Shown: positions 1-64,000 of the stretch, in pieces | Numbering within the stretch: position 1 is the stretch's first letter | Layout of the letters: each line of letters opens with the position of its first letter | DNA from: a virus | Taxonomy: Duplodnaviria; Heunggongvirae; Uroviricota; Caudoviricetes | Reading direction: 5' to 3' (one strand) | IMG/VR virus record: IMGVR_UViG_3300000944_000006 | Coordinates: 82,380 to 146,379 of that record | Length of the DNA: 64,000 bases | The notes under the pieces: model-generated | Told to the model about the DNA's origin: nothing | Databases searched by the model: none | Seen by the model: only the letters and a program-made list of their open reading frames with translations | Position numbers and translations under genes: made by a program

Positions 1-1658
1 GCCATGTCACGGTCAAAATTCATGTTAATAAAGAGACTTCGTGAACGAATAGCAGGGTCAATATCATCCCGCTTAAGGTTCGATATAAAAATTACGTTAC
101 CATCAAATTCAAAAGTGCTTGGAAGTTTATTTGCACCAAGACGCCGCATAGCTTTATCGATTTCTTTTCTGTCGCCTGTGTCTTCTATGCCAAGTTTTTC
201 TGCATTTCTTTTCACATATTCTTCATCGCCGTACTTTTGACGTTCCTCGACCTGCTTTATGTAAGCATCTCTATCTTTTTTTGAAAGCTTTGATATGTCG
301 CGTGTGCGGGCATTAACCCAAGAAACTTCTGTATCTGTCGTATCCAAAGCGCCTTTAAGAACGTTTTTAGAAACTGCGTCTGCCCAGACCGCATCAATAT
401 CATCAAACACTATGAGAGAGCCTTTTTCGCGGTTAGCAAACAACGTTGCATATATAGAAGCAGGTGAAATATTACCCGCAAACTTGGAAGGCTTTCTTCC
501 TGAATCTGTTACAGCTTTCATAATGTTAAAAGTCTTTCCCAGACCAGCCGCGCCAACAACAATAACAGACTTATGTTGTTGTTTTAAAACACTTTTTACG
601 CTATGTAACATACGTTCGAACAAGAAAGCTGCTTCATCTTTAGCAAGCTTATCTTTGTTTTTAATTGCCTTATCATAAAGAATTTCTTCACGCGACATAG
701 CAGCGCCAAACTGAACAAATTTAGTGCCATCATTGCGGGTGAAACGAATTTGCGGCATATATTGAATAACTTCTGCCTTGCGGATACCTTTAGCTGCAAA
801 TGTGCTTGCATCAACGCCGTCTGGATTATTACTTGTCGGTGTTTTATTTACAGCTTTTTGGTTGCTTACGCTATCACCATTAAGTTTTCCATCAGGGTCA
901 AGGTTTATACGTCCGCGCGTCATATCTTTACGATAGCGTTTGTCTGTCAGAATTTTTGTAGGCGGATTTTTATAACCTAGTTGTTTAGCAAAATCGAAAA
1001 TTTCTGGGCGTGTAAAGTTATCCTTACGATTTGTTAATTCATAAACATCAAGGATGAACTGTGTCGGGTCAACCTTCTTACGGCCTTCCATAATAATTTC
1101 ATCAACAAATTCACCTACGTCTTCATTCATTATTTTTTTCATCTTGTTCATAAAACGAATAGGGTTTTTAACGAATTCAATTGTCGAATTTGCAAATTGC
1201 ACTGAATTATAATCAGCTAAAATAAGCATTGAAAGGTCTGGCTTTTTATTAAGCAGAAAGCCTTTATTATAATAGTCAACAGATGTTGCACGTAAAGCCT
1301 TGTTATAACGCTTAGGTTCAAAATTAATAGAAAATGAACGATTACCAATATTATACACAGCCATAACACCTTTACGGCCTTTAACAGTATATTCATAAAA
1401 ATGGTTTTTACCACCTACGCGAAAAGCTTTCTTACCAACTTTCTTGGATACCAATTTCATAAGTGTTCGAACAACTTTGGAAATTGACGTTTTGTTAAAA
1501 GTGGCTTCTGCTAAAAGAAAGTCGTTTTGATAGTCTTCTTCAAGATATTGTTCGAAGATAATTTCTTCAACATCAACATTATTGTCATCATTTTCTGTGA
1601 TAACCGTTTTTATTCCACGTACATTACCAAGTGCTTCTAAAAGTTTTTTGTTGCTCAT
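1..1658 (-). CDS. AAA+ ATPase with long N-terminal region (3'-truncated by window edge, >552 aa; absent from ORF track)
   Basis: Manual translation from ATG 1658 stays open to base 1. Walker A GAAGLGKT, Walker B LIVFDDID, sensor-1 VIFISN, Arg finger AIRSR. TATAAATA upstream. Confidence 0.85.
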   Translation of the reverse strand, partial: MSNKKLLEALGNVRGIKTVITENDDNNVDVEEIIFEQYLEEDYQNDFLLAEATFNKTSISKVVRTLMKLVSKKVGKKAFRVGGKNHFYEYTVKGRKGVMAVYNIGNRSFSINFEPKRYNKALRATSVDYYNKGFLLNKKPDLSMLILADYNSVQFANSTIEFVKNPIRFMNKMKKIMNEDVGEFVDEIIMEGRKKVDPTQFILDVYELTNRKDNFTRPEIFDFAKQLGYKNPPTKILTDKRYRKDMTRGRINLDPDGKLNGDSVSNQKAVNKTPTSNNPDGVDASTFAAKGIRKAEVIQYMPQIRFTRNDGTKFVQFGAAMSREEILYDKAIKNKDKLAKDEAAFLFERMLHSVKSVLKQQHKSVIVVGAAGLGKTFNIMKAVTDSGRKPSKFAGNISPASIYATLFANREKGSLIVFDDIDAVWADAVSKNVLKGALDTTDTEVSWVNARTRDISKLSKKDRDAYIKQVEERQKYGDEEYVKRNAEKLGIEDTGDRKEIDKAMRRLGANKLPSTFEFDGNVIFISNLKRDDIDPAIRSRSLFINMNFDRDM

Positions 1659-1704
1659 TACCTGCGTATCCTAAAAAATTTGTAAAATTTGTAATATGAA
1701 CAAC

Positions 1705-1712
1705 TATTTATA
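1705..1712 (-). promoter_or_regulatory. T4-type late promoter
   Basis: Exact TATAAATA upstream of ATG 1658. Confidence 0.7.
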
Positions 1713-1754
1713 TCTTAATAAATTTAAAGTGATTCGCTTTATTACACATATTCG

Positions 1755-1762
1755 TATAAATA
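1755..1762 (+). promoter_or_regulatory. T4-type late promoter
   Basis: Exact TATAAATA, followed by AAAGGA SD before ATG 1789. Confidence 0.65.
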
Positions 1763-1788
1763 TTAATATAATCAAAAGGATTAAAAAT

Positions 1789-2112
1789 ATGAAAAAGTTA
1801 AAATATTTTATAGCAGCCTTGTTTGCAGGGGCAGTAATGTTTGTTCCCGCAAGTGCGAATGCACATCATGCAAAGTTTAAAAAAGACGTTCGCGTGAAGA
1901 CGTATTCCTATAACACAGTTGTATATTGTCATAGATATCCACTGTCATATCGCTGCGAACCACTTCGTATCTACTTTAGTTTTGGTAATTCGCATAAATT
2001 CAACAACCGAACTAGACGAAACTTTCGTAGCAATCGGCATATAGATAAATTTGATAATCGTCGACATCAACGTAGTCGACCAACAACTTCGACAAGACGT
2101 TTTCGTAAATAG
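1789..2112 (+). CDS. Small secreted Arg/His-rich protein
   Basis: MKKLKYFIAALFAGAVMFVPASANA signal peptide, SD, very basic C-terminus, downstream terminator. Confidence 0.7.
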   Translation: MKKLKYFIAALFAGAVMFVPASANAHHAKFKKDVRVKTYSYNTVVYCHRYPLSYRCEPLRIYFSFGNSHKFNNRTRRNFRSNRHIDKFDNRRHQRSRPTTSTRRFRK

Positions 2113-2113
2113 C

Positions 2114-2144
2114 AAAAAAGGGCGTTAAAAGCGCCCTTTTTTTT
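2114..2144. terminator. Bidirectional intrinsic terminator
   Basis: A-tract, GGGCG stem, 7-nt loop, CGCCC, T-tract, between convergent genes. Confidence 0.85.
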
Positions 2145-2367
2145 ATACCAGATTTTTTTCAACAGATTTATTTCCCACAAGACTAAAATCTTCTTCTTGA
2201 ACAACTTCAACAAGTTCTACTTTAACCTTTACAATTCCACATTGGTCAACACATTTACGACTATTACGCAAATCTTGTTCGCTAGAATATAATTCAACAC
2301 CACCACTAGCTTCGCCTAATTCGTGGTCATAATCGACCTTACACATGTATAAAATTTTATTAGTCAT
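2143..2367 (-). CDS. Hypothetical protein
   Basis: 74-aa ORF in a packed minus-strand run. Confidence 0.6.
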   Translation of the reverse strand: MTNKILYMCKVDYDHELGEASGGVELYSSEQDLRNSRKCVDQCGIVKVKVELVEVVQEEDFSLVGNKSVEKNLV

Positions 2368-2375
2368 ATTGCTCT

Positions 2376-2480
2376 TTAATCAATAGGCAAGTCTAAAGTT
2401 CTTTCGTCGCTATAAGTTGCTTGATAGCCACTATATGTGTATGTGTCACCTTTTTTAGTTGTCCAAGTTTTATCCGACAT
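2376..2480 (-). CDS. Small hypothetical protein (34 aa, MSDKTWTTKKG...)
   Basis: Manually translated; fills the gap between neighbours. Confidence 0.35.
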   Translation of the reverse strand: MSDKTWTTKKGDTYTYSGYQATYSDERTLDLPID

Positions 2481-2871
2481 CTTTATGTCCTAATTTTATG
2501 GCTTCAAGCGAAGCGATATCTAATGCTATCGGCAATGATGTATGACATCCAGTAACCATTTTTCCTGTATTTGTATTACATAATGTCATAGTATCTGTTT
2601 CATGGTCATATGCTCTTAAGAACCAATTATCAGGAATAGTTGTCATAGCAGCATCTATGGACGTAGTGACAGGTTGTGCATAATCATATATTAGAGATTC
2701 TTTATCTTTATTTATTTTAAAGTAAAACGCGCCAGTTAATGAACTCCCTTCTCCTATACGTGGTTCTACTCTCTTCGATAATGCTACTGCTACTCGCGCA
2801 TCTAATAATTTTGACCCATCATCTGATGATTCTAAATCGAAAATAAGAGCATCTATTTTAGCTATGTCCAT
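2470..2871 (-). CDS. Hypothetical phage protein
   Basis: 133-aa ORF; LDARVAVAL and TTSIDAAMT segments resemble common small phage proteins. Confidence 0.65.
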   Translation of the reverse strand: MDIAKIDALIFDLESSDDGSKLLDARVAVALSKRVEPRIGEGSSLTGAFYFKINKDKESLIYDYAQPVTTSIDAAMTTIPDNWFLRAYDHETDTMTLCNTNTGKMVTGCHTSLPIALDIASLEAIKLGHKDVG

Positions 2872-2874
2872 AAT

Positions 2875-3072
2875 CTAATTCACTTCCACGATATTTATTT
2901 TTTTAATAAAAACTTCATCATGTCCAATAAAAAATTTCTGATTATCACACATAATTTCTGCCTTAGAAAAATCGGTGAATATTTTTGCTGAATATAACTT
3001 ATCAGTCCACCGATTATTAAACATAGCATACTTACTGTTTTTTACATCTTTGACAACAAATAAATCAGCCAT
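2875..3072 (-). CDS. Hypothetical protein
   Basis: 65-aa ORF with SD (AAAGGA), operon-packed. Confidence 0.6.
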   Translation of the reverse strand: MADLFVVKDVKNSKYAMFNNRWTDKLYSAKIFTDFSKAEIMCDNQKFFIGHDEVFIKKINIVEVN

Positions 3073-3082
3073 ATCTAATCCT

Positions 3083-4285
3083 TTAATCGATAATCTTACA
3101 GCGTGTCAAGTGTGTTTGTTTCACACCACGGAATTCATCATGCTTCTTGACCGTTCCATCAAGAATAATGGTGTCGCCGTTTTCTGCCCCGAAGAAGACC
3201 GTTCCCCAATACATGAACACGTTTCCAAGCTTATCTATCAACTGATAAGCATAAGATGTTCCCCATTGTGTTTCACGTTCATAACAGCTTTTTTGAACGA
3301 CTTCCAGACCGCGCAAACGTTCTTTAACTTGTCCGACATATTCAGAGTTTTCAGCAAGGGCTTTTGTTGCTTCTAACTTCTTAGTTTCTTTGTCAAAAGC
3401 AGCAACCGCAGAACATAGAAGCCCAAAACGTCTTATGTTTGTGAAACATTCTATACCGCCAAATTGTGAAAGGTTATCCATATAATCATTTTGACCATAT
3501 TCAATTTCTTCGAACCAAGCCATGACTTTCTTAATATATTCAACCATCTTTTCGTCACGCGCATCATACGCTTGGTGAGCATCTTTAACAAAATCTTTAG
3601 GTTTTTTGCTAGGGATAACACATTCTATCACGCGATAAGCAGTAGCATCATCGCGGTCAAGTTCTGCTGCACGGCCTTTAGACAACCATCCAAAGCGGTC
3701 AATCATAATCTTTGTGTAAGTCAGAACTTCTTCAGTCAAGTAGATAGGCTTGAAGAAGTTACCAAATCTTTCCATAGATTCTTCAAGGTCGTTTAGGACA
3801 CTTAAGCTTCGTAAGACTCTAGCAGGGTCATGACCAAGATATTCTCTAAGGCATGACTTACCTACTTGAAGAATTTCATCAGTATCCACAGAACGAACAA
3901 TGTATCCAAGCTTTCTTTGACGGGATTTTTTACAGTGGTCACATGCGGCAGGATTTGCTTCTGTGTCGAAAGGATACGCTTCAAATGGAACCATGTCAAC
4001 AAAGACCATACCATCTTCAGCAGTAACCTTTCCAAGAAATTCAAAGTTACCAATTTTAGGGATAACGTTATTGACGATAACTTCTATCATAGGGGCTTTA
4101 TAGGTAACAGTCTTACCATCAACCAATCTATGTTGGTTGACTTTCTTCTTTTCGCCAAATCTATATGTTAGTGGTGCGTCTGGCATGTACTTAAGCGACT
4201 TAGCAACAAGCTTATCAAGCTTAACTTTCGTGTCGTACATCTTTTCAATCAAGACGAGATATGTATTTTCAACAATTTCAGTCAT
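3083..4285 (-). CDS. Phage protein with CDHC motif and probable C-terminal OB-fold
   Basis: 400 aa; C-terminus YVGQVKER...TQWG...LDGTVKKHDEFRGVKQTHLTRCK is OB-like. sigma70 promoter and GGGAGA SD upstream. Confidence 0.7.
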   Translation of the reverse strand: MTEIVENTYLVLIEKMYDTKVKLDKLVAKSLKYMPDAPLTYRFGEKKKVNQHRLVDGKTVTYKAPMIEVIVNNVIPKIGNFEFLGKVTAEDGMVFVDMVPFEAYPFDTEANPAACDHCKKSRQRKLGYIVRSVDTDEILQVGKSCLREYLGHDPARVLRSLSVLNDLEESMERFGNFFKPIYLTEEVLTYTKIMIDRFGWLSKGRAAELDRDDATAYRVIECVIPSKKPKDFVKDAHQAYDARDEKMVEYIKKVMAWFEEIEYGQNDYMDNLSQFGGIECFTNIRRFGLLCSAVAAFDKETKKLEATKALAENSEYVGQVKERLRGLEVVQKSCYERETQWGTSYAYQLIDKLGNVFMYWGTVFFGAENGDTIILDGTVKKHDEFRGVKQTHLTRCKIID

Positions 4286-4311
4286 TATAAGAATCTCCCA
4301 ATTCAGATTAC

Positions 4312-4339
4312 ACTATACACTAATTTAATATTATGTCAA
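4312..4339 (-). promoter_or_regulatory. sigma70-type early promoter
   Basis: TTGACA-N16-TATAGT, preceded by TG. Confidence 0.65.
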
Positions 4340-4346
4340 TTAAATA

Positions 4347-4697
4347 TTATAAAATATGTTCTACATCGTCTGTCGGTAAAGTTTTGTGATATTTGCCATA
4401 TTTTATAACACTATCATTCATATCAAGTTTTAATAAAAAATCTGTATCTGAATTTTCTCTATCAACAAAGATATTTAGTTCTTTTTCTATAGGCGTTATT
4501 TTTCTATATGGTGAAGAATGTAGGTATCTATAGCATAGTTTTCCTGTATCGTCGTATGTACACACTTCATGTTCAATTAATCCAGTTTCTTCAATACATA
4601 ATTTTTGGATAGTATCGTCGAATATAACTTTAAATTGCTTTACGTGTTTTTCATCTACGCCATTATTTAATACTCTTTTATCAATTTTTTTGGTCAC
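4347..4697 (-). CDS. Hypothetical protein
   Basis: 116-aa ORF downstream of a sigma70-like promoter. Confidence 0.55.
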   Translation of the reverse strand: MTKKIDKRVLNNGVDEKHVKQFKVIFDDTIQKLCIEETGLIEHEVCTYDDTGKLCYRYLHSSPYRKITPIEKELNIFVDRENSDTDFLLKLDMNDSVIKYGKYHKTLPTDDVEHIL

Positions 4698-4724
4698 GTA
4701 TATTACCCTGTTGTTTAAATTAAG

Positions 4725-4797
4725 ATAATATTATCTTTTAGTACCATGTCAACACAATAAACAACATATTGACATAGCTCCAAAATTTGTTTAATAT
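4725..4797. promoter_or_regulatory. Divergent sigma70-type promoters
   Basis: Minus: TTGACA(4752)-N16-TATTAT. Plus: TTGACA(4769)-N17-TAATAT-N6-ATG(4804). Confidence 0.6.
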
Positions 4798-4803
4798 TAT
4801 CAA

Positions 4804-5106
4804 ATGTATAAGTTTAGAATATCAGGAAAAGTTCGTTATTTGAATACACCAAATATGTTCGAGGAAACGTATTTTTATATACATGACCAAAAAAGTAGTA
4901 TAGGGGCATATTTCAGTGAAGAGACACAAAATGATGTTTGTTTAAAATTATCTCCTTACATTAATCAGAAAGTTACATTATATTTCTCACACACGTTCGA
5001 AAACCCTAAATTTAATTCTGATATAGACGAAGTAAAATATGGTGTTTACACAAGAGAAGAAGACGGATTTAGACTTAATCATATTGAGAAATATATACAT
5101 GTATAA
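4804..5106 (+). CDS. YKYK-family small protein
   Basis: MYKFRISG...KVTLYF...RLNHIE. Confidence 0.75.
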   Translation: MYKFRISGKVRYLNTPNMFEETYFYIHDQKSSIGAYFSEETQNDVCLKLSPYINQKVTLYFSHTFENPKFNSDIDEVKYGVYTREEDGFRLNHIEKYIHV

Positions 5107-5425
5107 ATTTAAAATATCTGGTACATTATACCACAAAAGTAGTGATGAAGATTTGTTCAACACAAATTGGTTATTTTTACAATCTTCTATACATGGAAAA
5201 CTATTTCTTTATCTTTCAGAAGATGCCAATCACGAAGATTACGAGAGATTACAATATTTTGTTAACACCAATAATAACACAAACATGGAAATATTTTTTA
5301 CTCATAAATCAAAATCACCATTATTTCCTAAAAATGGCAATTATCATGTTCGCTCACATCCTTCAGCAGGATTTAAAATAACAGCAGTAAAAAAAGACGA
5401 AAAAATAATTTATGTACAAATTTAA
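5099..5425 (+). CDS. YKYK-family small protein
   Basis: MYKFKISG...MEIFF...FKITAV; start moved to 5099. Confidence 0.75.
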   Translation: MYKFKISGTLYHKSSDEDLFNTNWLFLQSSIHGKLFLYLSEDANHEDYERLQYFVNTNNNTNMEIFFTHKSKSPLFPKNGNYHVRSHPSAGFKITAVKKDEKIIYVQI

Positions 5426-5714
5426 AATACGCGGTAGATTGAATCATATAACGGAAAATCCTACTAGATATATTGTTATAAGGTCTTTAAATAATCTACA
5501 AATTGAAGCATGGATTGGCGAAGATGAAAATCTAAGATATTATCTTAAATTAAAAGAAATATGGAATACATCATTATGTGATGTAGAAGTATTTTTTACA
5601 TCAAGTGAAGAAAATCCTTTATTCAAACATAGTGATGGAAAAATGAAAACAAAAACAGGTAAAAGTTTTATTTTTCAAATAGACAGAATAGAGACAATAG
5701 TTTATGCAAAGTAA
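5412..5714 (+). CDS. YKYK-family small protein
   Basis: MYKFKIRG...VEVFF...QIDRIE. Confidence 0.75.
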   Translation: MYKFKIRGRLNHITENPTRYIVIRSLNNLQIEAWIGEDENLRYYLKLKEIWNTSLCDVEVFFTSSEENPLFKHSDGKMKTKTGKSFIFQIDRIETIVYAK

Positions 5715-5898
5715 AAAACATTCATTATACGAAATATTAGCAAATCAATTTATAGGACAGATTATATCAATCGTATTTTGTGTATTTGTTCTTAATATTC
5801 CTATCTTCACATCCATAGGAGCAACACTATTTTTCACATTCGCGTCTATAGTGCGCTCCTACGTGATTCGAAGGATTTTCAATCGCTTTGAAGATTAG
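5704..5898 (+). CDS. Small two-TM membrane protein
   Basis: Two hydrophobic stretches; HSLYE..N..IG and RSY..RRIFN pattern seen in small phage proteins. Confidence 0.65.
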   Translation: MQSKKHSLYEILANQFIGQIISIVFCVFVLNIPIFTSIGATLFFTFASIVRSYVIRRIFNRFED

Positions 5899-5911
5899 TC
5901 TTCGCCAAATA

Positions 5912-6475
5912 TTAATTTGAAACCTCCATTTTTTCAAAACCAAACTTGTCTGTCAGAGTGTCAGAATATGTTTTTAATGATTCTGGTGAATAATGTCCTT
6001 TTATAAGAGAATTTTCGAAATTAGGTAAATTTTCTACCATAAATTTATCAGAATGCCAATAAATATATTCTTCTAAATGGATTTCCGCAAAGACTCGACC
6101 TGTAGCAGCATCGCTACCACATCCCATAGCAAAGATAGTGCGACCATCTATTCCAAATTCACAAGAAGATTCGTGCGTGACTTTATTATATAATTTATAT
6201 GACAAATTTTCAGAAAGAATTTTTAACTGTTTAATAAAATGTTTTGCCGCATGATACTCATAACAAACTACAAGATAATTTAATTGTTTCGTATCAAAAC
6301 AAATTTTCCACAAAAGATATATCATTAGATTAGTTGTCATACCTTTCACATGTCTAGGTTTAACTAAGGTAGCGTTAGTAGGTTTTAAAAGAAATTTAAT
6401 TATTGTTTCATCAATATCTTTATATTCACCAAAATACGCTTCTTTAAATTGTTTAAAATCCATTATATTCTCCAC
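5912..6475 (-). CDS. Degenerate terminase-large-subunit-like ATPase domain
   Basis: Colinear with the ATPase region of gp17 in this window (KPRHVKGMTT vs SRQMGKS; GRTIFAM..AATGRVFAEIHLEE vs GSTIFCE..SLRGDTPNFVLLDE); no nuclease domain. Confidence 0.55.
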   Translation of the reverse strand: MENIMDFKQFKEAYFGEYKDIDETIIKFLLKPTNATLVKPRHVKGMTTNLMIYLLWKICFDTKQLNYLVVCYEYHAAKHFIKQLKILSENLSYKLYNKVTHESSCEFGIDGRTIFAMGCGSDAATGRVFAEIHLEEYIYWHSDKFMVENLPNFENSLIKGHYSPESLKTYSDTLTDKFGFEKMEVSN

Positions 6476-8112
6476 TTACCGTCTATGATGTTGATTAAAG
6501 TTGCTTTGGAATTTGGGTAAATGATACAATGTGAGTTCAGCCAAGAGGACGGAGAACCTTTCGCATAAGATAAGTCAAGACGACTTGACGTACCTACCTG
6601 TATAGAATTTTCATATATAGCAGGTGAATGTGAATGTCCTACAATAACAGGCGTTCCCATCTTTGCCAAGCCTTTAAGACTCCCGCGAGAACCGTTCGGG
6701 CCTTTGTCACCATGATAGTGCAACATGTAATCAAAAGAATGTAGTGTGTCATCGCGCGTAAGGAAAGTTACATTTTTTGATTGCAATCCTTTGCCACTTT
6801 CAGGATTTCGACACCAAAATTCAAAAGGGTCAAAAGATGAAAATCCAGTTTCATTAATATGAACAGATTTCATTTGATGATATTTCATGTAGTAATAAAA
6901 TGCAGCATTTTCAGGGTCACTTTTTGGATTATAGCTTGCTAAATATCTATCAATTTGTTCATCGTGGTTAGACTTAACAATATAAACATCCTTAGTATAA
7001 GACGATGTAAGGTCTATAAAATTAGCGGATATTTGCAATTCTTCTTGAATATTACCGCGCCCGAAATGATGCTTACCAAATTCTATAATTTCGTTTCCCC
7101 ATTCGTGTGTATTTTTAGCATTGCCGTCATGGACATCGCCTAGAACAATCTTTTCTGGTTTCAATACATTACATATAGAATCTTTGTTTGTCAGTGTCGC
7201 CGCTTCTACATCTTTATCAATAAAGACAGCATGTATGTCTCCCATAACAAGAATAGGGACACGACCATATTTTTTAGATTTTTTCTTAGTGTACAATTTA
7301 TCTAAATCATACATACCATCTTTATCATCATAATGCATATGACGCATATGAAAACCACGATTATTATCTTCTATTTCGACAACGATAGCAGAAAATGAGT
7401 GATGAAATTCAGCACGTTTACCTGCCTTCGACGGTATGTAATTTGGAATTGTTACCGTACCTGTGGACGCCATTATTTTTGGAAGGTCTTTAGATGGTGT
7501 TGGAATTGTTGTTAATTGAACTTTAGGATGCCCTACAATACCAGATGCATTACCTGTTAAAGAATCTATCCCATGTATCGGTTGTATCGCCGTAGGAACA
7601 ATCTTTGTGTCGCCTAATATGTGAAGCATAGGCGTAATTTGAACATGTTCTGTAAGGACGTAATCTGTAAGTTCTGGTGCTATATATTCTTTTTTAGAAG
7701 ACCCTGTAGACCAAATAGATGTTGGATTATTATATCGAAAAGGAATGACAATTAATTGTGCATCATTTTCTTTACAATATAATTCAAGGGTTAGAAGAAA
7801 GTCTTTATTGATAGGTGTAGACATCTGTGCAGATGTTACAACATAACGTTTCTTTTTTTGTATGGATTGTGATTTAAAATACTTGATGTTTTCATCAAGT
7901 TCGTTTTCAAATTCAGTAAGCGTGTCTAAAGGTATTTCAACGCCTGCTTCTTTATCTGATGTTAATTGTGGAAGGGTTAGACCAATATCTTGTTGTATTT
8001 TTTGTCTTTTACGGTCTAGGGTTTTTGGTTTTATTTCTAGGAAATTTGATAATTGTTCTTTAGTCAGTTTAAATTTAATTGCGGCCTTATAAGCCTTAAT
8101 AAAATCTTGCAT
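6463..8112 (-). CDS. N-terminal HTH plus calcineurin-like metallophosphoesterase
   Basis: GDIH, GDVHD, SNHD, HYHGD and GHSH motifs; N-terminal QLSNFLEIKPKTLDRK is HTH-like. Confidence 0.75.
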   Translation of the reverse strand: MQDFIKAYKAAIKFKLTKEQLSNFLEIKPKTLDRKRQKIQQDIGLTLPQLTSDKEAGVEIPLDTLTEFENELDENIKYFKSQSIQKKKRYVVTSAQMSTPINKDFLLTLELYCKENDAQLIVIPFRYNNPTSIWSTGSSKKEYIAPELTDYVLTEHVQITPMLHILGDTKIVPTAIQPIHGIDSLTGNASGIVGHPKVQLTTIPTPSKDLPKIMASTGTVTIPNYIPSKAGKRAEFHHSFSAIVVEIEDNNRGFHMRHMHYDDKDGMYDLDKLYTKKKSKKYGRVPILVMGDIHAVFIDKDVEAATLTNKDSICNVLKPEKIVLGDVHDGNAKNTHEWGNEIIEFGKHHFGRGNIQEELQISANFIDLTSSYTKDVYIVKSNHDEQIDRYLASYNPKSDPENAAFYYYMKYHQMKSVHINETGFSSFDPFEFWCRNPESGKGLQSKNVTFLTRDDTLHSFDYMLHYHGDKGPNGSRGSLKGLAKMGTPVIVGHSHSPAIYENSIQVGTSSRLDLSYAKGSPSSWLNSHCIIYPNSKATLINIIDGKWRI

Positions 8113-8119
8113 AGTTAAC

Positions 8120-8491
8120 CTACATCTTATTTAGCATCTCCATAATGTCTTGATTAATCTTTAAGTCTGGCAAGTAATCTAAGTGGATTAAGCCAACATA
8201 AAGCAATATCGTTTTCAGAACTTCGCGGTCTTCAGTATCAGTAATAAAGAAAAAAAGAAGTTCCCTGATATATTCAGTTTCAAATACATTGTTCAAAACT
8301 ATTATGTGATTTACAAGCAATCTAATGTTGACTTTTGATTTTGTAAAGTAATTTTTTATGATTCTTCGAATAAATTTAATTCGGTCAAGGTCTTCATGCA
8401 CTTCTTTTTCAGAAATGAGTACAGGATTACGGTAATACCCAAAGGATATTTCCACATAGTTATTTTCGGTTAGACCAAAAGAATTTGTCAA
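8120..8491 (-). CDS. Conserved T4-like phage hypothetical protein
   Basis: EDLDRIKFIRR...RLLVNHIIVLNNVF matches a family I recall from marine T4-like phages; TTG start. Confidence 0.7.
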   Translation of the reverse strand: MTNSFGLTENNYVEISFGYYRNPVLISEKEVHEDLDRIKFIRRIIKNYFTKSKVNIRLLVNHIIVLNNVFETEYIRELLFFFITDTEDREVLKTILLYVGLIHLDYLPDLKINQDIMEMLNKM

Positions 8492-8497
8492 TTTATA

Positions 8498-8641
8498 TTA
8501 CCCTTCGGTAAGAAATTGAGTATCGTTCTTTTTGTTTTTCTTACGAAGCTTTTTCTTGTTTTCTTTCAGAAGTGCTTCTTGGTCAATATATTCGTGGATA
8601 TACTGAAGGTCTTTGTCTTTGTTAAAAGTATTATTAGTCAT
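8498..8641 (-). CDS. Small late protein (47 aa)
   Basis: Manually translated MTNNTFNKDK...FLTEG; ATG lies 5 nt after TATAAATA. Confidence 0.6.
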   Translation of the reverse strand: MTNNTFNKDKDLQYIHEYIDQEALLKENKKKLRKKNKKNDTQFLTEG

Positions 8642-8646
8642 GTGGT

Positions 8647-8654
8647 TATTTATA
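8647..8654 (-). promoter_or_regulatory. Late promoter, leaderless configuration, inside a perfect inverted repeat
   Basis: TATAAATA-ACCAC-ATG; 10-bp arms span 8639-8662. Confidence 0.7.
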
Positions 8655-8684
8655 ACCACATGCAATTATTGTGTTATATAGTAA

Positions 8685-8882
8685 CTATTTCTTTTTATTA
8701 CGCTTAGTTTCGTTATAATCTTCTATAACACGAAACAGACTTGCCAAAGGATATTTGTGCGTTACACGCTTACCGTTTTTTTCAAACATTACACAGTACA
8801 TTGGGCCTTTTGTGTAAGCATTTATAACATCTTCATAAACTATTGGAAAGCTTGTCTCGTTTCTCTGTATTTCAATTTTCAT
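8685..8882 (-). CDS. Hypothetical protein
   Basis: 65-aa ORF. Confidence 0.6.
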   Translation of the reverse strand: MKIEIQRNETSFPIVYEDVINAYTKGPMYCVMFEKNGKRVTHKYPLASLFRVIEDYNETKRNKKK

Positions 8883-8899
8883 TAGTTTTGATTACCTAT

Positions 8900-9202
8900 C
8901 TATTCATTATGTTTACTAATATTTAAAAATCCATTAGACTTTTCAGACCAAGTAGAATATCCAGAACGATAAGAAGTTAAGTCTTCTGTCATTTCTATAA
9001 TATCCAATATACTTTTTTCTGCTTTAACATAAAGAGAACCATTTAGACATATCGTAGAATCTGATAATTTGTATGTGAAGTCATGTGCTTCATCATCGCC
9101 TATAAATTTTAGCATAGGCTCAAAATTATCAGGATTTATGCATCTCACAAACGTAAAATTATTCTCTTTAATATATTCCAAAAACTTTTTATTAATGTCC
9201 AT
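8900..9202 (-). CDS. Hypothetical protein
   Basis: 100-aa ORF. Confidence 0.55.
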   Translation of the reverse strand: MDINKKFLEYIKENNFTFVRCINPDNFEPMLKFIGDDEAHDFTYKLSDSTICLNGSLYVKAEKSILDIIEMTEDLTSYRSGYSTWSEKSNGFLNISKHNE

Positions 9203-9384
9203 TATATCTATCTTCTTTCATATCAGTATCCTTATGATGATTTTATGCAGAAAATTTTATCCAATATATATTCTTTACTACAATATTCATCATAATATTC
9301 TTCAATATTTAAAAACGTATCTAGTCGCTCTTTTTGAACGTCTTCAACAATAGATAAAATTTCTTTTGATATTTCTTTCACTAT

Positions 9385-9642
9385 TTATTCCACGCTTTCT
9401 AAGAACTGCTTTTCGCGGCGCAAGTAACGTTCATAAAAAGCCATTTCAGCTTCAGTGACTTTTTTGTTTTTGATAACTTTTTCACGCACATTACGAAACA
9501 TTTTCAGGCGGTCTTGTTGACTACGGCCAAAGATTTCACTCTTTTTATCACGATGCATTGCGTTTTTAGTTTTACGTGCAACGTTAGGTCGTTGACCTTT
9601 GGAAGTATATTTTGTTTTACCAGTGCTTTTACGTTTTGCCAT
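9385..9642 (-). CDS. Small basic protein of T4-like phages
   Basis: MAKRKSTGKTKYTSKGQRPNV; K/R-rich. Confidence 0.65.
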   Translation of the reverse strand: MAKRKSTGKTKYTSKGQRPNVARKTKNAMHRDKKSEIFGRSQQDRLKMFRNVREKVIKNKKVTEAEMAFYERYLRREKQFLESVE

Positions 9643-9685
9643 TATTTATTCTTTCTTTGTTTAATATGCAATTTATAATTACACT

Positions 9686-9693
9686 TATAAATA
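9686..9693 (+). promoter_or_regulatory. Late promoter, leaderless configuration
   Basis: TATAAATA-TTGTT-ATG(9699). Confidence 0.7.
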
Positions 9694-9698
9694 TTGTT

Positions 9699-10259
9699 AT
9701 GGAAATATATAACAACGACTGCTTTATTTGTAAAGCACAATATACTACAAAAAGCATAATATCAAAATATTGCTCAAAAAACTGCAAAGAAAGGGCTTAT
9801 AGAAAACGTATAAGAGAAGGAAGAAAAGATAAAGAGTTAAACTGCTATCTTTGTGAAAGCAAGTTTATTATAATTTCAGGTTCGTCTTCACAACGAAAGC
9901 ACTGTTATAATGAATCTTGTAGTAAAGAACATGCTAAAATTCTTAGAAAACGAAGCTACAAAAAAAGAATGAAAAATTCAAATAATAGAAAAAAACATAA
10001 CGAGCAGACTAGAAAATCACAAACAAAGGTGAGGGATTTTATTGCAAAATATAAAACAGAAAGAGGATGCGTAGACTGTGGATACAACAAACATTTTTCA
10101 GCATTACAACTAGACCACGAAGGAATTAAAACACTATCTATTGCAGATGCAAGAAGTAGTATAACAAGATTTCTAAAAGAAGTTAAAGATGGTAATTGTG
10201 TCGTTAGATGTGCAAATTGCCATTCAATAAAAACTTGGGAAAGAAAACATAATATTTAG
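9699..10259 (+). CDS. HNH endonuclease with N-terminal zinc-finger repeats (free-standing homing endonuclease-like)
   Basis: CxxC...CSxxC repeats; C-terminal CVDCG...LDH...CVVRCANCH; antisense to the core operon. Confidence 0.8.
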   Translation: MEIYNNDCFICKAQYTTKSIISKYCSKNCKERAYRKRIREGRKDKELNCYLCESKFIIISGSSSQRKHCYNESCSKEHAKILRKRSYKKRMKNSNNRKKHNEQTRKSQTKVRDFIAKYKTERGCVDCGYNKHFSALQLDHEGIKTLSIADARSSITRFLKEVKDGNCVVRCANCHSIKTWERKHNI

Positions 10260-10786
10260 GAATCTATATCTAAATATTCTTTCCAATCTATAGAACCTTC
10301 ATTCGTCAAAAACCCCCAACTTTTTGTTGATTTTCCGTGCCAAAAAAGTGTCCATGTTGGTTCATCATTTGGTATTTCTAATTTATGGTAATGTGTATTT
10401 TTTCTTGAAATATAAGAAAATCTCTTTTTAGGTATCTTTCTTGTTACAATTTTTTTACTATTTTCATTTTTATCAAATTCAGTGTGTGAATATACTTCTT
10501 CAATATAAGAACCTTTTAATATGAAAGTCTTGAAGGGCCATTTGTGGTCGTGTAAATGTTCGTCTTCATCAGACTTTAAAATCTTATGTAAAAATAAATT
10601 AGCACCTTTTCCTTCACCACCCTTACGCCACAAATAATAACGTATCATATAAGGTTCTTTTCCATCACGGTCTAGTATGACTCTTTTACGACCAATTTCT
10701 TCCATGATTTTATCTAACCCTCTATCGTAAATGATAGCTAAGGTCGTGACTGCGATAACACCAATTAAATATAAAACAAACCACAT
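10256..10786 (-). CDS. Cupin-fold protein with N-terminal TM helix
   Basis: HLHDHKWPF...LKGSYIE and HYHKL metal-binding motifs. Confidence 0.7.
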   Translation of the reverse strand: MWFVLYLIGVIAVTTLAIIYDRGLDKIMEEIGRKRVILDRDGKEPYMIRYYLWRKGGEGKGANLFLHKILKSDEDEHLHDHKWPFKTFILKGSYIEEVYSHTEFDKNENSKKIVTRKIPKKRFSYISRKNTHYHKLEIPNDEPTWTLFWHGKSTKSWGFLTNEGSIDWKEYLDIDS

Positions 10787-10789
10787 AAT

Positions 10790-10962
10790 CTAACCACCAC
10801 ATCCATAGCTACCACAAAATAATTCACATCCTTCATGTTCTATAGGACATTCCCATGCAGGTTTTCCGCGATTAGCTGTTTTAAAAAATTTTCATCAAGG
10901 GTTTCTGCATCACCTTGTTTATCCACATAAGAGTGAACAAATTTATCTTTTTTCTTATCCAT
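10790..10962 (-). CDS. Small Cys-rich protein interrupted by a -1 frameshift at TTTTTTA
   Basis: Frame 0 gives a 40-aa ORF (stop 10840). The -1 frame continues KTANRGKPAWECPIEHEGCELFCGSYGCGG and stops 3 nt before the cupin ATG. Confidence 0.5.
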
Positions 10963-12220
10963 TGTAATCCATTACTTTCATTTTAGGCTTTTCTACATAA
11001 ACCATGAATGTGTCTTTATTATTTTCATAAAGACGGTTCTTCAAAATCTTTATACGCTGTAAATTTTGATTACGCAACTCTTCAGTTTCCATAATACCAT
11101 ATGCAAGGTCTGCTGTATGAGCAATAGCATAGCTTTCTGACATTTCCGTCAAATCAAAATCAGCAGCTTTAGAACCTTCTTTATTAATCTGTGTTGCCGT
11201 AATTAAAGGGACATTATATTCAACAGCAATACCACGCAATTCTTCTGCAACAGCTTTAAATCGGAAATAAGAGCCTGCTTCACGACCACATCGAACAGAA
11301 TTGAAAAGGTTTAGATAATCGACATAAACAACATCTGGCACAATGCCCTTCTTATGCATCAATTCTCGTAAGAAGGCACGTAGTGTAGATGTATCAGCAA
11401 TCCCTGTAGGATATTCTTTAACAATCAATGTTGCTTTATAATCTCTATACATTTTCTTAGCAGATGCTAGAAACATTTTTTTATTGAAAGACGGAAGCAT
11501 TGATAATCGTTCGTCAAGAAGATTGCCATATATACGTTGACATATTTTTTGCTCTGACATTTCACCAGAAAAATAAACAACGTTTCGTCCAAATCGTAAA
11601 TCATCAGCAGCGAGAGAACACATGTGCATTGATTTACCAGTGTTCGTAGGCGCACATATAACTGTTAATGTTTTCTTCTCATTACCACCACCTGTATATT
11701 CATTAAGCTTTTTGATTTTAAACGGCAGTTTTTCTTTTTCTTCAGACATTATATCAAAAAGTTGTTCAGCGTCTTCAAAAATATCAAAGCCTATGTCATC
11801 ATGATAACCTTTAGAAAGGGCTTCTTTAAATAATTCAGGAAGTTCATTTATATTACTATCTGTTTCAATTTTTTCAACAGCTTTGACAACAGCATTATAT
11901 ACAGAACGTTTTCTTATCCAATTATTTGTTTCTTCAAAAAGCCATACGATATCTATATCTTCTGTATTGGCAAAACATTCTGTGATTCTCTTTTCGCATG
12001 TATTAAATATTTCTTGTTCCATAGATATGCCAGAAACAATAGTTTTCAAAACTGTGGCAGACAAAGGTTTTTGATATTTTGAATAATATTTTGTTATTAC
12101 TGAAAATAGTTTTTTGTTTGCGTTATCTTCAAATAAATCTTGTGATATATATGGTGTTGTTCTTCGTGCAAACTTTTCGTTTTTTATGATTGTGTCAACA
12201 ATCAATTTTTCAATATTCAA
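10955..12220 (-). CDS. gp41: Replicative DnaB-like helicase
   Basis: APTNTGKS Walker A, VVYVDYLNL, ITATQIN; T4 synteny. Confidence 0.95.
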   Translation of the reverse strand: MNIEKLIVDTIIKNEKFARRTTPYISQDLFEDNANKKLFSVITKYYSKYQKPLSATVLKTIVSGISMEQEIFNTCEKRITECFANTEDIDIVWLFEETNNWIRKRSVYNAVVKAVEKIETDSNINELPELFKEALSKGYHDDIGFDIFEDAEQLFDIMSEEKEKLPFKIKKLNEYTGGGNEKKTLTVICAPTNTGKSMHMCSLAADDLRFGRNVVYFSGEMSEQKICQRIYGNLLDERLSMLPSFNKKMFLASAKKMYRDYKATLIVKEYPTGIADTSTLRAFLRELMHKKGIVPDVVYVDYLNLFNSVRCGREAGSYFRFKAVAEELRGIAVEYNVPLITATQINKEGSKAADFDLTEMSESYAIAHTADLAYGIMETEELRNQNLQRIKILKNRLYENNKDTFMVYVEKPKMKVMDYNG

Positions 12221-12224
12221 TTAT

Positions 12225-12437
12225 TTAGATTCCTTCTGCATACTCTATGATTCTTGCAAATATTTCGTCTTGCAAGTTCTTTTTAATTAATTTCTTGTTA
12301 TGTGGATTAGCTATGATATCAGTGTCAAACGAAAGAGATTTTTTTCTTCGATTAAATTTAATATTATATACATTTACCTTAACCCCGAAATTTTCGGGAT
12401 TAGTTAAAATAACTTCAGTGACTTTTTTATCTGTCAT
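12225..12437 (-). CDS. Small protein at the T4 gp40 position
   Basis: 70 aa between uvsX and gp41; synteny only. Confidence 0.45.
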   Translation of the reverse strand: MTDKKVTEVILTNPENFGVKVNVYNIKFNRRKKSLSFDTDIIANPHNKKLIKKNLQDEIFARIIEYAEGI

Positions 12438-13528
12438 TAATCGTACTTGATTTCGCCAAATATTTCTTCATTGATTAATGTAGAACCATCACCAGAAAGT
12501 GAGTAAGCATTTTCGACAGCTTCTGTGAAGTCAGTATTTTTAAATATAGGTAGCCAAAAATCTTTTACGGATGTAGCTTTCTTCTTAAATTTTTTCTGGG
12601 CCGCTTCTTGGTCTTCAAATTTATCATTACCGATTAAACAATCACGTTGATAAAGCTGTGCTGTAGGTTTTGTAACATAACCAAGAGAAACAGCTATATC
12701 TAGTAGTCCGCTCCATTGATTTACACCACCTTTACCCTCTTTGCTAAACTTCACGTTTACAGGAAACTTAGAACCTTCTTTAATGGTACGAGATTTTTCT
12801 GTGTTAAGAATAAAGTTATACCCTTCAAGTTCTTTCTTGGAATTGTCTTTATCTTTCTGTCGACCAATAATAAAAATATCATTTGCTAGGTAATATGGCC
12901 CGTCACCACCACTCACAACAGGCTTAGGATACATATCTTGTGTCATATAGATATGTCCAACAACAATTAAAGGCACTTTTTTAATCATTAGTGGGACTGT
13001 GACTGTACGTGTCAAAGATTTTATTTGCTTCGCGCGGGTCATATCTTGTTTGTATTTACCATCTTTAGCGTCTTCGACTTCTTTCTTAGAAGCAATATTG
13101 CCAAGAGAGTCCCAAAAGAAAATAACACGTTCGCCCTTTTCAATAAGTTCAAGGTCTTTAGACATTTCCATTTTTAAGTCTACAACTGTCGGAACAAGTT
13201 TATGCACAACTCTATCTGTGTCGATACCTTGCATCTCGAAATATTCTAATGAAGCGCCCATTTCTGTGTCATAAAAAATACAGGTCGCATCTTCATACTT
13301 ATCAAAAAAAGCTTTAACACAAATTAAACCAAATAGTGTTTTAAAATGTTTAGATTTTCCCGCAAATATCAAAGCACCTGCGGACACACCACCTTCCAAA
13401 AGTTTTCCTGACAAAGCCAAGTTCATAATTGGGACTGATGTAGGAGCAAATTCTTTTTCTTCAATGTCAGTCATCAGACCAACTTTTTCTAGCTTTGAGT
13501 TTTTGAGATATTTGTCACGAATTGACAT
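12437..13528 (-). CDS. uvsX: RecA-like recombinase
   Basis: AGKSKHFKT P-loop, WDSLGN, DMTRAK, VSGG. Confidence 0.95.
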   Translation of the reverse strand: MSIRDKYLKNSKLEKVGLMTDIEEKEFAPTSVPIMNLALSGKLLEGGVSAGALIFAGKSKHFKTLFGLICVKAFFDKYEDATCIFYDTEMGASLEYFEMQGIDTDRVVHKLVPTVVDLKMEMSKDLELIEKGERVIFFWDSLGNIASKKEVEDAKDGKYKQDMTRAKQIKSLTRTVTVPLMIKKVPLIVVGHIYMTQDMYPKPVVSGGDGPYYLANDIFIIGRQKDKDNSKKELEGYNFILNTEKSRTIKEGSKFPVNVKFSKEGKGGVNQWSGLLDIAVSLGYVTKPTAQLYQRDCLIGNDKFEDQEAAQKKFKKKATSVKDFWLPIFKNTDFTEAVENAYSLSGDGSTLINEEIFGEIKYD

Positions 13529-13638
13529 AGGCAGGTTTCATCCTTTTTTTATTATTATTGCGACTCTTTTATTGGTCGATTTTTGCCTAATACAGATTCA
13601 ATTATATAATGTCAATAGAAACTATCCTGATTTTAGGA

Positions 13639-13926
13639 TTATACTCCATAGACTTTTCCGTCTACTACAATTCTATCAATTTGATAATCTGATATGTCAT
13701 ATGTATATTCGAATATAAAATCATTTATATCAAATTTTTTTTCTATCGTAAAATATATAATACATTGCTGTTTATTATGAAATTTTTTAAAACTTGGATG
13801 CATAAACCACATCTTTTTATCGGAAGTTTCTATTCTAAGTTCTTCCATATGCCCGTCTATAGTACCACTAAGTTTATACTTGTATTGTTCATCTATAATA
13901 TCGGCAGTTTTAAGCTTATATTTCAT
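13639..13926 (-). CDS. YKYK-family small protein
   Basis: YKYKLSG...CIIYF...QIDRIV. Confidence 0.7.
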   Translation of the reverse strand: MKYKLKTADIIDEQYKYKLSGTIDGHMEELRIETSDKKMWFMHPSFKKFHNKQQCIIYFTIEKKFDINDFIFEYTYDISDYQIDRIVVDGKVYGV

Positions 13927-14732
13927 TATTCCAACACATCTTTCATAGTGATGTAATCTACATGTTGGTTTCCGACATCAATAGAACCATCTTGCATGAT
14001 ATCCATATAGCTTAATTTTCCATTAACAAAGTCTTTACCAGAACCTGTATCAATAAAATAAGCTTTTCCGCCAATATCATTAGTAACACATGATATATTC
14101 TCATAAGTATTATGTCCAAGAACAACAACTACACCTTCTGGTATATCATTAATCCAGAGATATTTGTTTCTCCAATCTGCTACAATTTTTGAAGAATGCG
14201 GGCCATATAAACTATATTGCTCAATACGTTTTAAATCTTTCGAAGTTAATAATCTCGAATCATGTTCTTCGAAAATAGGATGGTATGCAGCATGTGAAAA
14301 TCTAAAGTTTTTCCAACTTATGCGATAATGCATATCTTGCATAAATTCTATGAACATAAAAAGTTCATCGTCAGTAAGCTTGTTCAAATCCTTTAAAGCA
14401 CGGTGATGATAGTCACGGACTTCTAACTTTGGATTAAGCATATATTTGTAGTGTTTAAATTCATGATTGCCCGCCACAAATTGTCCATAGCCTTCGTGCT
14501 TCATCATCAACGAAAGTAACAAGCAATCTTTGCTTTGCGGGCCACGGTCTACTAGGTCGCCTAACTGTATCGGGAATAGTTTGTTTTCAAAAGCTTCAAT
14601 AACCAATTTTTCATAATCATCATACATACCATGCACATCTCCTATGACACGCACACCTATATAATAGTCGGATAGATTATCTATCTTTAGCCCATAAGGG
14701 ATTCCAGTGTATATGTTTTTTTGGTATTCCAT
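13926..14732 (-). CDS. PPP-family Ser/Thr-phosphatase-like metallophosphoesterase
   Basis: GDVHG, GDLVDRGP, GNHE, SHA, LGHN, IDTG. Confidence 0.85.
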   Translation of the reverse strand: MEYQKNIYTGIPYGLKIDNLSDYYIGVRVIGDVHGMYDDYEKLVIEAFENKLFPIQLGDLVDRGPQSKDCLLLSLMMKHEGYGQFVAGNHEFKHYKYMLNPKLEVRDYHHRALKDLNKLTDDELFMFIEFMQDMHYRISWKNFRFSHAAYHPIFEEHDSRLLTSKDLKRIEQYSLYGPHSSKIVADWRNKYLWINDIPEGVVVVLGHNTYENISCVTNDIGGKAYFIDTGSGKDFVNGKLSYMDIMQDGSIDVGNQHVDYITMKDVLE

Positions 14733-15793
14733 CCAACATGTTCTGCAATAGTTTTCAACGGTTTTAAAAAGGTCTTTTCGAATTGCTTATTATAATCTAT
14801 AAAATCTAATAAGTCAAATTCTTTGGGAAGTTTTTCGGGGTATGCTATTTTTTCTTCGCCTGTTATATTTGGTGTTTTAAGATATACCAACTTGATTTTA
14901 TTGCCGTCTGTGACTGTCTCATACATGCCTGTGAGAGACATTTCTTTTAAAAGATTGTTATACCCATAAGCAGCTTTAACATGATGTGGCGTACCTAAAG
15001 GTTGATATCCAGATGTTGTCGTTGGGTCACTATATTTTCTTATTCCAGAAACACCAGTGTTTTCAGATATAGACACCACATCTAAAGCCATAAATTCTTT
15101 TTTGAAATTTGCAATAAACTGTATAAGTTCGTCATTATCTTTTTGTAGCATAATAACCAAAGCTTCTTTAAGTCTCTTACGACATATTTCAGGATATGAA
15201 GACCGTATAGCTTCCATACCCATAATTTTCTGTTTAGCATTAGGATAATATGTAATTGATTCGTTTGCCAATACATTTAGCGCATATCGTTTTTTTCCTG
15301 TCCATATACCTGTATCGGCTATGACTTCTCTATCCATAAACATCAGTTGATGCATTGAATTAGCTTTCTTGAAAATATTCTCGAAGGTTTGTTCGAATAT
15401 GGGACGTATAATCTTTTCGCCAAATTTATCGATAAATTTTACACGGTTTGGTTCTTCAATTTGGGGGTATAATTCGAATACCTTTTCTAATTCTATATAA
15501 ACCGAATCAGTGTCAATATAAAACACATATTCAACATCTGTTGTTTTAAAGAATTCATTTAGTCTTTTATCAACATCTCTTGCAACTTCTTTGATTACCA
15601 TTTGTCCAAATAGTGTAATAGCTTCTGCCATTTTCAAAGAATAGTATCGAGAGTATCTATTGCCTAAAAACCCATATGCGCTGTTACTTGCAACTTTAAC
15701 CCCCTTTTGCATCATGTCGAAACGTTCTTTTTGTCCAACAGTATCTTTATATTTTTGTAACAGTTCTTCGTCTGTTAATTTTTTTAAATCCAT
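14687..15793 (-). CDS. gp43: Family B DNA polymerase, C-terminal half (gp43B)
   Basis: KVASNSAYG (motif B), YIDTDS (motif C), KKRYAL. Confidence 0.93.
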   Translation of the reverse strand: MDLKKLTDEELLQKYKDTVGQKERFDMMQKGVKVASNSAYGFLGNRYSRYYSLKMAEAITLFGQMVIKEVARDVDKRLNEFFKTTDVEYVFYIDTDSVYIELEKVFELYPQIEEPNRVKFIDKFGEKIIRPIFEQTFENIFKKANSMHQLMFMDREVIADTGIWTGKKRYALNVLANESITYYPNAKQKIMGMEAIRSSYPEICRKRLKEALVIMLQKDNDELIQFIANFKKEFMALDVVSISENTGVSGIRKYSDPTTTSGYQPLGTPHHVKAAYGYNNLLKEMSLTGMYETVTDGNKIKLVYLKTPNITGEEKIAYPEKLPKEFDLLDFIDYNKQFEKTFLKPLKTIAEHVGWNTKKTYTLESLMG

Positions 15794-16044
15794 TACTGTC
15801 TAAAAACTCTATCAATTTTAATATCATAAGGTGGAATATAATACACATTTTGTGAACCGTTTCTATAGTTACAAATAGTTTTTTTAACAGTTGTGAAAAT
15901 AGTTATGTCTTCGCCTTCAATACCAAGAAATTTCTCACTGTCTATATAATAAGTTTTGAAAGTGGTACGTTCAATACACATGAAAGGAATTTTATCTCCA
16001 TTATCAGTGCCCATATTTCCATGTAATTTATACTTGTATGTCAT
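15793..16044 (-). CDS. YKYK-family protein between the polymerase halves
   Basis: MTYKYKLHG...ITIF...IKIDRV; TAATG overlaps at both ends. Confidence 0.75.
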   Translation of the reverse strand: MTYKYKLHGNMGTDNGDKIPFMCIERTTFKTYYIDSEKFLGIEGEDITIFTTVKKTICNYRNGSQNVYYIPPYDIKIDRVFRQ

Positions 16045-17510
16045 TACTCTAAACCACGTTTTTTCATCTCTTCTTTTATTTCAAGAGACATTTGTTCATA
16101 TTCAAACATTTTCTTTTTATACACTTTACGTTCATCGCCAAGTTTTTCAAGTAATTTCGGAATAATACCTGTAAAATCTTTTGTAAAAGATTGACCATTG
16201 CAAGATATAGCACAATTATTACTAAAAACTTCTTGCGGTATATCGTTGTTAAGAAAACGTTCTACACCACCTTCCAGATGATAGCCATCATAAAATTTCC
16301 GCATAGTTTCTGGGGATACATTAGATTGTCGTATCAAAGATGGATATAGAGACGATAAATCATAGCTTACCGCCCATTTACGCATACCCTTAATAGGTTC
16401 TTTTACATACGCGCCCGCATACTTACGAATAAATTGTTTTTCTCTCTTAGGGGGGATTATAACACCTTCTTTTTTTAGTTCGGTATAGAGTAGCGTATCC
16501 CAACATTTAACAGGTGACGAAACATCTTCGAAATTTACACCAAACTTATATGCCATCAACACAGTAAATTCTATAAGCTTAAGTTTCTGGTCTATTTCTT
16601 CGACAATCTCAACGTCTCGAATATTATAGGTTATGTAGGTTTGATAGTCTGTAAGATATAATTTATGCAAAGAGCCTTCAAACTTTACTTTACCTTTACC
16701 AACTTCAACTTCACCAATATGGTCAAGTGTGTAATTATCACGCGGGTCAAGTATATTTTTTTGATATAACGCAAGTAAATCTAACTGCTGAACGCCATAT
16801 AATTTAACATTCAATTCAATCTTGTCATACTTACCAGTAACTGTTCTAGGCCAAGCTTTCTTCCAAGGCGATAATCTCTTAGCATCTTTTTCCGACATGA
16901 CATTTGTAATTCTATTATACAAATATGGAATATCAAATCCTGTAATATTCCATCCTGTAACTATATCAGGACTCTTAACTTCCCAAAAACGAATAAATGC
17001 ATCAAGCATTTCTAATTCATCTTTAAATTTAAAATACATATTGTCGGGATTATTAGACTTATATTCTTGGCAACCAAAAGTATAGTATCTATCACCACGT
17101 ATTTTAATAGTTATGGCAGTAAGAGGCATAGCAGCATACATAGGGTCTGGGAAAGAATCACCAACTTCTGTTTCGATATCTATATTAGCAATAACCATTT
17201 TAGATATGTCGAAATCAATGTCTACACCATAATCTTCACCAATAAATTGATATTCTGGATTAATTGTACCATGTATTTCCAGAATATCATTATTGTTTTT
17301 TATAAACTGTTTATAATCTTTTATATCAGTTTCACATTCGCGAAGACTGTCGCCTTTATATAAAGATATAAATCCAGTATCTGTCGGAGTATTGTCATTA
17401 AGAAAATACGAAGGACTGTATCGAACTTTGTTTTTAAATCGTTTACCGTCCAGTACACCACGATAGCAAATAGAGTTACCTATGGTTTCGACAGATGTAT
17501 AAAATTCCAT
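16044..17510 (-). CDS. gp43: Family B DNA polymerase, N-terminal half (gp43A: exonuclease plus motif A)
   Basis: DIET, GWN..GFD, YNIRDV, SYDLSSLYPS; ends in the fingers helix. Confidence 0.93.
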   Translation of the reverse strand: MEFYTSVETIGNSICYRGVLDGKRFKNKVRYSPSYFLNDNTPTDTGFISLYKGDSLRECETDIKDYKQFIKNNNDILEIHGTINPEYQFIGEDYGVDIDFDISKMVIANIDIETEVGDSFPDPMYAAMPLTAITIKIRGDRYYTFGCQEYKSNNPDNMYFKFKDELEMLDAFIRFWEVKSPDIVTGWNITGFDIPYLYNRITNVMSEKDAKRLSPWKKAWPRTVTGKYDKIELNVKLYGVQQLDLLALYQKNILDPRDNYTLDHIGEVEVGKGKVKFEGSLHKLYLTDYQTYITYNIRDVEIVEEIDQKLKLIEFTVLMAYKFGVNFEDVSSPVKCWDTLLYTELKKEGVIIPPKREKQFIRKYAGAYVKEPIKGMRKWAVSYDLSSLYPSLIRQSNVSPETMRKFYDGYHLEGGVERFLNNDIPQEVFSNNCAISCNGQSFTKDFTGIIPKLLEKLGDERKVYKKKMFEYEQMSLEIKEEMKKRGLE

Positions 17511-17512
17511 TT

Positions 17513-18175
17513 TTAAGGATGTTTCACTTTCTCTATACGTTCTTTTGCAATTTTAAAATATTCTTCATCTTTTTCTATACCGATGAAGTTACGATTTAGA
17601 TTCACGCAGGCTACGCCTGTAGTGCCAGACCCCATTGTGAAATCAAGAACAGTATCACCTTCGTTTGTGGATGATTCTATTATATATTCCATCAATTTTA
17701 CAGGTTTTTCTGTAGGGTGAATTTTACTTCTTCCAACAGGAAATTTCCATATAGGCTTTTCACAATGTCTATTAAATTTTGCTTTTGGTTTTCTTGCAAA
17801 TACACAAAACTCACTTCCCGACAACCATAAACGTTTACCATTCATAGGGCTTGGATTTGTTTTTTCCCAAGAACAGAGTCTCGTAGTTAATTTTTTATCT
17901 CGAAAATTTTTATCTATTTTAGATATCTGTTGTATTCCACAAAAAATATATAAAGAATCTGTAAATAATCTAAATGCTTCCTCACACATTTTATCTAAAT
18001 CAATATCACACACATCTGCCTTTTCTCTATTTAATTTTCTTAATCCAGATGATTTTTGATTAACTTCTCCATATGGTATATCAGATAATATACAAGTTAC
18101 TTTACCTTTCGGCAAACGTTTCATTATTTCTATACAGTCACCATGAAATAAATATGTCTTTGATTTAATGGTCAT
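17513..18175 (-). CDS. Beta-class amino (N6A/N4C) DNA methyltransferase 1
   Basis: DIPYG before HPTEKP and DFTMGSGTTG. Confidence 0.9.
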   Translation of the reverse strand: MTIKSKTYLFHGDCIEIMKRLPKGKVTCILSDIPYGEVNQKSSGLRKLNREKADVCDIDLDKMCEEAFRLFTDSLYIFCGIQQISKIDKNFRDKKLTTRLCSWEKTNPSPMNGKRLWLSGSEFCVFARKPKAKFNRHCEKPIWKFPVGRSKIHPTEKPVKLMEYIIESSTNEGDTVLDFTMGSGTTGVACVNLNRNFIGIEKDEEYFKIAKERIEKVKHP

Positions 18176-18176
18176 T

Positions 18177-18482
18177 TTATTCGGCTAATAGAATATTTGG
18201 GTTAGGGATGATTAGGCCAGACATAAACTTTGTATATTCACCTAAAACTTCTTCTGAAATTTCAGAAGTAGCAAGAAGTATATTGTTTTTATAGACTTCT
18301 ATCTGTGCATCTTCTTTTATGAAGACTGTTGTATATTTCGTGATAAGCATTTTCTTATCTTCTTCGTCTTGTTGAAACGTAGCAGTATCCTTAAGAGTTA
18401 CATAATCTTCTGTTTCTGATACGACATCTCCCATAATAGGTTGACGTGTGTTTAGAATAAATAGCTTAATATTTTTTTTCAT
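18177..18482 (-). CDS. Hypothetical protein, possibly Sm-like fold
   Basis: IKLFILNTRQPIMGDV pattern and position next to regA, as in other T4-likes. Confidence 0.5.
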   Translation of the reverse strand: MKKNIKLFILNTRQPIMGDVVSETEDYVTLKDTATFQQDEEDKKMLITKYTTVFIKEDAQIEVYKNNILLATSEISEEVLGEYTKFMSGLIIPNPNILLAE

Positions 18483-18653
18483 TTAAGTTCTTTCGTTTGT
18501 TATTATTTTTATATCGAAATCTTCGTTTTTACGATTTCGTAAAAACTGTGTTTTATTATATTCAGCTTGGGCTTCTGTATTGAATGGGCCTAAGTATCGG
18601 AACGCTCTATTTGTGATTACATGCCGAATTTGTACTGAATAAGTTGTAGCCAT
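18483..18653 (-). CDS. Small hypothetical protein (56 aa)
   Basis: Manually translated MATTYSVQIRH...YLGPFNTEAQA; abuts the next gene. Confidence 0.5.
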   Translation of the reverse strand: MATTYSVQIRHVITNRAFRYLGPFNTEAQAEYNKTQFLRNRKNEDFDIKIITNERT

Positions 18654-18720
18654 AAATTTAATGTTCCTTTATATAAAAAACTTTCCTTTATTAAGGATTT
18701 TATACCGTGTTTGTCAACTA

Positions 18721-19128
18721 TTATTTTCCAACTTGATATTTTGTTTCAAAAATCCAATCATTTTTGTCTGCGTATTTTATCACAGAAATTCCAAGAGTGT
18801 TGATAGGGCGGGCCTTTTCTGGCTTGTCTATAAAGTTAATATGCCCCCATTTTTTTAAACAATAACATATACTATCACGTTTCTCTAAGTCTATGTCACT
18901 ATAATTACGAACACCATTTTCAAGTTCAAAAAATTCCTTGTAATGTAAGATAAAGTAACGAGACTGTTTATGTAAAATATGACATTCTTGTATCAATAAT
19001 TTTGTGTCAAAATCTGCTTGACCCATGCGCGAAAGAGTTTCTTTTATTGTTAAAAAATTATTTCCTTTTATATTTTGTGCATCTGGTTTTAACTGCACTT
19101 CAATGCCATTATTAATCATTATCTTCAC
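18721..19128 (-). CDS. regA: Translational repressor
   Basis: FLTIKETLSRMG, CHILHKQSRYFILHYKE. Confidence 0.92.
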   Translation of the reverse strand: MKIMINNGIEVQLKPDAQNIKGNNFLTIKETLSRMGQADFDTKLLIQECHILHKQSRYFILHYKEFFELENGVRNYSDIDLEKRDSICYCLKKWGHINFIDKPEKARPINTLGISVIKYADKNDWIFETKYQVGK

Positions 19129-19474
19129 CTATGTTTATCAGATGTTTTATTTCGTTATATTTTTCTTCTGATATATTATGTTTTTTACAATATTCTAAAA
19201 CTTCAGACGACATTTTTTTACGTGTCGAAAAGTTAGTTTTTTTGAATCTATTTCTTTTTGAAATAAGCCCTTTGTAAATTGTATAGCAGTCTACATCACC
19301 ATCTTCTTCGCTAATAGTAGATAACATGGAAACTATTTCTGCGACCTGAATAGTGTCTTCAAAATTAGCATATATACGACAAGATACAAATTTAGGACAG
19401 TCTACGTCTTTTTTATCAAGGGTAGGCTGATGCATGTTTATATTTTTTAAAGTTGCAGAAAGTTTAGAAGCCAT
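19112..19474 (-). CDS. gp62: Clamp loader small subunit (divergent)
   Basis: Directly upstream of regA and near gp44; KRNRFKK and ISEEK..E motifs; about 120 aa. Confidence 0.65.
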   Translation of the reverse strand: MASKLSATLKNINMHQPTLDKKDVDCPKFVSCRIYANFEDTIQVAEIVSMLSTISEEDGDVDCYTIYKGLISKRNRFKKTNFSTRKKMSSEVLEYCKKHNISEEKYNEIKHLINIGEDND

Positions 19475-20222
19475 GCTTCGCTTTCTCTATACGTTCTTCT
19501 GCAATTTTGAAATATTCTTCATCTTTTTCTATACCGATGAAATTACGATTTAAGTTCACGCAGGCTACGCCTGTAGTGCCGCTTCCCATCGTAAAGTCAA
19601 GAACAGTGTCACCTTCGTTCGTGTATGTTTTGATTAGGTATTCCATTAGTTCAACAGGCTTTTGCGTAGGATGATATTTATCACCAGATGAATTGTCATT
19701 ATTCACTACATTAAAATATAATAAATTTTTCGGATATCTATCTGTCTGCCCACCACCACTTATACCTATTTTTGTTTTCCCTAATGTTTTTCCATCAGAA
19801 GTATTCTTGGTATATGTATTAACTGGTTTATGACCTGTTGTTTTTTGGGGATTATATTTAGATTGCTTATCGTAAAAAATTGATATCAATTCATAAGAAC
19901 GTAAGGGCTGTTTCTTAGAATTTAAAAAATTAGTGGATTTGTTTTTTATCCATACCCAATCATATTTGTAATTTTTTATATTACTCATAATTAAATTAGA
20001 TGTAAATGGCTGTGAGCCAAATAAGACTTTTGGACATGTTATTTTACCAACTCTATTCAATTGCATCCACATTTCATCAAGCGGTATAATCGTATCCCAT
20101 TTACACGCAGTTGTTCCATATGGCGGGTCACAAATAACAGCATCAATTTTACCTTTCGGTAAACGTTTCATTATTTCAAGACAGTCACCATGAAATAAAT
20201 ATGTCTTTGATTTAGTGGTCAT
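19464..20222 (-). CDS. Beta-class amino DNA methyltransferase 2
   Basis: DPPYG, HPTQKP, DFTMGSGTTG; termini near-identical to MTase 1. Confidence 0.92.
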   Translation of the reverse strand: MTTKSKTYLFHGDCLEIMKRLPKGKIDAVICDPPYGTTACKWDTIIPLDEMWMQLNRVGKITCPKVLFGSQPFTSNLIMSNIKNYKYDWVWIKNKSTNFLNSKKQPLRSYELISIFYDKQSKYNPQKTTGHKPVNTYTKNTSDGKTLGKTKIGISGGGQTDRYPKNLLYFNVVNNDNSSGDKYHPTQKPVELMEYLIKTYTNEGDTVLDFTMGSGTTGVACVNLNRNFIGIEKDEEYFKIAEERIEKAKHGF

Positions 20223-20223
20223 T

Positions 20224-21126
20224 TTATAAACTCGCTATAAAGGCTGTTACATTAATACGAGGGTCATTGACAAAAGCAAGGCGATAAAGATACTCATGGG
20301 CTTTAATGATATATTTTGATTTTTGTGCTTCGGAAGAATTTCCTGCGATAGTCTTTTCTTTAAAAGATTCATAAAAGTTTTCTGCATCTTTTTTAGAAAA
20401 AATCGCAGTTGCTATGTATGCAGAGTATTTATCAAAATTCCCAGATAAAAGTATATCAAAATCAAAATCTTTATTAGATACTTTATACACATCTGGTGTT
20501 TGCAATGCTGTTAATGTATTTCGTAAGTCTGGATACTTTTCATTAAACATTTCTAGAATGTCTTTAGGCTGCATTGAAACAGATTCTGCTTTAGCTATCG
20601 TCAATACTTTTACCAAAGCTTCTTTTTTAGTTTTCTTATCCGTCGAGCATATGTGTATGCGCGAACAACGACTTTGTATAGCTTCTATGATTCTTTCTTC
20701 ATGATTGCATGTAATAATAAATCGAACGTTTTCTGAATACTCTTCCATGAACTTACGCAGACCATCTTGCATGGCACTAGAAAGTTTATCCCCTTCATCA
20801 ATAAAAATAACCTTTCTTTTATTTTCCATAGAATATGTTTTCACAAAATCCATAAACTTAGAACGAAGAGTTTCTACATTACCATCAATAGAACCATTAA
20901 TAGAAAGAGATTCAAGATTTAGTTCTTTAATAAGGGCTTTTGCTAAAGTCGTTTTTCCTGTCCCAGAACGCTTGGAATATAAAATAAGATTAGGGAAATC
21001 TTCTTCTTCAATAAATTTATTGAACGTCTTTTTTATATCTTCATCGACTATAACATCATTGATATTTTGCGGACGATATTTTTCTGCGAATAATTCATTA
21101 TACTTCATACAATGTAGACTCCACAA
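20224..21126 (-). CDS. gp44: Clamp loader large subunit
   Basis: EKYRPQ, GTGKTT, IFIDEGD, FIITCN, AIQSRC. Confidence 0.93.
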   Translation of the reverse strand: MWSLHCMKYNELFAEKYRPQNINDVIVDEDIKKTFNKFIEEEDFPNLILYSKRSGTGKTTLAKALIKELNLESLSINGSIDGNVETLRSKFMDFVKTYSMENKRKVIFIDEGDKLSSAMQDGLRKFMEEYSENVRFIITCNHEERIIEAIQSRCSRIHICSTDKKTKKEALVKVLTIAKAESVSMQPKDILEMFNEKYPDLRNTLTALQTPDVYKVSNKDFDFDILLSGNFDKYSAYIATAIFSKKDAENFYESFKEKTIAGNSSEAQKSKYIIKAHEYLYRLAFVNDPRINVTAFIASL

Positions 21127-21778
21127 AAATATAATAAAAATTATGATTTTTTGATTTAAATTTTATAAAATATGGCGGCTGTCCGTCAACACGATTTTGA
21201 ACAGAAACTTCATAATCATCTGGTATCATCATATCAAATAATTCAGCAGTTATAAAAACATCAAGACCTTCTTTATCGGATAGATTTTTTTTAGATACAA
21301 ATTTGTTAGAAGATTTTGTTTCCATATCTTCTACAGTGATAGAAGAAGATTTGAAACGTACTTGATTGCCATCTACAATACGGAATGATGATTTTATTTG
21401 GATAAATTCGTCTCTTGTCATTTCAAACTGATGGTCAACTGTATGAATATCAATTGGCTTTTTGATAATCTCAATAAATTTTTCTAATGTTTTATTAAAT
21501 TTAAAAACATTATTACCATCAGAAGCATAAACAAAATTATCACCTTGCGGAACAATTATAGTTCTATTTTCGCTTTCAAGACTTTCTAGGGCTTGTATGA
21601 ATTGACCGAATTTATGGATATGAAATTCTTCTTTGATTTCATCTTCAATTTCCATACACATAAAAAGACTTTTTACTTTCGTACTTGTCCAAATCTTCTT
21701 GCCTGTGTAAAATGATATTCCCTCATATATGGGATACATTTTTTTTATTATTTTAAGTTCAGTGTCGTTTAATTTCAT
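21098..21778 (-). CDS. gp45: Sliding clamp
   Basis: MKLNDTELKIIK start, 226 aa, directly upstream of gp44. Confidence 0.8.
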   Translation of the reverse strand: MKLNDTELKIIKKMYPIYEGISFYTGKKIWTSTKVKSLFMCMEIEDEIKEEFHIHKFGQFIQALESLESENRTIIVPQGDNFVYASDGNNVFKFNKTLEKFIEIIKKPIDIHTVDHQFEMTRDEFIQIKSSFRIVDGNQVRFKSSSITVEDMETKSSNKFVSKKNLSDKEGLDVFITAELFDMMIPDDYEVSVQNRVDGQPPYFIKFKSKNHNFYYIFVESTLYEV

Positions 21779-22325
21779 CTTTTATTTTTTTTATTCTTGT
21801 TTCATTAGACATTGTTCTATCAAACGCTAATAGCTTTCCGCGTATTGGTGTATTATTTAAGAATTCTTTTATGATGGTGTCAACTAACATTTGTGTAAGA
21901 GAAGTGTCACGGAAGGCATCTTCTATATCAATAATGTCTAATGGTTGAAAATAACATACTAAATCATATTGATTAATGTTAAATAAAACAGACTGTATAA
22001 ACTTAACATCTGTTGCATCAGGATAGCCATGTGCGGCTGTATAAGCGTATCTATCAAGCATTATTCTATCGCTTATGATATCATCACTTTGCAATAAATT
22101 TGATTGTCGTATCGATTCTGACTGATTTATAGCGGTTTGAAGTACCGCATTCTCTTCAAAAGTTTTTTCGCGTTGCTCATATTCGCTACTATATCCATTT
22201 TGTTGATATATTTCACGCGTTTCACTTTTGGAAAAACTATAATTTTTAAATTTAATGTCGTTTTGGCAAAAATGGAGCAACGAAGTTTTCCCCGTTGCTC
22301 CCGAACCTGTAAAGGCAATTTTCAT
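21759..22325 (-). CDS. P-loop NMP-kinase-like ATPase
   Basis: IAFTGSGATGKTS, SDR..LDRYAYT, YDLV.YF. Confidence 0.75.
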   Translation of the reverse strand: MKIAFTGSGATGKTSLLHFCQNDIKFKNYSFSKSETREIYQQNGYSSEYEQREKTFEENAVLQTAINQSESIRQSNLLQSDDIISDRIMLDRYAYTAAHGYPDATDVKFIQSVLFNINQYDLVCYFQPLDIIDIEDAFRDTSLTQMLVDTIIKEFLNNTPIRGKLLAFDRTMSNETRIKKIKDEIKRH

Positions 22326-22334
22326 AGAATATTA

Positions 22335-23666
22335 CTACGCTAGAATTTCGCCAAGGTCTTGATATTCAGAAGGGTCGAAGTCATCACCTTCTGGTTCTTC
22401 ACCATCATACAGGTCATTCGTAAATTCAATATCAGAATCTTCCCACAAAGAATCGTCATGAATATCGCGCCAATGCTTGTCTTTCATATCATTAATAGTT
22501 TTGATTGTATCGTCATCAAAACGTTCCAAGCCAACCGTAATAGACTTTTTAACATCACGGTCTGAAATGATATAATACTTGATTACAGAAATCAGGCGGC
22601 GTGTTGTGAGAACATGTTCAAGTTGCTCTTGACCATATGCTTCGCGCGTGTGTTCCGCAAGGTCAATCAAGTTTGAAATAAACCGCTTATCAACATCTTC
22701 AATAGAATCGACAGAATTTAATGTCGTAAATTCTACCATGTTGTTCATGAGAATTTGGCTTTCAAGTGACTTTTCAGGATAGTCTTGAACATATGAGAAT
22801 GAATAGCGGTCAAGTGCGGCTTCGTTTTGAACATTAGCGCCAATAAATGAGCCTGTGCCATCACCACGACCTTTGGTGTTTGCTGTCGCAAGAACCATAA
22901 ATCCTGTTTTAGGATAAACCATCTCTTGTTGCTTTTTGACGTAATAACCGTCACCATTAACAATAGATTGTAGGCACATAAGCTTTGGGCCTGCCAAGTC
23001 AACTTCGTCAAGAAGAAGAACAGCACCGCGTTTCATAGCCATAATAGCAGGGCCATCTACCCAAACTGTTTCGCCGTCTTTCAGCGTGTAGTGACCAATA
23101 ACATCAGATTCGTCAGTCTCTTTTGTGATATTAAGAACCACAAGTTCACGACCAAGTTCATTACAAACTTGTTTGATAGTTTCGGTTTTACCACAACCAG
23201 AAAGACCAGAAATATACAATGGTAGAAATGCTGATGTATTCAAGATTTTTTTGATTTCATCATGCACACCAAAAGGTACATATGTTGGATTTTTCTTAGG
23301 AACAAGTTCTTTAGGAAGCTTGCCTGTTTTGATTGTTTTCATTTTAAGTGACTTCGACGCCATAATCTTCGCTTTCATAATATTAAGTTTTTGTTTCATT
23401 CCTTCTACAGAAATATACTTTAGCGGGATTGCTAAATACATTCCACTTCCAGAATATTTTTCCAAAAATCTTGGATAATCAATTTCATAAACTCTTAGAA
23501 ACTGCTTTAACCAAGATACTTGGACACGGTAACAAACTCTTTCAACGCTGTCAAGGGTCTGTTTAATTTTTTCTAATTCAACTCCATCATTTTTAAGAGC
23601 AATGTGAACATTATCAAGCGTGTCACATTGCTCTTTTGTTAAAACTAATTCGGGACTTTTATCCAA
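22335..23666 (-). CDS. MoxR/CobS-like AAA+ ATPase
   Basis: GLSGCGKT, LLLDEVD, ATANTKGRG, NEAALDR; adjacent to a vWA gene. Confidence 0.88.
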   Translation of the reverse strand: MDKSPELVLTKEQCDTLDNVHIALKNDGVELEKIKQTLDSVERVCYRVQVSWLKQFLRVYEIDYPRFLEKYSGSGMYLAIPLKYISVEGMKQKLNIMKAKIMASKSLKMKTIKTGKLPKELVPKKNPTYVPFGVHDEIKKILNTSAFLPLYISGLSGCGKTETIKQVCNELGRELVVLNITKETDESDVIGHYTLKDGETVWVDGPAIMAMKRGAVLLLDEVDLAGPKLMCLQSIVNGDGYYVKKQQEMVYPKTGFMVLATANTKGRGDGTGSFIGANVQNEAALDRYSFSYVQDYPEKSLESQILMNNMVEFTTLNSVDSIEDVDKRFISNLIDLAEHTREAYGQEQLEHVLTTRRLISVIKYYIISDRDVKKSITVGLERFDDDTIKTINDMKDKHWRDIHDDSLWEDSDIEFTNDLYDGEEPEGDDFDPSEYQDLGEILA

Positions 23667-25464
23667 AAATATCGTCCTTAGATTTCATATTCTGAACAAG
23701 TTTCGTTGTCAACATTTCATAGTTTGAATAAAAGTTATTTTCATCAAAACGGAATAAAACATCTGGTGAAGGCGTGTTCTTGTCTCGCGCCACAAACACA
23801 TCCAAACCTTTTTTGGAATATTCGCTCTTAAGACCATACTGCGAAAAATCTTCTTTGTAATCCGAAACGTGGAACCAAGAAATATTTGTCGAACGGTGAT
23901 GTTGGCGCATAATTTCACATAAAATAAATGCACCTTCCCAAGAATTTTTACCTTTGACGTAAAGCTTCTTGTCTTCGATAACAGCACCTTGGCCCGTATA
24001 TTTCGAATAGTTATTGCCTTGCCCATCAGTAATGATAAACACGTTATGAACTTCAATTTGATTTTCAAAAATAAACTGTGCGTTCGTATCTTTAATCAAT
24101 TCCATGCTTTCTAACAAAGGCGTTCCAGACATGCTTAATGCACCAGAACCATCATTAATGACATTGAAGATATCGTTCATACATGAATTCTTTTTATTGC
24201 GGCTATAGTCACTACGAATAATTTCAAAAAGATTATTATTACCAGACGTAAAACCATATGCACGATATGGAATATCAGCATATTTACAGAACAGTACCAA
24301 ATCAAGAACTTGACGGAAAGCGTCTGAAATATTTCCAGACATAGAACCAGAACAGTCTACCATAATAGTAGCGCCGTGATTTTTACCTTCAGGAACAAGT
24401 TCATCTGAAAGAAAAATATCATCGCTATTTTTATAGTTATACAAACGATTTGTATTTAAAACACCTGTCTTATATTCACGCGTCTTTTCATAAATTTTAG
24501 CGTTAAGAGCGATATTGAATTTTGCAGACAATTTCAAAGCGTTCTTACGGCTTTGGCTTAAATCAATAGTAGTAGCGTCTTGTGTGTGCATCAAATCTTT
24601 GAAAGGCGCAATTTTATCGTCATACAAAGCATCAGAACACTTTTGACCTGTCGCAAGATTTTGGTGGTTACTCTTTTGATTTTGAGCGTCTTTTGGCTTT
24701 GTATATTGATAATGATTATGGTCTTTACCAGTTTTCATATCTTTCTTTGCATCTTCAAAGTTTTTTGACAATTGACCAAGCTTAGATAAGTCAACACCAC
24801 CTTCGCCTGTGCCGCCTTCACCGCCTTCACCCTCACCTTCGCCATTTTTGGATGCAGATTGTGTAGATTGCTTTTGTTGATTAATATCTTCTTCAAGAAT
24901 ATCTTGTGCAAGTTCAACGCTATCTTTAAACGAACGAATCCCATCAAGACGTTCTAAGATTTTTTGTTCGTCTTCCGTAAATTCAATTTCTTTATCACCG
25001 AATTTTGTGAACATATTGATTCTATCGACCAAAGATGCTTCGTTAATGATATCAATATCATATTCAAAGTTTTCTGCGTTATCAGCAAATTCTTGATAGC
25101 CATTTTTGAAACGCTTCTTATACCCATGAAATTTATTGAACAGAGCATTCTGAACACGCGCTTCTTCAACAGTACGAAGATAAATTTCACCTGTCTCTTC
25201 ATTGTCTTTACACACAGCACGAATAGCATTTTTATTTTTGCTGATTTGACCGTTAGGTGTCCACGTAGCAGAAGCTGTCGCCATGCCACAAAATGTGTCA
25301 TACAAATCAGAAGAAATTTCTTCCCAATTTGGTAGAATGATTCGTTTATTAAACGTGTCATATGTAGGCTCGTTAACATATGAAGAATGTTCGATTTTAA
25401 TATTATCCCGTAGGAATGCACTCGCTAAGGCTGACTTAGCCTGCATAAGTAATGTTTTTGACAT
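23659..25464 (-). CDS. vWA (CobT-like) partner with degenerate N-terminal metallopeptidase-like domain
   Basis: MIDAS VDCSGSM, GTPL, ITDG; start at MSKTLL. Confidence 0.8.
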   Translation of the reverse strand: MSKTLLMQAKSALASAFLRDNIKIEHSSYVNEPTYDTFNKRIILPNWEEISSDLYDTFCGMATASATWTPNGQISKNKNAIRAVCKDNEETGEIYLRTVEEARVQNALFNKFHGYKKRFKNGYQEFADNAENFEYDIDIINEASLVDRINMFTKFGDKEIEFTEDEQKILERLDGIRSFKDSVELAQDILEEDINQQKQSTQSASKNGEGEGEGGEGGTGEGGVDLSKLGQLSKNFEDAKKDMKTGKDHNHYQYTKPKDAQNQKSNHQNLATGQKCSDALYDDKIAPFKDLMHTQDATTIDLSQSRKNALKLSAKFNIALNAKIYEKTREYKTGVLNTNRLYNYKNSDDIFLSDELVPEGKNHGATIMVDCSGSMSGNISDAFRQVLDLVLFCKYADIPYRAYGFTSGNNNLFEIIRSDYSRNKKNSCMNDIFNVINDGSGALSMSGTPLLESMELIKDTNAQFIFENQIEVHNVFIITDGQGNNYSKYTGQGAVIEDKKLYVKGKNSWEGAFILCEIMRQHHRSTNISWFHVSDYKEDFSQYGLKSEYSKKGLDVFVARDKNTPSPDVLFRFDENNFYSNYEMLTTKLVQNMKSKDDIFG

Positions 25465-25541
25465 AATTTGACTTCTTTTACATAAAATTAAAAAGGAATT
25501 ATATTTCCTATTTGTACATAACATTATAGACTGTCTTAGAG

Positions 25542-27479
25542 TTAGTCAATAACTTTCTGCGAAAAACCATCAACTTTTTTAAAAGATATAGTATCTTCAA
25601 ATAATTCAATCATATTATCGCTTCTATGAGATATAACAAAAACGTTATTTCCTTGCAAATTTTCTATGATGCCCATGAAACTATCGACACCATTCATGTC
25701 CAAAGACGAATCAAAAATTTCATCAAGAACAAGTAAATTTATTTGCTTCGTCTTTTGTATCATATTTTTGATATCTCGCCACGTAAACATAAGTGCCATA
25801 TCAATACGCTTACGTTCACCTTCAGAAAAATTTTCATAGGCAAAGACATCTATCTTTCGTGAATGTATCGTCTCTTTAAAATTTTCATCTAATTGGAAGT
25901 CAATAAAGAAATCCATCTGCTTTAGATATTCATTAATCTTTTCATTTATCAACGGAATATATTTTTTTATAATCTCTTGCTTCATACCTTTTTCAGATAG
26001 TGATGTTCCTATAGTTTCAAGAGACTTTCTTACTTCATGCTTTTCTTTAAAGGTTTTCTCATATTCTTGTTTAGTGTCAAGTAAAGACTGTATATCTCTT
26101 GATATTTCTTCTGTATCAATATGTTCAGAATTTTTATTTAAAAGTTTATATTTTTCTTTACCCAAATATGAAATTGTATTTTCAATTTTTGATGCATTTT
26201 GTTTTAATGATATTATAGTGTCTGATGTTTTCTTAAGGACTATTTTAGTGTCGTTTAACTCATTTAGTTTTTCGTGATAGTCTAATAATTCAGTTTTGTT
26301 TGTAGTATAATCTTTACCTACGTCTAGCATCTTTTCTTTTTTGAAAGTGCCAGTGATTATTTGTCCACATGTAGGGCAGTTATCATTAGTTTTTAAAAAT
26401 TTAAGAGTCTGTGACATCTCTTTATTTTGATAGTCGATTAAGGAAATTTTAGTCGATAAATCAGAAATTTTTTCTTCAACAAATTTCTTTTTTTCTTTAA
26501 AAGATTCAACATCAAGTTTGGTAATAGCAGAATTATATTTTTCAAGCTTCAATTCATTGTCTTTTATGCGGGCATCATAATCTTCTATATTAGAAGTTGT
26601 CTCTTTGTTATATCCATCTAAAAAATTTTTCTTTATAGATATTTCGCTGTCTGTAGTTTCAATTTTATTTTTTAAATCTACAATTTCAGAACGTAATATT
26701 TTCAAACGATTTTTTGCATTATCAAGCATCTTAGCAAATATTCCAGTGTCAAGAATATCTTCTATAAATTGACGGCGCTCACCTGCTTTAAGTTTCATAA
26801 ATGGCCGATAGTTTGAATTTCCTAAAACCACAATTTGCTTAAAAGCATCAAATTTTATACCTATTATTTCTTGTAATTTTTCTTGCTGTATCTTAGCGTC
26901 TGCCTCTTCAAGAAGCTTGACATCATTTTCGTATATTTCAAACACGTTTGGTTTTATTCCACGAAAAACTTTGTATGTCTTACCGTTTGTTTCAAATTCA
27001 ATTTGCACCAAACATTCTTTTTTATTGATTGAATTTACAAGTTTAGGTTTTGTTGTTTCGCGAAAAGATTTTCCGTAAAGAGCAAAGGATATGGACTCCG
27101 AAAATGTCGAATTATGGCTTACTATATCATTTGCGTAATATTCATTAACATCTTTAACCTGAATATCATATAAGTCAATTTTATATTCATTTTTAAATAT
27201 AGATTTTACTTTAGTTTTTCCATATATATTTTCGCCAAAATCTCCTACTACAATATCTTTAACAAACCCCCATTCATCATTGATAAAAAGTTTATGGTAT
27301 GGGGAAGCAATCAATGTATTTCCGCACTCAAAAGTGATGGTATAAGAGACAGAATCTTTTTCTGTTATTCCTGCCGCTTCAATCTTTTTATAACCATGTC
27401 TTGTTAAAACATTAATATTTCCTATCTCGTCTGGGTTATCGCGTAAAAAATCAGATATTTCCGAAAGCGTCACTTCCAT
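25542..27479 (-). CDS. gp46: gp46 C-terminal precursor: IntC (aa 1-123) fused to Rad50/SbcC-like C-extein
   Basis: Intein blocks SPYH, DLYDIQV, SHN then STFSESISFALYGK; Q-loop, CPTCGQ zinc hook, FSEGE signature, LVLDE Walker B. Confidence 0.93.
   Translation of the reverse strand: MEVTLSEISDFLRDNPDEIGNINVLTRHGYKKIEAAGITEKDSVSYTITFECGNTLIASPYHKLFINDEWGFVKDIVVGDFGENIYGKTKVKSIFKNEYKIDLYDIQVKDVNEYYANDIVSHNSTFSESISFALYGKSFRETTKPKLVNSINKKECLVQIEFETNGKTYKVFRGIKPNVFEIYENDVKLLEEADAKIQQEKLQEIIGIKFDAFKQIVVLGNSNYRPFMKLKAGERRQFIEDILDTGIFAKMLDNAKNRLKILRSEIVDLKNKIETTDSEISIKKNFLDGYNKETTSNIEDYDARIKDNELKLEKYNSAITKLDVESFKEKKKFVEEKISDLSTKISLIDYQNKEMSQTLKFLKTNDNCPTCGQIITGTFKKEKMLDVGKDYTTNKTELLDYHEKLNELNDTKIVLKKTSDTIISLKQNASKIENTISYLGKEKYKLLNKNSEHIDTEEISRDIQSLLDTKQEYEKTFKEKHEVRKSLETIGTSLSEKGMKQEIIKKYIPLINEKINEYLKQMDFFIDFQLDENFKETIHSRKIDVFAYENFSEGERKRIDMALMFTWRDIKNMIQKTKQINLLVLDEIFDSSLDMNGVDSFMGIIENLQGNNVFVISHRSDNMIELFEDTISFKKVDGFSQKVID
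27111..27479 (-). mobile_element. Split intein C-fragment (IntC, about 123 aa)
   Basis: Ends ANDIVSHN with +1 Ser. Confidence 0.9.
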
Positions 27480-28509
27480 TTTTAATTTCTTCCAATATTT
27501 CTTCTTGTTCAATTTTAGATATATCAAACATTTCAGTATATCCGCTTGCGGTGTGGTCTGTTTGAATTGAATTTCTAAGTTTAAATATCACATAATTTTC
27601 TATAAAGGAAGCCTTTTCTATACTGAATGGAAACTCTTTAATAATTTCGTATTCTCCAAAATTAGATTTAACATCTGCATATCTTTGAATGACACTTTTT
27701 CCTGTTATGCCAATTTTATAATAAAAATTATTCATTCCACCAAGTCTAATTTTTATCAAATATAAAAACCCATCTTTTTGTTTTATATGATTCTGACTTT
27801 TTGCACGTTTTTTCCTATTCATTTTTTTTATTTCTTCTTTAGACTTATTATTCAAAGTGTCTTGCCATTTTTCCTGACGTTTTTTCCAAATAGCATATCC
27901 TTCAACAGCACCATTTTTTTCAATACATTTTTGTAAAGAAAAACTTACTTGGGCGCGAGATACTAGAAATTCAGCTTCGCTTTCTTTGTATCCTCTTATC
28001 ATCCAATACTCTTTACATCTATGAGAACTTTCTCTCCTAAATTTTTTATCACACACTGTTAATGCACCCTTAATGTTATTATTTTGCTTTTTTTCAGCAG
28101 CTAACTTTATTGATTCTTTTTCATTATATCCTTTTTCTAACCAATATTCAGGTCGAATAGGGCGATAACTATTTCTTTTGTAGTCTGCTTCGGAAATTGT
28201 ATATTTTTTTCCTGTTTTTGGATTTATTTTTCCCATATGATATTCCCTAGAAAATGGTGATATTTTAGGCTTGGAATTTTGGCGGGCTTTATATTTAGAT
28301 TCCCCCTGTGTCCATCCTCTTTGCATCCAATAGTTTTTTGTACATCTGCCACAAGGCTTCCAATTTTTCTTATATATTGATATAATTTTAGTGGCAGATT
28401 TTTTTGGATTTTCTTTAATAAGCGTTTTTAGTTTTTCATCTGATTTTAAGTTTTCTATTTTTTCAGAACAATATTTTAATTTTTCTTCAAAGTTTTTTGT
28501 CTTTCGCAT
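27451..28509 (-). mobile_element. Free-standing GIY-YIG (T5orf172-like) homing endonuclease between the split-intein halves
   Basis: C-terminal GFLYLIKI...YYKIGIT...R...IEN...GYTEMF; three YWxxxGxxExE repeats; overlaps both flanking genes. Confidence 0.8.
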
Positions 28510-28585
28510 TTAAATAATCCTTTAACTTTTTTTTAGTTTCAGGATTATTTATAAAAATAGTTACCTTAGTATCTGGATGCAGACA
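28487..28585 (-). mobile_element. Split intein N-fragment (IntN, 32 aa)
   Basis: Cys1 TGT at 28585-28583; stop after 32 residues. Confidence 0.9.
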
Positions 28586-28702
28586 CTTACCAACACCATT
28601 TGTGCCAGATATTAATGTCGTATGTGCCTTATCAAGGTCAATTGTTATAGGGTTATTTCCACATGAGAGAAAATTTCTATATGTAACTTGCTTTAATATC
28701 AT
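28487..28702 (-). CDS. gp46: gp46 N-terminal precursor: 39-aa N-extein plus 32-aa IntN
   Basis: YRNFLSCGN...ISGTNGVGK then CLHPDTKV (intein block A). Confidence 0.92.
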   Translation of the reverse strand: MILKQVTYRNFLSCGNNPITIDLDKAHTTLISGTNGVGKCLHPDTKVTIFINNPETKKKLKDYLNAKDKKL

Positions 28703-28716
28703 TAAATAAATTCAAC

Positions 28717-29043
28717 TTAGTTATTATAAAACTCAAATCTATCTATATTAAAACCGCTATCAAGGTCAAATATTATTTTCCATTTTGACCCATCATGAGA
28801 AGAATAAGTTCTTTCCATATTCCAAAAATCTATATTCTTTTCTATCGATATGAATATGTCTATTGTATCAACTTTAGTATAAGACATTAGAAAACTTCGC
28901 TTTAATGCTTCGTCATATTTTTTTTCTAATTTTCCATCTTTATTGGAACACGTAGCTTCGACATGAAGGTTTTCAGTTTTTATTATAAGAGATTCACCAT
29001 TATAATCGACATTATTAGAAGTTATTTTAAATTTTTTAAGCAT
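28717..29043 (-). CDS. Small protein, probably YKYK-related
   Basis: KKFKITS...IDIFI...NIDRFE. Confidence 0.55.
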   Translation of the reverse strand: MLKKFKITSNNVDYNGESLIIKTENLHVEATCSNKDGKLEKKYDEALKRSFLMSYTKVDTIDIFISIEKNIDFWNMERTYSSHDGSKWKIIFDLDSGFNIDRFEFYNN

Positions 29044-29152
29044 TATAAGTAAAATCTAAAGAAGTATTTCCAAATTCCGACACGATTCTTATAGTACCAC
29101 TACCAAGATGAAAAGGCTTCACTATTCCTGTAAATTGGTATTTATGTATCAC
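29036..29152 (-). CDS. Truncated YKYK-like ORF (38 aa, GTG start)
   Basis: Manual translation MIHKYQFTGIV... Confidence 0.35.
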   Translation of the reverse strand: MIHKYQFTGIVKPFHLGSGTIRIVSEFGNTSLDFTYNA

Positions 29153-29270
29153 ACTCTTCACGATATATTTCCATAATAAGCTGTTCAGTTGACGTATCAT
29201 AATCTAAAGTCTCTTCTTTTTCAAGAACTTCTTTTCCTACATCATCTATCAAAAAATTTTTTTTATCCAT
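29142..29270 (-). CDS. 42-aa ORF duplicating the gp47 C-terminus
   Basis: DYDTSTEQLIMEIYREEC vs gp47 DFDDSTKQLMMQIYREEC. Confidence 0.6.
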   Translation of the reverse strand: MDKKNFLIDDVGKEVLEKEETLDYDTSTEQLIMEIYREECDT

Positions 29271-29276
29271 ATTTTT

Positions 29277-29495
29277 TCATTCACCAAACACCAATTCTTC
29301 ATTACATTTTTTACATATACCATAGACAATATTTTTTAAAGTAATGTCATCAAAAAAATTCTTTACAACAAATTTTCTGTGCCACTGCCCTGATGCCACA
29401 CATTCTTCATTAGAAGATAAACATAAAATATCGCAAGACAGACAGTTGCCTTCTTGTTCTTCGAAAAGTTTTTGTCTCTGTTTTCTTTTGTTCAT
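29277..29495 (-). CDS. Small Cys-rich protein, possibly a degenerate HNH
   Basis: LFEEQEGNCLSC...GICKKCNE. Confidence 0.5.
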   Translation of the reverse strand: MNKRKQRQKLFEEQEGNCLSCDILCLSSNEECVASGQWHRKFVVKNFFDDITLKNIVYGICKKCNEELVFGE

Positions 29496-29522
29496 AATTA
29501 TGTGATATCTACAATCTTATAT

Positions 29523-30542
29523 TTAAACACATTCTTCGCGATATATTTGCATCATTAATTGTTTTGTGGAATCATCGAAATCATTATTTTCCGAATACTG
29601 TCCAATAAATTTTAACTTGTTAGACATATCATAAATATTTTCTTCTTCGCTTTCAATCGTTTTTTTGTCAGATGTGTTTGTTTTTTTATTATCACCAGTT
29701 TGTTTAAAATCATGAGTTATTTCTTTAAGACGTTCCACATCTTCTTCATTCAATTCATCATCAGACTTTAAACGCACAAACATATCTTTAAGCGTCTCTA
29801 TGTCTTCTGGCATTTCATCTATATATGTGAACATTTTGAATGGAACTTCAACAGGGCTTATATCTCCTGTTTCGTCATCCATGATATGAAAATATTTTTG
29901 GTCATCAGCATCTGCCCATGTAAACTGAAATTGTGAACCGAAGTAGTGTATATTACCTATCGATGATTTGTGATGATAATGACCAGAACCTACAAAACCG
30001 TGTCTGGCAAATATGTCTTGACGCAGACCATGTTCAATTTTGATACCATCTTTATACATCTTAAAACCAGATATTTCGAAATGACCTAATAGGATATCAT
30101 ACTTTTCTGTTTTTATATTGTTTAAAATATCACCAGAATTTTGTGAATTAATCCAAGGGACAATACCAATTTTATTGGATGATGTTGAAAAAGATGTGTC
30201 TACAGAATCAGTGATAATCTTGATGTTAGAATATCCTTTTAGCAGAAGGTCTATAGAATTTATTTTATTTGAATCTTTATAATATACATCATGATTACCC
30301 AATGAAATTGTGATATCTATGTGCGTAAGCTTGTCGAATATTTTACGAGTATTATAAAGAATTTGATAGTCTATTATACGGCGCTTATCGAACACGTCAC
30401 CTATCATCAATATACTTGTGATATTGTGTGTTGACATATACTTGATAAGCCATATGAAAAAATCTTCTTGGTACTTCAAGAAGATTTTGGAATTGTTACG
30501 AGCGCCGAAGTGAATATCGGATAGAATAATATGCTTAGTCAT
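29523..30542 (-). CDS. gp47: Mre11/SbcD-like recombination nuclease
   Basis: SDIHFG, GDVFD, GNHD, GHFE, SGHYHH; upstream of gp46. Confidence 0.93.
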   Translation of the reverse strand: MTKHIILSDIHFGARNNSKIFLKYQEDFFIWLIKYMSTHNITSILMIGDVFDKRRIIDYQILYNTRKIFDKLTHIDITISLGNHDVYYKDSNKINSIDLLLKGYSNIKIITDSVDTSFSTSSNKIGIVPWINSQNSGDILNNIKTEKYDILLGHFEISGFKMYKDGIKIEHGLRQDIFARHGFVGSGHYHHKSSIGNIHYFGSQFQFTWADADDQKYFHIMDDETGDISPVEVPFKMFTYIDEMPEDIETLKDMFVRLKSDDELNEEDVERLKEITHDFKQTGDNKKTNTSDKKTIESEEENIYDMSNKLKFIGQYSENNDFDDSTKQLMMQIYREECV

Positions 30543-30723
30543 TTTTAGAAGACTCATTTTTTTTATTAAGAGTTTTACGCTCAAAATGGTCTGCACAAGC
30601 TTCTAACACATCAAACGCACATACATCACAAATGGCAGATGATTTATGCACAACCAGTAATACAATATTGTCAATATGTTTATCACAGAAAGAACAGTTT
30701 TGTGGAGTATTTTCTACATTCAT
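30535..30723 (-). CDS. Stand-alone ClpX-type C4 zinc-binding domain
   Basis: CSFCDKH...LLV...AICDVC matches the ClpX N-terminal CSFCGK...ICDEC pattern. Confidence 0.7.
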   Translation of the reverse strand: MNVENTPQNCSFCDKHIDNIVLLVVHKSSAICDVCAFDVLEACADHFERKTLNKKNESSKND

Positions 30724-30736
30724 ATTATTATTTTAT

Positions 30737-30829
30737 TTATGATATACACATCAGAAAAATTGATACCCATACAAATATTGCACATAAAGCTAATATTGAT
30801 AAAGATTTTCCAACAAGATTAGCAGACAT
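30737..30829 (-). CDS. 30-aa single-TM peptide
   Basis: Manual translation MSANLVGKSLSILALCAIFVWVSIFLMCIS; AAGGGA SD. Confidence 0.5.
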   Translation of the reverse strand: MSANLVGKSLSILALCAIFVWVSIFLMCIS

Positions 30830-30853
30830 AATTTTCCCTTAATGTATTAACGT

Positions 30854-30926
30854 GCGTGGGTAACTACTACATGCAATTACCCACGCGGGATATTGATGGT
30901 TAGAGGAGTAGATAACCATCAATATC
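30854..30926. other. Two adjacent perfect hairpins (10-bp and 14-bp stems)
   Basis: GCGTGGGTAA/TTACCCACGC and GATATTGATGGTTA/TAACCATCAATATC. Confidence 0.8.
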
Positions 30927-30984
30927 ATAAATCAAAGTTGACGACAATCATCCGTGATTTAAACGTACTATAAACACATGTTTT

Positions 30985-31416
30985 TTATTCGTCAACATAT
31001 TTTTCAAGAAATTTCTTATATGATGTTTCTTGTTCAGTATCTACTAACATATTTCTAATAACAGCTTCTTTAACTGTCGTTTGTCTTTTTTCCTTTTTAA
31101 TGTACCTGACAAATGCCTGTGACGCTATTGTTGTAAAATATGCAAATACATTTGTTGATTTATCTGGATTAAAATTATGCCAATACATAAAGCAGTTCAT
31201 GACACCTTCTGAAATCATGTCTTCTCTATATGTGTAGTTACTAAAATTATATCTTCCTGAAAGTTTCTTACAAAGAAGTTGATAGCATTCTATCACATAA
31301 GGGTCTTGCTCAAATGTGTCGAGTGTACCCATAACTTTATGATAGTTGTACCTGTTTTTTTGAACGATAAGATGTCTTAAGAAAACCTTCCCGTCTATAT
31401 AGTTTTTATTTTTCAT
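30985..31416 (-). CDS. gp55: Late-transcription sigma factor
   Basis: NYIDGK, YTYREDMISEG, NFNPDKSTNVFAYFTTI. Confidence 0.95.
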   Translation of the reverse strand: MKNKNYIDGKVFLRHLIVQKNRYNYHKVMGTLDTFEQDPYVIECYQLLCKKLSGRYNFSNYTYREDMISEGVMNCFMYWHNFNPDKSTNVFAYFTTIASQAFVRYIKKEKRQTTVKEAVIRNMLVDTEQETSYKKFLEKYVDE

Positions 31417-31470
31417 TGTTTTTATATGTCCTTTTTATTACAAATTATTAATTGGATTATCACGTTCTTG

Positions 31471-31692
31471 TTACTTGACAAAAGATATTTTGGCTGCGAA
31501 AAAAGCTAAGAGGGATTTTAAAATTGTTTTAAATATCTTAAACGTTAGTTTGAAACTTTCTAAAACATTATCTAAACCACATGTTAAGTCGACTTGATTA
31601 TTAAAAATTATAAAAAACAAATCTAAAAACAAAAAATAAAAACTATTTGGTTTAAACAATCTTCTTAATATCTTATACAGAATCTTTGCCAT
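31471..31692 (-). CDS. Hypothetical hydrophobic protein
   Basis: 73-aa ORF filling the uvsW-gp55 gap. Confidence 0.4.
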   Translation of the reverse strand: MAKILYKILRRLFKPNSFYFLFLDLFFIIFNNQVDLTCGLDNVLESFKLTFKIFKTILKSLLAFFAAKISFVK

Positions 31693-31700
31693 ATCTGCGT

Positions 31701-33161
31701 CTAAATTTTCACACTATGATAAATCACATTAAAACCATTTGAGTAATAAATTTTCAAACGGTCACTAAACTGTTTCATACAATAATTTTGTTTTGCTAAA
31801 TTTAAAGAAAAATCATCTACAATATCATGAACAACAACATGATTATCTTTACCATCTTTACGAAGTCCTCTCCCAATAGATTGTAGAACTTTCACTTTAC
31901 TTTTATAAGGTGATGCAAAATATACATGTTGAATATTCTTTATATTGATTCCTGTAGAAAATGTTTGATATGAAGCAAGTAAGATTACATCATCATTCTC
32001 TTCCATCACTTTTCTTATATTATCTCTTTCTTCAGTAGCTATAGAACCGTCGACATAAAAAACTTTCATTCCATCAAAAGCTTCTTTCAGATGATGTCCA
32101 TGATTTTCAATTCTTTGAAACAATATTAATTTATTTCCGCTTTCTGCGGAAACATCTTTAACCAGATATTCATTTCTTTTTTTATGTTCACCTATATGAA
32201 TCATCTCTTCTTGATAATTCATTCTCTTCACAATCTTAGATTCGGTCTTATCATATTCAAGATGATGAATTTTAATGTCACATTTGGATATACGATTTTG
32301 TTCAACTAACTGTTCATATGTAATGCTTTCATATACTGGCCCGAAGAGGCCCATAAGTTCCATCACATGTAATTGTACATCCTTAAGCGTTCCTGTGTAA
32401 CCGCGCTTGTACACGGCGTTTGTACAGCGTTGTATAATCGATTTTAAGCACTTTGCATCGCCGTGATGCACTTCATCGACTATAACCGCGTCAAATTGCT
32501 CAAAATAGCTGTCATCAAGCTTATGAAGGGATTGCCAAGTAGAAAAGACTACCTGCTTACCAACTTCCTTTGTAGCGCCCTTAAAAGCGTATATTTGTTG
32601 TATGGTATTTTCTGTCTTACCACCCGAATATTCAAAGAAGTCTTGCTCCATCTGTGCGATAAGTGTCGTGGTGGGATAAAGTACAAGTATTTTACAATCT
32701 GGGATTTTATTAAGAATATATTGTGTACTGTAATATATAATCGCAGACTTACCAGATGATGTAGGTGAAAGTGTAAGTCCTTTAGGGCTTTTAGCTGCTT
32801 TTACGATAGCTTTGATTTGGTCTTTGTAAGGCGTCCCTATTTCGAACGGCGTGTTCTTTATAAATTCAGCAACATCAGACATATTAAAGTCATCATCGTC
32901 TGGATTGTAATCTGTTTCGTAAGGTATATTTTTATTGTCAAGGTATTGTGTGACCGCGCCAAATAGACCTATCGGGAAACGCCCTGCTTTTGTTACAAGA
33001 TGTCTGTATCCGTCCCAATATTCGTTTGTAGAATGTCTATGGCTTTCGTCATAATAAGCAAAGAATTTGTAAAGTGTCTTAAGAAAATCCTTGTCTTGTG
33101 TATGGATTTTACAAAAAGTCTCGTCTGTTTTTACAATTATAATATCTTCTGGATAGCTTAT
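31701..33161 (-). CDS. uvsW: SF2 helicase; N-terminus extended to a probable ATA start
   Basis: PTSSGKS, VDEVHH, TGT, QSIGRGLR. Frame is open upstream of ATG 32882 and encodes the UvsW N-domain (YWDG..RH, PIGL). Confidence 0.9.
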   Translation of the reverse strand: MSYPEDIIIVKTDETFCKIHTQDKDFLKTLYKFFAYYDESHRHSTNEYWDGYRHLVTKAGRFPIGLFGAVTQYLDNKNIPYETDYNPDDDDFNMSDVAEFIKNTPFEIGTPYKDQIKAIVKAAKSPKGLTLSPTSSGKSAIIYYSTQYILNKIPDCKILVLYPTTTLIAQMEQDFFEYSGGKTENTIQQIYAFKGATKEVGKQVVFSTWQSLHKLDDSYFEQFDAVIVDEVHHGDAKCLKSIIQRCTNAVYKRGYTGTLKDVQLHVMELMGLFGPVYESITYEQLVEQNRISKCDIKIHHLEYDKTESKIVKRMNYQEEMIHIGEHKKRNEYLVKDVSAESGNKLILFQRIENHGHHLKEAFDGMKVFYVDGSIATEERDNIRKVMEENDDVILLASYQTFSTGINIKNIQHVYFASPYKSKVKVLQSIGRGLRKDGKDNHVVVHDIVDDFSLNLAKQNYCMKQFSDRLKIYYSNGFNVIYHSVKI

Positions 33162-33571
33162 GAAGACCCTGATACGAACTTTTGATAGTCTAGTGCCGCG
33201 CGTATATGAAGACCACGATGTTCAATTTGTTTTAAAATTTTATCAAGCGTTTTAAATTTAACATCTAAAAGCTTTTTGTCTTTTTTAAGAGCGATGATAT
33301 CTGCGTCACCTTCAATAAATAACTTAAGGTCTGTCGCGTTAACAATTTTCTTTGCGTATGGTCTATCCGTCCATCCTTTGTAGAATTTTACTTTTTCTAC
33401 TGTAAGTGCATCAATCTTAGCTTCGACAATGATTATGTCTTTTGAAATGGCATTTTGAAAGCGCATATATTTTGAATATAATTTTGGTATAGATAAGGCT
33501 TCTGTATCAAGACGCATTTCGTCTATATCTTTATCATCATCCCAAGCTTGTTCTATTTCTTTAAGTGTCAT
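33158..33571 (-). CDS. uvsY: Recombination mediator
   Basis: WDDDKDID...IPKLYSKY...RGLHIRAALDYQKF; adjacent to uvsW. Confidence 0.88.
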   Translation of the reverse strand: MTLKEIEQAWDDDKDIDEMRLDTEALSIPKLYSKYMRFQNAISKDIIIVEAKIDALTVEKVKFYKGWTDRPYAKKIVNATDLKLFIEGDADIIALKKDKKLLDVKFKTLDKILKQIEHRGLHIRAALDYQKFVSGSS

Positions 33572-33616
33572 AGTTATACTTGTAATGTTATAGTATATCT
33601 TTGTCAAGTATTAATT

Positions 33617-33660
33617 TATACTTAGACTATATTTGAACTATACTTAGTCTATACTTAACT
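33617..33660. repeat. Four tandem imperfect 11-bp repeats
   Basis: Minus strand: AGTTAAGTATA GACTAAGTATA GTTCAAATATA GTCTAAGTATA. Confidence 0.75.
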
Positions 33661-33666
33661 TTACTG

Positions 33667-34578
33667 TTAAGTCATGTAATCATCCATAACAAAATACCAT
33701 TGAAGGCCGAAGTTACTTGGTCTGGTTTCGCCTGCTGAAGTAACGACAGCACGTACTGTTTTACCACCCCCGCTATTTACAGACGTATTAACTGGGTTAC
33801 TAGGATTGCGCGCTTGTGCATGGGTTTGAAATTCTCCAAATGACAATGCATTACCACCTAAATTACGGTCAAAAGCACCTTCTATATTAGTGGGATATAT
33901 AAGGTCTACGCCATTTTCTGCTACTAAAGACGGCCAACGTGACGCAAAGATAGGATAATCAATCGCCCCATTTGGAATTGTTCTACCATATACTGCTGAT
34001 AATCCTTGTACAACACCTTCAAGATTTGGCGGGCCTTTACGGACAAATCCAATTTCAGGGTCTGCTCCAACAACAGATTTTTTAAAACCAATCCGTGTTA
34101 TTTCATATCTAAATGTACTGCTTTGCGTTTCGGCTCTAAAGCGAATACGACCAGACGCTAAGTCAACATCTGTTACATTATCAAAAGCTAAGAACTGATT
34201 GTCGAAATGTGTGGCGAGTACACCTTGCTGTTTATCACGTAAAATGTCTTCAATTCTTATAGATGCAATAGGCGCTGCCCATAAAGGTTCACCCGTAGTT
34301 GTAGCAACACGTCTAAAACTAACTTCCAAAATATCAACATCAGTTAGTAAATTAAGACCTGTTTCAACAATACCTATTTGATTATCTGCTATAATGATAC
34401 CGTCAGTCCAAGCAGGTGCAACATCAATGATAACACTTGTATGTACTCTTGATATTTCAACAATAGTTTCTACACTACTTTGTGAAGTAGTGTCTGGGGT
34501 ATTTATATTATTATTATTAAATTTATTTGGAAAAAAGCTGCCGTTACGATTAAACATATTTTTTACCTTCTTTACCAC
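33667..34578 (-). CDS. Virion fibre/collar-like protein
   Basis: C-terminal GEFQ...GETRPSNFGLQWY resembles tail-collar ends; late operon. Confidence 0.55.
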   Translation of the reverse strand: MVKKVKNMFNRNGSFFPNKFNNNNINTPDTTSQSSVETIVEISRVHTSVIIDVAPAWTDGIIIADNQIGIVETGLNLLTDVDILEVSFRRVATTTGEPLWAAPIASIRIEDILRDKQQGVLATHFDNQFLAFDNVTDVDLASGRIRFRAETQSSTFRYEITRIGFKKSVVGADPEIGFVRKGPPNLEGVVQGLSAVYGRTIPNGAIDYPIFASRWPSLVAENGVDLIYPTNIEGAFDRNLGGNALSFGEFQTHAQARNPSNPVNTSVNSGGGKTVRAVVTSAGETRPSNFGLQWYFVMDDYMT

Positions 34579-34886
34579 ATAACTTCAAAAGCACATGCTT
34601 CAGTTATAGAAACTACTCTAAGACCACTAATATTACCGATAAGAATATCCCCAGAATCTTCTGTGACTTCGCCTATAGACCAATCTGTCCATCGTGCAGT
34701 ATCGTTTTCAAAAGAAGAAAATGGTGATACACTAAATTGAACTTTCGCTGTTCCTGTAGGGTAAATCATGATAGAAATACTTGTGTCTGTATCTGATATA
34801 ATTTCAACAACATCAGACGTTGCGCCGCTCACTACTTCACCAGAAGCAAATGTTCTAAAATTTTCTCTTGTAGTTTGTATCGCCAT
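34572..34886 (-). CDS. Hypothetical late (beta-rich, probably structural) protein
   Basis: 104 aa downstream of TATAAATA. Confidence 0.55.
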   Translation of the reverse strand: MAIQTTRENFRTFASGEVVSGATSDVVEIISDTDTSISIMIYPTGTAKVQFSVSPFSSFENDTARWTDWSIGEVTEDSGDILIGNISGLRVVSITEACAFEVMW

Positions 34887-34916
34887 GAAAGTGCCTTGAT
34901 GTATACGTTATTGTAA

Positions 34917-34924
34917 TATTTATA
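34917..34924 (-). promoter_or_regulatory. Late promoter (leadered)
   Basis: TATAAATA about 30 nt before ATG 34886, with AAGG SD. Confidence 0.65.
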
Positions 34925-34927
34925 TTA

Positions 34928-35470
34928 TTAGAAACGTCTGAAGTCTAATCTGTCCACATTGAACGCTGTGGTAAACGACATTTTGTCCACAGGATTTGTG
35001 TAATCAAATTCAACGTTACCTACACGAAGAGGGAAACATCCTTCGAACGTAAATTGTCCAATCGGCGTTGCATTGTTTGATAAAAGATATACTATAATTT
35101 CTTGCTTACCACTTGGCGATGCAGACACATTAGGTCTATTCGGATTGCAGTCTATTGTCGGATTTGTATCTTTAAACCAATTTAAGATTGCTTCATACAC
35201 ACGAAAGTCTTCGTCTAAAGATAATGTGATAGACAATTCTTCGTATTCAGGCTTATCGCCCGCGTGTTTAATATCTAAGAAAGGCGTGTTCTGAACGGTT
35301 ATCCCTTGTGTTATCGAAGGTATAGAAAGTTCTTTTGTGAAATAGACCAATTCAGGTAAGTTCGGTATTTGCACGGCAAAGTTGTTAGATTTTGAATCGT
35401 TATAGTTAAAACTTGCAATAAATTCTTGCTGTTTTTGGAAAAGGATTTCGAATTTTTCTTCATCAGTCAT
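34928..35470 (-). CDS. gp3: Tail tube terminator / tail completion protein
   Basis: NNFAVQIP...SIPSITQG...DEDFRVYEAILNW; start set at 35470 by promoter geometry. Confidence 0.8.
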   Translation of the reverse strand: MTDEEKFEILFQKQQEFIASFNYNDSKSNNFAVQIPNLPELVYFTKELSIPSITQGITVQNTPFLDIKHAGDKPEYEELSITLSLDEDFRVYEAILNWFKDTNPTIDCNPNRPNVSASPSGKQEIIVYLLSNNATPIGQFTFEGCFPLRVGNVEFDYTNPVDKMSFTTAFNVDRLDFRRF

Positions 35471-35475
35471 GTGTA

Positions 35476-35483
35476 TATTTATA
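35476..35483 (-). promoter_or_regulatory. Late promoter, leaderless configuration
   Basis: TATAAATA-TACAC-ATG. Confidence 0.75.
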
Positions 35484-35553
35484 CAGAATATGAAGTCTTT
35501 ACATCTAAGATGATTTGGTGTAATATTTGGTTTTATTATGAAGGTGTTGTTTC

Positions 35554-35847
35554 GTGGAAATGAAAGTTTATAAAAAAGTTTATATCGAAGGGTTTCTGGA
35601 ATATAGTCATATGCGAAACAAATTTTGTATTGCACATGGCAAGAAATATTTGTTTATAGAAACAACATCAGAAATAAGCGACTTAAGAGAGACACTTGTT
35701 CCTCATATAAACATATTTAAAAAAGTATGTTTTTATTTTGAGTTTTGTTTTATTGAAAAAACACCAACAAGTAATGCTGATTATAAAATTTCAAACGGAA
35801 GTTCTGATGTAAGATTCTGTTTGGCTGAAGAGGATTATATGTCATGA
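35554..35847 (+). CDS. YKYK-related small protein (KVYIEG subgroup)
   Basis: YKKVYIEG...KVCFYF. Confidence 0.65.
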   Translation: MEMKVYKKVYIEGFLEYSHMRNKFCIAHGKKYLFIETTSEISDLRETLVPHINIFKKVCFYFEFCFIEKTPTSNADYKISNGSSDVRFCLAEEDYMS

Positions 35848-36155
35848 TGTATGAAAAAGTTTATATCAAAGGCGAAGTATATGAAACATACTTAGGTAAA
35901 TACACAATGTGGTTTAAAGGCGATTTCACTTCTTCTATAATTTTTCCTGAATTTATGGCTGAACGTTTAAGAGAGCATCTTGGAGAAATTGTAAAAATAG
36001 AAGTTAAAAAATTTAATATCGATAGAATATCAAATACTAAAAGTGTTTATTATGGTTTAATTGATGAAAATCAGCGCTTAGTGATTCGTAGTAAAAACAA
36101 TGTACAGGTGTGGGATAACGGTATTTGTCAAACATACGAGTATTTAAAGATATGA
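35844..36155 (+). CDS. YKYK-related small protein (KVYIxG subgroup)
   Basis: YEKVYIKG; overlap-coupled. Confidence 0.65.
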   Translation: MMYEKVYIKGEVYETYLGKYTMWFKGDFTSSIIFPEFMAERLREHLGEIVKIEVKKFNIDRISNTKSVYYGLIDENQRLVIRSKNNVQVWDNGICQTYEYLKI

Positions 36156-36469
36156 AGAAAATTAAATTCGAAGGCTATATCTACGCTCATTACATATTAC
36201 CTATTTTACAAACTGAATGGGAAGACACAGAAGATAATACAACTTACATAAGTCTTATCTTTAAAAAAGAATTTCCTAGAAATATGGAAAACAATTATAT
36301 TAATCGTTTAGATTATTCTTCCTATGTAGGCACTAATGAAAAAGTGTGTGTCTATATTGCATGTGAAGGATATAAAAAAAGATATCATATATCTGGTGCG
36401 AATACGGTTGATAATGTAATTAAACTTGTTGACATTACAAGTATCCATGTTGAAAAGATTGGCAAATGA
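36152..36469 (+). CDS. YKYK-related small protein
   Basis: MKKIKFEG...KVCVYI. Confidence 0.6.
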   Translation: MKKIKFEGYIYAHYILPILQTEWEDTEDNTTYISLIFKKEFPRNMENNYINRLDYSSYVGTNEKVCVYIACEGYKKRYHISGANTVDNVIKLVDITSIHVEKIGK

Positions 36470-36777
36470 CTACATGCATAGGTAAATATAAATTTATGGG
36501 GTATGTAACGTTCTTTACTAAAAATCATGAAACAGGATGGATAACACCTTGTAAAGATGTTGCAGATGTAATGAAATTAGACAACAAGGTTTCTTATATT
36601 TGGTTTGGAAGCATTTTAAATTCTAAAGATGAATTGATAGACTCTTTAAGACGTAGTGGTAAAAATAAAATTACATTATATTTTGTTGGAAATATAACAA
36701 CGTCTAAAGATAGTGGTGGTAACAAATGTATAGCCATAAAAGAATTGTACGACTATAAAGTGATGCCTTATGAATAA
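36466..36777 (+). CDS. YKYK-family protein, cold-shock-domain-like pattern
   Basis: KYKFMGYVTFF...GWITP...KITLYF. Confidence 0.7.
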   Translation: MTTCIGKYKFMGYVTFFTKNHETGWITPCKDVADVMKLDNKVSYIWFGSILNSKDELIDSLRRSGKNKITLYFVGNITTSKDSGGNKCIAIKELYDYKVMPYE

Positions 36778-37057
36778 GTACAAGTTTACGGGATATGCTC
36801 ATATTAGTGAAAGTATTAGTAATGGATGGTTATTACCTTGCAAAGAACTGGCAGACTTAAAGAGTCCACAATTTTCCGAACTGCCTTATCTTTGGGTAGG
36901 GATTGTTTCTAAAATATTTTTTTATGATGATTTGCGCGAGTATAATGGTCGTAAAATTACATTATATTTTGATGGTGAAGTTAGTCATCAAAAAAGCGGT
37001 TTTAACACAACACATATTCAAATAGAGACGTTACAAAATTACAAAATCTGCGAGTAG
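36770..37057 (+). CDS. YKYK-family protein, paralogue of the previous gene
   Basis: KYKFTGY...GWLLPCKE...KITLYF. Confidence 0.7.
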   Translation: MNKYKFTGYAHISESISNGWLLPCKELADLKSPQFSELPYLWVGIVSKIFFYDDLREYNGRKITLYFDGEVSHQKSGFNTTHIQIETLQNYKICE

Positions 37058-37061
37058 TAAT

Positions 37062-37343
37062 ATGATAGAATTAGAAAAAGTTTATATTGAAGGTGAATTA
37101 GATATTACTTCATTTCTACCTAGTGGTGAAAAAACATATTATATTAGCTATAAAACAAACGGCATAGTTATATACAATCAATGTTATTTTAAATTTCCAA
37201 ACGCTAATGCAGTATTTGAAAAATTAACCGTTGGTAATACATATAGAATAAGTTTTAGAAAAATATTTGTCGAAAAGAATGATGACCAATATTGGTGTTT
37301 TATACATAGCGTTCAAGGAGAATTAAAAATAGATGAAATTTAG
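37062..37343 (+). CDS. YKYK-related small protein (KVYIEG subgroup)
   Basis: EKVYIEGE...GNTYRISF. Confidence 0.65.
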   Translation: MIELEKVYIEGELDITSFLPSGEKTYYISYKTNGIVIYNQCYFKFPNANAVFEKLTVGNTYRISFRKIFVEKNDDQYWCFIHSVQGELKIDEI

Positions 37344-38086
37344 ACATAAAAGTAATCTTTCCAGTGCTTAGATACCATTCTACCTTGCATACAGCTTGTC
37401 GTAACGCCAATAGAACGTGCTGCTTCTACTTGTGACGAGTAAACTATTCCTTCCACAGAAACGCTCTTTGAAGAACCTTTTCGTACATGTCTAGGTCGTT
37501 TCTTAACAGGTGTTTCTACGAAGTTCCAACCGTTTTCTACAGGTGTTATTATTTTCTTTCTGGCACAAGTTTCTGTTATGTTATATTTTATAGAAGCATC
37601 TTTTATAGACGGGTATATGACACTATTTACAATCACACGTTTAGAATTTCCTTCACCAATCTTTTTCTTATGTTCTTCTGATTTTTTGACACCTTTGCGA
37701 TTATCTGACATCATCTTTCGAACTTCGTCTGTATAAATTTTACCACACATACCACCTGTGGATTGATTATAATTTGTTTTTTGTCTTATGAAATCTTTAG
37801 TGACAATTTCGATTTCTTTGTCAATCATTTCTTGACGCGTTTCGAATATATGTAGAACATCTTTTTTGAAGTTATGTTTACCATACTTTTTTAAGGCTTG
37901 TTTGATAGCTGTTCCAGAACCAAAGTACCTGTCGTTTGGATTTGTCGTTTTATGAACACCTATGTAGATTTTGCTGTTGATAAGATTTGTGGTTTTATAT
38001 ACAGTGTATAAATATGGTTTAGCTGACATTAGGTTTATCTTTCTTTGAATGTTAGAGAAGTGGATGCTTGAACATCGCGACTTCAT
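37340..38086 (-). mobile_element. Seg-like GIY-YIG homing endonuclease with NUMOD-like C-terminal motifs
   Basis: TVYKTTNLINSKIYIGVH...YFGSG; GVKKSEEHKKKI; YPSIKDA. Directly downstream of gp23. Confidence 0.88.
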
Positions 38087-38091
38087 ATTAT

Positions 38092-38099
38092 TATTTATA
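38092..38099 (-). promoter_or_regulatory. Late promoter, leaderless configuration
   Basis: TATAAATA-ATAAT-ATG(38086). Confidence 0.7.
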
Positions 38100-38122
38100 A
38101 CGTTTGTTTAAAAATTACACAT

Positions 38123-38149
38123 AAAAAAACCGCCTCGAAAGGCGGTTTT
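38123..38149 (-). terminator. Intrinsic terminator after gp23
   Basis: AAAACCGCC-TTTCGA-GGCGGTTTTTTT. Confidence 0.9.
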
Positions 38150-38171
38150 AAAGTTTTGTCTAAGTGGTTGA

Positions 38172-39485
38172 TTAACCAGAGATATTTCTGATAAGCACCG
38201 ACCTAAAATAAATATTATCTCTACTCAAACCACCGTCATCAGTAACCGTATTTTGTAGGCTGTGAAGAGGGTTAGCAGTAATTGCATAACGTGTCTTAAA
38301 GCCGATACGTGGTTGAAACGAGTTTTCGCCAATTGCACGATACATTTCCATAGGAACGTATGGGCAATAGAAGATACCTGCGTCATAAGGTGTAGAACCT
38401 TTATAACCAACCGTCATGTATTCATAAGGGTTAGCAGTATCGCTAGATACGAAGAACGGGTCGATATATAGACGATATTGACCGTCAAGAATACCAACAA
38501 ACGTGTTATCAGGTTCGTTAACAACAAGACCTTCGGCAGTTTTAAACTTGCCTACGTTTGTTGAAAGACGGCCTGCTTGGGCAAGGGCATGAGCAACAGG
38601 GGCTGTTGTCAAAATCCAGTTACCGCGACCACGACGAGTCTGGCGACCAATTTCTGAAGCTTCAGTTGCGATAAGATAGTTAAGCTTTGCCCAACGTTCT
38701 TGTTCCCAACGTCCAGAACTGTCTGCTACGATATCGATTTCACCCGCAGTTGTAAGATTTTGTGCGCCAACTGTCGCCGCTTGGTTAATTGTGCGGATAA
38801 ACTGTTGGTTTTGCTCTTGTACAAGTTCGCGTGAAAGGATAGAAGCAAGTTCTGTTTCGACATCAATGCCTAAAAGCTTCTTAAGGTCGTGTGCTGTTTC
38901 AACAGACCATTGTGCTTTAAGACGGCGACCAACAGCAGTAACTGTTTTACGCTTGATGTCCATTGCCATTTCAGGCCAAGGGTCAGCAGCATTGTCTACG
39001 CCCGCAGCTTCCAATTCAGGTGTAGTGATACCATCACCTGTTGCGATATCTGCTGCAAATGGGTCTGTAGAATTATGAACACCATTACCAGAAAAGCCTG
39101 TGTCGACATTTTGGTAAAGGGCTTCAGGCCCGCCATGTGCTGTATAATGACTTGTCAACGCAAAGATAAGACCTGTTGGGCCTGTCATTGGCTGAACACC
39201 TGCAAGGTCGTATGCAATCATTTGTGGTTGACCACGGCGTACCATGCCGATAAGAATTGGGTCCCAACCTGTCCAACCAGACGTGTTGTTAGTAGGTGCA
39301 GCTTCATTAAGAACGCCGATAGTTTCGGAATTGTTAATAGAAGTGTTTTCCAACATCACAGCCATAGAACGCTTTTGATGGATATCAGTCATGGCAGGGC
39401 CAAGGTCTGTATCCTCAAGGATTGGTTTCCATTTGTTTACAAGATTGTCTTGCAAACTTTGTGTTTCGTTAAGTAAATCTGACAT
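38172..39485 (-). CDS. gp23: Major capsid protein
   Basis: KWKPILE, GVQPMTGPTGLIFA, YCPYVP, FQPRIGFKTRY. Confidence 0.98.
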   Translation of the reverse strand: MSDLLNETQSLQDNLVNKWKPILEDTDLGPAMTDIHQKRSMAVMLENTSINNSETIGVLNEAAPTNNTSGWTGWDPILIGMVRRGQPQMIAYDLAGVQPMTGPTGLIFALTSHYTAHGGPEALYQNVDTGFSGNGVHNSTDPFAADIATGDGITTPELEAAGVDNAADPWPEMAMDIKRKTVTAVGRRLKAQWSVETAHDLKKLLGIDVETELASILSRELVQEQNQQFIRTINQAATVGAQNLTTAGEIDIVADSSGRWEQERWAKLNYLIATEASEIGRQTRRGRGNWILTTAPVAHALAQAGRLSTNVGKFKTAEGLVVNEPDNTFVGILDGQYRLYIDPFFVSSDTANPYEYMTVGYKGSTPYDAGIFYCPYVPMEMYRAIGENSFQPRIGFKTRYAITANPLHSLQNTVTDDGGLSRDNIYFRSVLIRNISG

Positions 39486-39519
39486 TTAATTTATTCCTTT
39501 TGGTTGTCGCTTACTTTGT

Positions 39520-39527
39520 TATTTATA
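39520..39527 (-). promoter_or_regulatory. Late promoter (leadered, strong SD)
   Basis: TATAAATA, then AAAGGA SD before the gp23 ATG. Confidence 0.8.
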
Positions 39528-39531
39528 AAAT

Positions 39532-39561
39532 AAAAAACCCCACTCTTTCGAACGGGGTTTT
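39532..39561 (-). terminator. Terminator-like hairpin between gp22 and gp23
   Basis: AAAACCCC/GGGGTTTT arms followed by T-tract. Confidence 0.65.
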
Positions 39562-39594
39562 GAAAAGAAATACTATAAGTATGACATTGTGGGA

Positions 39595-41184
39595 TTATAG
39601 TAATTTCTTAGGTCTAATCTGCTCAAGAAGTGATTGTACACGCCCATGCATAGGGTCTGCACCTTCAGTAAGGTCTTCTTCACCATCTTCGTCTAGCAAA
39701 GCTTCGAATAATGTTTCGTCAGCAATCTTAAATCCACCAAAGTCTTCAAGAATAGTCTGAATGTCTTCAGTAAGGTCTTCTTCCTCTTGACTGATTGCAC
39801 TTTCAGTGATGTACTTATCTTTAATCAAGTTAAGACGGTTTTCGTAGTCTTGGTCATTAGTATAATCAACATCTTCTACAAGATTATCAAATACGTCTGC
39901 TTGGTCTGTTGATTCAAAAACAAACTTCTGACGAACCATTTGTTTACGAAGTGTTTCAACTTCTTCTGCTTGTGCTAGAATTTCTTCAGAAAGGTTAGTG
40001 ATAGTTTCGTTAAGATTACTATTTTCTTCCGACATATTTTCAATACGTGCTTCTGCTTTAGAATCAATATTAATGTTGTTATCTTCAAGAATTGTTAGAA
40101 TGCTTGTAACAACATCTTCGTTGATTGTTGCTTTAGTAGCACCTTCAACCATTTCTTGATTTTCCGCCATCCAATGTTTAACAGAATTTTCTAAATAACG
40201 TTCTGTTGCTTCTAGTAAATCTTCTTGAAAAGCTTCATTACTTTCATTCATGGACGCAATCATATTGACGCCAACTTCTAAAGTAAGTGACTTTAGACGG
40301 TCTTCCATGATTTTAGCCATAGCTTTGAACTGAACAACGTCTTCTTCTGAAAGGTCTTCATCTGTAATATCAGATACAGAAAGAGAAATGCCTTCGACAG
40401 CTTCGTCAAGAATATCATCCAAAGATTCTTTCATCTTTTTCATTTCTTTAACGTCTTTCTTATCGTCTTCGTCTTTATCTTCGGCTTCTTCGTCTTTTTC
40501 TTCTTTATCGTCGTCGTTGGTTAATTTACCTTCGTCTTCGTCTTTTTCATCAGATTCAGAATCGTCACCTTCGTCGTCGTCTTCATACATTTTTTTCTTT
40601 TTTTCAGTTATAGTTTTTTTATTCTTTTTATAACTGTCTTTGACAAAACCGTCTTCTTCTTCCATTTCATCTTTATCTTTGGAATCAGTTTCCATTTCGT
40701 CCATTTCGTCTTCATACTCTTCATCATCACGGCGCGTGACAGAATATTTTTCTGACATCTTTTTCATTTTTTCAGAAATAGATTTTTTATTCATTTTGTT
40801 TTTTGCGTTTGCAAATTTTTCGTCTGCTTCATCCATGTTGTCAGCATCTTTGTTAGAATCGTTTTTCTTTTGGTTTTTCATGGCTTCTTCTAAATCCTTT
40901 GCGTTATTGCCTTGATATTTATAATCGTTTTCTTTTGTTACACTTTCGAACAATCCATCGTATCCATACATTTTCATAAATTGGTCAAAATTGGCTTTCG
41001 CACCAAACTTTTTATTGTAGATACTTAATTCTTTTGAAAAGTCTTTTGCTTCGCTTCCACGTAATAGAGATGTACTTAAAGATAGTTTGTTTTTTATTTT
41101 TACTACGCCTTGGGCATTCATATCCCAATCATAGACGGGCTTTTTATTTTCTTTCAAATATTCTATTAGAGTTTTTTTAACCAT
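39595..41184 (-). CDS. gp22: Prohead core scaffold with long N-terminal extension
   Basis: Between gp21 and gp23; acidic coiled coil; ERYLENSVKHWMAEN motif; D/E/K-rich N half. Confidence 0.85.
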   Translation of the reverse strand: MVKKTLIEYLKENKKPVYDWDMNAQGVVKIKNKLSLSTSLLRGSEAKDFSKELSIYNKKFGAKANFDQFMKMYGYDGLFESVTKENDYKYQGNNAKDLEEAMKNQKKNDSNKDADNMDEADEKFANAKNKMNKKSISEKMKKMSEKYSVTRRDDEEYEDEMDEMETDSKDKDEMEEEDGFVKDSYKKNKKTITEKKKKMYEDDDEGDDSESDEKDEDEGKLTNDDDKEEKDEEAEDKDEDDKKDVKEMKKMKESLDDILDEAVEGISLSVSDITDEDLSEEDVVQFKAMAKIMEDRLKSLTLEVGVNMIASMNESNEAFQEDLLEATERYLENSVKHWMAENQEMVEGATKATINEDVVTSILTILEDNNINIDSKAEARIENMSEENSNLNETITNLSEEILAQAEEVETLRKQMVRQKFVFESTDQADVFDNLVEDVDYTNDQDYENRLNLIKDKYITESAISQEEEDLTEDIQTILEDFGGFKIADETLFEALLDEDGEEDLTEGADPMHGRVQSLLEQIRPKKLL

Positions 41185-41824
41185 TCTTCATCTCTTTCAT
41201 AAAACGTCCGAACGCCTTGATACGCATTTCATCACGCGCAGCACGGTCAACAGAAGGTCTTAAAACTTGTTCGACGATTTTTTCGACAGCAACACCATTA
41301 TCCCAAATCCATTCTTTATTTTCATAAAGAGCATTCATGAAGGCTTCTGGGGCTGAAGGGTCTGCAACAATATCACCTGCTGTGATGATATGCATCTTTT
41401 CGACCATCTTAGCGCGTGACGTTTCATTGATTGAACCTAATGCTCTTGAAGATACACCAAGATTAGCACCTGCTTTGATAAGACCAATAGCAGTTTTACC
41501 ACATGCAGTTTCTTCTGCTATACGCGCACGTCCGATAAAATTGTTACCATCAGCTTTTAAAGATTCAATAATATGTGATACATTCTTCAAAGAAACATTG
41601 GCATTTTTAGGATGGTCAAGTTCGCCATAAGCAGTTTTCTTGGCAACTTTAGCTTCTATGTACCTAGAAACAGATTCATTCATTATATTAAATGGATATA
41701 TACGTCCGTTACCATTCTTAATTTCTGCTTGCATGAATATGCCAGAAATATAATGATGTTTCTTGTCGCCAATTTTAGCTTCTTCTAAAGTGACTTCTTC
41801 TGATATTTCTCTAAGAAGCTGCAT
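41177..41824 (-). CDS. gp21: Prohead protease
   Basis: GIFMQAEIKNGNGRIYP, GELDHP, GVSSRALG, DIVADPSAP. Confidence 0.96.
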   Translation of the reverse strand: MQLLREISEEVTLEEAKIGDKKHHYISGIFMQAEIKNGNGRIYPFNIMNESVSRYIEAKVAKKTAYGELDHPKNANVSLKNVSHIIESLKADGNNFIGRARIAEETACGKTAIGLIKAGANLGVSSRALGSINETSRAKMVEKMHIITAGDIVADPSAPEAFMNALYENKEWIWDNGVAVEKIVEQVLRPSVDRAARDEMRIKAFGRFMKEMKNG

Positions 41825-41827
41825 CTA

Positions 41828-42322
41828 TTATAGTCCTCTTGCTAAACGTTTTTTGATTGCTTTTTTGAATAGGCGTGTGCGCTTTTTGAGAATAGACCCT
41901 TTTGATTTAAGCGTCTTCTTACGCTTTTTCTGTGACTTACGAAGAGTAGCTTTTTCAGAACCAGAAATCTTTACACACTTATTGTCAACAAGTTTAAAGC
42001 CTTTACCACACTTTTTCTTAATGCGCTTTTCACCTTTAGAATTGATTTTAATAACACGACGAATTTTTTCACTAAGTTCTTCATCTTCTTCATTAATAGT
42101 AGACCAGAAATAAAAAGCTTCTGGGTCAAATTCTTCGTTTTCATCAACGATTTGTGCATCTTCGATTTCAACTTCTTTGTTTTCATACACCGCTTGTTTA
42201 ATAACTGCTTCATAGCTAGAAAATTCGTTTTCTAGCATAGTATCAAGTTTTTCAGATACTATATTGCGGGCCTCTTGAAGATTACCGTCTTTGATTTGTT
42301 CGATTAGATTTTTATCCATCAT
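41828..42322 (-). CDS. Prohead core protein (gp67/gp68-like position; acidic N, basic C)
   Basis: Between portal and protease; typical basic tail. Confidence 0.65.
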   Translation of the reverse strand: MMDKNLIEQIKDGNLQEARNIVSEKLDTMLENEFSSYEAVIKQAVYENKEVEIEDAQIVDENEEFDPEAFYFWSTINEEDEELSEKIRRVIKINSKGEKRIKKKCGKGFKLVDNKCVKISGSEKATLRKSQKKRKKTLKSKGSILKKRTRLFKKAIKKRLARGL

Positions 42323-42344
42323 TTTTACCTTTTGATTCTTTAAA

Positions 42345-42352
42345 TATTTATA
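42345..42352 (-). promoter_or_regulatory. Late promoter (leadered)
   Basis: TATAAATA with AAAGG SD. Confidence 0.75.
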
Positions 42353-42357
42353 ATTAT

Positions 42358-44121
42358 TTATTTTTTGTTTTTACTTCCTATACCAAACTTAGATTTGTCT
42401 GGGAACTTAGGTGCAGAATTGTCGTTATCAGGCCTTTCTTTTTCTTCATCGCCTTCTTTATCGTCATTTTTCTTAGATGGAAAACCGCCCCCGTCTCCGC
42501 CATCATCTTCTTCATCGCCAAAACCACCTTCACCGCCAAATTCATCTTCTGGATTTTCTTCATTGCCAAGTGGTTTATCAAACTGCTCAACGTCTTTTTC
42601 AGCTTTGATTTGCTTATCGTTTTCGGCAATTTCTTCGTCTGTCTGAAAGAGTACATTTTTACGCAACCAATCATTAGAGTAATATACACCACGATAATCA
42701 ATCATTTCTGTTAGAAGAGAGATTCTTTCTCTTGATATTTCAAGTGATTTAAGTTCTGTGAAATAAGAATCATTTGTAAAGTCGAACATGATATCGTCTT
42801 TGATAGTTTCCCATTCAGCAGCCGTTGTAAGACCTTTTAAAATAAGTTGTATGCGAAGGGCTTGTTTGAATATTTCAATGAATTTTTCACGCAGACCGTC
42901 TGTAAACTTTTTAAAATTAAGTTCGTCGCGTGATATTTCACTGGCACGTCCAAGAACATTTCCTGAATCTGGTTCAAGACGTGATAGGGGTATATTAAGA
43001 CTTTCGTTTAGATTACGTTTGAAAAATTCAACATCTTCAACTTCACCTAGATTTTGACCGCCTTGAAGGTTAGACACTTCCGTACCTTTACCGTCTGAAC
43101 GTGGTAGCCAAAAGTCATCTTGCATCATCATTTGGTTAGTTGTGTCTTTAAGTGAACCTGTGTTTCCGTCATAAGTAATTTTATTTTTATATGTACTCAT
43201 GATACGACGAATATATCCTTCCGCCTTAGACTTCGGCATATTACCAACATCAATATAAAAAACACGTCTTTCTGGCGCTCTTGCAAGACGATAAATGATA
43301 AGAGAGTCTTCCATAAGTTTTAATTGATTATATGGCTTTGCAGCTTTTTCTAAGTGTGAAAGAACAACATCTCTTTCAAAATCTATAATACCAGACCATG
43401 CATATAAAAGATTATGTTCATTAAATAATATGTTTTGGTTTTGTGCGGTATTATAAGTCGAATTAGACGCCTTTTTATTATCGTTCATAGGCTGATATAG
43501 AAAATATCTTTTTACGCCTTTAGAAACTGTCTGTCCTGTTTCTGCGTCTGTTTCTTGGAGAACACGTTTTATTTTTGTTACTTTAGCCGCGTCAATCTTG
43601 TTAAATCTTTTTATGCCGTCTTTTGGCTTCTTTTTATTGATACATATTTCGTAATATATTTCGCCTTCGATATAAAAATTCTTGAACATGTCTTGGCCCA
43701 TTGTCCGAAAATTTAAAAGTTTTAATATCTTTTCAAATTCCTCTTTAACGGTTTCTTTCATTTCATCTTTGATATTAGACTCTTCAAGATTAAGTTCTAC
43801 GATAGCTTTACGATTTTCAACAACAATACATTCGTTAACAACAGCTTCGATAGCCTTACTGACTTCGTTTGATAATGCCATTTTACGATATATTTTAATC
43901 TTACGTTTTCTATCACTCGAAGCTGCTGTAGACTGTGTGATGTTAAGATTGATAGAACGTTGTGCGTCTGGACGGTCTTGCGAATAATAATCAAAAGTTG
44001 TGAATGAACCATCGTTTTCAAGTTCACTGAACGTACCAACTTCTGTCTTTATGGGATTTTGGACTTTTTCTTCTTTTTTGCCGAAAAAATTGTAAAGAAA
44101 GCCGAATCTATTATTAGCCAT
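42358..44121 (-). CDS. gp20: Portal vertex protein
   Basis: IYRLARAPERRVFYIDVGNMP, DDFWLPR, LPGG-equivalent LQGGQNLG. Confidence 0.97.
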   Translation of the reverse strand: MANNRFGFLYNFFGKKEEKVQNPIKTEVGTFSELENDGSFTTFDYYSQDRPDAQRSINLNITQSTAASSDRKRKIKIYRKMALSNEVSKAIEAVVNECIVVENRKAIVELNLEESNIKDEMKETVKEEFEKILKLLNFRTMGQDMFKNFYIEGEIYYEICINKKKPKDGIKRFNKIDAAKVTKIKRVLQETDAETGQTVSKGVKRYFLYQPMNDNKKASNSTYNTAQNQNILFNEHNLLYAWSGIIDFERDVVLSHLEKAAKPYNQLKLMEDSLIIYRLARAPERRVFYIDVGNMPKSKAEGYIRRIMSTYKNKITYDGNTGSLKDTTNQMMMQDDFWLPRSDGKGTEVSNLQGGQNLGEVEDVEFFKRNLNESLNIPLSRLEPDSGNVLGRASEISRDELNFKKFTDGLREKFIEIFKQALRIQLILKGLTTAAEWETIKDDIMFDFTNDSYFTELKSLEISRERISLLTEMIDYRGVYYSNDWLRKNVLFQTDEEIAENDKQIKAEKDVEQFDKPLGNEENPEDEFGGEGGFGDEEDDGGDGGGFPSKKNDDKEGDEEKERPDNDNSAPKFPDKSKFGIGSKNKK

Positions 44122-44149
44122 TTTTGCCTTAAATATTAAACTATAGATT

Positions 44150-44157
44150 TATTTATA
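44150..44157 (-). promoter_or_regulatory. Late promoter (leadered)
   Basis: TATAAATA with AAGG SD before gp20. Confidence 0.75.
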
Positions 44158-44175
44158 ATTTCTTTTCAATTCGAC

Positions 44176-44203
44176 TTGACAATGCTGTCATAATCGGTAT
44201 TAT
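44176..44203 (+). promoter_or_regulatory. sigma70-type promoter
   Basis: TTGACA-N16-TATTAT, followed by TAGGAG SD. Confidence 0.65.
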
Positions 44204-44218
44204 GTAATTGTAGGAGAA

Positions 44219-44644
44219 ATGATTATGCTTACTATGACAGAACAATACAAAGTTGCTGAAAACATTGCTATTGCTGCTCACCGCGACCAAAAATATAGTG
44301 TCTATGACTACTTCAACTATCACGTTATGGGCGTTGTCAAAAGAGTTCATACATACGAACACAAGATTGTCGCCATGCTTCATGACGTTGTTGAAGATAG
44401 TGATGTTACTCTTGAAGACCTTCTCGAAGCAGGTATTGAAAAACGTCTTGTAGAAGCTGTTGCGCTTCTGACAAAGACTGATGATACTGTTATTGAAGAC
44501 TATTTAGCCGCTATCAAAGAAAACAAGCTTGCTCTTGTTGTGAAGAAAGCTGATATGGGCTTTAACCTTGAAAACAACATTAAAGAAGGAAACCTTGCCC
44601 GCTTTACAAAATATAGCGAGCAAATGAAAATACTTCTAGCTTAA
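44219..44644 (+). CDS. HD-domain protein, (p)ppGpp hydrolase-like (Mesh1/SAH)
   Basis: AHRDQ...YH...AMLHDVVED...VKKAD..FNL. Confidence 0.8.
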   Translation: MIMLTMTEQYKVAENIAIAAHRDQKYSVYDYFNYHVMGVVKRVHTYEHKIVAMLHDVVEDSDVTLEDLLEAGIEKRLVEAVALLTKTDDTVIEDYLAAIKENKLALVVKKADMGFNLENNIKEGNLARFTKYSEQMKILLA

Positions 44645-45159
44645 GACGTTTCTGATGATGTCCAATAGTCGTATGCAAGCGTCACTTCAAACCGTTGAAG
44701 TTCATCATTTGATGACATATCAAGTTCAATAGCAGCAACGTTTGTCGGAAATATATTGACAAAGTTAAACTGTTTTATAGGCAGGCCATTCAAAGAAAGT
44801 TGGTTCACTGTAGCGTTTCCATAAGGATTTGCTAATGTGCGTGTATTTCCTTCATGTGAATTGATACCATTCATCCACGCTACGAAAGCGTCATGAATAC
44901 GATAGTTTTCGTCATTAAGAACTGTGATATTCCACTCTTCAAAAGTTCTATCGCCATGTATTTTACATACACGTCCCATATAAGGAACTTCGATAATACC
45001 CATTGTTGAAGCAGGAATTTGTGTCGCAGTCGCTAGAAACGGAAAGTCAAGAAGTGCTTGTGCATTTGCAATTTCAAGAGGAAATCCCATAAAAACCTGA
45101 AATTTATTTGTTCTCGCAGGGTTTTGATATGCAGCTTTAAATTGTGAAAGATTAGGCAT
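44641..45159 (-). CDS. gp19: Tail tube protein
   Basis: ARTNKFQV, GDRTFEEWNITVLND, IFPTNV. Confidence 0.95.
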   Translation of the reverse strand: MPNLSQFKAAYQNPARTNKFQVFMGFPLEIANAQALLDFPFLATATQIPASTMGIIEVPYMGRVCKIHGDRTFEEWNITVLNDENYRIHDAFVAWMNGINSHEGNTRTLANPYGNATVNQLSLNGLPIKQFNFVNIFPTNVAAIELDMSSNDELQRFEVTLAYDYWTSSETS

Positions 45160-45177
45160 TTTTATAGTTTTCCTTTA

Positions 45178-46734
45178 TTATTGACCTAGATTGACTTGTA
45201 CTTCACCTGTACGTTCAGCACGGATTGTAACATCAATGAAGTTGATTGAACGTGTTGGTTGCAAACGAATTGTGCAAACAAGTATTTGTTGGTCGACAAT
45301 ATCATCTGGATTGTTTGTATCGTCACATATAATTTCAAAAGCTGTTATACCACGCTTACCTTGAATATCTTCAAGAATAGGACGTAGCGTGTTTTCATAA
45401 TTTTGACGTGTGATTTCGTCGTTAAATTCAAACAAGAAGAAACGACTTGTGCGACATACAGTTCTATTAACAAAGTTAAACAAGCGCCTGACATTAACAC
45501 TTCCGAATGCAGAAGGTCGTGAAAGAAGTGTTCTGTCGCCAAACAATACAATACCGTCACTTTGGAACTTAACAATAGGGTTAATGCCGTTGCGATAAAG
45601 TTCGTCACGTTCGATTTTAGTAGGATTCCATGCAAGTTTTACTGCATTACGAATTTGACCACGATTAAGACCCGCAGGAGATTCCCAAGCTTCTGTTGTA
45701 CTTGACATAAGACCTGCAACATCTGAATTACATGGTATCCAACGGAAAACATCGTTATAACGGTCATAGAAATATTTCCAGTTATTGTCCATTACGCCAA
45801 AAGATGAAGAACCGATTGCAGTACGATATGTAAGAACGTTTTCAAGACGATTGTTCGCATTAAGAACGTCTGCTAAATCTGGTGAAAAACATGCGATAGT
45901 GTCGTTACGATTTTCCGCAAGAGATTTCACATATGTATCAACAACAACACCTGCACCACCTGTAAACATAATAGGCGTGTCAGTGTCTTCTGTATTAGCA
46001 AATAAATCCCATGCTGTGTTACGTTCGCCATCAGTAGGCGCTGCTGAAACACCACCTTCTAGTTGATAATCGCCTGCAACAGGCGTATCAATAGAATATA
46101 TGTAACGAGACATTTCATTTACCCATGATTTTACATATACATTAGTACCGTCAAGATTACGTGTTCCTGATGTTGTAGATGCAAATGGATAACGTTCTAA
46201 GACAGTACCTTTTACACCTGTAATTGCTCCAGTAGAATCTACAACTATAACATGAACTTCCCCCGCGTCTGGTGCAGCCGTGAATTGGTTTTTATAAGGC
46301 CATGCATCAAAGCTTGTTGTATCTGCTACTGATACGAAAATTGAATTGCCATAATCGCCTTTGTAACGTGCGGCAAAAAAGAAACCTGAAAGGGCTTGTG
46401 TATCAAAACTATCACGATTTGAAACGTTTAGTTCAGGGTCTGCAAAGCTTGCGTCCCGCGCATTTTGTGCTGCTGCTGCATCTGCACGAACGACAAATAA
46501 TGAACCTGAATATGTTAAGAAATTTTCTGCTGAAAGTAAATCAACATAATTTGTATCAGTTGGGCGTCCAAAAATACTAACTAAGTCGCGTGAATTTGCA
46601 ACTTGAATAACTTCATTACATGGGCCGTATTCAAAATTACCTACGAATGCGGCAGAACGTGTTGCGACAGCAACAGTTGTTTGCGTAAAATCTATATTTG
46701 TGATGTTAACGCTTGGACTTAGAAAATTTTCCAT
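45178..46734 (-). CDS. gp18: Tail sheath protein (short form, 518 aa)
   Basis: FLSPSVN, SPAGLNRG, FGDRT, NVRRLF, QPTRSINFI. Confidence 0.95.
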   Translation of the reverse strand: MENFLSPSVNITNIDFTQTTVAVATRSAAFVGNFEYGPCNEVIQVANSRDLVSIFGRPTDTNYVDLLSAENFLTYSGSLFVVRADAAAAQNARDASFADPELNVSNRDSFDTQALSGFFFAARYKGDYGNSIFVSVADTTSFDAWPYKNQFTAAPDAGEVHVIVVDSTGAITGVKGTVLERYPFASTTSGTRNLDGTNVYVKSWVNEMSRYIYSIDTPVAGDYQLEGGVSAAPTDGERNTAWDLFANTEDTDTPIMFTGGAGVVVDTYVKSLAENRNDTIACFSPDLADVLNANNRLENVLTYRTAIGSSSFGVMDNNWKYFYDRYNDVFRWIPCNSDVAGLMSSTTEAWESPAGLNRGQIRNAVKLAWNPTKIERDELYRNGINPIVKFQSDGIVLFGDRTLLSRPSAFGSVNVRRLFNFVNRTVCRTSRFFLFEFNDEITRQNYENTLRPILEDIQGKRGITAFEIICDDTNNPDDIVDQQILVCTIRLQPTRSINFIDVTIRAERTGEVQVNLGQ

Positions 46735-46774
46735 CTTTTATAAAAACCTTTTTTTATATTTTTTATTCTATGGT

Positions 46775-46782
46775 TATTTATA
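46775..46782 (-). promoter_or_regulatory. Late promoter (leadered)
   Basis: TATAAATA about 40 nt upstream of the gp18 ATG. Confidence 0.75.
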
Positions 46783-46794
46783 AAAGCTTTTTTT

Positions 46795-48447
46795 CTAAAA
46801 CCATGAAGCATCGCCGTCTGGGTTACTATAGACATTTGCATCTTCGTCATTTAAACCAAACGTTTCGTTGGTACTGAAAAATCCTACTGGTATTAAAGAT
46901 TCTTCAATTTTTTCTATATCGACATCTAAAATTTCTTTTCGAACAGATGAATCTGACATTTCGGAAAATATCTTATCACTCACTAGCCAACCAAATAAAA
47001 CAAGGGTCATGACAATATCGTCGTTTTTACCTTCGTCTGCCTGAAATGTACCGCCCCGCGCACTATCTTTAAAAATAAATGTTTTAAATTCATCAATTGT
47101 GTCTTCGTCTTGGATAAGAATTTTTTTATTTTCTATTAAAGATTTAATATTAGAGCATCCAATTTTCTTAACAGAAGATGTCATACGAACACCTTTAGAT
47201 GTTCCGCGTACCATACCATAAGATAAAATTTGACCACTTGCGCCTTTACTTTTAACCGCGAAAATATTTTCGTATTCAAGTTCGTCCCAAAGACTTTCCG
47301 CAACGCCAAATCCAAGGTCGTTAAGTTCTATAAGAACAAATGCATTATTATATGTAACGCCTAAATTTAAAATAATTTCTGGAACAGATAGTGGGGATAT
47401 CGTGTTAGAACGATATTGGGCGCAATATTTAAACGGCATTTCTGTCACATCCATGACCGAACAAACTGTGTAGTCTAATCCTTTACCATGTGCGACATCA
47501 ACAGTGATGATATATTCGCGGTCTTTTTCTGGCTTATGATATATTTTTAAATCACCAGACCTTTCAAGTGGTTCAATATGTGCCATGTTCTTTAAAGTTG
47601 CTGCTGATATAAGTGTACCTGAAGACCCTTGGAAGTCATTACCAAATTCTTGTGCAAAACGTTGTTCGCCAATATTTCTTATGGTTGTTTCTCTCCATAC
47701 ATCATCTCGCTTAGGATGTTGCCACCAATCGACACGATATGCTGTATAATCATTATTTCCTTGTTCTGCATCTATCCATGTCTTGTAAAAGTGGTTCAAT
47801 CCTTTTGGTGTAGATACAATTATAAGTTTAGAATCTTCGGAACCTGAAATAGACGGATATGTAGACGCAATAAATGCGTCTGCGACATTTGTTTGAATAT
47901 GTGCAAATTCGTCAAGAAGAACGAAGTTAGGTGTATCACCACGAAGTGAATTTTCGGTTGTTGCTTCGCAAAATATTGTCGAACCATTTTCAAATTCTAT
48001 GGATGTTTTATTATATTCTTTTATACCGTGCTGCATCCACATAGGAATGTTTTCGATTATAAGCTTTACGTCCTTTAAAAGTTCTTTAGCCATTTTTGCA
48101 GTATTGGCAAGCAGCGCACATCTCATATTTGATTGAAAGATTGCAAACCAAGCAACATAAGAACATACGGACACCGATTTTCCCATCTGACGACTTTGCA
48201 TAGAAATTACGAAACGGTTTTCGTGTATTTCTTTGATAAAGCCTTCTTGATAATCTCTTGGTACAAAAGGAACTATCTTTCCGTTGTCTACAATCTTTGT
48301 GTAGTTTTTAAAAAAATACATGTAGTCTTTTTTACACCTAATCACTTCACGCATCTGTGCGTCTGTAAGTGGTATTTGTACATTTGCTCGCCTTAGGCCA
48401 TTAATGTTTTTATAAAATATATTTTGATTATTCATCATCGTTAGCAT
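46795..48447 (-). CDS. gp17: Terminase large subunit
   Basis: SRQMGKS, LLDEFAH, VSTPKG, DVAHG, DDIVM. Confidence 0.97.
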   Translation of the reverse strand: MLTMMNNQNIFYKNINGLRRANVQIPLTDAQMREVIRCKKDYMYFFKNYTKIVDNGKIVPFVPRDYQEGFIKEIHENRFVISMQSRQMGKSVSVCSYVAWFAIFQSNMRCALLANTAKMAKELLKDVKLIIENIPMWMQHGIKEYNKTSIEFENGSTIFCEATTENSLRGDTPNFVLLDEFAHIQTNVADAFIASTYPSISGSEDSKLIIVSTPKGLNHFYKTWIDAEQGNNDYTAYRVDWWQHPKRDDVWRETTIRNIGEQRFAQEFGNDFQGSSGTLISAATLKNMAHIEPLERSGDLKIYHKPEKDREYIITVDVAHGKGLDYTVCSVMDVTEMPFKYCAQYRSNTISPLSVPEIILNLGVTYNNAFVLIELNDLGFGVAESLWDELEYENIFAVKSKGASGQILSYGMVRGTSKGVRMTSSVKKIGCSNIKSLIENKKILIQDEDTIDEFKTFIFKDSARGGTFQADEGKNDDIVMTLVLFGWLVSDKIFSEMSDSSVRKEILDVDIEKIEESLIPVGFFSTNETFGLNDEDANVYSNPDGDASWF

Positions 48448-48856
48448 CTTTGTCTTCTTCTTCTTCCATTTGTTTAATCACATCATCTATGGAACCAATT
48501 GAAGATATTTCTTTTGCTTGATTTGTTTTGTCATTTTTTGTGTCTGCTACGTGCCCGCCACTTTTATGAATATTCATTTTTGTTTCTTGAAGTGTACCAA
48601 ATTCTTTTACAAGTTTAGCGATAGAATCATAAATTTTAGGAAGGTCTGAATCTGTAGCAAGTTGTGCAGCATCTATTATGGATTGCTCTAATATAGCTTC
48701 GACGCGTTTTATCGCAGTTATTGAATCATCTTTATCTTCGATTTCGTTATTTTTTATTGCAACTTTACCTGCTTTAACGATATCAGATGATTTTCTTTTT
48801 ATTTTTTCAAGCCCTGCAAGTTGCTTGTCTATGTCGTCTATCTTTTTATTTGACAT
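48428..48856 (-). CDS. gp16: Terminase small subunit
   Basis: Directly upstream of gp17; helical, SDLPKIYDSIAKL. Confidence 0.75.
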   Translation of the reverse strand: MSNKKIDDIDKQLAGLEKIKRKSSDIVKAGKVAIKNNEIEDKDDSITAIKRVEAILEQSIIDAAQLATDSDLPKIYDSIAKLVKEFGTLQETKMNIHKSGGHVADTKNDKTNQAKEISSIGSIDDVIKQMEEEEDKDANDDE

Positions 48857-48861
48857 ATTTG

Positions 48862-48869
48862 TATTTATA
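48862..48869 (-). promoter_or_regulatory. Late promoter, leaderless configuration
   Basis: TATAAATA-CAAAT-ATG(48856). Confidence 0.75.
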
Positions 48870-48907
48870 CAATAACTTAATAAGTGTTATAATTTTGGTT
48901 TATTGTT

Positions 48908-49207
48908 ATGTACAAATATTATGTAGAAGGTCGCTTAGAATATTTTAAGAGTGATAATTGCTTTGACATTAATTTTTCTGTTTTCCTCGAAGAAAAATAT
49001 GTGCGCTTCAATGCTGAAAACTTTTTAAGCCATATAGATGATGAAGATTTTTTAGAAAAAAATGATGGAAAGATTGTTGGAATATGGTTTAAGTGTCCGA
49101 TAGATTTTTCACATAAACTTTACAAGAGTATGTGTTGGATTTATGATGAAATGGATGAAAATACGGATATTGAATATGAAATTGATAGTGTGATTATATT
49201 ACAATGA
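48908..49207 (+). CDS. YKYK-family small protein
   Basis: MYKYYVEG...VGIWF...EIDSVI. Confidence 0.72.
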   Translation: MYKYYVEGRLEYFKSDNCFDINFSVFLEEKYVRFNAENFLSHIDDEDFLEKNDGKIVGIWFKCPIDFSHKLYKSMCWIYDEMDENTDIEYEIDSVIILQ

Positions 49208-49479
49208 TGTTTAAATATTATATTGTTGGTGATGTGTCGTTTTATAAAACGAGTAATAAATATGCTATTCTTGGACAATATAAAGACCCCGTTAGATTTA
49301 GTGGATTGCACAAATTTTCTAGCGCATGTGGTGTTTATATTAAAGACTATAGTGAAGTAAAAATGTGGTTTAGAAGTATATTAAATAATGGCGAAATTCT
49401 TTGGGTTTATCAAAACGGTAAATTTATAAACGAAAACGATTATATTATAGATAAAATCGAATTTGTGAGCAAAAGATGA
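49204..49479 (+). CDS. YKYK-family small protein
   Basis: FKYYIVG...VKMWF...IIDKIE. Confidence 0.72.
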   Translation: MMFKYYIVGDVSFYKTSNKYAILGQYKDPVRFSGLHKFSSACGVYIKDYSEVKMWFRSILNNGEILWVYQNGKFINENDYIIDKIEFVSKR

Positions 49480-49736
49480 ACAAATATTGTGTTAGTGGGT
49501 ATGTGTCCTTTTATAAACGTGCTGATAAATTTAATGTTTTTGATGACATTAACATTAAATTCTTTGACCTAAATAAATTTACCAAAATCTGTTCGGTCAA
49601 AGATTACAGTCGTGTAAAAATTTATTTTAGAAGTAGTTTAACATTAACTGAAATGCAAAATTCAAAATACACATCATCATTTCAAGTTGGTAGTGATTAT
49701 ATTATAGACAAAGTTGAAATTATAGAAGTTTTATAA
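49476..49736 (+). CDS. YKYK-family small protein (recent duplicate of the previous gene)
   Basis: KYCVSG...KDYSRVKIYF...DYIIDKVE. Confidence 0.72.
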   Translation: MNKYCVSGYVSFYKRADKFNVFDDINIKFFDLNKFTKICSVKDYSRVKIYFRSSLTLTEMQNSKYTSSFQVGSDYIIDKVEIIEVL

Positions 49737-49738
49737 TC

Positions 49739-50491
49739 TTAATCTTCGTCACTTTCAAGGTCTTCTGTGGTAAAAGAAACTGTCCAATCGTCGTCAAGAT
49801 TTGCGTCAAAAGGACTAACTTGTGTTACTTTGACCGCGCCTTCTTCTATAGAAACTAATTCTACACGCCGTATAACTTGCCGTGTCTTTTTCTGTGAATA
49901 ATATTTCACAGGGGCTTGAAAGGTTATTATAAATTCTCTTTCGTCTATTGTATCTCTATCGTCTCTATCCGCTTGGAATGTTGAAGACAGTAATTTAAAA
50001 GGTACATCATCAACATGATTAGTGACGCCTTCAATAGGCTTTATGTTGATTGTAAAGTCTGGTGAAAAATATGGTATTATTTGTTCGAAAACCTGAAAAA
50101 CTTCACTCTCTTTTCTAGCAACAATCGTTAATTCTATTGTTAGGTTATAAGGAACAGGTTGAAAAAACTTCAAAACGCTGTCTGCTTCATTATCACCAAC
50201 ATTTTGTATTCTTAGTGGCACTAACTTACTTTTTTGTCTTTCTGAATCATATTCAAAATCGACTAATTCAAAAGACATGATAGGCAATCTACGTCTTACT
50301 TGCGCCGAAGAATATTCTGCATCATTTAGTTGCCTGATATATTTAAGATATTTCTGGCGTCCACCATATTTTAAAGGAACTTTATATATGGTTCCATCAG
50401 CACGTTCAATTTTGATATTGTTGAAAAGTGCAATAAATCCTGCAACAACTTTCTCTGTGGTAGAATTATAAAATGGGTCTTGTGTTAACAT
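49739..50491 (-). CDS. gp15: Tail sheath stabiliser / terminator
   Basis: LFNNIKI, VPLKYG, LPIMSFE, PVPYNL, EQIIPYFSP. Confidence 0.92.
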   Translation of the reverse strand: MLTQDPFYNSTTEKVVAGFIALFNNIKIERADGTIYKVPLKYGGRQKYLKYIRQLNDAEYSSAQVRRRLPIMSFELVDFEYDSERQKSKLVPLRIQNVGDNEADSVLKFFQPVPYNLTIELTIVARKESEVFQVFEQIIPYFSPDFTINIKPIEGVTNHVDDVPFKLLSSTFQADRDDRDTIDEREFIITFQAPVKYYSQKKTRQVIRRVELVSIEEGAVKVTQVSPFDANLDDDWTVSFTTEDLESDED

Positions 50492-50498
50492 GTATTTT

Positions 50499-50506
50499 TA
50501 TTTATA
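50499..50506 (-). promoter_or_regulatory. Late promoter, near-leaderless; overlaps a plus-strand TATAAT
   Basis: TATAAATA-N7-ATG(50491). Plus strand: TTGTGT-N17-TATAAT-N6-ATG(50515). Confidence 0.65.
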
Positions 50507-50514
50507 ATAGAAAT

Positions 50515-50790
50515 ATGTACAAGTATAAAATATATGGACAGGTAGATAATTTAGTATCTAATGGTCGCGTAGATATAGATTATCCCAATTCAAAATCTAA
50601 TTTTGATGATTTCGAAGGTTTTTATGTATCTTTCGATTTACATGATATTATGCTCTATGATAGTAACATTTATTCTGGTAAGTATGTAACCATCTATTTC
50701 GAAACTTCGGTTAAAATAAGTGGTTTGCGAAGTCCGCATTTAGACATGATAGATGATGATTGTAAAATAATAGGAGTTAAAAGTGGCTAA
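50515..50790 (+). CDS. YKYK-family small protein
   Basis: MYKYKIYG...YVTIYFET. Confidence 0.75.
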   Translation: MYKYKIYGQVDNLVSNGRVDIDYPNSKSNFDDFEGFYVSFDLHDIMLYDSNIYSGKYVTIYFETSVKISGLRSPHLDMIDDDCKIIGVKSG

Positions 50791-51082
50791 GATGTACAAA
50801 TATAAACTGCGTGGACATGTTGATAAAAATGGTGTTGATAGACCATGCACAATCGACATAGACCATCCTTCATTAGATTCTGCTAGTGGGAATCATTTTT
50901 ATATAACATTTGACGAAGCTAGTGTGCTAGAACATTTGCCAGATATTTGTCACCGTAATTATGTAACAATATATTTCGAAACACATTACACTTATTCACA
51001 ACTTAAAGAAGTTTTCGAGGAAAATAAAAACATCAATCTATCTGACGGTGATTGTACGATTATGAAGATGTATTATCATTAA
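50783..51082 (+). CDS. YKYK-family small protein (paralogue of the previous gene)
   Basis: MYKYKLRG...YVTIYFET. Confidence 0.75.
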   Translation: MAKMYKYKLRGHVDKNGVDRPCTIDIDHPSLDSASGNHFYITFDEASVLEHLPDICHRNYVTIYFETHYTYSQLKEVFEENKNINLSDGDCTIMKMYYH

Positions 51083-51735
51083 TCGTCATCGAAAACTTCA
51101 CCAAATGGATTGTCTATAGTTGTGTCTAACCAATCGTCATTTATTACTTCGTCTTCAATATCTGGTTCTGCGGAATTGTTTGCATTAGCCTGATTTTCAG
51201 GCTGTTGAATATCTTCTATGACGCTATCCACTTGCTTATCGCCTGTATCAATAATGTCGCCATCATCTGTGTAAAGTTCGCAATTGATTTTCCATGTGAA
51301 TCTTTTCTGAAACATAAAATACTCTTCCCATTTTCTAACAGACGTTATTTCATAGATAGAATTATTCATAGGAACATAGAGCAAATCACCTTCGCGTGGA
51401 CGTATGATGTCTGGTTCATTATATGTCACTTCTTCTTCAAAACGTTCTTTATGAACTTCAAAAGAAAATGATGTTTTTAAATCAATACCTATATCAGATA
51501 AAAGGTCTTCGCCAATAAATGTATCTGTGTTTTCAAGATAGAATTCAAGAGGATATGAATCGTCAAAAATTGACTGCGTGATTTCTCCAAGAACACGGTC
51601 TTCTTCAAGTATGCTTCTTGGAAGATACCTAAGTTCCATGCCATGTATTTGAATAATTTCTTTTGTAATATTGTTTAGAAGATTTTGCTCATTTCCGTTG
51701 GCAAATTCTGCGAAATATGGGTTGATTTTGCTCAT
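51079..51735 (-). CDS. gp14: Neck protein
   Basis: INPYF, EQNLL, YLPR, RPREGDLLY. Confidence 0.93.
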   Translation of the reverse strand: MSKINPYFAEFANGNEQNLLNNITKEIIQIHGMELRYLPRSILEEDRVLGEITQSIFDDSYPLEFYLENTDTFIGEDLLSDIGIDLKTSFSFEVHKERFEEEVTYNEPDIIRPREGDLLYVPMNNSIYEITSVRKWEEYFMFQKRFTWKINCELYTDDGDIIDTGDKQVDSVIEDIQQPENQANANNSAEPDIEDEVINDDWLDTTIDNPFGEVFDDD

Positions 51736-51740
51736 ATGGT

Positions 51741-51752
51741 TATTTATAAACA
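51741..51752. promoter_or_regulatory. Overlapping divergent late promoters, both N5-ATG
   Basis: Minus: TATAAATA-ACCAT-ATG(51735). Plus: TATAAACA-TATCT-ATG(51758). Confidence 0.7.
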
Positions 51753-51757
51753 TATCT

Positions 51758-52246
51758 ATGCAAAAAGAAGAAACAAAAAATTATCCCATTGTTGTTTCAA
51801 TGAAACAACTGCCAGAAATTGTGGATACTTATGGATATACATGGTTTGTTGAAAATTATTACAAAATCACAGACCTAGAAAAGAAATTTAAGAATATCGG
51901 AAATGGGCAAAAGCCAAATGGGATAGCGCCATCATATGATGTATCAAATAAAGACCTTGAAGCACAAGACGCCCGAAGAAAAGGGTTATCATCTTCTTGG
52001 CAAGAGATGGTAGCCATACAAAAAAAATTAGGTAAGTCTGGTAATATTGAAGCTGCTAAAGAAATGAAAAATATAGTTTCTGAATTTAAAAAGGCTTATT
52101 TAGGAACATGTTATGTTATTGGACGAATTTGTCCAAATTATAGTGGCGATTGTCCTTGGATAGAAATTAAAGACATTCCAGAAGAAATATACGAGCATTA
52201 TGATATGGCGCTAAATTTTTTAGATTTAGTGTCTGCCACAGATTAA
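51758..52246 (+). CDS. Hypothetical late protein
   Basis: 162 aa from MQKEET. Confidence 0.6.
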   Translation: MQKEETKNYPIVVSMKQLPEIVDTYGYTWFVENYYKITDLEKKFKNIGNGQKPNGIAPSYDVSNKDLEAQDARRKGLSSSWQEMVAIQKKLGKSGNIEAAKEMKNIVSEFKKAYLGTCYVIGRICPNYSGDCPWIEIKDIPEEIYEHYDMALNFLDLVSATD

Positions 52247-52578
52247 GCAATCTGTTTAACGTGGTCTATTGACATTTCTTCTTTTACGATGGTGAACATC
52301 ATTTCACCTTCCGAGCCTTGTGAAATATTTTTATAGAATTCTATTTCTTCGGATGTTGTGAAATATATTTCATATATGTGTTTTTCTGGGTCTGACTTAT
52401 CAAATCTATCTGGTGATGTAACTTTCACTTTAGGAAATTTTATTCTTGTCCCAGAAACTATACCTTCAGAAAAAATTATAATTTTAGGGTGAAATTCTCT
52501 TGTTTTTTCTTTTAGTGTAGTAGGATGGTTAATAAAATCATCCATGTTGAATTGCCCTGTTATTTTATACTTGTACAT
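52243..52578 (-). CDS. YKYK-family small protein
   Basis: MYKYKITG...YEIYFT...SIDHVK. Confidence 0.75.
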   Translation of the reverse strand: MYKYKITGQFNMDDFINHPTTLKEKTREFHPKIIIFSEGIVSGTRIKFPKVKVTSPDRFDKSDPEKHIYEIYFTTSEEIEFYKNISQGSEGEMMFTIVKEEMSIDHVKQIA

Positions 52579-52598
52579 GATTTACTCTGTCAATGTCT

Positions 52599-52606
52599 TA
52601 TAAATA
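52599..52606 (+). promoter_or_regulatory. Late promoter, leaderless configuration
   Basis: TATAAATA-TGTTC-ATG(52612). Confidence 0.75.
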
Positions 52607-52611
52607 TGTTC

Positions 52612-53211
52612 ATGGGAAACATTTTAAAAACTGCTATTATAGTATCGTTAATTTCTATCACAAGTATATCTTGCAGGCCAAGTACAGTCAATTATAAAAT
52701 TTCTAAGTCCGCCATACCAAATTTAAACATAGATTCTAAGCTTATACGTTGCGGAACAAAAGCAGGCACAGTTACCATACTTAATGGTGATACATATTTG
52801 ACAAACGCGCATGTTGTAACAGGATGTCGTCCTACGATAGATGGTAAATATATTCCTGTTAAATACACAAGCTTAGAAAAAGACATAGCCTTGCTAGGCG
52901 AAGGAACCAATGTTTCTAATGTGTCGTGTAACTATCTTTATGGAAAGTTTGCATCATTCTATGGATACCCCGCAGGCGCACCACAAGGTATTATGGGTCT
53001 TATAGAAGATAGTGGTAAAGTTCAACGAGACGTTCCTTTTGGCTTTGCAGAAGGGTTTGTCTATCAAGGAATGTCTGGTTCTCCAATCGTTCTTGATAGA
53101 AAACTTTATGGTATTATATTTGCATCATCCGCCGATAATAAAGGTATGTATTATATCACTGGCCCCCAAATTTGTGAATTTCTCTATGACAATGGAATAA
53201 TTTCTAAATAA
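52612..53211 (+). CDS. Trypsin-like serine protease with lipoprotein-type signal peptide
   Basis: Triad motifs TNAH, DIALL, GMSGSP; hydrophobic N-terminus ending SISC. Confidence 0.82.
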   Translation: MGNILKTAIIVSLISITSISCRPSTVNYKISKSAIPNLNIDSKLIRCGTKAGTVTILNGDTYLTNAHVVTGCRPTIDGKYIPVKYTSLEKDIALLGEGTNVSNVSCNYLYGKFASFYGYPAGAPQGIMGLIEDSGKVQRDVPFGFAEGFVYQGMSGSPIVLDRKLYGIIFASSADNKGMYYITGPQICEFLYDNGIISK

Positions 53212-53272
53212 ATTTTATCTTGAAAATATATTTCTTTAGTGTTATTTATCAGATAAATTTAATACTGGTGAT

Positions 53273-53677
53273 GTGTATATGGATTATGAAGAATTGGGAT
53301 ATCATGATTTAGAACAACTTCGAAAAAATCTAAAAAAGACGTATAAAAGTGCTAAGAAGCATGTAACCAAAACTGGTGATTATATTGATTTAGAATCGAT
53401 GAAATGTCGTATTGAAGAAGTTACAGCACAAATGAAAAAACGATTAGGTAACGATACTGAAACTACAAAACAATATATTAAAACTGTTCCTGAATTTGGT
53501 ATATTAGCACATTTTAACAAACACACTAAAAAACCTAAAGTAGGATATAAAACACTTGACATAGCTGTCGAGAAAAGTGGTGAACTTTCAAAAAAATATG
53601 ATAAAAAATATATACCATATTTTTGTTCTTTTTGTAGTAAGTATCACTTAACGACAAAGAAAATATTTGACAAATAA
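53273..53677 (+). CDS. Hypothetical protein with C-terminal CxxC-H zinc motif
   Basis: PYFCSFCSKYHLT. Confidence 0.65.
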   Translation: MYMDYEELGYHDLEQLRKNLKKTYKSAKKHVTKTGDYIDLESMKCRIEEVTAQMKKRLGNDTETTKQYIKTVPEFGILAHFNKHTKKPKVGYKTLDIAVEKSGELSKKYDKKYIPYFCSFCSKYHLTTKKIFDK

Positions 53678-53728
53678 GTATATGTATGATTTAGTTCTAT
53701 AAATTAACTTTAAAAAGAAAGATATTTT

Positions 53729-53896
53729 ATGTTTAAAAAATCGTCGTTTGACAAAGGATGGGACGCAAACAAATCTGGTAAAGAACTGGAAGAAGGTTTT
53801 GCTGATATGAATGCAGAAGTTAATTCTTCTGTTTATTTCGAGTATAAAAACGGCTTTGAAGCAGCACAGCGTGACACGGATTTCGTAGAAGCTTAA
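53729..53896 (+). CDS. 55-aa protein, possibly Rmf-like fold
   Basis: Manual translation MFKKSSFDKGWDANKSG...YFEYKNGFEAAQRD; followed by a terminator. Confidence 0.55.
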   Translation: MFKKSSFDKGWDANKSGKELEEGFADMNAEVNSSVYFEYKNGFEAAQRDTDFVEA

Positions 53897-53920
53897 AGTT
53901 GTAAATACAACAATTTAAGT

Positions 53921-53951
53921 AAAGCCCTGTTCGAAAGAGTAGGGCTTTTTA
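53921..53951. terminator. Intrinsic terminator between convergent genes
   Basis: AAAGCCCT/AGGGCTTT arms followed by T-tract. Confidence 0.8.
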
Positions 53952-54222
53952 TTTTATTTCCACGCGTTCTACTATATAAGGTGATTGTACCCATTCATGC
54001 TTTTTAAGTAGTAAATATTGGTCTTCTTTTGAGGAAAAATAAATAGTGACATGCACTTCATCTAAACATACAAGAGCGATGCTTTTTAATTCTTTTTGTT
54101 TTTTGGGACTAATTGCTATTTCATCGCTTAAATATATTTTTTTTCCCATGTATATTTGTGACAAGCAACTCATTAAACTTGGTTAAAGAAAGTATTCCAA
54201 AGAATTTGTACTTATAAGAAAT
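53949..54222 (-). pseudogene. Frameshifted YKYK-family gene (A8 tract, ATT start)
   Basis: SYKYKFFG is in a different frame from VTIYF...IVERVE; the shift falls in the A8 run at 54137-54144. Confidence 0.55.
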
Positions 54223-54314
54223 GTTTGTATCCTTAAGGTCTTCTGAAAGGGCGTGTGTGATATTAAATATAACGTATCCTACTTGTGATGATAACATAAT
54301 ATACTTGTGAATAA

Positions 54315-54367
54315 ATTAAGTCAATGTTATTTATTTTCTTGACTTAATATTTTGGTCGTGGTATATA
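54315..54367. promoter_or_regulatory. Back-to-back TTGACT promoters forming a 10-bp inverted repeat
   Basis: ATTAAGTCAA...TTGACTTAAT; plus strand TTGACT-N17-TATATA. Confidence 0.5.
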
Positions 54368-54399
54368 ATGATTGTAGAAACGATTTGGGAGAATCAATT

Positions 54400-54747
54400 A
54401 TGGGACAATTTAGTTTTTTAACACAAGATACAGGAACTTCTGTAAGTAGTATGAAGCCTGCAAACGTATATTTGACTTCACCTTCTGGACAAGTTTGGCA
54501 CGAAACCAGTTATAAAGGATATGGGGTTTTTGGTGGTAAAGATATCTATGAACTTCTTTCTGAACTAAATGGCGGAAAGTCTTGTCGTGATGAAGGCATA
54601 GGTATGGCTTATGAAGGTGCAGATGGTACTGAATATCCTTTTGGGGATAATCCTAATATCGTTTGGCCTAATCTTACACGCCGTAAAAAACCCTATGATG
54701 TTCGTCGCGGGCCTGTAAAAGGATGCCCAGAACAGGGATGGACGTAG
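54400..54747 (+). CDS. Hypothetical phage protein (YxGYGVFGGKD family)
   Basis: GGGAGA SD; MGQFSFLTQDT start. Confidence 0.7.
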   Translation: MGQFSFLTQDTGTSVSSMKPANVYLTSPSGQVWHETSYKGYGVFGGKDIYELLSELNGGKSCRDEGIGMAYEGADGTEYPFGDNPNIVWPNLTRRKKPYDVRRGPVKGCPEQGWT

Positions 54748-54749
54748 TT

Positions 54750-55223
54750 ATGACAAAAGTTAAAACGCAAAAAATTTATGATTCTTTTTTGGAAAAATAT
54801 TCTGAAGACACTATATCTGATATGATGGAAAAAATGTCTTCTAATGGAAGAAAATATACAATCAGCGTATTTAAAGTTATTTCATACGAAAATAATATGG
54901 CGCATCTTGAAGTATATAATGTTGATACTGATGATGAAAAAGACGCTTTTTATGCCGAATATGATAAAAAGCTTGACTGTATAGTTCACGCATGTATTGA
55001 TAATAACATAGTTTCTACTGTGGATGAAAAGAATAAAACTTGGTTAGCATTTGTGGATACAACTGATGGGCAAGATAGAGAATCTTGGTCGCCATTTTAT
55101 ATTGATATATTTTCTGCCGATACTGAAGCTGAAGCAAAACGTATTGGAGAAAAGTTTTTAAAAGAATGGCAGAAAAAAGAAGGCGTCACTTATGGCGAAG
55201 TCTTTGTGCGAATAACTGATTAA
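54750..55223 (+). CDS. Hypothetical acidic protein
   Basis: Operon-packed ORF. Confidence 0.6.
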   Translation: MTKVKTQKIYDSFLEKYSEDTISDMMEKMSSNGRKYTISVFKVISYENNMAHLEVYNVDTDDEKDAFYAEYDKKLDCIVHACIDNNIVSTVDEKNKTWLAFVDTTDGQDRESWSPFYIDIFSADTEAEAKRIGEKFLKEWQKKEGVTYGEVFVRITD

Positions 55224-55233
55224 TAGGATAGAT

Positions 55234-55449
55234 ATGAAAGAATATGATAAAATTCCTTCTATAAAAGAAGCTATTGAAATATACAGCAATGATGTAAAAA
55301 TGTTTTATAAAAATGACGAAGACATTCTTGAAGAAATCACATCACTTGAATATTCAATGGGATTATGTGATGTAAGAACAACGCAGGCCGAATATTCTAA
55401 TCTTAGCATTTCTGGGGTTTCTCTGTACACAAAATCATATGGTGACTAA
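55234..55449 (+). CDS. Hypothetical protein
   Basis: 71 aa with AGGA SD. Confidence 0.55.
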   Translation: MKEYDKIPSIKEAIEIYSNDVKMFYKNDEDILEEITSLEYSMGLCDVRTTQAEYSNLSISGVSLYTKSYGD

Positions 55450-55477
55450 TTAGTCCTTGACGTTTGGTTTTCGCATG

Positions 55478-55594
55478 TATAAATAGAATTACCGCTCAAC
55501 CACAGCCGTCTACAGGCGAGTGTTTGATGACTTTAAATAGTTATAAGATGTTTAAATTACCTCACCATCAATCACAAATTTATCGCCTGTAGAC
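55478..55594 (+). ncRNA. Candidate late-transcribed rod-like structured RNA
   Basis: TATAAATA at 55478; 12-bp perfect inverted repeat 55508-55519/55583-55594 with nested inner stems; no ORF. Confidence 0.45.
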
Positions 55595-55613
55595 ATTTTG
55601 ATATTAAAGAGTA

Positions 55614-55922
55614 ATGGACATGACATACAAATATAAGATGACAGGTCAATTTAATTCGACAAATATTTTTAATATGCCGTGTACTAATAAAATCAAAAGA
55701 AAAACAGCTTTGTATATCGATAACATATTTGTATCGTGTGAAGTATTTGCTTCACGTTTTGGAAAAGACATTCCTACGACCACACATAATTATGAACAAG
55801 CTATGAAAATAGATTTTCAAGATACTTACACCGTCTATTTTGAAAGCGTCTTAATGCCATCAGAAATCAATTTTGCTGATATAGATGACATTAAGCTTGT
55901 TCATATAAAAAAAGTGAACTAA
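55614..55922 (+). CDS. YKYK-family small protein
   Basis: TYKYKMTGQF...YTVYFE...IKLVHI. Confidence 0.75.
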   Translation: MDMTYKYKMTGQFNSTNIFNMPCTNKIKRKTALYIDNIFVSCEVFASRFGKDIPTTTHNYEQAMKIDFQDTYTVYFESVLMPSEINFADIDDIKLVHIKKVN

Positions 55923-56038
55923 ACTCTTGACACGCTCCATAACCATCTCTATACAGAATTCATTATAGCACATTATTATGTGTAAAGCCTTTTTGTTATA
56001 ATAATAAAAACTAAAAAAAGAAATAAGGTCTTTAATAA

Positions 56039-56404
56039 ATGAAAAATAAAATTAACTTTGAAGTAACACGCGAAAAGAGTAAGTATTCTTGGACAGCGAA
56101 ATCGTCTAATGGGCGTATTGTAGGTAAATCGCATAAAACATATTCACGCCGCGACGATTGTGAAAATAACGCTGCACGACATGGTATGCCGCCGATGCAT
56201 TATGACCACGCAGACCAATGGAACCTACGTCATCAAGACAAATGGGAAATTATTCGCGAAGACGGTAAATACACATGGAACCGTTTATCAGCAAATGGCC
56301 GTATAATTGGCGAATCTACTAAAGCGTTTTCTCGTCGTATTGACTGTGTTGCAAACGCAACTATGTTCGGTTTTGACGAAAAAACAATGGCAGTTGCTGC
56401 TTAA
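56039..56404 (+). CDS. YegP/DUF1508-like protein with two tandem repeats
   Basis: KYSW...SNGRIVGKS..Y.RR.DC..NA occurs twice. Confidence 0.8.
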   Translation: MKNKINFEVTREKSKYSWTAKSSNGRIVGKSHKTYSRRDDCENNAARHGMPPMHYDHADQWNLRHQDKWEIIREDGKYTWNRLSANGRIIGESTKAFSRRIDCVANATMFGFDEKTMAVAA

Positions 56405-56426
56405 ATAAAAAACATTTATAGATTTT

Positions 56427-56479
56427 AAAAACGAAGCACATGCAATATTCGTGGTTTCATGGGTAGGTGCTTCGTTTTT
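56427..56479. terminator. Long hairpin / bidirectional terminator
   Basis: 13-bp perfect arms AAAAACGAAGCAC/GTGCTTCGTTTTT. Confidence 0.65.
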
Positions 56480-56614
56480 ATTTTTGACAATATTTCTACC
56501 ACAAATATCATCATTTACCTTTGGGTTTTGTCTAGTTAACTCAATAACTTTTCTTAACCTGTTACGTAAATATGTCACTATGATAAATGTTGTGCGCCCT
56601 GAAGGATATGATGC

Positions 56615-57097
56615 TTAATCCCCCTTAAACATTTTAACTTTTTTCAAAACTTTGAACTGTTTGACAGACGTTCCCATCATACTTAATATAACCCGACTTA
56701 TATTAAAATTCATGCTTTTTTTATCTGGTGCTTTTGCACTTTTGGTTATTTTTCGTCCAGTGCTTTTAAAAAGTTTTTTTCCGTCAGACGTTATTTGTCC
56801 ATCGTCTGTTAACTTTTTTCCAGAAACTTTATCGGCAAGCTTTAGAAGTTCTTTGGCAATTCCGTTACGACGAATTTCATCCGTTACATATACAATACCG
56901 ATTTCATTATTTTCATAAGAAACAAATCCAAGCGGGAAAGCATTCCCATTCCCATCATCAACAAAAGCAAAAATAAAATTCATTTTACTTCCACGAATTT
57001 TAGTAGAACCATATTGAAGATATTGTCGAATATTGGCTGTTTTATTCACTTCGTCTAATTTTTCTAGTAATAAGTTATGTTTTTGTTTTGGTGTCAT
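56615..57097 (-). CDS. GNAT acetyltransferase
   Basis: IVYVTDEIRRNGIAKELL acetyl-CoA-binding motif. Confidence 0.8.
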   Translation of the reverse strand: MTPKQKHNLLLEKLDEVNKTANIRQYLQYGSTKIRGSKMNFIFAFVDDGNGNAFPLGFVSYENNEIGIVYVTDEIRRNGIAKELLKLADKVSGKKLTDDGQITSDGKKLFKSTGRKITKSAKAPDKKSMNFNISRVILSMMGTSVKQFKVLKKVKMFKGD

Positions 57098-57122
57098 GTA
57101 TTATTCTCTGTGTTTTTATTAT

Positions 57123-57130
57123 TATTTATA
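57123..57130 (-). promoter_or_regulatory. Late promoter (leadered)
   Basis: TATAAATA 25 nt upstream of the GNAT ATG. Confidence 0.65.
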
Positions 57131-57183
57131 TAATTGATAGAAGCGCGAACAATATAAAAAAGCCTTTAAAAACAAAGACTTGC

Positions 57184-57960
57184 CTACCCAATAAAAAACC
57201 TGCTTGGCGGAGACCACCGATTATCTATATCTTCTTTTACACGTTCAATTTCAGCTTGTCCATCTGCCTTTATAGCTTCGCCATTTAAAGTTATTCCTGA
57301 AGGAAGCGTGACGTTACCGTATTTAGAAAGGTTCATGCCCCATTGATATTGTATCATTGCTGTAGCAAGTTCTATAAGAGCATAATCAGACCACATATTA
57401 GGACATGTTATAGGGTCAATTTTTCTATAAACTTCAATACATAGCTTGTCTTCTGGCTGTAGACCGTCACGATTCATCCATTCGCCAAGGATATATAATT
57501 TACCTTTATATCGTGTAAATTCTTCACGCGGCCAAGCATTGAATATTCTTTTAATTTCATTGTGATATTGTTTTGCTAGATAGAAAGATGTTAGTGTACC
57601 TTCGGTAGACCCATTTACAAGCGTGTCATAAAGGTCAAGACGATATTGAAATGTCACCAAAGAGTTGCCACCAAAACCAAAATCACGGCATGTCGGTATA
57701 ACACGCCCAATACCTATGATATCATCAGTAAGTTCTAAATATCCTCTATCACAATCTTCTTGCGTGATGTCTTTGATGTAATATTCTAATTCTGTGCCGT
57801 CCGTGTGGTTATGATGCCACCAATCAAGAGCAAGATTAATTTGATTTTCTACCTGTGTAGTTGAAACGTTTATGTTGATAACAGGAGAGCCTAAGTTTTC
57901 AAGACATAGTTTTTTGAATTCAGACCTAGATTTAGGAAGTCCAGAAATATTATTCGTCAT
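57184..57960 (-). CDS. gp13: Neck protein
   Basis: LGSPVININV, HHNHTDG, QWGMNLSKY..LPSGITLNG. Confidence 0.95.
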   Translation of the reverse strand: MTNNISGLPKSRSEFKKLCLENLGSPVININVSTTQVENQINLALDWWHHNHTDGTELEYYIKDITQEDCDRGYLELTDDIIGIGRVIPTCRDFGFGGNSLVTFQYRLDLYDTLVNGSTEGTLTSFYLAKQYHNEIKRIFNAWPREEFTRYKGKLYILGEWMNRDGLQPEDKLCIEVYRKIDPITCPNMWSDYALIELATAMIQYQWGMNLSKYGNVTLPSGITLNGEAIKADGQAEIERVKEDIDNRWSPPSRFFIG

Positions 57961-58138
57961 TTTTAATTCCTTTTTCTAATATTTCCAATATTCTGTCCAT
58001 TTTATTTTCTAGTGTCATGACACGTTTTTCAAAAGATTGTCTTCTCTTAAATTTTTCATAGGCTTGGTTGTCTGTCATGACTAAGCCTTTGGAACGTGTA
58101 TCGCGTATAACACTTTTTTTATCTGTTTCTACATACAT
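57950..58138 (-). CDS. Small conserved T4-like protein
   Basis: IRDTRSKGLV...YEKFK followed by a coiled coil; usual position upstream of gp13. Confidence 0.65.
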   Translation of the reverse strand: MYVETDKKSVIRDTRSKGLVMTDNQAYEKFKRRQSFEKRVMTLENKMDRILEILEKGIKNDE

Positions 58139-58139
58139 A

Positions 58140-61100
58140 TTAAGGGGCCGTTGATATTGCTCTTAAATCTTTGACACGCGGAACAACAGCTTTGTTAGAA
58201 CTTGTCATAACGACTTTGATAGAGAATGTTTTATATGTATCAAAGTCAACACCATTATCGTCAGTGTAAGTGATTTCATTCGTAGGCGGTACAAACGCAA
58301 ATTCTTTATAGTCATTTTGACCTGTCGAGAATGTAGCAGCATCTGTTTCTTGTTCCATAAGAACGTAAGGTCTTTGGTCAAAGTCAGTGTTGTCTTCGGC
58401 AGATAGAACGCGATAATAAACGCGAATATCAGTAACGTCTGGTTTATATGCCGTTAAGAACACGCGCAAGTAATTACCGTCAAGATTTTCAGACAGTGTG
58501 ACACGCCGCGTTATATATTTTGCTGTCGCCTGTCCATTATTTGAAAGTTCTTCATCCACAAAAGTAGAATTAATAACATTATCTACAATAATAGAATATT
58601 GACGTGTCAAATCTATTAATGGCGCAACGTGCGAAGATACTGTAGAAAGTGTTCCGTCAACTTGATAGGATTCGTTGTCACCAACAATAATTTTTCTTGG
58701 CGTGTTGAAAATAGTATTTTTATTATTTTCAATGATTTCAAAATCCGTCATTGAATTATCAAGATTTGTTGTCTTAAGACGCCAATCAACATTTGTACCA
58801 GAAAAGTCAAGGAATTCTGAAACAAATTTAGTCAAGCAAAACTCTCTATCATTTGCTACGTTTGATGCAGCATAACGGATATAGCTATTTGTAGACGTAT
58901 TAAAATCACATCTGTAAAGAGTCATTTTAAGGTCTTCTTCTTGTATAGGTGTCCATGTACGAGCATTTTGTGACTTGAATAAAGACCCTAGATGCGGCTG
59001 TGCTGAAATTCTATTGCCTGTGATAAAGTCTGGTTGTCCTAATTCAGATACAAATACTTCATATTCTTGCGAATCCGCAAGAACAACTAAAGAATATTCT
59101 GCATTAGGTGCAAGATAAATTGGAACAGGCCATGTAAATGTTGTAGCAGCAGACCCATCATTCGAAAGAACTGTATCAGAAGGATTTTTAAATATAACTG
59201 ACATAGGAACAATTTTAGACGAACTAGGGAAACCATTAATTACAGGACGTATTTCAAGACGTATTGGAACGTTAGATGTAGATTTTGTTTTAAAGAATAA
59301 ATCTACTTTTGAAATAAACATGCCGTTAGGGAATGTTCTGCCATTAATAAAGAACGTCTGTGCTAATGGGTCTGTATCGTCATCGTCGTTATCATCTTCT
59401 TCTTCATCTTGGAAAAACATAGGTGCAGGTTGTGGCACAGGAAGTGGTGCAGGTGGTTGAACAGTTTCTGAAATCGTTCTTTCTTCACGAACAACTTCTT
59501 GTGTAACTTCCAACGTGCGTGTTGATATAATTGTGTCTTCAACTGTTTGGACAAGACCTGAAGCTTGGTAACGTGCTGTTGCGTATGTAGTAGCAGCACT
59601 TTTAGAATTATTCGGGTCATCAATAAGAGTAAGTTCACGTTCACCTACACGAAATACACCTTCTGGTATAGTGAAAACACCAGACACTTCTCCCATAGAA
59701 TTTGTAACAAGCGGAAGTCCTTGGCGTCTAACTAGACCCTGAACATTATCGTCTAAAGAATCTGGAACGCCATTAGGTGCGGCAAAGATAAATTCATTAA
59801 CATTAACACCATCAAAAAATACATTTAATTCGCGGTTAGGGCGTAAACCATTCGCTGTAAATCGTATATTTCTCCCGCGCATGAAAGGAACAATAGAAAC
59901 GTCTACTATACGCGTACCGATATTTTCTGTAATTGTGTTTGGTGAAAATGTAGTACGTGTGCCTGTGCGTGTTTGTATCCCCGTCTGTTCTATTTGGGTT
60001 ACTGTACGTGGAACTTGCGTAACTGTTTGTGTAGAAGGAAGTGTAATTGACTGTGTTGCTGATGATGCAAGCTGCGGTGCTTGAAAAAATTCTCCTCTTA
60101 TGAAGAATTCATTTCCGAAAATATTAGGCAATTCAGTTGTAGCAATTGCAGAAGAAAAATCTACAATTTCTGGTTCTGTAAATAGTTGTCCTCTATTTGG
60201 CGATGTAAATGTTACAATAGACGTTTCATTTGTTTGAACTTGTCCAACCGTTTCTGTAGGTGTGAAAGTTGTTACTTCTGTTTCTTCAACACCTGTCCAA
60301 GTTGTTTCCCAATCATTCCAAGTTGTGCCAAAACCAAAAGCATCTTCTGTATTGGCAGATTGTTGTATAAATTGTATAGCATCATTGTTACCTTCAAGAT
60401 TAACAACGACATCTGGACGTGCTGTTTGTGAAATCCAATGGTCGATTGCAGGATTTGTATTAGCATTACCAATATATTTAACCACAAGATAAGGATTAAC
60501 ATTTTCAATTTTAGATGCTTTGGTTTGTGAGAAATATACAACGTCTGTGTATGGTATTGTTGCAAATTGTCCTGTCGAACCATTACCAACAATTGTTATA
60601 TCATTGTCTTCAACAACAGACATTTCAATTGTTCTTGATACAAATGGCGCTCGCATAAATTGATTTTGTGTGTCAATAGAACATCTATAATCAGCATTGC
60701 CGACATCACCTATACCATGACCTGTAAATGAATCTACGATGATGCCATTTTTAAATCTTGTGATACCTTCATTATCAGAAACTTCGGTTGCAATAGTATC
60801 TTTTTCTAGTAAAGATAGTGTTGTATAATATTCAAGATTTTCAATACGTTTTTCTAACGCCCCAATTTGGCGCATAGTGTAACGCTTATTTTCATGATAC
60901 CGAACACGTATGTCAGAAGGATTGTTTGTAAATGGCGGTATAGTCAATGTGTATAACGTCATTGCGTTGTCTAAATCTTTTGGTGAAACTGGATTTAAAG
61001 AAGGAACACCTTGTATAATTTGGAATTGTCTATCGCGCGTAAGGATAACTTTGTCGATACGTGATAGATAAAATTCATAATCTGATGTCAAGAAGTTAAC

Positions 61101-63770
61101 ACCAATATTAGCAGGTACGATAATCCCGCCTGCATATACATCCATCACGATAGGTGCATCCGTGTCATCTTCGCGGCGTGGTCTAAAGTCTATAGAATCG
61201 CGAAGTCTAAATGACTGTCCAGACGCAGGCGATGTGAAAGAAGGTATAAGATTATATGGTATATCGCCATACGAATCTACAGAAAAGAAACCTGTGCCAG
61301 AATGTTCGAAATAATCAAAGCTTACTGTCAATGGGTACTCTGTTGTTGATACAGATTGACCATTACGAAGAACAAGTCTTGCGTGGTCGTAAAAATCATC
61401 TTTTTGGCCATTATCAAAAGTAAATCTATTTGTGATATTATCACCAGAAGAATTTCTCACGCTTCGTAGGCGATATCCGTCTGATTTTTTAAGGAAGAAA
61501 GACCGTGTTGATAAATCAAAATTAGCTGCTGTTCCATTATCTATGACGCGCTCAAAGTTTTCTATAAGTGTTTTATTAACTTGTGTTGCTGTATTAACAC
61601 GAACTGTTGCAAGTATTTTTACAGGCCCGCTAAATCCTGTTAAGTCTAGTGTCACTGTTTGTGGCGAACTGCCAAAGTTAAACGTTGGTGTTATAATATT
61701 ACCTGTAGTTGTGTCTACAACTAGGAAGTGTAATTGATTATTACCAGAAACAAATTGTCTGCCTGCGCCTGCATTAATAGTAAGTGTGCCATTATTAAAT
61801 GTACCATTAAAAGCAAGGCGTGTGTTATATGTAATGTCAGAAACACCACTAGGGGCAAGTGTTCTAATGAATTGCTGATTAATTGGAAATATAAGGCTAT
61901 TTAGATGACTGTCTTGCAGATTTGTTCTGTCGTTTGTAATACTACGTGCTGAAATATCGCATCTAGCAGAATTAGCTAAATCAGTTTCTGCATATATAGA
62001 GCGAACATTAGAAAAATTTTCGCCAAAGTTCATTTGAATGTTAAACAAATAAAATCTATATTCATCAACAACGCCGTCACTTACGATTTGTCTTAGATTA
62101 GCTGTACCTATGATATTAGAAGCATTTGGTGAAGATGTTGTTGTGTCGTTTAAAAGATGTACGACTTCAAATGTGTCTGTAGCGAACCATCCGTTTAAAT
62201 TATTAACTGTGACGTAGTTACCAAACGATGTACCTACGCCAAAGTTTTGAACAGTTTCGGTGTTACGCGCACGTTCACCAACAACCGTTGATTTTGAAAT
62301 AGTTTCAAATTCGTATCCCTGAACATATGCCTTACCTGCATCCAAACAAACATCAATTTGACTGTCTGTGTTGCTGTCGATAAGTTGGAACATCCATTCT
62401 TTTTGCGAAGCGATATTTGTACCAATAGAACTGTCGCCTAACCACACATATGCCGTGTCAGTGTCTTCGCGCGTAAATTGGTCTAGTCTTATACGGATAG
62501 AACTATCTGCATCAATATCATTTTGTAATGTTATAACAATATTGCGAATGTCTTCTGTGGAAACAGCATTGCAAAATACCATTCCGTTAGTTGACCATAT
62601 TGCACTATCATCTTGGTATGCAATATCCCTAAAATCTATATCGCCCGTATTTTGTGTCGTAGCAATATTCGCACTGTCTGAAGCAACACCAGTAACAACA
62701 TTTCCTGCAATTTCTAGCTGTAACTTGACAGATTGTTCAAAATTATTATTAATAGATTCGCTACCACGTCTATATTGAAGTGTAAGTTCATTGGAACCAC
62801 TTTTAAAAATAGAAACGTTATCTTGTCCTACGCCATAACTATTTGCCGTTAGGTCATTTATTTTTGCATGTCCTACGATAGAAATTTTAAATGGACGAAC
62901 TGTATAATTACCACTTTCGTCAAATGTTCTACGAGCAAGATTATCTTCAATATCTGAATATATATCTACACGTTCGTCATTGACAAATTGATTATCTTGT
63001 GTGCGGCGTAATTCAATAAAGTTTTCTGGAAGACTTGTTTCATCTTCAAAAACAGATAGTGTTAGTGTTTGTCTAAAGCGATGTGCGCCGTCTTGACCAA
63101 AGTTTTCATGACCGTTAGCAGGGTCTAGTAAATCAGAATCTTCTAGGAAAGTAACAATATCGTCGGATACTACCATGCCTGTTATGAAAGTCGTAGAATT
63201 AGATGGTGTGCGTGAAACTATTACACGTTGCGTTTCGAAATAAATGAAGTAACCGTTATAGAACATATACCCTTCATTTATTGTAATGAGCGTACCACGA
63301 TTTTGAAAATTTAATGTGTCAAGAGTACATGAAATATCAACAACACTATCCGTCTCATGTACATATATTTCAAGGTCTTCACCTTCTTCGAAAAGGTCGT
63401 TTCCGTCGATAATTTTAACAAATAAATGTGGATTTGAAAGTTCTGTGTCAACAACTACAACACGTCCGCGCGTAAGACTATTAACGCCCTGTACAATATC
63501 GCCTGTATTGAGTACAGAAACATCACTACTAGATGTAAGTCTAAGAACTGTAATATTAGTGTCTAAAAAGCTTTCACCACCTTGAACAATAGCCCCAGAT
63601 TCAAATAAGTGACTTCCTTGTACAGAAATTTGATTTTGAAGCGTAGACTGAAGCTGTGATAATTCAGATGCTTGTAAATTCTTTGAAGGATTGAAAAGAA
63701 GTTTTAGATAATTCTTTGTCGAGTCAAAATTATCATAATATGGGGTTACATTGTGTGGATTTTCTAACAT
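58140..63770 (-). CDS. Large virion structural protein (DUF4815-like, baseplate/tail region)
   Basis: NVTPYYDNFD...LQASELSQLQSTLQNQ, LARRTFDESGNY, RFKNGIIVDSF; 1876 aa, beta-rich. Confidence 0.85.
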   Translation of the reverse strand: MLENPHNVTPYYDNFDSTKNYLKLLFNPSKNLQASELSQLQSTLQNQISVQGSHLFESGAIVQGGESFLDTNITVLRLTSSSDVSVLNTGDIVQGVNSLTRGRVVVVDTELSNPHLFVKIIDGNDLFEEGEDLEIYVHETDSVVDISCTLDTLNFQNRGTLITINEGYMFYNGYFIYFETQRVIVSRTPSNSTTFITGMVVSDDIVTFLEDSDLLDPANGHENFGQDGAHRFRQTLTLSVFEDETSLPENFIELRRTQDNQFVNDERVDIYSDIEDNLARRTFDESGNYTVRPFKISIVGHAKINDLTANSYGVGQDNVSIFKSGSNELTLQYRRGSESINNNFEQSVKLQLEIAGNVVTGVASDSANIATTQNTGDIDFRDIAYQDDSAIWSTNGMVFCNAVSTEDIRNIVITLQNDIDADSSIRIRLDQFTREDTDTAYVWLGDSSIGTNIASQKEWMFQLIDSNTDSQIDVCLDAGKAYVQGYEFETISKSTVVGERARNTETVQNFGVGTSFGNYVTVNNLNGWFATDTFEVVHLLNDTTTSSPNASNIIGTANLRQIVSDGVVDEYRFYLFNIQMNFGENFSNVRSIYAETDLANSARCDISARSITNDRTNLQDSHLNSLIFPINQQFIRTLAPSGVSDITYNTRLAFNGTFNNGTLTINAGAGRQFVSGNNQLHFLVVDTTTGNIITPTFNFGSSPQTVTLDLTGFSGPVKILATVRVNTATQVNKTLIENFERVIDNGTAANFDLSTRSFFLKKSDGYRLRSVRNSSGDNITNRFTFDNGQKDDFYDHARLVLRNGQSVSTTEYPLTVSFDYFEHSGTGFFSVDSYGDIPYNLIPSFTSPASGQSFRLRDSIDFRPRREDDTDAPIVMDVYAGGIIVPANIGVNFLTSDYEFYLSRIDKVILTRDRQFQIIQGVPSLNPVSPKDLDNAMTLYTLTIPPFTNNPSDIRVRYHENKRYTMRQIGALEKRIENLEYYTTLSLLEKDTIATEVSDNEGITRFKNGIIVDSFTGHGIGDVGNADYRCSIDTQNQFMRAPFVSRTIEMSVVEDNDITIVGNGSTGQFATIPYTDVVYFSQTKASKIENVNPYLVVKYIGNANTNPAIDHWISQTARPDVVVNLEGNNDAIQFIQQSANTEDAFGFGTTWNDWETTWTGVEETEVTTFTPTETVGQVQTNETSIVTFTSPNRGQLFTEPEIVDFSSAIATTELPNIFGNEFFIRGEFFQAPQLASSATQSITLPSTQTVTQVPRTVTQIEQTGIQTRTGTRTTFSPNTITENIGTRIVDVSIVPFMRGRNIRFTANGLRPNRELNVFFDGVNVNEFIFAAPNGVPDSLDDNVQGLVRRQGLPLVTNSMGEVSGVFTIPEGVFRVGERELTLIDDPNNSKSAATTYATARYQASGLVQTVEDTIISTRTLEVTQEVVREERTISETVQPPAPLPVPQPAPMFFQDEEEDDNDDDDTDPLAQTFFINGRTFPNGMFISKVDLFFKTKSTSNVPIRLEIRPVINGFPSSSKIVPMSVIFKNPSDTVLSNDGSAATTFTWPVPIYLAPNAEYSLVVLADSQEYEVFVSELGQPDFITGNRISAQPHLGSLFKSQNARTWTPIQEEDLKMTLYRCDFNTSTNSYIRYAASNVANDREFCLTKFVSEFLDFSGTNVDWRLKTTNLDNSMTDFEIIENNKNTIFNTPRKIIVGDNESYQVDGTLSTVSSHVAPLIDLTRQYSIIVDNVINSTFVDEELSNNGQATAKYITRRVTLSENLDGNYLRVFLTAYKPDVTDIRVYYRVLSAEDNTDFDQRPYVLMEQETDAATFSTGQNDYKEFAFVPPTNEITYTDDNGVDFDTYKTFSIKVVMTSSNKAVVPRVKDLRAISTAP

Positions 63771-63775
63771 ATTTT

Positions 63776-63783
63776 TATTTATA
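63776..63783 (-). promoter_or_regulatory. Late promoter, leaderless configuration
   Basis: TATAAATA-AAAAT-ATG(63770). Confidence 0.75.
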
Positions 63784-64000
63784 ACCCAACTATATTATTT
63801 GTGTCTTCATTTCTAAGAAAAAATTGTGTTCCGATAGGATGTAAGAGAAATTTAAGATAAGAAGAAAAGTTTTCATCAGACGTTATTTTCTCAAATGTTT
63901 CGTTAGATACAGACAATTGGTACGAATGGTCTTGGAAGTATTCACCATCAAAGATAAATTTATTTCCTGATAATGTACCGTTGCTAGTTGATAGCGTGAA
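63779..64000 (-). CDS. 3' end of a probable baseplate wedge protein (partial)
   Basis: Manual translation DGEYFQDHSYQL...LLHPIGTQFF resembles the YYQxxSY...HPxG C-terminal motif. Confidence 0.55.
   Translation of the reverse strand, partial: FTLSTSNGTLSGNKFIFDGEYFQDHSYQLSVSNETFEKITSDENFSSYLKFLLHPIGTQFFLRNEDTNNIVGL

Follow-up and report, generated by a model that had tools for sequence, protein, structure and literature searches.

Late-type boxes and the genes behind them

The stretch of DNA analysed here (the window) covers 64,000 nt of the 151,219-bp genome of an uncultured marine T4-like phage with a G+C content of 33.6%. It displays the features of T4-type late promoters, i.e., a conserved TATAAATA box without a -35 element, and homologues of gp55, gp33, and gp45 are encoded in the genome. 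Genome-wide, there are 49 exact boxes, most of which immediately precede virion, packaging, or endonuclease genes. The distance between box and ATG (given as Nx, with x the number of nucleotides between them) is two-peaked and falls either at N5 to N8 without a Shine-Dalgarno (SD) sequence or at 20 to 46 nt, then mostly with an AAGG motif. Our scan of the window recovered all eight exact TATAAATA-N5-ATG sites that an earlier note on this DNA had listed, and its additional TATAAACA-N5-ATG site at 51758 (+) and N7 case at 50491 (-) likewise proved to be real. The short-spacing sites of the window are as follows:

8639..8662 (-): 47-aa ORF (8498-8641), box 8647-8654, ATG 8641, N5; no family match, start unconfirmed
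9686..10259 (+): HNH homing endonuclease, 186 aa, box 9686-9693, ATG 9699, N5; residues 8-185 match positions 4-175 of the PHROG 2255 profile
34928..35483 (-): tail-tube-fold protein, 180 aa, box 35476-35483, ATG 35470, N5; PHROG 45, E 2.7e-29
37340..38099 (-): GIY-YIG homing endonuclease, box 38092-38099, N5 ATG 38086, likely start ATG 38029; domain from residue 27
48428..48869 (-): gp16-like small terminase, 142 aa, box 48862-48869, ATG 48856, N5
49739..50506 (-): gp15 tail sheath stabiliser, box 50499-50506, ATG 50491, N7; residues 7-242 match positions 2-238 of the PF16724 profile
51079..51748 (-): gp14 neck protein, 218 aa, box 51741-51748, ATG 51735, N5
51745..52246 (+): 162-aa gene, variant box TATAAACA, ATG 51758, N5; no PHROG match
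52599..53211 (+): protease-like protein, 199 aa, box 52599-52606, ATG 52612, N5; weak PHROG 9683 match
58140..63783 (-): DUF4815 virion protein, 1876 aa, box 63776-63783, ATG 63770, N5

The HNH gene is divergent from the gene at 9385-9642 (-), and the gene starting at 35470 from a plus-strand cassette of YKYK-family genes. For the latter, the name gp3 given in the earlier note is tentative, since the protein matches only a tail-tube-fold family (gp3/gp19-like). The ATG of gp15 is just 23 nt away from the likely ATG (ca. 50515) of a divergent YKYK gene, the TATAAACA box of the 51758 gene shares 4 bp with the gp14 box, which belongs to the opposite strand, and the entire divergent intergenic region at the protease-like gene, whose product carries a lipoprotein-type signal peptide, measures 33 nt. 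Gene 17 (46795-48447) overlaps the end of gp16 and is predicted to be translated from the gp16 message, while the DUF4815 gene is followed in its unit by a 62-aa gene and then gp13 (57184-57960). One of the listed sites probably does not belong to the leaderless class to which it had been assigned. The box at 38092-38099, located past the gp23 terminator (38149-38126), has an ATG at N5 (38086), but a GIY-YIG paralogue at genome position 19090 has a GTG at N3 and shares with it a leader of 57 to 63 nt and a downstream start, suggesting that the real start is probably ATG 38029 after a conserved, structured leader of ca. 57 nt.

As had been noted for gp23, gp18, gp20, and the core protein, a second group of boxes, which includes those of the scaffold genes, lies 22 to 40 nt before the ATG, with AAGG(A/T/C) 6 to 12 nt upstream of the start codon:

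38172..39527 (-): gp23 major capsid protein, box 39520-39527, box-ATG 34 nt, AAAGGAA SD; terminator just upstream
39595..40923 (-): scaffold gene (39595-41184) with an internal late box at 40916-40923, then SD and in-frame ATG 40881; same arrangement in relative L001
41828-42322 (-): small scaffold protein, box 42345-42352, box-ATG 22 nt
42358-44121 (-): portal gp20, box 44150-44157, box-ATG 28 nt
45178..46782 (-): sheath gp18, box 46775-46782, box-ATG 40 nt, AAAGG SD

The late-transcription machinery is represented by three genes, of which the clamp was missed by direct searches with T4 gp45 and Pfam PF02916 and detected with PHROG 223:

30985..31416 (-): gp55-type late sigma factor, E 9e-13 against T4 gp55; PHROG 234, E 1.9e-36
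21098..21778 (-): gp45-type sliding clamp, the late-transcription activator in T4; PHROG 223, E 1.2e-19
genome 17912-18088 (-): gp33 co-activator; PHROG 254, E 2.6e-10

Spacing, start-site signature, and true gene starts

Across the whole genome, an ATG stands at N5 behind 14 of the 49 exact boxes, whereas each of the remaining spacings between 0 and 40 accounts for 0 to 4 boxes (mean 1.2; Poisson P 3.7e-11 for the N5 peak). In this distance histogram, which the earlier note had proposed to compute, N5 alone among spacings is enriched, and in the window N5 also exceeds the shuffled control. Three further sites with N6 or N7 spacing open real genes, and relaxing the box to TAAATA adds gp25, with the variant CCTAAATA, as the sole credible gene; with one-mismatch boxes, the N5 excess is weak. 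An AT-rich genome in which TATAAATA-like words are common (22 in the window compared to ca. 12 expected) might be suspected to produce such a pattern by composition, but dinucleotide shuffles of the window yield 0.25 sites on average and at most 3 instead of the 8 observed, the enrichment is restricted to a single spacing, the ORFs that begin at these ATGs are long and have family matches, and the layout is kept in distant relatives. A chance artefact is already refuted by the shuffles, the spacing profile, and the conservation across environmental gp2 loci described below, and we give it practically no weight. No spacing peak before ATGs was found for the sigma-70-type TATAAT, and a leaderless early class transcribed from a sigma-70 -10 box was rejected on this ground. 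For about one-third of the T4-type late boxes, which are located exactly 5 nt before the ATG of a gene, the message thus most probably begins at the start codon, free of a leader.

The bases around the predicted start site point in the same direction. The base preceding the ATG is a pyrimidine at all 14 N5 sites compared to 48% of all ATGs (P 3e-5). Of the 35 remaining boxes, 26 are followed by a pyrimidine at position 5 and 27 by a purine at position 6, so that the totals for all boxes are 40/49 and 41/49, respectively. Since this pyrimidine/purine step is also found behind leadered boxes, one start position fits both classes and agrees with the rule for phage T4 that the late box lies at -13 to -6 relative to the start site (PMC1524935). 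The claim of the earlier note that a box at -13 to -6 puts +1 on the A of the ATG is hence backed by the N5 statistics, the pyrimidine(-1)/purine(+1) step, homologue N-termini, and conservation in relatives. On this sequence evidence, the start site would be the sixth base after the box, i.e., the A of the ATG, and these late mRNAs would be leaderless, with the position being extrapolated from T4 and E. coli to the present phage and its host.

All N5 starts are ATG, no more than 5 nt separate box and ATG, there is no SD sequence, and no in-frame SD-led alternative starts were found downstream of the N5 ATGs. Homologue N-termini or profile coordinates support the ATG close behind the box as the real translation start of gp14, gp4, gp5, gp48, the HNH gene, the GIY-YIG gene at genome position 82127, gp15, and the DUF4815 gene. 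In case of gp14, homologue N-termini align at ATG 51735 and not at the upstream ATG 51753 of the database gene call.

Conservation, genome context, and competing readings

The layout at gp2 is found in the present phage, in HTVC008M, and in Melnitz at 31% to 32% identity. Among 80 IMG/VR gp2 loci, a TAAATA stands at N4 in 8, at N5 in 27, and at N6 in 13 (48/80 in total), and most of the others are coupled to gp4. HTVC008M has five N5 sites, all of which are annotated CDS starts; T4 has one, away from any gene start; and the cyanophages Syn9, P-SSM2, S-PM2, and P-HM2 have 1 to 3 ATAAATA-N5-ATG each as a motif count irrespective of gene starts. The gp14 site is shared by relatives L001 and L004, in which gp16 is boxless and contiguous with gp15. 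At 80 other loci, gp14 tightly follows gp13 without a box, suggesting that the present lineage acquired the gp14 box after an insertion; indeed, comparative loci have it only where an insertion separated gp14 from gp13. When viral contigs were searched with gp14 as the sole query, no close relative was returned. A 196-aa N5 gene of L001 was considered as an orthologue of the protease-like gene at 52612 and rejected on comparison; from its N-terminal sequence alone, it is read as a GIY-YIG endonuclease. Our literature search for leaderless late mRNAs of T4-like phages turned up no mention of the layout.

The earlier note had proposed a two-tier programme in which lower-copy products use leaderless initiation, with the setting of stoichiometry, escape from RegA, or tolerance of damaged ribosomes as speculative benefits. 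In a stronger version, leaderless initiation would chiefly keep low-copy virion parts and enzymes at low stoichiometry, SD leaders would serve the abundant proteins, and the programme might further sidestep SD-directed regulators or profit from altered ribosomes. The pattern behind this proposal is real, as the abundant head and sheath proteins with a box of their own (gp23, gp18, and the two scaffold proteins) are SD-led in four of four cases, whereas leaderless starts are found at 12 of the 13 low-copy or enzymatic genes that have one (Fisher P 0.002, for a post hoc grouping that uses copy numbers from T4 and an uncertain copy number for the DUF4815 giant). In addition, gp19, which follows gp18 with its own SD, and gp13 carry AAGGA inside their operons. 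The explanation of this pattern is another matter, because portal gp20 is SD-led despite its 12 copies and because class is confounded with genome context. Leaderless genes lie at divergent junctions, in gaps of at most 43 nt, or downstream of cassettes inserted on the opposite strand, or they encode mobile endonucleases, while SD-led genes run in the same direction as their neighbours and have intergenic spacers of ca. 30 nt or more. Divergent ATG pairs are merely 22 to 41 nt apart. Relatives have gp14, gp15, and gp16 (and gp2 in cyanophage-like loci) simply coupled in operons and boxless, suggesting that leaderless status follows operon breaks and not protein abundance. Genome context accounts for the split at least as well as copy number, and we regard a programme that sets stoichiometry as possible yet doubtful.

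If the boxes are late promoters, the N5 genes might still be mainly internal cistrons of read-through mRNAs that are translated independently of an SD, either from an A/U-rich unstructured site or by termination-reinitiation, with the spacing reflecting compaction. Around 60% of the genome's genes indeed lack a recognisable SD, 106 of 190 co-directional junctions are no longer than 10 nt, and the boxes of gp2 and the DUF4815 gene each contain the stop codon of the preceding gene, 8 nt from the ATG. Yet compaction predicts a spread of short spacings and not a sharp peak of 14 boxes at N5 next to 0 to 3 each at N6 to N12, nor does it predict the invariant pyrimidine at -1. About half of the sites lie at divergent junctions of 22 to 83 nt, where such an RNA would need to start inside the neighbour's coding strand, and hairpins at four sites would block the AUG on read-through RNA. 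We therefore consider this account quite improbable as a general one, though for the seven short-spacing sites that are co-directional (gaps of 8 to 43 nt), translation by coupling or by re-initiation on read-through mRNA is conceivable as well. The same hairpins raise the prospect of a temporal switch as described for T4 e, soc, and I-TevI, in which a hairpin with the late promoter inside it masks the start region of early RNA, a scheme also known for endonuclease genes (cited in PMC2677866). Early or middle read-through RNA would then be silent and only late RNA, starting at the AUG, would be translated. Four of the 14 N5 sites have a stable AUG-pairing hairpin (8641, -13.1; genome 13086, -9.9; genome 13128, -7.1; 51735, -6.5 kcal/mol) compared to only 7% of control starts (P 0.017). 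At 8641, any read-through RNA would have its AUG paired in a perfect 10-bp hairpin whose loop contains the box, and the probability of an unpaired AUG is 0.51 in this RNA but 0.93 in leaderless RNA. However, the other ten N5 sites have no meaningful hairpin and the overall distribution of folding energies resembles that of controls (Mann-Whitney P 0.5), so AUG masking was rejected as a general feature. The switch would be at most an added feature of a subset, and as an explanation for the layout we deem it unlikely.

The explanation that we favour, and consider likely to be correct, is that gp55/gp33/gp45-dependent late promoters are fused to the ATG and produce leaderless late mRNAs where genes head their own unit with little space. 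The TATAAATA boxes would act as T4-type late promoters, and at 14 exact boxes, the three at N6 or N7, and the variant box of gp25, the start site would fall on the A of the gene's ATG, leaving the late mRNA of these units without leader and SD. The first cistron would presumably be translated from its 5'-terminal AUG and the downstream cistrons via coupling or an SD of their own. Such fusions would be expected where a gene must stand first in a late unit of its own and hardly any intergenic space is available, i.e., at divergent junctions, where opposite-strand cassettes cut old late operons (gp14, gp15, and gp16), in gaps of at most 43 nt, and at free-standing homing endonuclease genes. Coupled genes that never had an SD could become autonomous by gaining just an 8-bp box, while abundant head and sheath genes would retain their longer leaders with AAGG-type SDs. 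As a likely side effect, the leaderless class would be strictly late and probably of modest expression, because an internal SD-less AUG is poorly used on read-through RNA and, at the four hairpin sites, is also hidden. The motif statistics, the start-site signature, the true gene starts, the conservation, and the presence of the machinery are shown by the sequences, while the exact 5' ends, the mode of translation, and any effect on yield are inferred in this proposal.

In its broadest form, the proposal would make leaderless late mRNAs a distinct, selected translation regime throughout a large marine and freshwater clade of T4-like phages, with the 8-bp promoter-ATG fusion as a minimal portable module that gives autonomy to coupled genes, mobile endonucleases, and newly separated virion genes. 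Part of late protein synthesis would then be free of SD/anti-SD pairing and perhaps resistant to host or phage factors acting on SD-led initiation, but we think that this generalisation is unlikely to hold. 

If, as in the favoured explanation, a whole class of late genes has its promoter fused to the start codon, the dosage and timing of late genes in these phages would have to be explained differently, late operons would have a cheap evolutionary route to survive insertions, and the hosts (SAR11 and OM43 for the cultured relatives) would be predicted to translate 5'-terminal AUGs efficiently. Gene starts in environmental T4-like phages are called inconsistently, with the database call of gp14 being six codons too long here and gp4 missed, and the starts assigned to HTVC008M gp4 and to one Melnitz gene may be wrong as well. 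Box-N5-ATG would offer a simple sequence rule to find true starts and late genes in uncultured phages.

Comparison with known late promoters and leaderless messages

Late transcription of phage T4 is a textbook system, and its late messages are taken to be leadered. The boxes described here resemble T4 late promoters in their identical 8-bp sequence, the lack of a -35 element, the gp55, gp33, and gp45 homologues, the virion and packaging genes that they serve, and the pyrimidine/purine step at the T4 start position. They differ in that T4 late mRNAs are leadered and the sole N5 site of T4 lies off gene starts, whereas around one-third of the boxes abut an ATG here. T4 e, soc, I-TevI, seg, and mob share with our sites a promoter immediately before the start region and, at four of them, an AUG-masking hairpin whose loop contains or adjoins the box, as well as homing endonuclease genes as carriers. 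The T4 late transcript, however, keeps a short SD leader, while the RNA would start at the AUG here and most sites are hairpin-free.

Leaderless mRNAs are known from, e.g., lambda cI transcribed from PRM and are common in Actinobacteria, Deinococcus, and archaea. Like other leaderless bacterial and phage messages, those predicted here have a 5'-terminal AUG, no SD, and strictly ATG as start codon. Unlike them, they are bound to one phage-specific promoter class and temporal class, with no such spacing peak for a sigma-70-like -10 element, and are predicted from sequence.

Parallels also come from two cultured marine T4-like phages with TATAAATA-N5-ATG at annotated gene starts. Pelagibacter phage HTVC008M has it at gp2, a gp25-like wedge gene, CsgF, a 2OG oxygenase, and another wedge gene, and Methylophilales phage Melnitz has it at gp2 and one small gene. 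Both differ from the present phage in having fewer sites (5 and 2 to 3, respectively, compared to at least 14), and their major capsid proteins are 44% to 47% identical to that of the present phage.

Late boxes at a fixed distance from start codons

The source record is complete (151,219 bp with direct terminal repeats, 33.6% G+C) and belongs to a divergent T4-like phage. No deposited phage exceeds 47% identity to it in the major capsid protein, the closest being Methylophilales phage Melnitz and Pelagibacter phage HTVC008M. The window, bases 82,380-146,379 of this record, holds the late region gp13-gp20 (gp13, gp14, gp15, gp16, gp17, gp18, gp19, gp20) with prohead protease, scaffold proteins and gp23, besides genes for a 1876-aa DUF4815 protein, homing endonucleases and replication functions. 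As the earlier note had listed, eight copies of the T4-type late-promoter box TATAAATA in the window are followed after exactly 5 nt (N5) by an ATG (8641, 9699, 35470, 38086, 48856, 51735, 52612 and 63770), with 0.25 expected from shuffled sequence. The histogram of box-to-ATG distances that it had proposed bears this out for the whole genome: N5 occurs at 14 of 49 exact boxes (Poisson P 3.7e-11), against 0-4 boxes (mean 1.2) for each remaining spacing in the 0-40 nt range. The TATAAACA-N5-ATG at 51758 is likewise present and opens a real gene, and the N7 site (gp15) is a genuine gene start, as are two N6 sites; gp25 has a variant box, CCTAAATA-N5-ATG. The sigma-70-type word TATAAT has no preferred spacing to ATG, so the N5 effect is specific to the late box.

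Reading frames opened by N5 ATGs
gp5 spike, 1259+ aa
gp2, 228 aa
gp48, 323 aa
88-aa ORF
GIY-YIG, 223 aa
HNH, 186 aa
Tail-tube fold, 180 aa
GIY-YIG, 248 aa
gp16-like, 142 aa
gp14, 218 aa
Protease-like lipoprotein, 199 aa
DUF4815, 1876 aa
Two short ORFs, 47 aa and 36 aa

None of these ORFs has an SD-led in-frame alternative start within 50 codons of its N5 ATG. The N-termini of gp14 homologues line up with the N5 ATG and not with the upstream ATG of the database gene call, and for gp5, gp48, gp15, HNH, GIY-YIG (genome 82127) and DUF4815 the profile coordinates place the start no more than a few residues from the ATG. Two sites are exceptions: the 47-aa ORF at 8641 is without a match, and the GIY-YIG gene at 38086 is probably leadered because a paralogue with GTG at N3 has the same 57-63-nt leader and downstream start. 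Both paralogues conserve some 60 nt of leader from box to start, including an internal stem (GAAGU...ACUUC), and this leader may be regulatory:

Window 38029-38099 (-), GIY-YIG gene with ATG at N5
Genome 19090-19160 (+), GIY-YIG paralogue with GTG at N3

Box-N5-ATG is found instead at a third GIY-YIG paralogue (genome 82127) and, in the relative L001, at a gene that appears to encode a GIY-YIG endonuclease.

The head completion gene gp4 lies outside the window (L018:13128-13635 (+), on the whole phage genome), and its coding is split over two frames. Its 36-aa N5-ATG ORF matches Melnitz gp4 residues 1-35 from residue 1 and, judged by this alignment, is the true N-terminus of gp4. The remainder follows in the +1 frame past TTT-C-GAT; read in frame 0, this site gives CGA TAA. 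Either the assembly is wrong by 1 nt here or this is a candidate +1 frameshift site, at which a UUU-to-UUC slip would come before a CGA that may be decoded slowly and a stop codon.

Predicted start sites and two leader classes

Genes of the late transcription machinery are found as follows:

Window 30985-31416, gp55
Genome 17912-18088, gp33
Window 21098-21778, gp45

The T4 late box lies at -13 to -6 (PMC1524935), which places +1 on the sixth base past the box. Of the 35 non-N5 boxes, 26 have a pyrimidine as the fifth base downstream and 27 a purine as the sixth. All 14 N5 sites carry a pyrimidine at the fifth base, directly ahead of the A of ATG at the sixth, compared with 48% of all ATGs in the genome that follow a pyrimidine (P 3e-5). 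Common to both box classes, this pyrimidine(-1)/purine(+1) step reads as a start-site signature rather than a translation signal and puts the predicted +1 on the A of ATG. We consider it likely that the N5 boxes are late promoters that initiate on the AUG and yield leaderless late mRNAs.

Box-to-ATG distances are bimodal, with N5-N8 sites lacking an SD on one side and distances of 20-46 nt on the other, where about 15 of 18 sites have an AAGG-type SD 6-12 nt before the ATG (clear SD-led late genes in the window: 22-40 nt). The AAGG(A) motifs that the earlier note had reported at gp23, gp18 and gp20 are in place, and both scaffold proteins, gp19, gp13 and gp55 carry AAGG(A) too. By rough gene calls, SD use is moderate genome-wide (about 25-39% of genes) and over half of co-directional junctions measure 10 nt or less. 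One scaffold gene also contains an internal box:

Window 39595-41184, scaffold gene
Window 40916-40923 (-), internal TATAAATA box, followed by an AAAGGA SD and, 34 nt downstream, by the in-frame ATG 40881

The arrangement recurs in the L001 orthologue (L001:18802-18844), suggesting that a shorter scaffold isoform, made from a separate late message, is conserved.

Genome context and proposed origin of the layout

About half of the short-spacing sites lie between divergent genes, at junctions of 22-83 nt (gp14 with a 162-aa gene, gp15, gp16, the tail-tube-like, protease-like and HNH genes, gp48 with gp4, and RuvC); the others follow a co-directional gene after a gap of 8-43 nt, and at gp2 and DUF4815 the upstream gene's stop codon falls inside the box. 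At window 51741-51752, divergent boxes TATAAATA (-) and TATAAACA (+) overlap by 4 bp with ATGs 22 nt apart, and a back-to-back pair at genome 13086/13128 serves gp48 and gp4 with ATGs 41 nt apart. gp14, gp15, gp16 and the tail-tube-like gene adjoin opposite-strand cassettes of the expanded YKYK family, with paralogues of about 90-110 aa:

Window 48908-49736, opposite strand, YKYK cassette
Window 50515-51082, opposite strand, YKYK cassette
Window 52243-52578, opposite strand, YKYK cassette
Window 35554-37343, opposite strand, YKYK cassette

A sigma-70-like TTGACA-N18-TATAAA (window 52550-52611, - strand) shares sequence with the opening codons of the YKYK gene at 52578; a -10-like word is part of the family's conserved start ATGTACAAGTATAAAAT, so that its coding and promoter functions may be intertwined.

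The earlier note took the two leader classes for a two-tier programme, leaderless for lower-copy products and SD-led for abundant virion proteins. The pattern is real (Fisher P 0.002), but the genes were grouped post hoc, context confounds the split, and comparative data favour another origin for the layout. In L001 (a 160-kb contig, gp14 61% identical) and a second relative, L004, gp14-gp15-gp16-gp17 are contiguous with a box at gp14 only, there too at N5; judged by gene order, the YKYK cassettes between gp14, gp15 and gp16 broke this operon. In 80 more distant loci gp14 follows within a few bases of gp13, without a box and usually without an SD. This lineage thus acquired the gp14 box after an insertion split gp13 from gp14, and the focal phage those of gp15 and gp16 along with further insertions. 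On that view the layout arises when a gene that was once coupled and lacks an SD has to lead a unit of its own, and also in portable endonuclease genes. Low, strictly late expression would plausibly be a consequence of the layout rather than its demonstrated purpose.

Conservation and comparison with known systems

The gp2 gene has TATAAATA-N5-ATG in this phage, HTVC008M and Melnitz, at just 31-32% protein identity. Among 80 environmental gp2 loci, TAAATA precedes an in-frame ATG by 4 nt in 8, by 5 nt in 27 and by 6 nt in 13, and N9 occurs in three; of the remaining 29, most are coupled to gp4 through a stop codon that overlaps the start, or else have a long leader. Annotated CDS starts coincide with 5 of 5 N5 sites in HTVC008M and 2 of 3 in Melnitz. 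HTVC008M gp4 (L013:18930-18945 of that genome), divergent from the TATAAATA-N5-ATG of gp2, has a start 5 nt past a CTAAATA variant box; relative to the Met aligned with homologue residue 1, its annotated start lies 14 codons further upstream. A search of open-access PubMed Central and bioRxiv found no published account of the box-N5-ATG layout.

At 4 of the 14 N5 sites (8641, 51735, genome 13086 and 13128), a stable hairpin pairs the AUG in read-through but not in leaderless RNA, compared with 7% of control starts (P 0.017); the remaining ten are without an AUG-pairing hairpin. Likeness to the hairpin scheme of T4 e, soc and I-TevI (cited in PMC2677866) is confined to this subset. T4 itself has one N5 site, which is not at a gene, whereas the focal phage has 14, and four cyanophages have 1-3 each when counted with the shorter ATAAATA box.

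Follow-up and report, generated by a model that had tools for sequence, protein, structure and literature searches.

The gp46 gene, encoding a Rad50-type repair ATPase, occurs as a single copy in the complete 151,219-bp genome of an uncultured T4-like phage (direct terminal repeats, estimated completeness 100%), and in the window analysed here (a stretch of 64,000 nucleotides of that genome) it is split over two genes with an endonuclease gene between them, all three on the minus strand (Table 1). The genome is metagenome-derived: a search of sequencing runs found the stretch in one DNA sample only, an ‘algae metagenome’ that is probably its source, and no RNA sample was among the matches. The three genes occupy three different frames and are packed with overlaps of 23 nt (endonuclease gene and gene 1) and 29 nt (endonuclease gene and gene 2), so that co-transcription and translational coupling are probable; a scan for promoters and terminators in this AT-rich DNA gave counts equal to the shuffled expectation. 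The gene 2 start chosen by the ORF finder, a TTG at 27527, is less likely than the ATG given in Table 1, because relatives begin at the aligned Met. Upstream lies the gene for gp47, the partner of gp46, its upstream limit being that of the longest ORF and its true start possibly some codons further in; the same gp47 gene was found upstream of the IntN gene in 8/9 related loci fetched.

Table 1. Genes and gene segments of the split gp46 locus, with the neighbouring gp47 gene (window coordinates).
Feature	Position	Strand	Length	Content
Gene 1 (gp46 N-extein + IntN)	28702-28487	-	71 aa	
gp46 N-extein	28586..28702	-	39 aa	First beta strands and Walker A through GTNGVGK
IntN	28490..28585	-	32 aa	Cys1, block A strand CLHPDTKVTIFI, Lys-rich helix (PETKKKLKDYL...); stop 28487-28489
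Free-standing homing-endonuclease gene	28509-27451	-	352 codons (352 aa)	Single copy in genome
Endonuclease N-terminal module	27790..28509	-	residues 1-240	Three YW..RG(W/Y)..E(S/A) repeats and conserved FSLxKCIEK.G...W..RQ.KW helix region
Endonuclease C-terminal domain	27460..27786	-	residues about 242-350	Predicted T5orf172/GIY-YIG-superfamily nuclease fold
Gene 2 (IntC + gp46 C-extein)	27479-25542	-		Most likely start, ATG at 27479
IntC	27111..27479	-	123 aa	Strand and canonical helix alpha1 (EVTLSEISDFL), block B SPYH, block F DLYDIQV, block G VSHN
gp46 C-extein	25545..27110	-	522 aa	Begins Ser+1-Thr; stop 25542-25544
gp47 (Mre11/SbcD nuclease)	29523..30596	-		Upstream, same strand; Pfam Metallophos E 2.1e-5; TIGR00619 sbcD E 5.8e-8

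Intein halves, exteins and the gene between them

The first intein residue, Cys1, is residue 40 of gene 1 (codon 28585–28583) and stands directly after GTNGVGK, 31 further residues preceding a TGA; the original prediction had described 32 Cys-led intein residues with 8 Lys at this point, and its statements on the sequence were all confirmed, on the minus strand; the net charge of IntN is +4. Gene 2 likewise proved to be as foreseen, lying about 1 kb downstream (1,007 nt from the gene 1 stop to the ATG at 27479), with an acidic start (net −5 over the first 20 residues of IntC) and with SPYH at IntC positions 59–62, DLYDIQV at 102–108 and SHN at 121–123, after which the sequence continues STFSESISFALYGK. 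Ser59, His62, Asp105, Ser121-His122-Asn123 and Ser+1 (Ser124) were invariant in 23 sequences (38–51% identity to the first sequence), and the block B His, the block F Asp and SHN-S were again invariant in 40; across the gp46-intein family block B has Ser where Thr is customary, a departure that counts against the intein reading. Cys1 and Thr6 were invariant in 8/8 IntN genes, Cys1 being present in contiguous alleles too. The marks of a class 1 intein that were found are a Cys at position 1, block B, the block F Asp, the block G His-Asn, Ser+1 and, in the model of a relative, the HINT fold. IntN measured 27–35 aa in 8 loci, with only block A on IntN and all other blocks on IntC (122–127 aa in the family, with blocks B, F and G all present), and at 32 aa the IntN of the window falls among short IntNs (up to about 40 aa, block A alone). 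A comparison with intein HMMs gave a divided answer: the Pfam Intein_splicing profile (PF14890, cut-off 35.8 bits) reached 40.8 bits in a six-frame search in which two stretches in frame were summed, but 25.6 bits on the gene 2 product alone.

The flanking segments are those of one complete host protein. Residues 1–39 of gene 1 matched PHROG 77 (SbcC-like, E 1.5e-10) and, weakly, the N-terminus of Pfam AAA_23/SMC_N, while the translated C-extein carries a coiled coil, a CPTC zinc hook, the signature FSEGE, Walker B LLVLDE and the H-loop ISH, and matched Rad50 and SbcC chains in the PDB (E 2e-9 to 4e-8). The match to TIGR00618 (sbcC) begins, at model position 41, with gene 2 residue 124; SbcC/Rad50 scores all fell far short of the NCBIfam equivalog cut-offs, which is unsurprising in a phage form this short. 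The N-extein corresponds to residues 1–39, and the C-extein to residues 40–567 (40% identity, E 4.9e-97), of a 570-aa intein-less gp46. Splicing would restore the Walker A motif (GKST, in the context GTNGVGK-ST) and yield a gp46 of 561 aa; the junction that had been predicted, GTNGVGK-STF, matches intein-less gp46 relatives, which read G.NG.GK-STF...ALYGK across the same point.

Homologues of the endonuclease ORF lie at the same position in four related loci (L003, L011, L013 and L014). The N-terminal module, presumed to bind DNA and all-helical in an AF2 model, recurs in each of the five intervening ORFs, where 38 columns are invariant; Caulobacter phage Cr30 has it too, in an ORF of 340 aa located between terS and terL. 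The isolated C-terminal domain scored 19.9 bits against Pfam PF10544 (T5orf172; cut-off 20, E 0.0011, profile positions 1–100 of 101), and the whole protein gave no match to that profile. In a Foldseek search of AFDB clusters, the domain model, of moderate confidence (pLDDT about 50–80), had T5orf172/GIY-YIG entries as its top matches, with probability 1.00 (mostly rmsd about 3–5 Å, about 105–115 residues); a Foldseek search of the PDB with the endonuclease found no significant match (the catalytic domain of I-TevI came up at E 2.2). In L003, L011 and L014 a different nuclease domain is attached to the same module. Its profile had no match in the PDB, and the ESM Atlas pointed, as leads only and with values under 0.9, to the DUF559/Vsr-like and Phage_endo_I families, so that ‘Vsr-like’ is here a lead and not a finding. 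PHROGs held no family for either endonuclease type.

Recurrence of the intein and models of its fold

The same intein at the same site was common in metagenomes. A search with the family profile returned 102 representatives at E ≤1e-30, and the best 150 matches included 52 in which IntC comes first and is followed by a gp46-like extein (split) and 26 contiguous gp46 inteins of 139–178 aa, these counts, of clusters at 50% identity, being lower bounds (at least 52 split). All nine related loci fetched had an IntN gene of 68–75 aa upstream; in 5/9 (three distinct arrangements) there was no intervening gene, the two parts being separated by 22 nt or 32 nt or overlapping by 4 nt, and in 4/9 there was an endonuclease ORF of 340–433 aa. 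Endonuclease-free relatives keep the stop codon and the new Met start at the same point. An architecture that recurs in dozens of 50%-identity clusters with invariant splice residues is far beyond chance. The tree of IntC cores was poorly resolved: only three state changes were forced by well-supported branches and a shuffle test was not significant, for which reasons repeated change between contiguous and split forms is claimed weakly. The nearest matches to the profile outside gp46 were TerL proteins starting with IntC (E about 1e-32 to 1e-25). Neither megablast of the region nor tblastn of IntC (E ≤1e-8) found a match in 50,697 GenBank phage records, a viral-contig search with gene 2 gave no confirmed relative, and word-based protein searches, whether by the 71-aa product of gene 1 or by the endonuclease C-terminal domain, returned only the window's own proteins. 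A literature search found no paper on an intein in gp46 or SbcC; this result, like the lack of matches among the phage records, agrees with the earlier statement that no characterised gp46 example was known.

The contiguous relative P0136 was modelled as a HINT fold (AF2 pLDDT 93.3, pTM 0.88). Of its 65 PDB matches at E ≤0.001, the 50 best listed were all intein or HINT-type domains, with VidaL first (E 2.2e-10, TM 0.87 by target, rmsd 2.5 Å), followed by DnaB, gp41-1 and NrdJ-1; the family profile, compared with the PDB, matched NrdJ-1 (2.6e-11), gp41-1 (2.3e-10), VidaL (3.7e-8) and Cat IntC (4.6e-7). The P0136 model comprises β2 (residues 15–20), an extra helix (23–33), a loop (34–40), a strand (41–45) and α1 (46–55), and the split genes begin at the aligned strand before α1. 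By this model of a relative, the break is of the S1 type (after β2) with a helical appendix. The extra helix-plus-loop (about 15–20 residues) lies in a variable region, is present in most contiguous alleles as well, and packs on α1 in the models.

For the window's own fragments, support for the HINT fold comes from a model of the complex of the two fragments. Its ipSAE was 0.69, whereas the best control scored 0.00; 58/80 solved complexes and 2/110 mismatched pairs attained that mark, and the result may partly reflect likeness to solved structures, because split inteins are among them. The partner pLDDT was at least 57 and contacts agreed to at least 72% between runs. Gene 1 residues 38–53 and one helix face (56–67) touch IntC, and the interface places residues 38–53 beside residues of blocks B, F and G. 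The model supports association of the two fragments and says nothing on chemistry. The charge complementarity noticed earlier between the halves holds for this pair (+4 and −5) but not family-wide; because it is absent in 3/8 pairs, a basic IntN with an acidic IntC cannot be the general association mechanism.

Probable trans-splicing and its alternatives

Motif invariance, family recurrence, the HINT fold, the fragment-complex model and the presence of a single gp46 in a complete genome together point, with a probability that we put at roughly 0.85, to a class 1 intein that lies between Lys39 and Ser40 of the gp46 Walker A motif, was split by an endonuclease gene, and would be spliced out in trans to give gp46. 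The original prediction of a gp46 fractured within Walker A by an atypically split intein is thus supported by motifs, recurrence, fold and complex model alike. The endonuclease would be a selfish partner, most likely one that cuts endonuclease-free intein alleles, whether contiguous or already split; its gene, presumably copied into the variable linker after β2, would have broken the intein into the 32-residue IntN and the 123-residue IntC. In the model, the IntN strand would enter between the first IntC strand and the strands at IntC 21–25 and 114–118, and the Lys-rich helix would pack on IntC α1, completing the HINT fold. An N–S acyl shift at Lys39-Cys1, aided by the block B Ser and His, would then be followed by attack of the Ser+1 hydroxyl to form a branched ester, by cyclisation of Asn123, aided by His122 and the block F Asp, and by an O–N shift. 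In T4, gp46 is central to recombination-dependent replication. To judge from T4 biology, the spliced protein would work with gp47 in the end resection on which this replication draws, and the earlier claim that recombination-dependent replication here would need trans-splicing appears well founded. The split state outlasts the nuclease in endonuclease-free split loci, so trans-splicing has apparently been kept by selection on gp46.

It had also been proposed that trans-splicing doubles as a post-translational switch of gp46, dependent on timing or conditions; this would be an addition to the trans-splicing reading rather than an alternative to it, and we regard it as improbable. Conditional protein splicing has been discussed in the intein literature, and the P-loop position renders the unspliced protein inactive by construction, but the sequence gives no sign of regulation, and the family conserves no Cys pattern of a redox pair. 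The genes lie side by side and are probably expressed together, and relatives interchange between contiguous alleles, alleles split with the nuclease and alleles split without it, as expected for a neutral selfish element. This part of the original prediction gained no evidence at all, and gating of gp46 activity by splicing during infection is a further, weaker possibility.

Phage enzymes in pieces that assemble without splicing are documented: NrdA of Aeromonas phage Aeh1 is reportedly split by a homing-endonuclease gene and assembles in this way. The complex model, moreover, shows association alone, and the gp46 pieces might be joined non-covalently by the intein halves and function unspliced. 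We nevertheless hold this to be very unlikely, as all residues of the splicing chemistry are invariant at about 30–50% identity, which association alone would not maintain, and a domain of about 155 residues would be left stuck between the P-loop Lys and Ser; contiguous alleles, furthermore, exist, and in these Walker A can be freed only by splicing in cis. Harder still to credit is that gp46 was inactivated by the endonuclease insertion and that the pieces are decaying remnants. Gene disruption by homing endonucleases does occur, but the three ORFs are intact and tightly packed, the C-extein retains all Rad50 motifs in what is the sole gp46 of the complete genome, and at least 52 diverged clusters show the same split, the endonuclease gene being present in some and absent in others. 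Repair at the level of RNA or translation (group I intron, bypassing or frameshifting), giving a contiguous intein-bearing precursor, is the least credible reading, for although T4-like phages have endonuclease-bearing group I introns and the translational bypass of gene 60, the endonuclease ORF runs into the coding regions on either side, with no space left for an intron structure, and the endonuclease-free relatives have a stop and a fresh Met 22–32 nt apart or in a 4-nt overlap. The group I intron was dropped as a candidate, a search of region 25000–29500 with Rfam families including group I introns (E ≤1) having given no match and the three genes lying in three frames.

If gp46 is indeed trans-spliced, an entire group of uncultured phages, T4-like and larger, would depend on protein trans-splicing for this recombination enzyme. 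The family has all three states of gene breaking side by side, with two nuclease types on one presumed DNA-binding module. A more speculative history, which we consider possible and on balance doubtful, is that a single endonuclease lineage with this shared module and two interchangeable nuclease domains homed repeatedly into the linker after β2, split contiguous alleles several times and was then lost, the extra IntN helix serving as a built-in affinity handle through which so early a break is tolerated; the family would in that case offer a direct test of the gene-breaking model and a large orthogonal set of Cys1/Ser+1 short-IntN ligation tools. Understanding of the intein mechanism is unchanged by the gp46 case. 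Naturally split short-IntN inteins are few (AceL-TerL and GOS-TerL, Cat, VidaL, PolB16), and to these the family would add diverged Cys1/Ser+1 pairs by the dozen, in which IntN has 27–35 residues and the P-loop extein context, GK-ST, is common to many ATPases.

Comparison with known split inteins

Both gene fracturing and atypical intein splits have precedents (Dassa 2009; TerL, VidaL, PolB16); it is for the gp46 host gene that the literature search gave no described case. The fractured genes of Dassa et al. 2009 (NAR; PMC2677866) consist of N-extein plus IntN, a free-standing endonuclease gene, and IntC plus C-extein, and the gp46 locus has in common with them, as exemplified by the GOS terminase locus, the co-oriented three-gene layout, the phage origin and a DNA-metabolism enzyme as host. 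Endonucleases in both sets of loci are of GIY-YIG type or of an alternative type, called ‘Vsr-like’ by Dassa et al. (PMC2677866), whose gene-breaking model fits the gp46 series of contiguous, split-with-nuclease and split-without-nuclease alleles. Of their GOS terminase locus they write that it is ‘fractured at an unusual point’; its C part, of 122 residues, has all motifs except N1 (PMC2677866), and the gp46 IntC has 123 residues. The Walker A site of gp46/SbcC, between Lys and Ser, lies outside their eight enzyme types; they do mention an SbcD-like gene, split without an intein (PMC2677866).

Like the gp46 intein, AceL-TerL, GOS-TerL and Cat (IntN 25–37 aa) are phage-derived and combine a short IntN with a long IntC, and Cat IntC (6dsl_B) had the top sequence identity to P0136 among the 50 listed structural matches (30% over 99 columns, rmsd 1.7 Å). 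The TerL inteins, however, are split after helix α1, at the S2 position (PMC13014065), whereas the gp46 intein is broken before α1, which is carried on IntC, and the junction residues of AceL (Cys/Cys) and GOS (Ser/Cys; PMC11766414) differ from the Cys1/Ser+1 of gp46. By sequence, the closest solved relatives are NrdJ-1 and gp41-1 (GOS), the latter found at E 6e-4 in a single-sequence search; both come from fractured phage genes, but their break falls between blocks B and F, at the canonical endonuclease-insertion site, so that IntN is long and IntC short. In topology the gp46 break corresponds to that of VidaL (PDB 6vgv; 16-aa IntN) and PolB16 OarG (15-aa IntN), which are split right after β2, at the S1 position (PMC13014065). 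VidaL shares only 18% sequence identity with P0136, and the gp46 IntN, at 27–35 aa against 15–16, has an extra helix-plus-loop after β2.

Layout and setting of the broken gp46 gene

The gp46 locus comprises three co-oriented genes on the minus strand, each read in a different frame (coordinates are collected in the table below). The original prediction, that this Rad50/SbcC-type ATPase is fractured within Walker A by a split intein, was correct in every detail of its sequence observation, both on gene reading and on alignment to intein-less gp46. Gene 1, which encodes the gp46 N-extein and the N-terminal intein half (IntN), carries GTNGVGK up to residue 39. IntN begins with Cys at residue 40 and runs for 31 more residues to the stop, 32 in all (8 Lys, net charge +4). 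The endonuclease ORF overlaps both neighbours: its start precedes the stop of gene 1 by 23 nt, and its end lies 29 nt beyond the gene 2 start, a start assigned because relatives begin at an aligned Met. Gene 2 opens with the C-terminal intein half (IntC, residues 1–123, with SPYH at 59–62, DLYDIQV at 102–108 and VSHN at 120–123); the next residue, Ser124, leads into TFSESISFALYGK and a full Rad50/SbcC body, whose features are a coiled coil, a zinc hook (CPTC), a signature motif (FSEGE), Walker B (LLVLDE) and an H-loop (ISH). At the exact break point, relatives that lack an intein have the sequence G.NG.GK-STF...ALYGK: in one such gp46, of 570 aa, residue 40 onward matches gene 2 (E 4.9e-97) and the N-terminus matches gene 1.

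Features of the broken gp46 locus and its flanks (window positions)
Feature	Position	Strand	Length	Remarks
72-aa ORF	29277-29495	-	72 aa	Cys-rich; between gp47 and gp46 N gene
Gene 1	28702-28487	-	71 aa	Start typical of gp46/SbcC proteins
Endonuclease ORF	28509-27451	-	352 codons	
Gene 2	start most plausibly ATG 27479	-	645 aa	
621-aa ORF	23659-25524	-	621 aa	Just downstream of gp46

The virus record to which the window belongs is 151,219 bp long, carries direct terminal repeats and is estimated to be 100% complete; neither a second gp46 nor a second copy of the endonuclease gene was found in it. If gp46 is used as in T4, the phage would depend on the joining of the two gp46 pieces. The gene for gp47, the Mre11/SbcD-type partner, lies upstream of gene 1 on the same strand; since most of the related loci fetched have a much shorter distance between gp47 and the IntN gene, the ~800 nt of small ORFs at 28717–29495 may be an insertion. 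Against PHROG, the 72-aa ORF gave a weak hit to phrog_33554, a family of HNH endonucleases (E 0.0043). The 621-aa ORF matched phrog_459 ‘peptidase’ (E 4.6e-72) and no Pfam family, and contains a DCSGSMSG motif resembling a vWA MIDAS site. Elsewhere in the same phage genome, outside the window (L008, G000:C1:72749-76111), a second intein, classical and contiguous, lies in the ribonucleotide reductase large subunit (frame of 922+ aa) and holds a LAGLIDADG endonuclease domain (Intein_splicing 40.6 bits, LAGLIDADG_3 40.2 bits).

Evidence for an intein and position of the split

Pfam Intein_splicing scored 25.6 bits, under its cut-off, on the gene 2 protein alone, and 40.8 bits, over the cut-off, once both stretches were summed. 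A family profile matched solved phage-type inteins (NrdJ-1, E 2.6e-11; gp41-1, 2.3e-10; VidaL, 3.7e-8; Cat IntC, 4.6e-7). Across 23 aligned family members, 38–51% identical to the window's sequence, the block B Ser and His, the block F Asp, the block G Ser-His-Asn and Ser+1 were invariant (23/23), as were Cys1 and Thr6 in 8/8 IntN genes. Judged from sequence, this conservation is the pattern that selection for splicing chemistry would predict, whereas mere association of the gp46 halves, without splicing, would not predict invariant splice residues.

Association itself is supported by a complex prediction for the gene 1 product and gene 2 residues 1–140, each given as an alignment, although the model says nothing on chemistry. 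The score was 0.69 (three controls: 0.00 at best), a mark attained by 58/80 solved complexes and 2/110 mismatched pairs (partner pLDDT at least 57; runs agreeing in at least 72% of contacts). Gene 1 residues 38–53 are modelled as pairing with IntC 1–6, 21–25 and 114–118, adjoining blocks B, F and G, and one face of an IntN helix (56–67) as contacting IntC residues 7–18. Many split inteins are among the solved structures, and part of this result may therefore reflect a fold already known to the predictor. The proposed pairing of a basic IntN with an acidic IntC holds for the window pair (+4/−5) but fails in 3/8 pairs examined.

A high-confidence model of P0136, a relative with a contiguous intein (pLDDT 93.3, pTM 0.88), places after Cys1, in order, strand β2, an extra helix, a loop, a short strand and the canonical helix α1. 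Because the split genes, aligned to P0136, start at the short strand preceding α1, IntN would consist of block A and the extra helix, with α1 belonging to IntC; on this model, the gp46 intein is broken at S1, after β2, and not at S2. Contiguous alleles differ widely in the length of the linker in which the break lies. The best structural match to P0136 was the VidaL intein (E 2.2e-10, TM 0.87 by target, 18% identity), and the top sequence identity among the structural matches listed was 30%, to Cat IntC.

Related proteins, loci and intervening genes

A word-based search recovered 26 proteins that share the IntC-first architecture of gene 2, all ~650–660 aa long except one of 702 aa, and three further proteins, of ~720 aa, with a contiguous intein. 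An exhaustive profile search across 1.84 billion representatives gave 102 matches at E≤1e-30. When the best 150 profile matches were classified, 52 had IntC first and then a gp46-like extein, 26 had contiguous gp46 inteins of 139–178 aa at the same GK|C...SHN|S site, and two were Mre11/SbcD-Rad50 fusions with this intein in the Walker A of their Rad50 part (P0123, 1211 aa; P0133, 1017 aa; junction near residue 566–569). About 20 more (among them P0108, P0116, P0121 and P0127) were IntC-first proteins of ~750–770 aa with a more divergent SbcC-like body; they form a separate clade, with junction QYYSNGIVSHNS, most of whose exteins (~20 of those listed) were too diverged to match the C-extein of the window by BLASTP, and which probably derives from another group of large viruses. 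The nearest non-gp46 matches (P0143, P0152 and similar) were large terminase subunits with an IntC of ~113–121 residues first and the extein resuming directly after their own Walker A (SHN|T...), several carrying 1–2 more contiguous inteins downstream; their proximity to the gp46 intein suggests, at the level of sequence, intein movement between P-loops of different ATPases.

Nine related loci, representing seven distinct arrangements, were fetched, and an IntN gene of 68–75 aa lay just upstream in all of them (9/9). Since an intervening ORF (340–433 aa) was present in 4/9 and absent from 5/9 (three arrangements: 22-nt gap, 32-nt gap or 4-nt overlap), the split state occurs both with and without an endonuclease gene, and each locus has a genuine stop and a genuine start. 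Together with an Rfam scan of the broken-gene region, which returned no match, these findings rule out RNA-level repair of the break. A quick tree of the IntC core was poorly resolved. In its well-supported parts, split and contiguous members are joined as neighbours, which requires three or more changes of state and weakly suggests that breaking, or re-fusion, happened more than once. The window grouped with P0004/L013, where the nuclease type matches that of the window.

The N-terminal 240 residues of the endonuclease contain three YW..RG(W/Y)..E(S/A) repeats and a conserved helical block, and this module is common to 5/5 intervening ORFs. The C-terminal domain (~110 residues) scored 19.9 bits for Pfam T5orf172, against a cut-off of 20, and its AF2 model, of moderate confidence, matched T5orf172/GIY-YIG entries of AFDB at probability 1.00. 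In three related loci (L003, L011 and L014), the ORF has another C-terminal domain; its conserved motifs are SS.EI, YPNS..YDF and YIE, and searches with it gave only weak leads to DUF559/Vsr-like nucleases. Given the shared N-terminal module and differing C-terminal domain, one predicted DNA-binding module would be combined, at this one genomic position, with either of two nuclease domains; we infer the activity and target of the window's putative endonuclease.

The YW-repeat module was also found in Caulobacter phage Cr30 (KF301602.1 97991-99013; L016 2168-3190), in a 340-aa ‘hypothetical protein’ lying between the small (terS) and large (terL) terminase genes, with 33% identity to the window's endonuclease over residues 82–236. 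The terS-terL interval is a typical location for free-standing endonucleases, and the Cr30 ORF is probably an unannotated one, of the homing type. On the related phage contig L003 (8763-9548), a GIY-YIG (LEM-3-type) gene appears to divide the DNA polymerase B gene into two parts.

Comparison with known systems

The gp46 split intein is real, well supported and useful, though its arrangement is already known and would not surprise a specialist; a role for splicing as a ‘post-translational switch’ is pure speculation. The original prediction knew of no characterised gp46 intein, in agreement with the papers pairing ‘intein’ with gp46, SbcC or Rad50 that were read or assessed by title and abstract, none of which describes one. 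Nor was literature found containing both ‘split intein’ and SbcC; inteins in gp46/SbcC/Rad50 are absent from the list of Dassa et al. 2009 (PMC2677866), and 50,697 GenBank phage records held no relative of the window IntC at E≤1e-8.

The layout is that of the ‘fractured gene’ of Dassa et al. 2009, who saw both GIY-YIG and Vsr-like endonucleases in such genes, in agreement with the two nuclease types at the gp46 locus, and described a terminase locus broken at an unusual point, its 122-residue C part lacking only motif N1 (PMC2677866). Natural short-IntN inteins are also already known (AceL-TerL, GOS-TerL, Cat, VidaL and PolB16; PMC11766414, PMC13014065). AceL-TerL and GOS-TerL are split at S2, after α1, whereas the gp46 intein would share its S1 break, after β2, with VidaL and PolB16 (PMC13014065).
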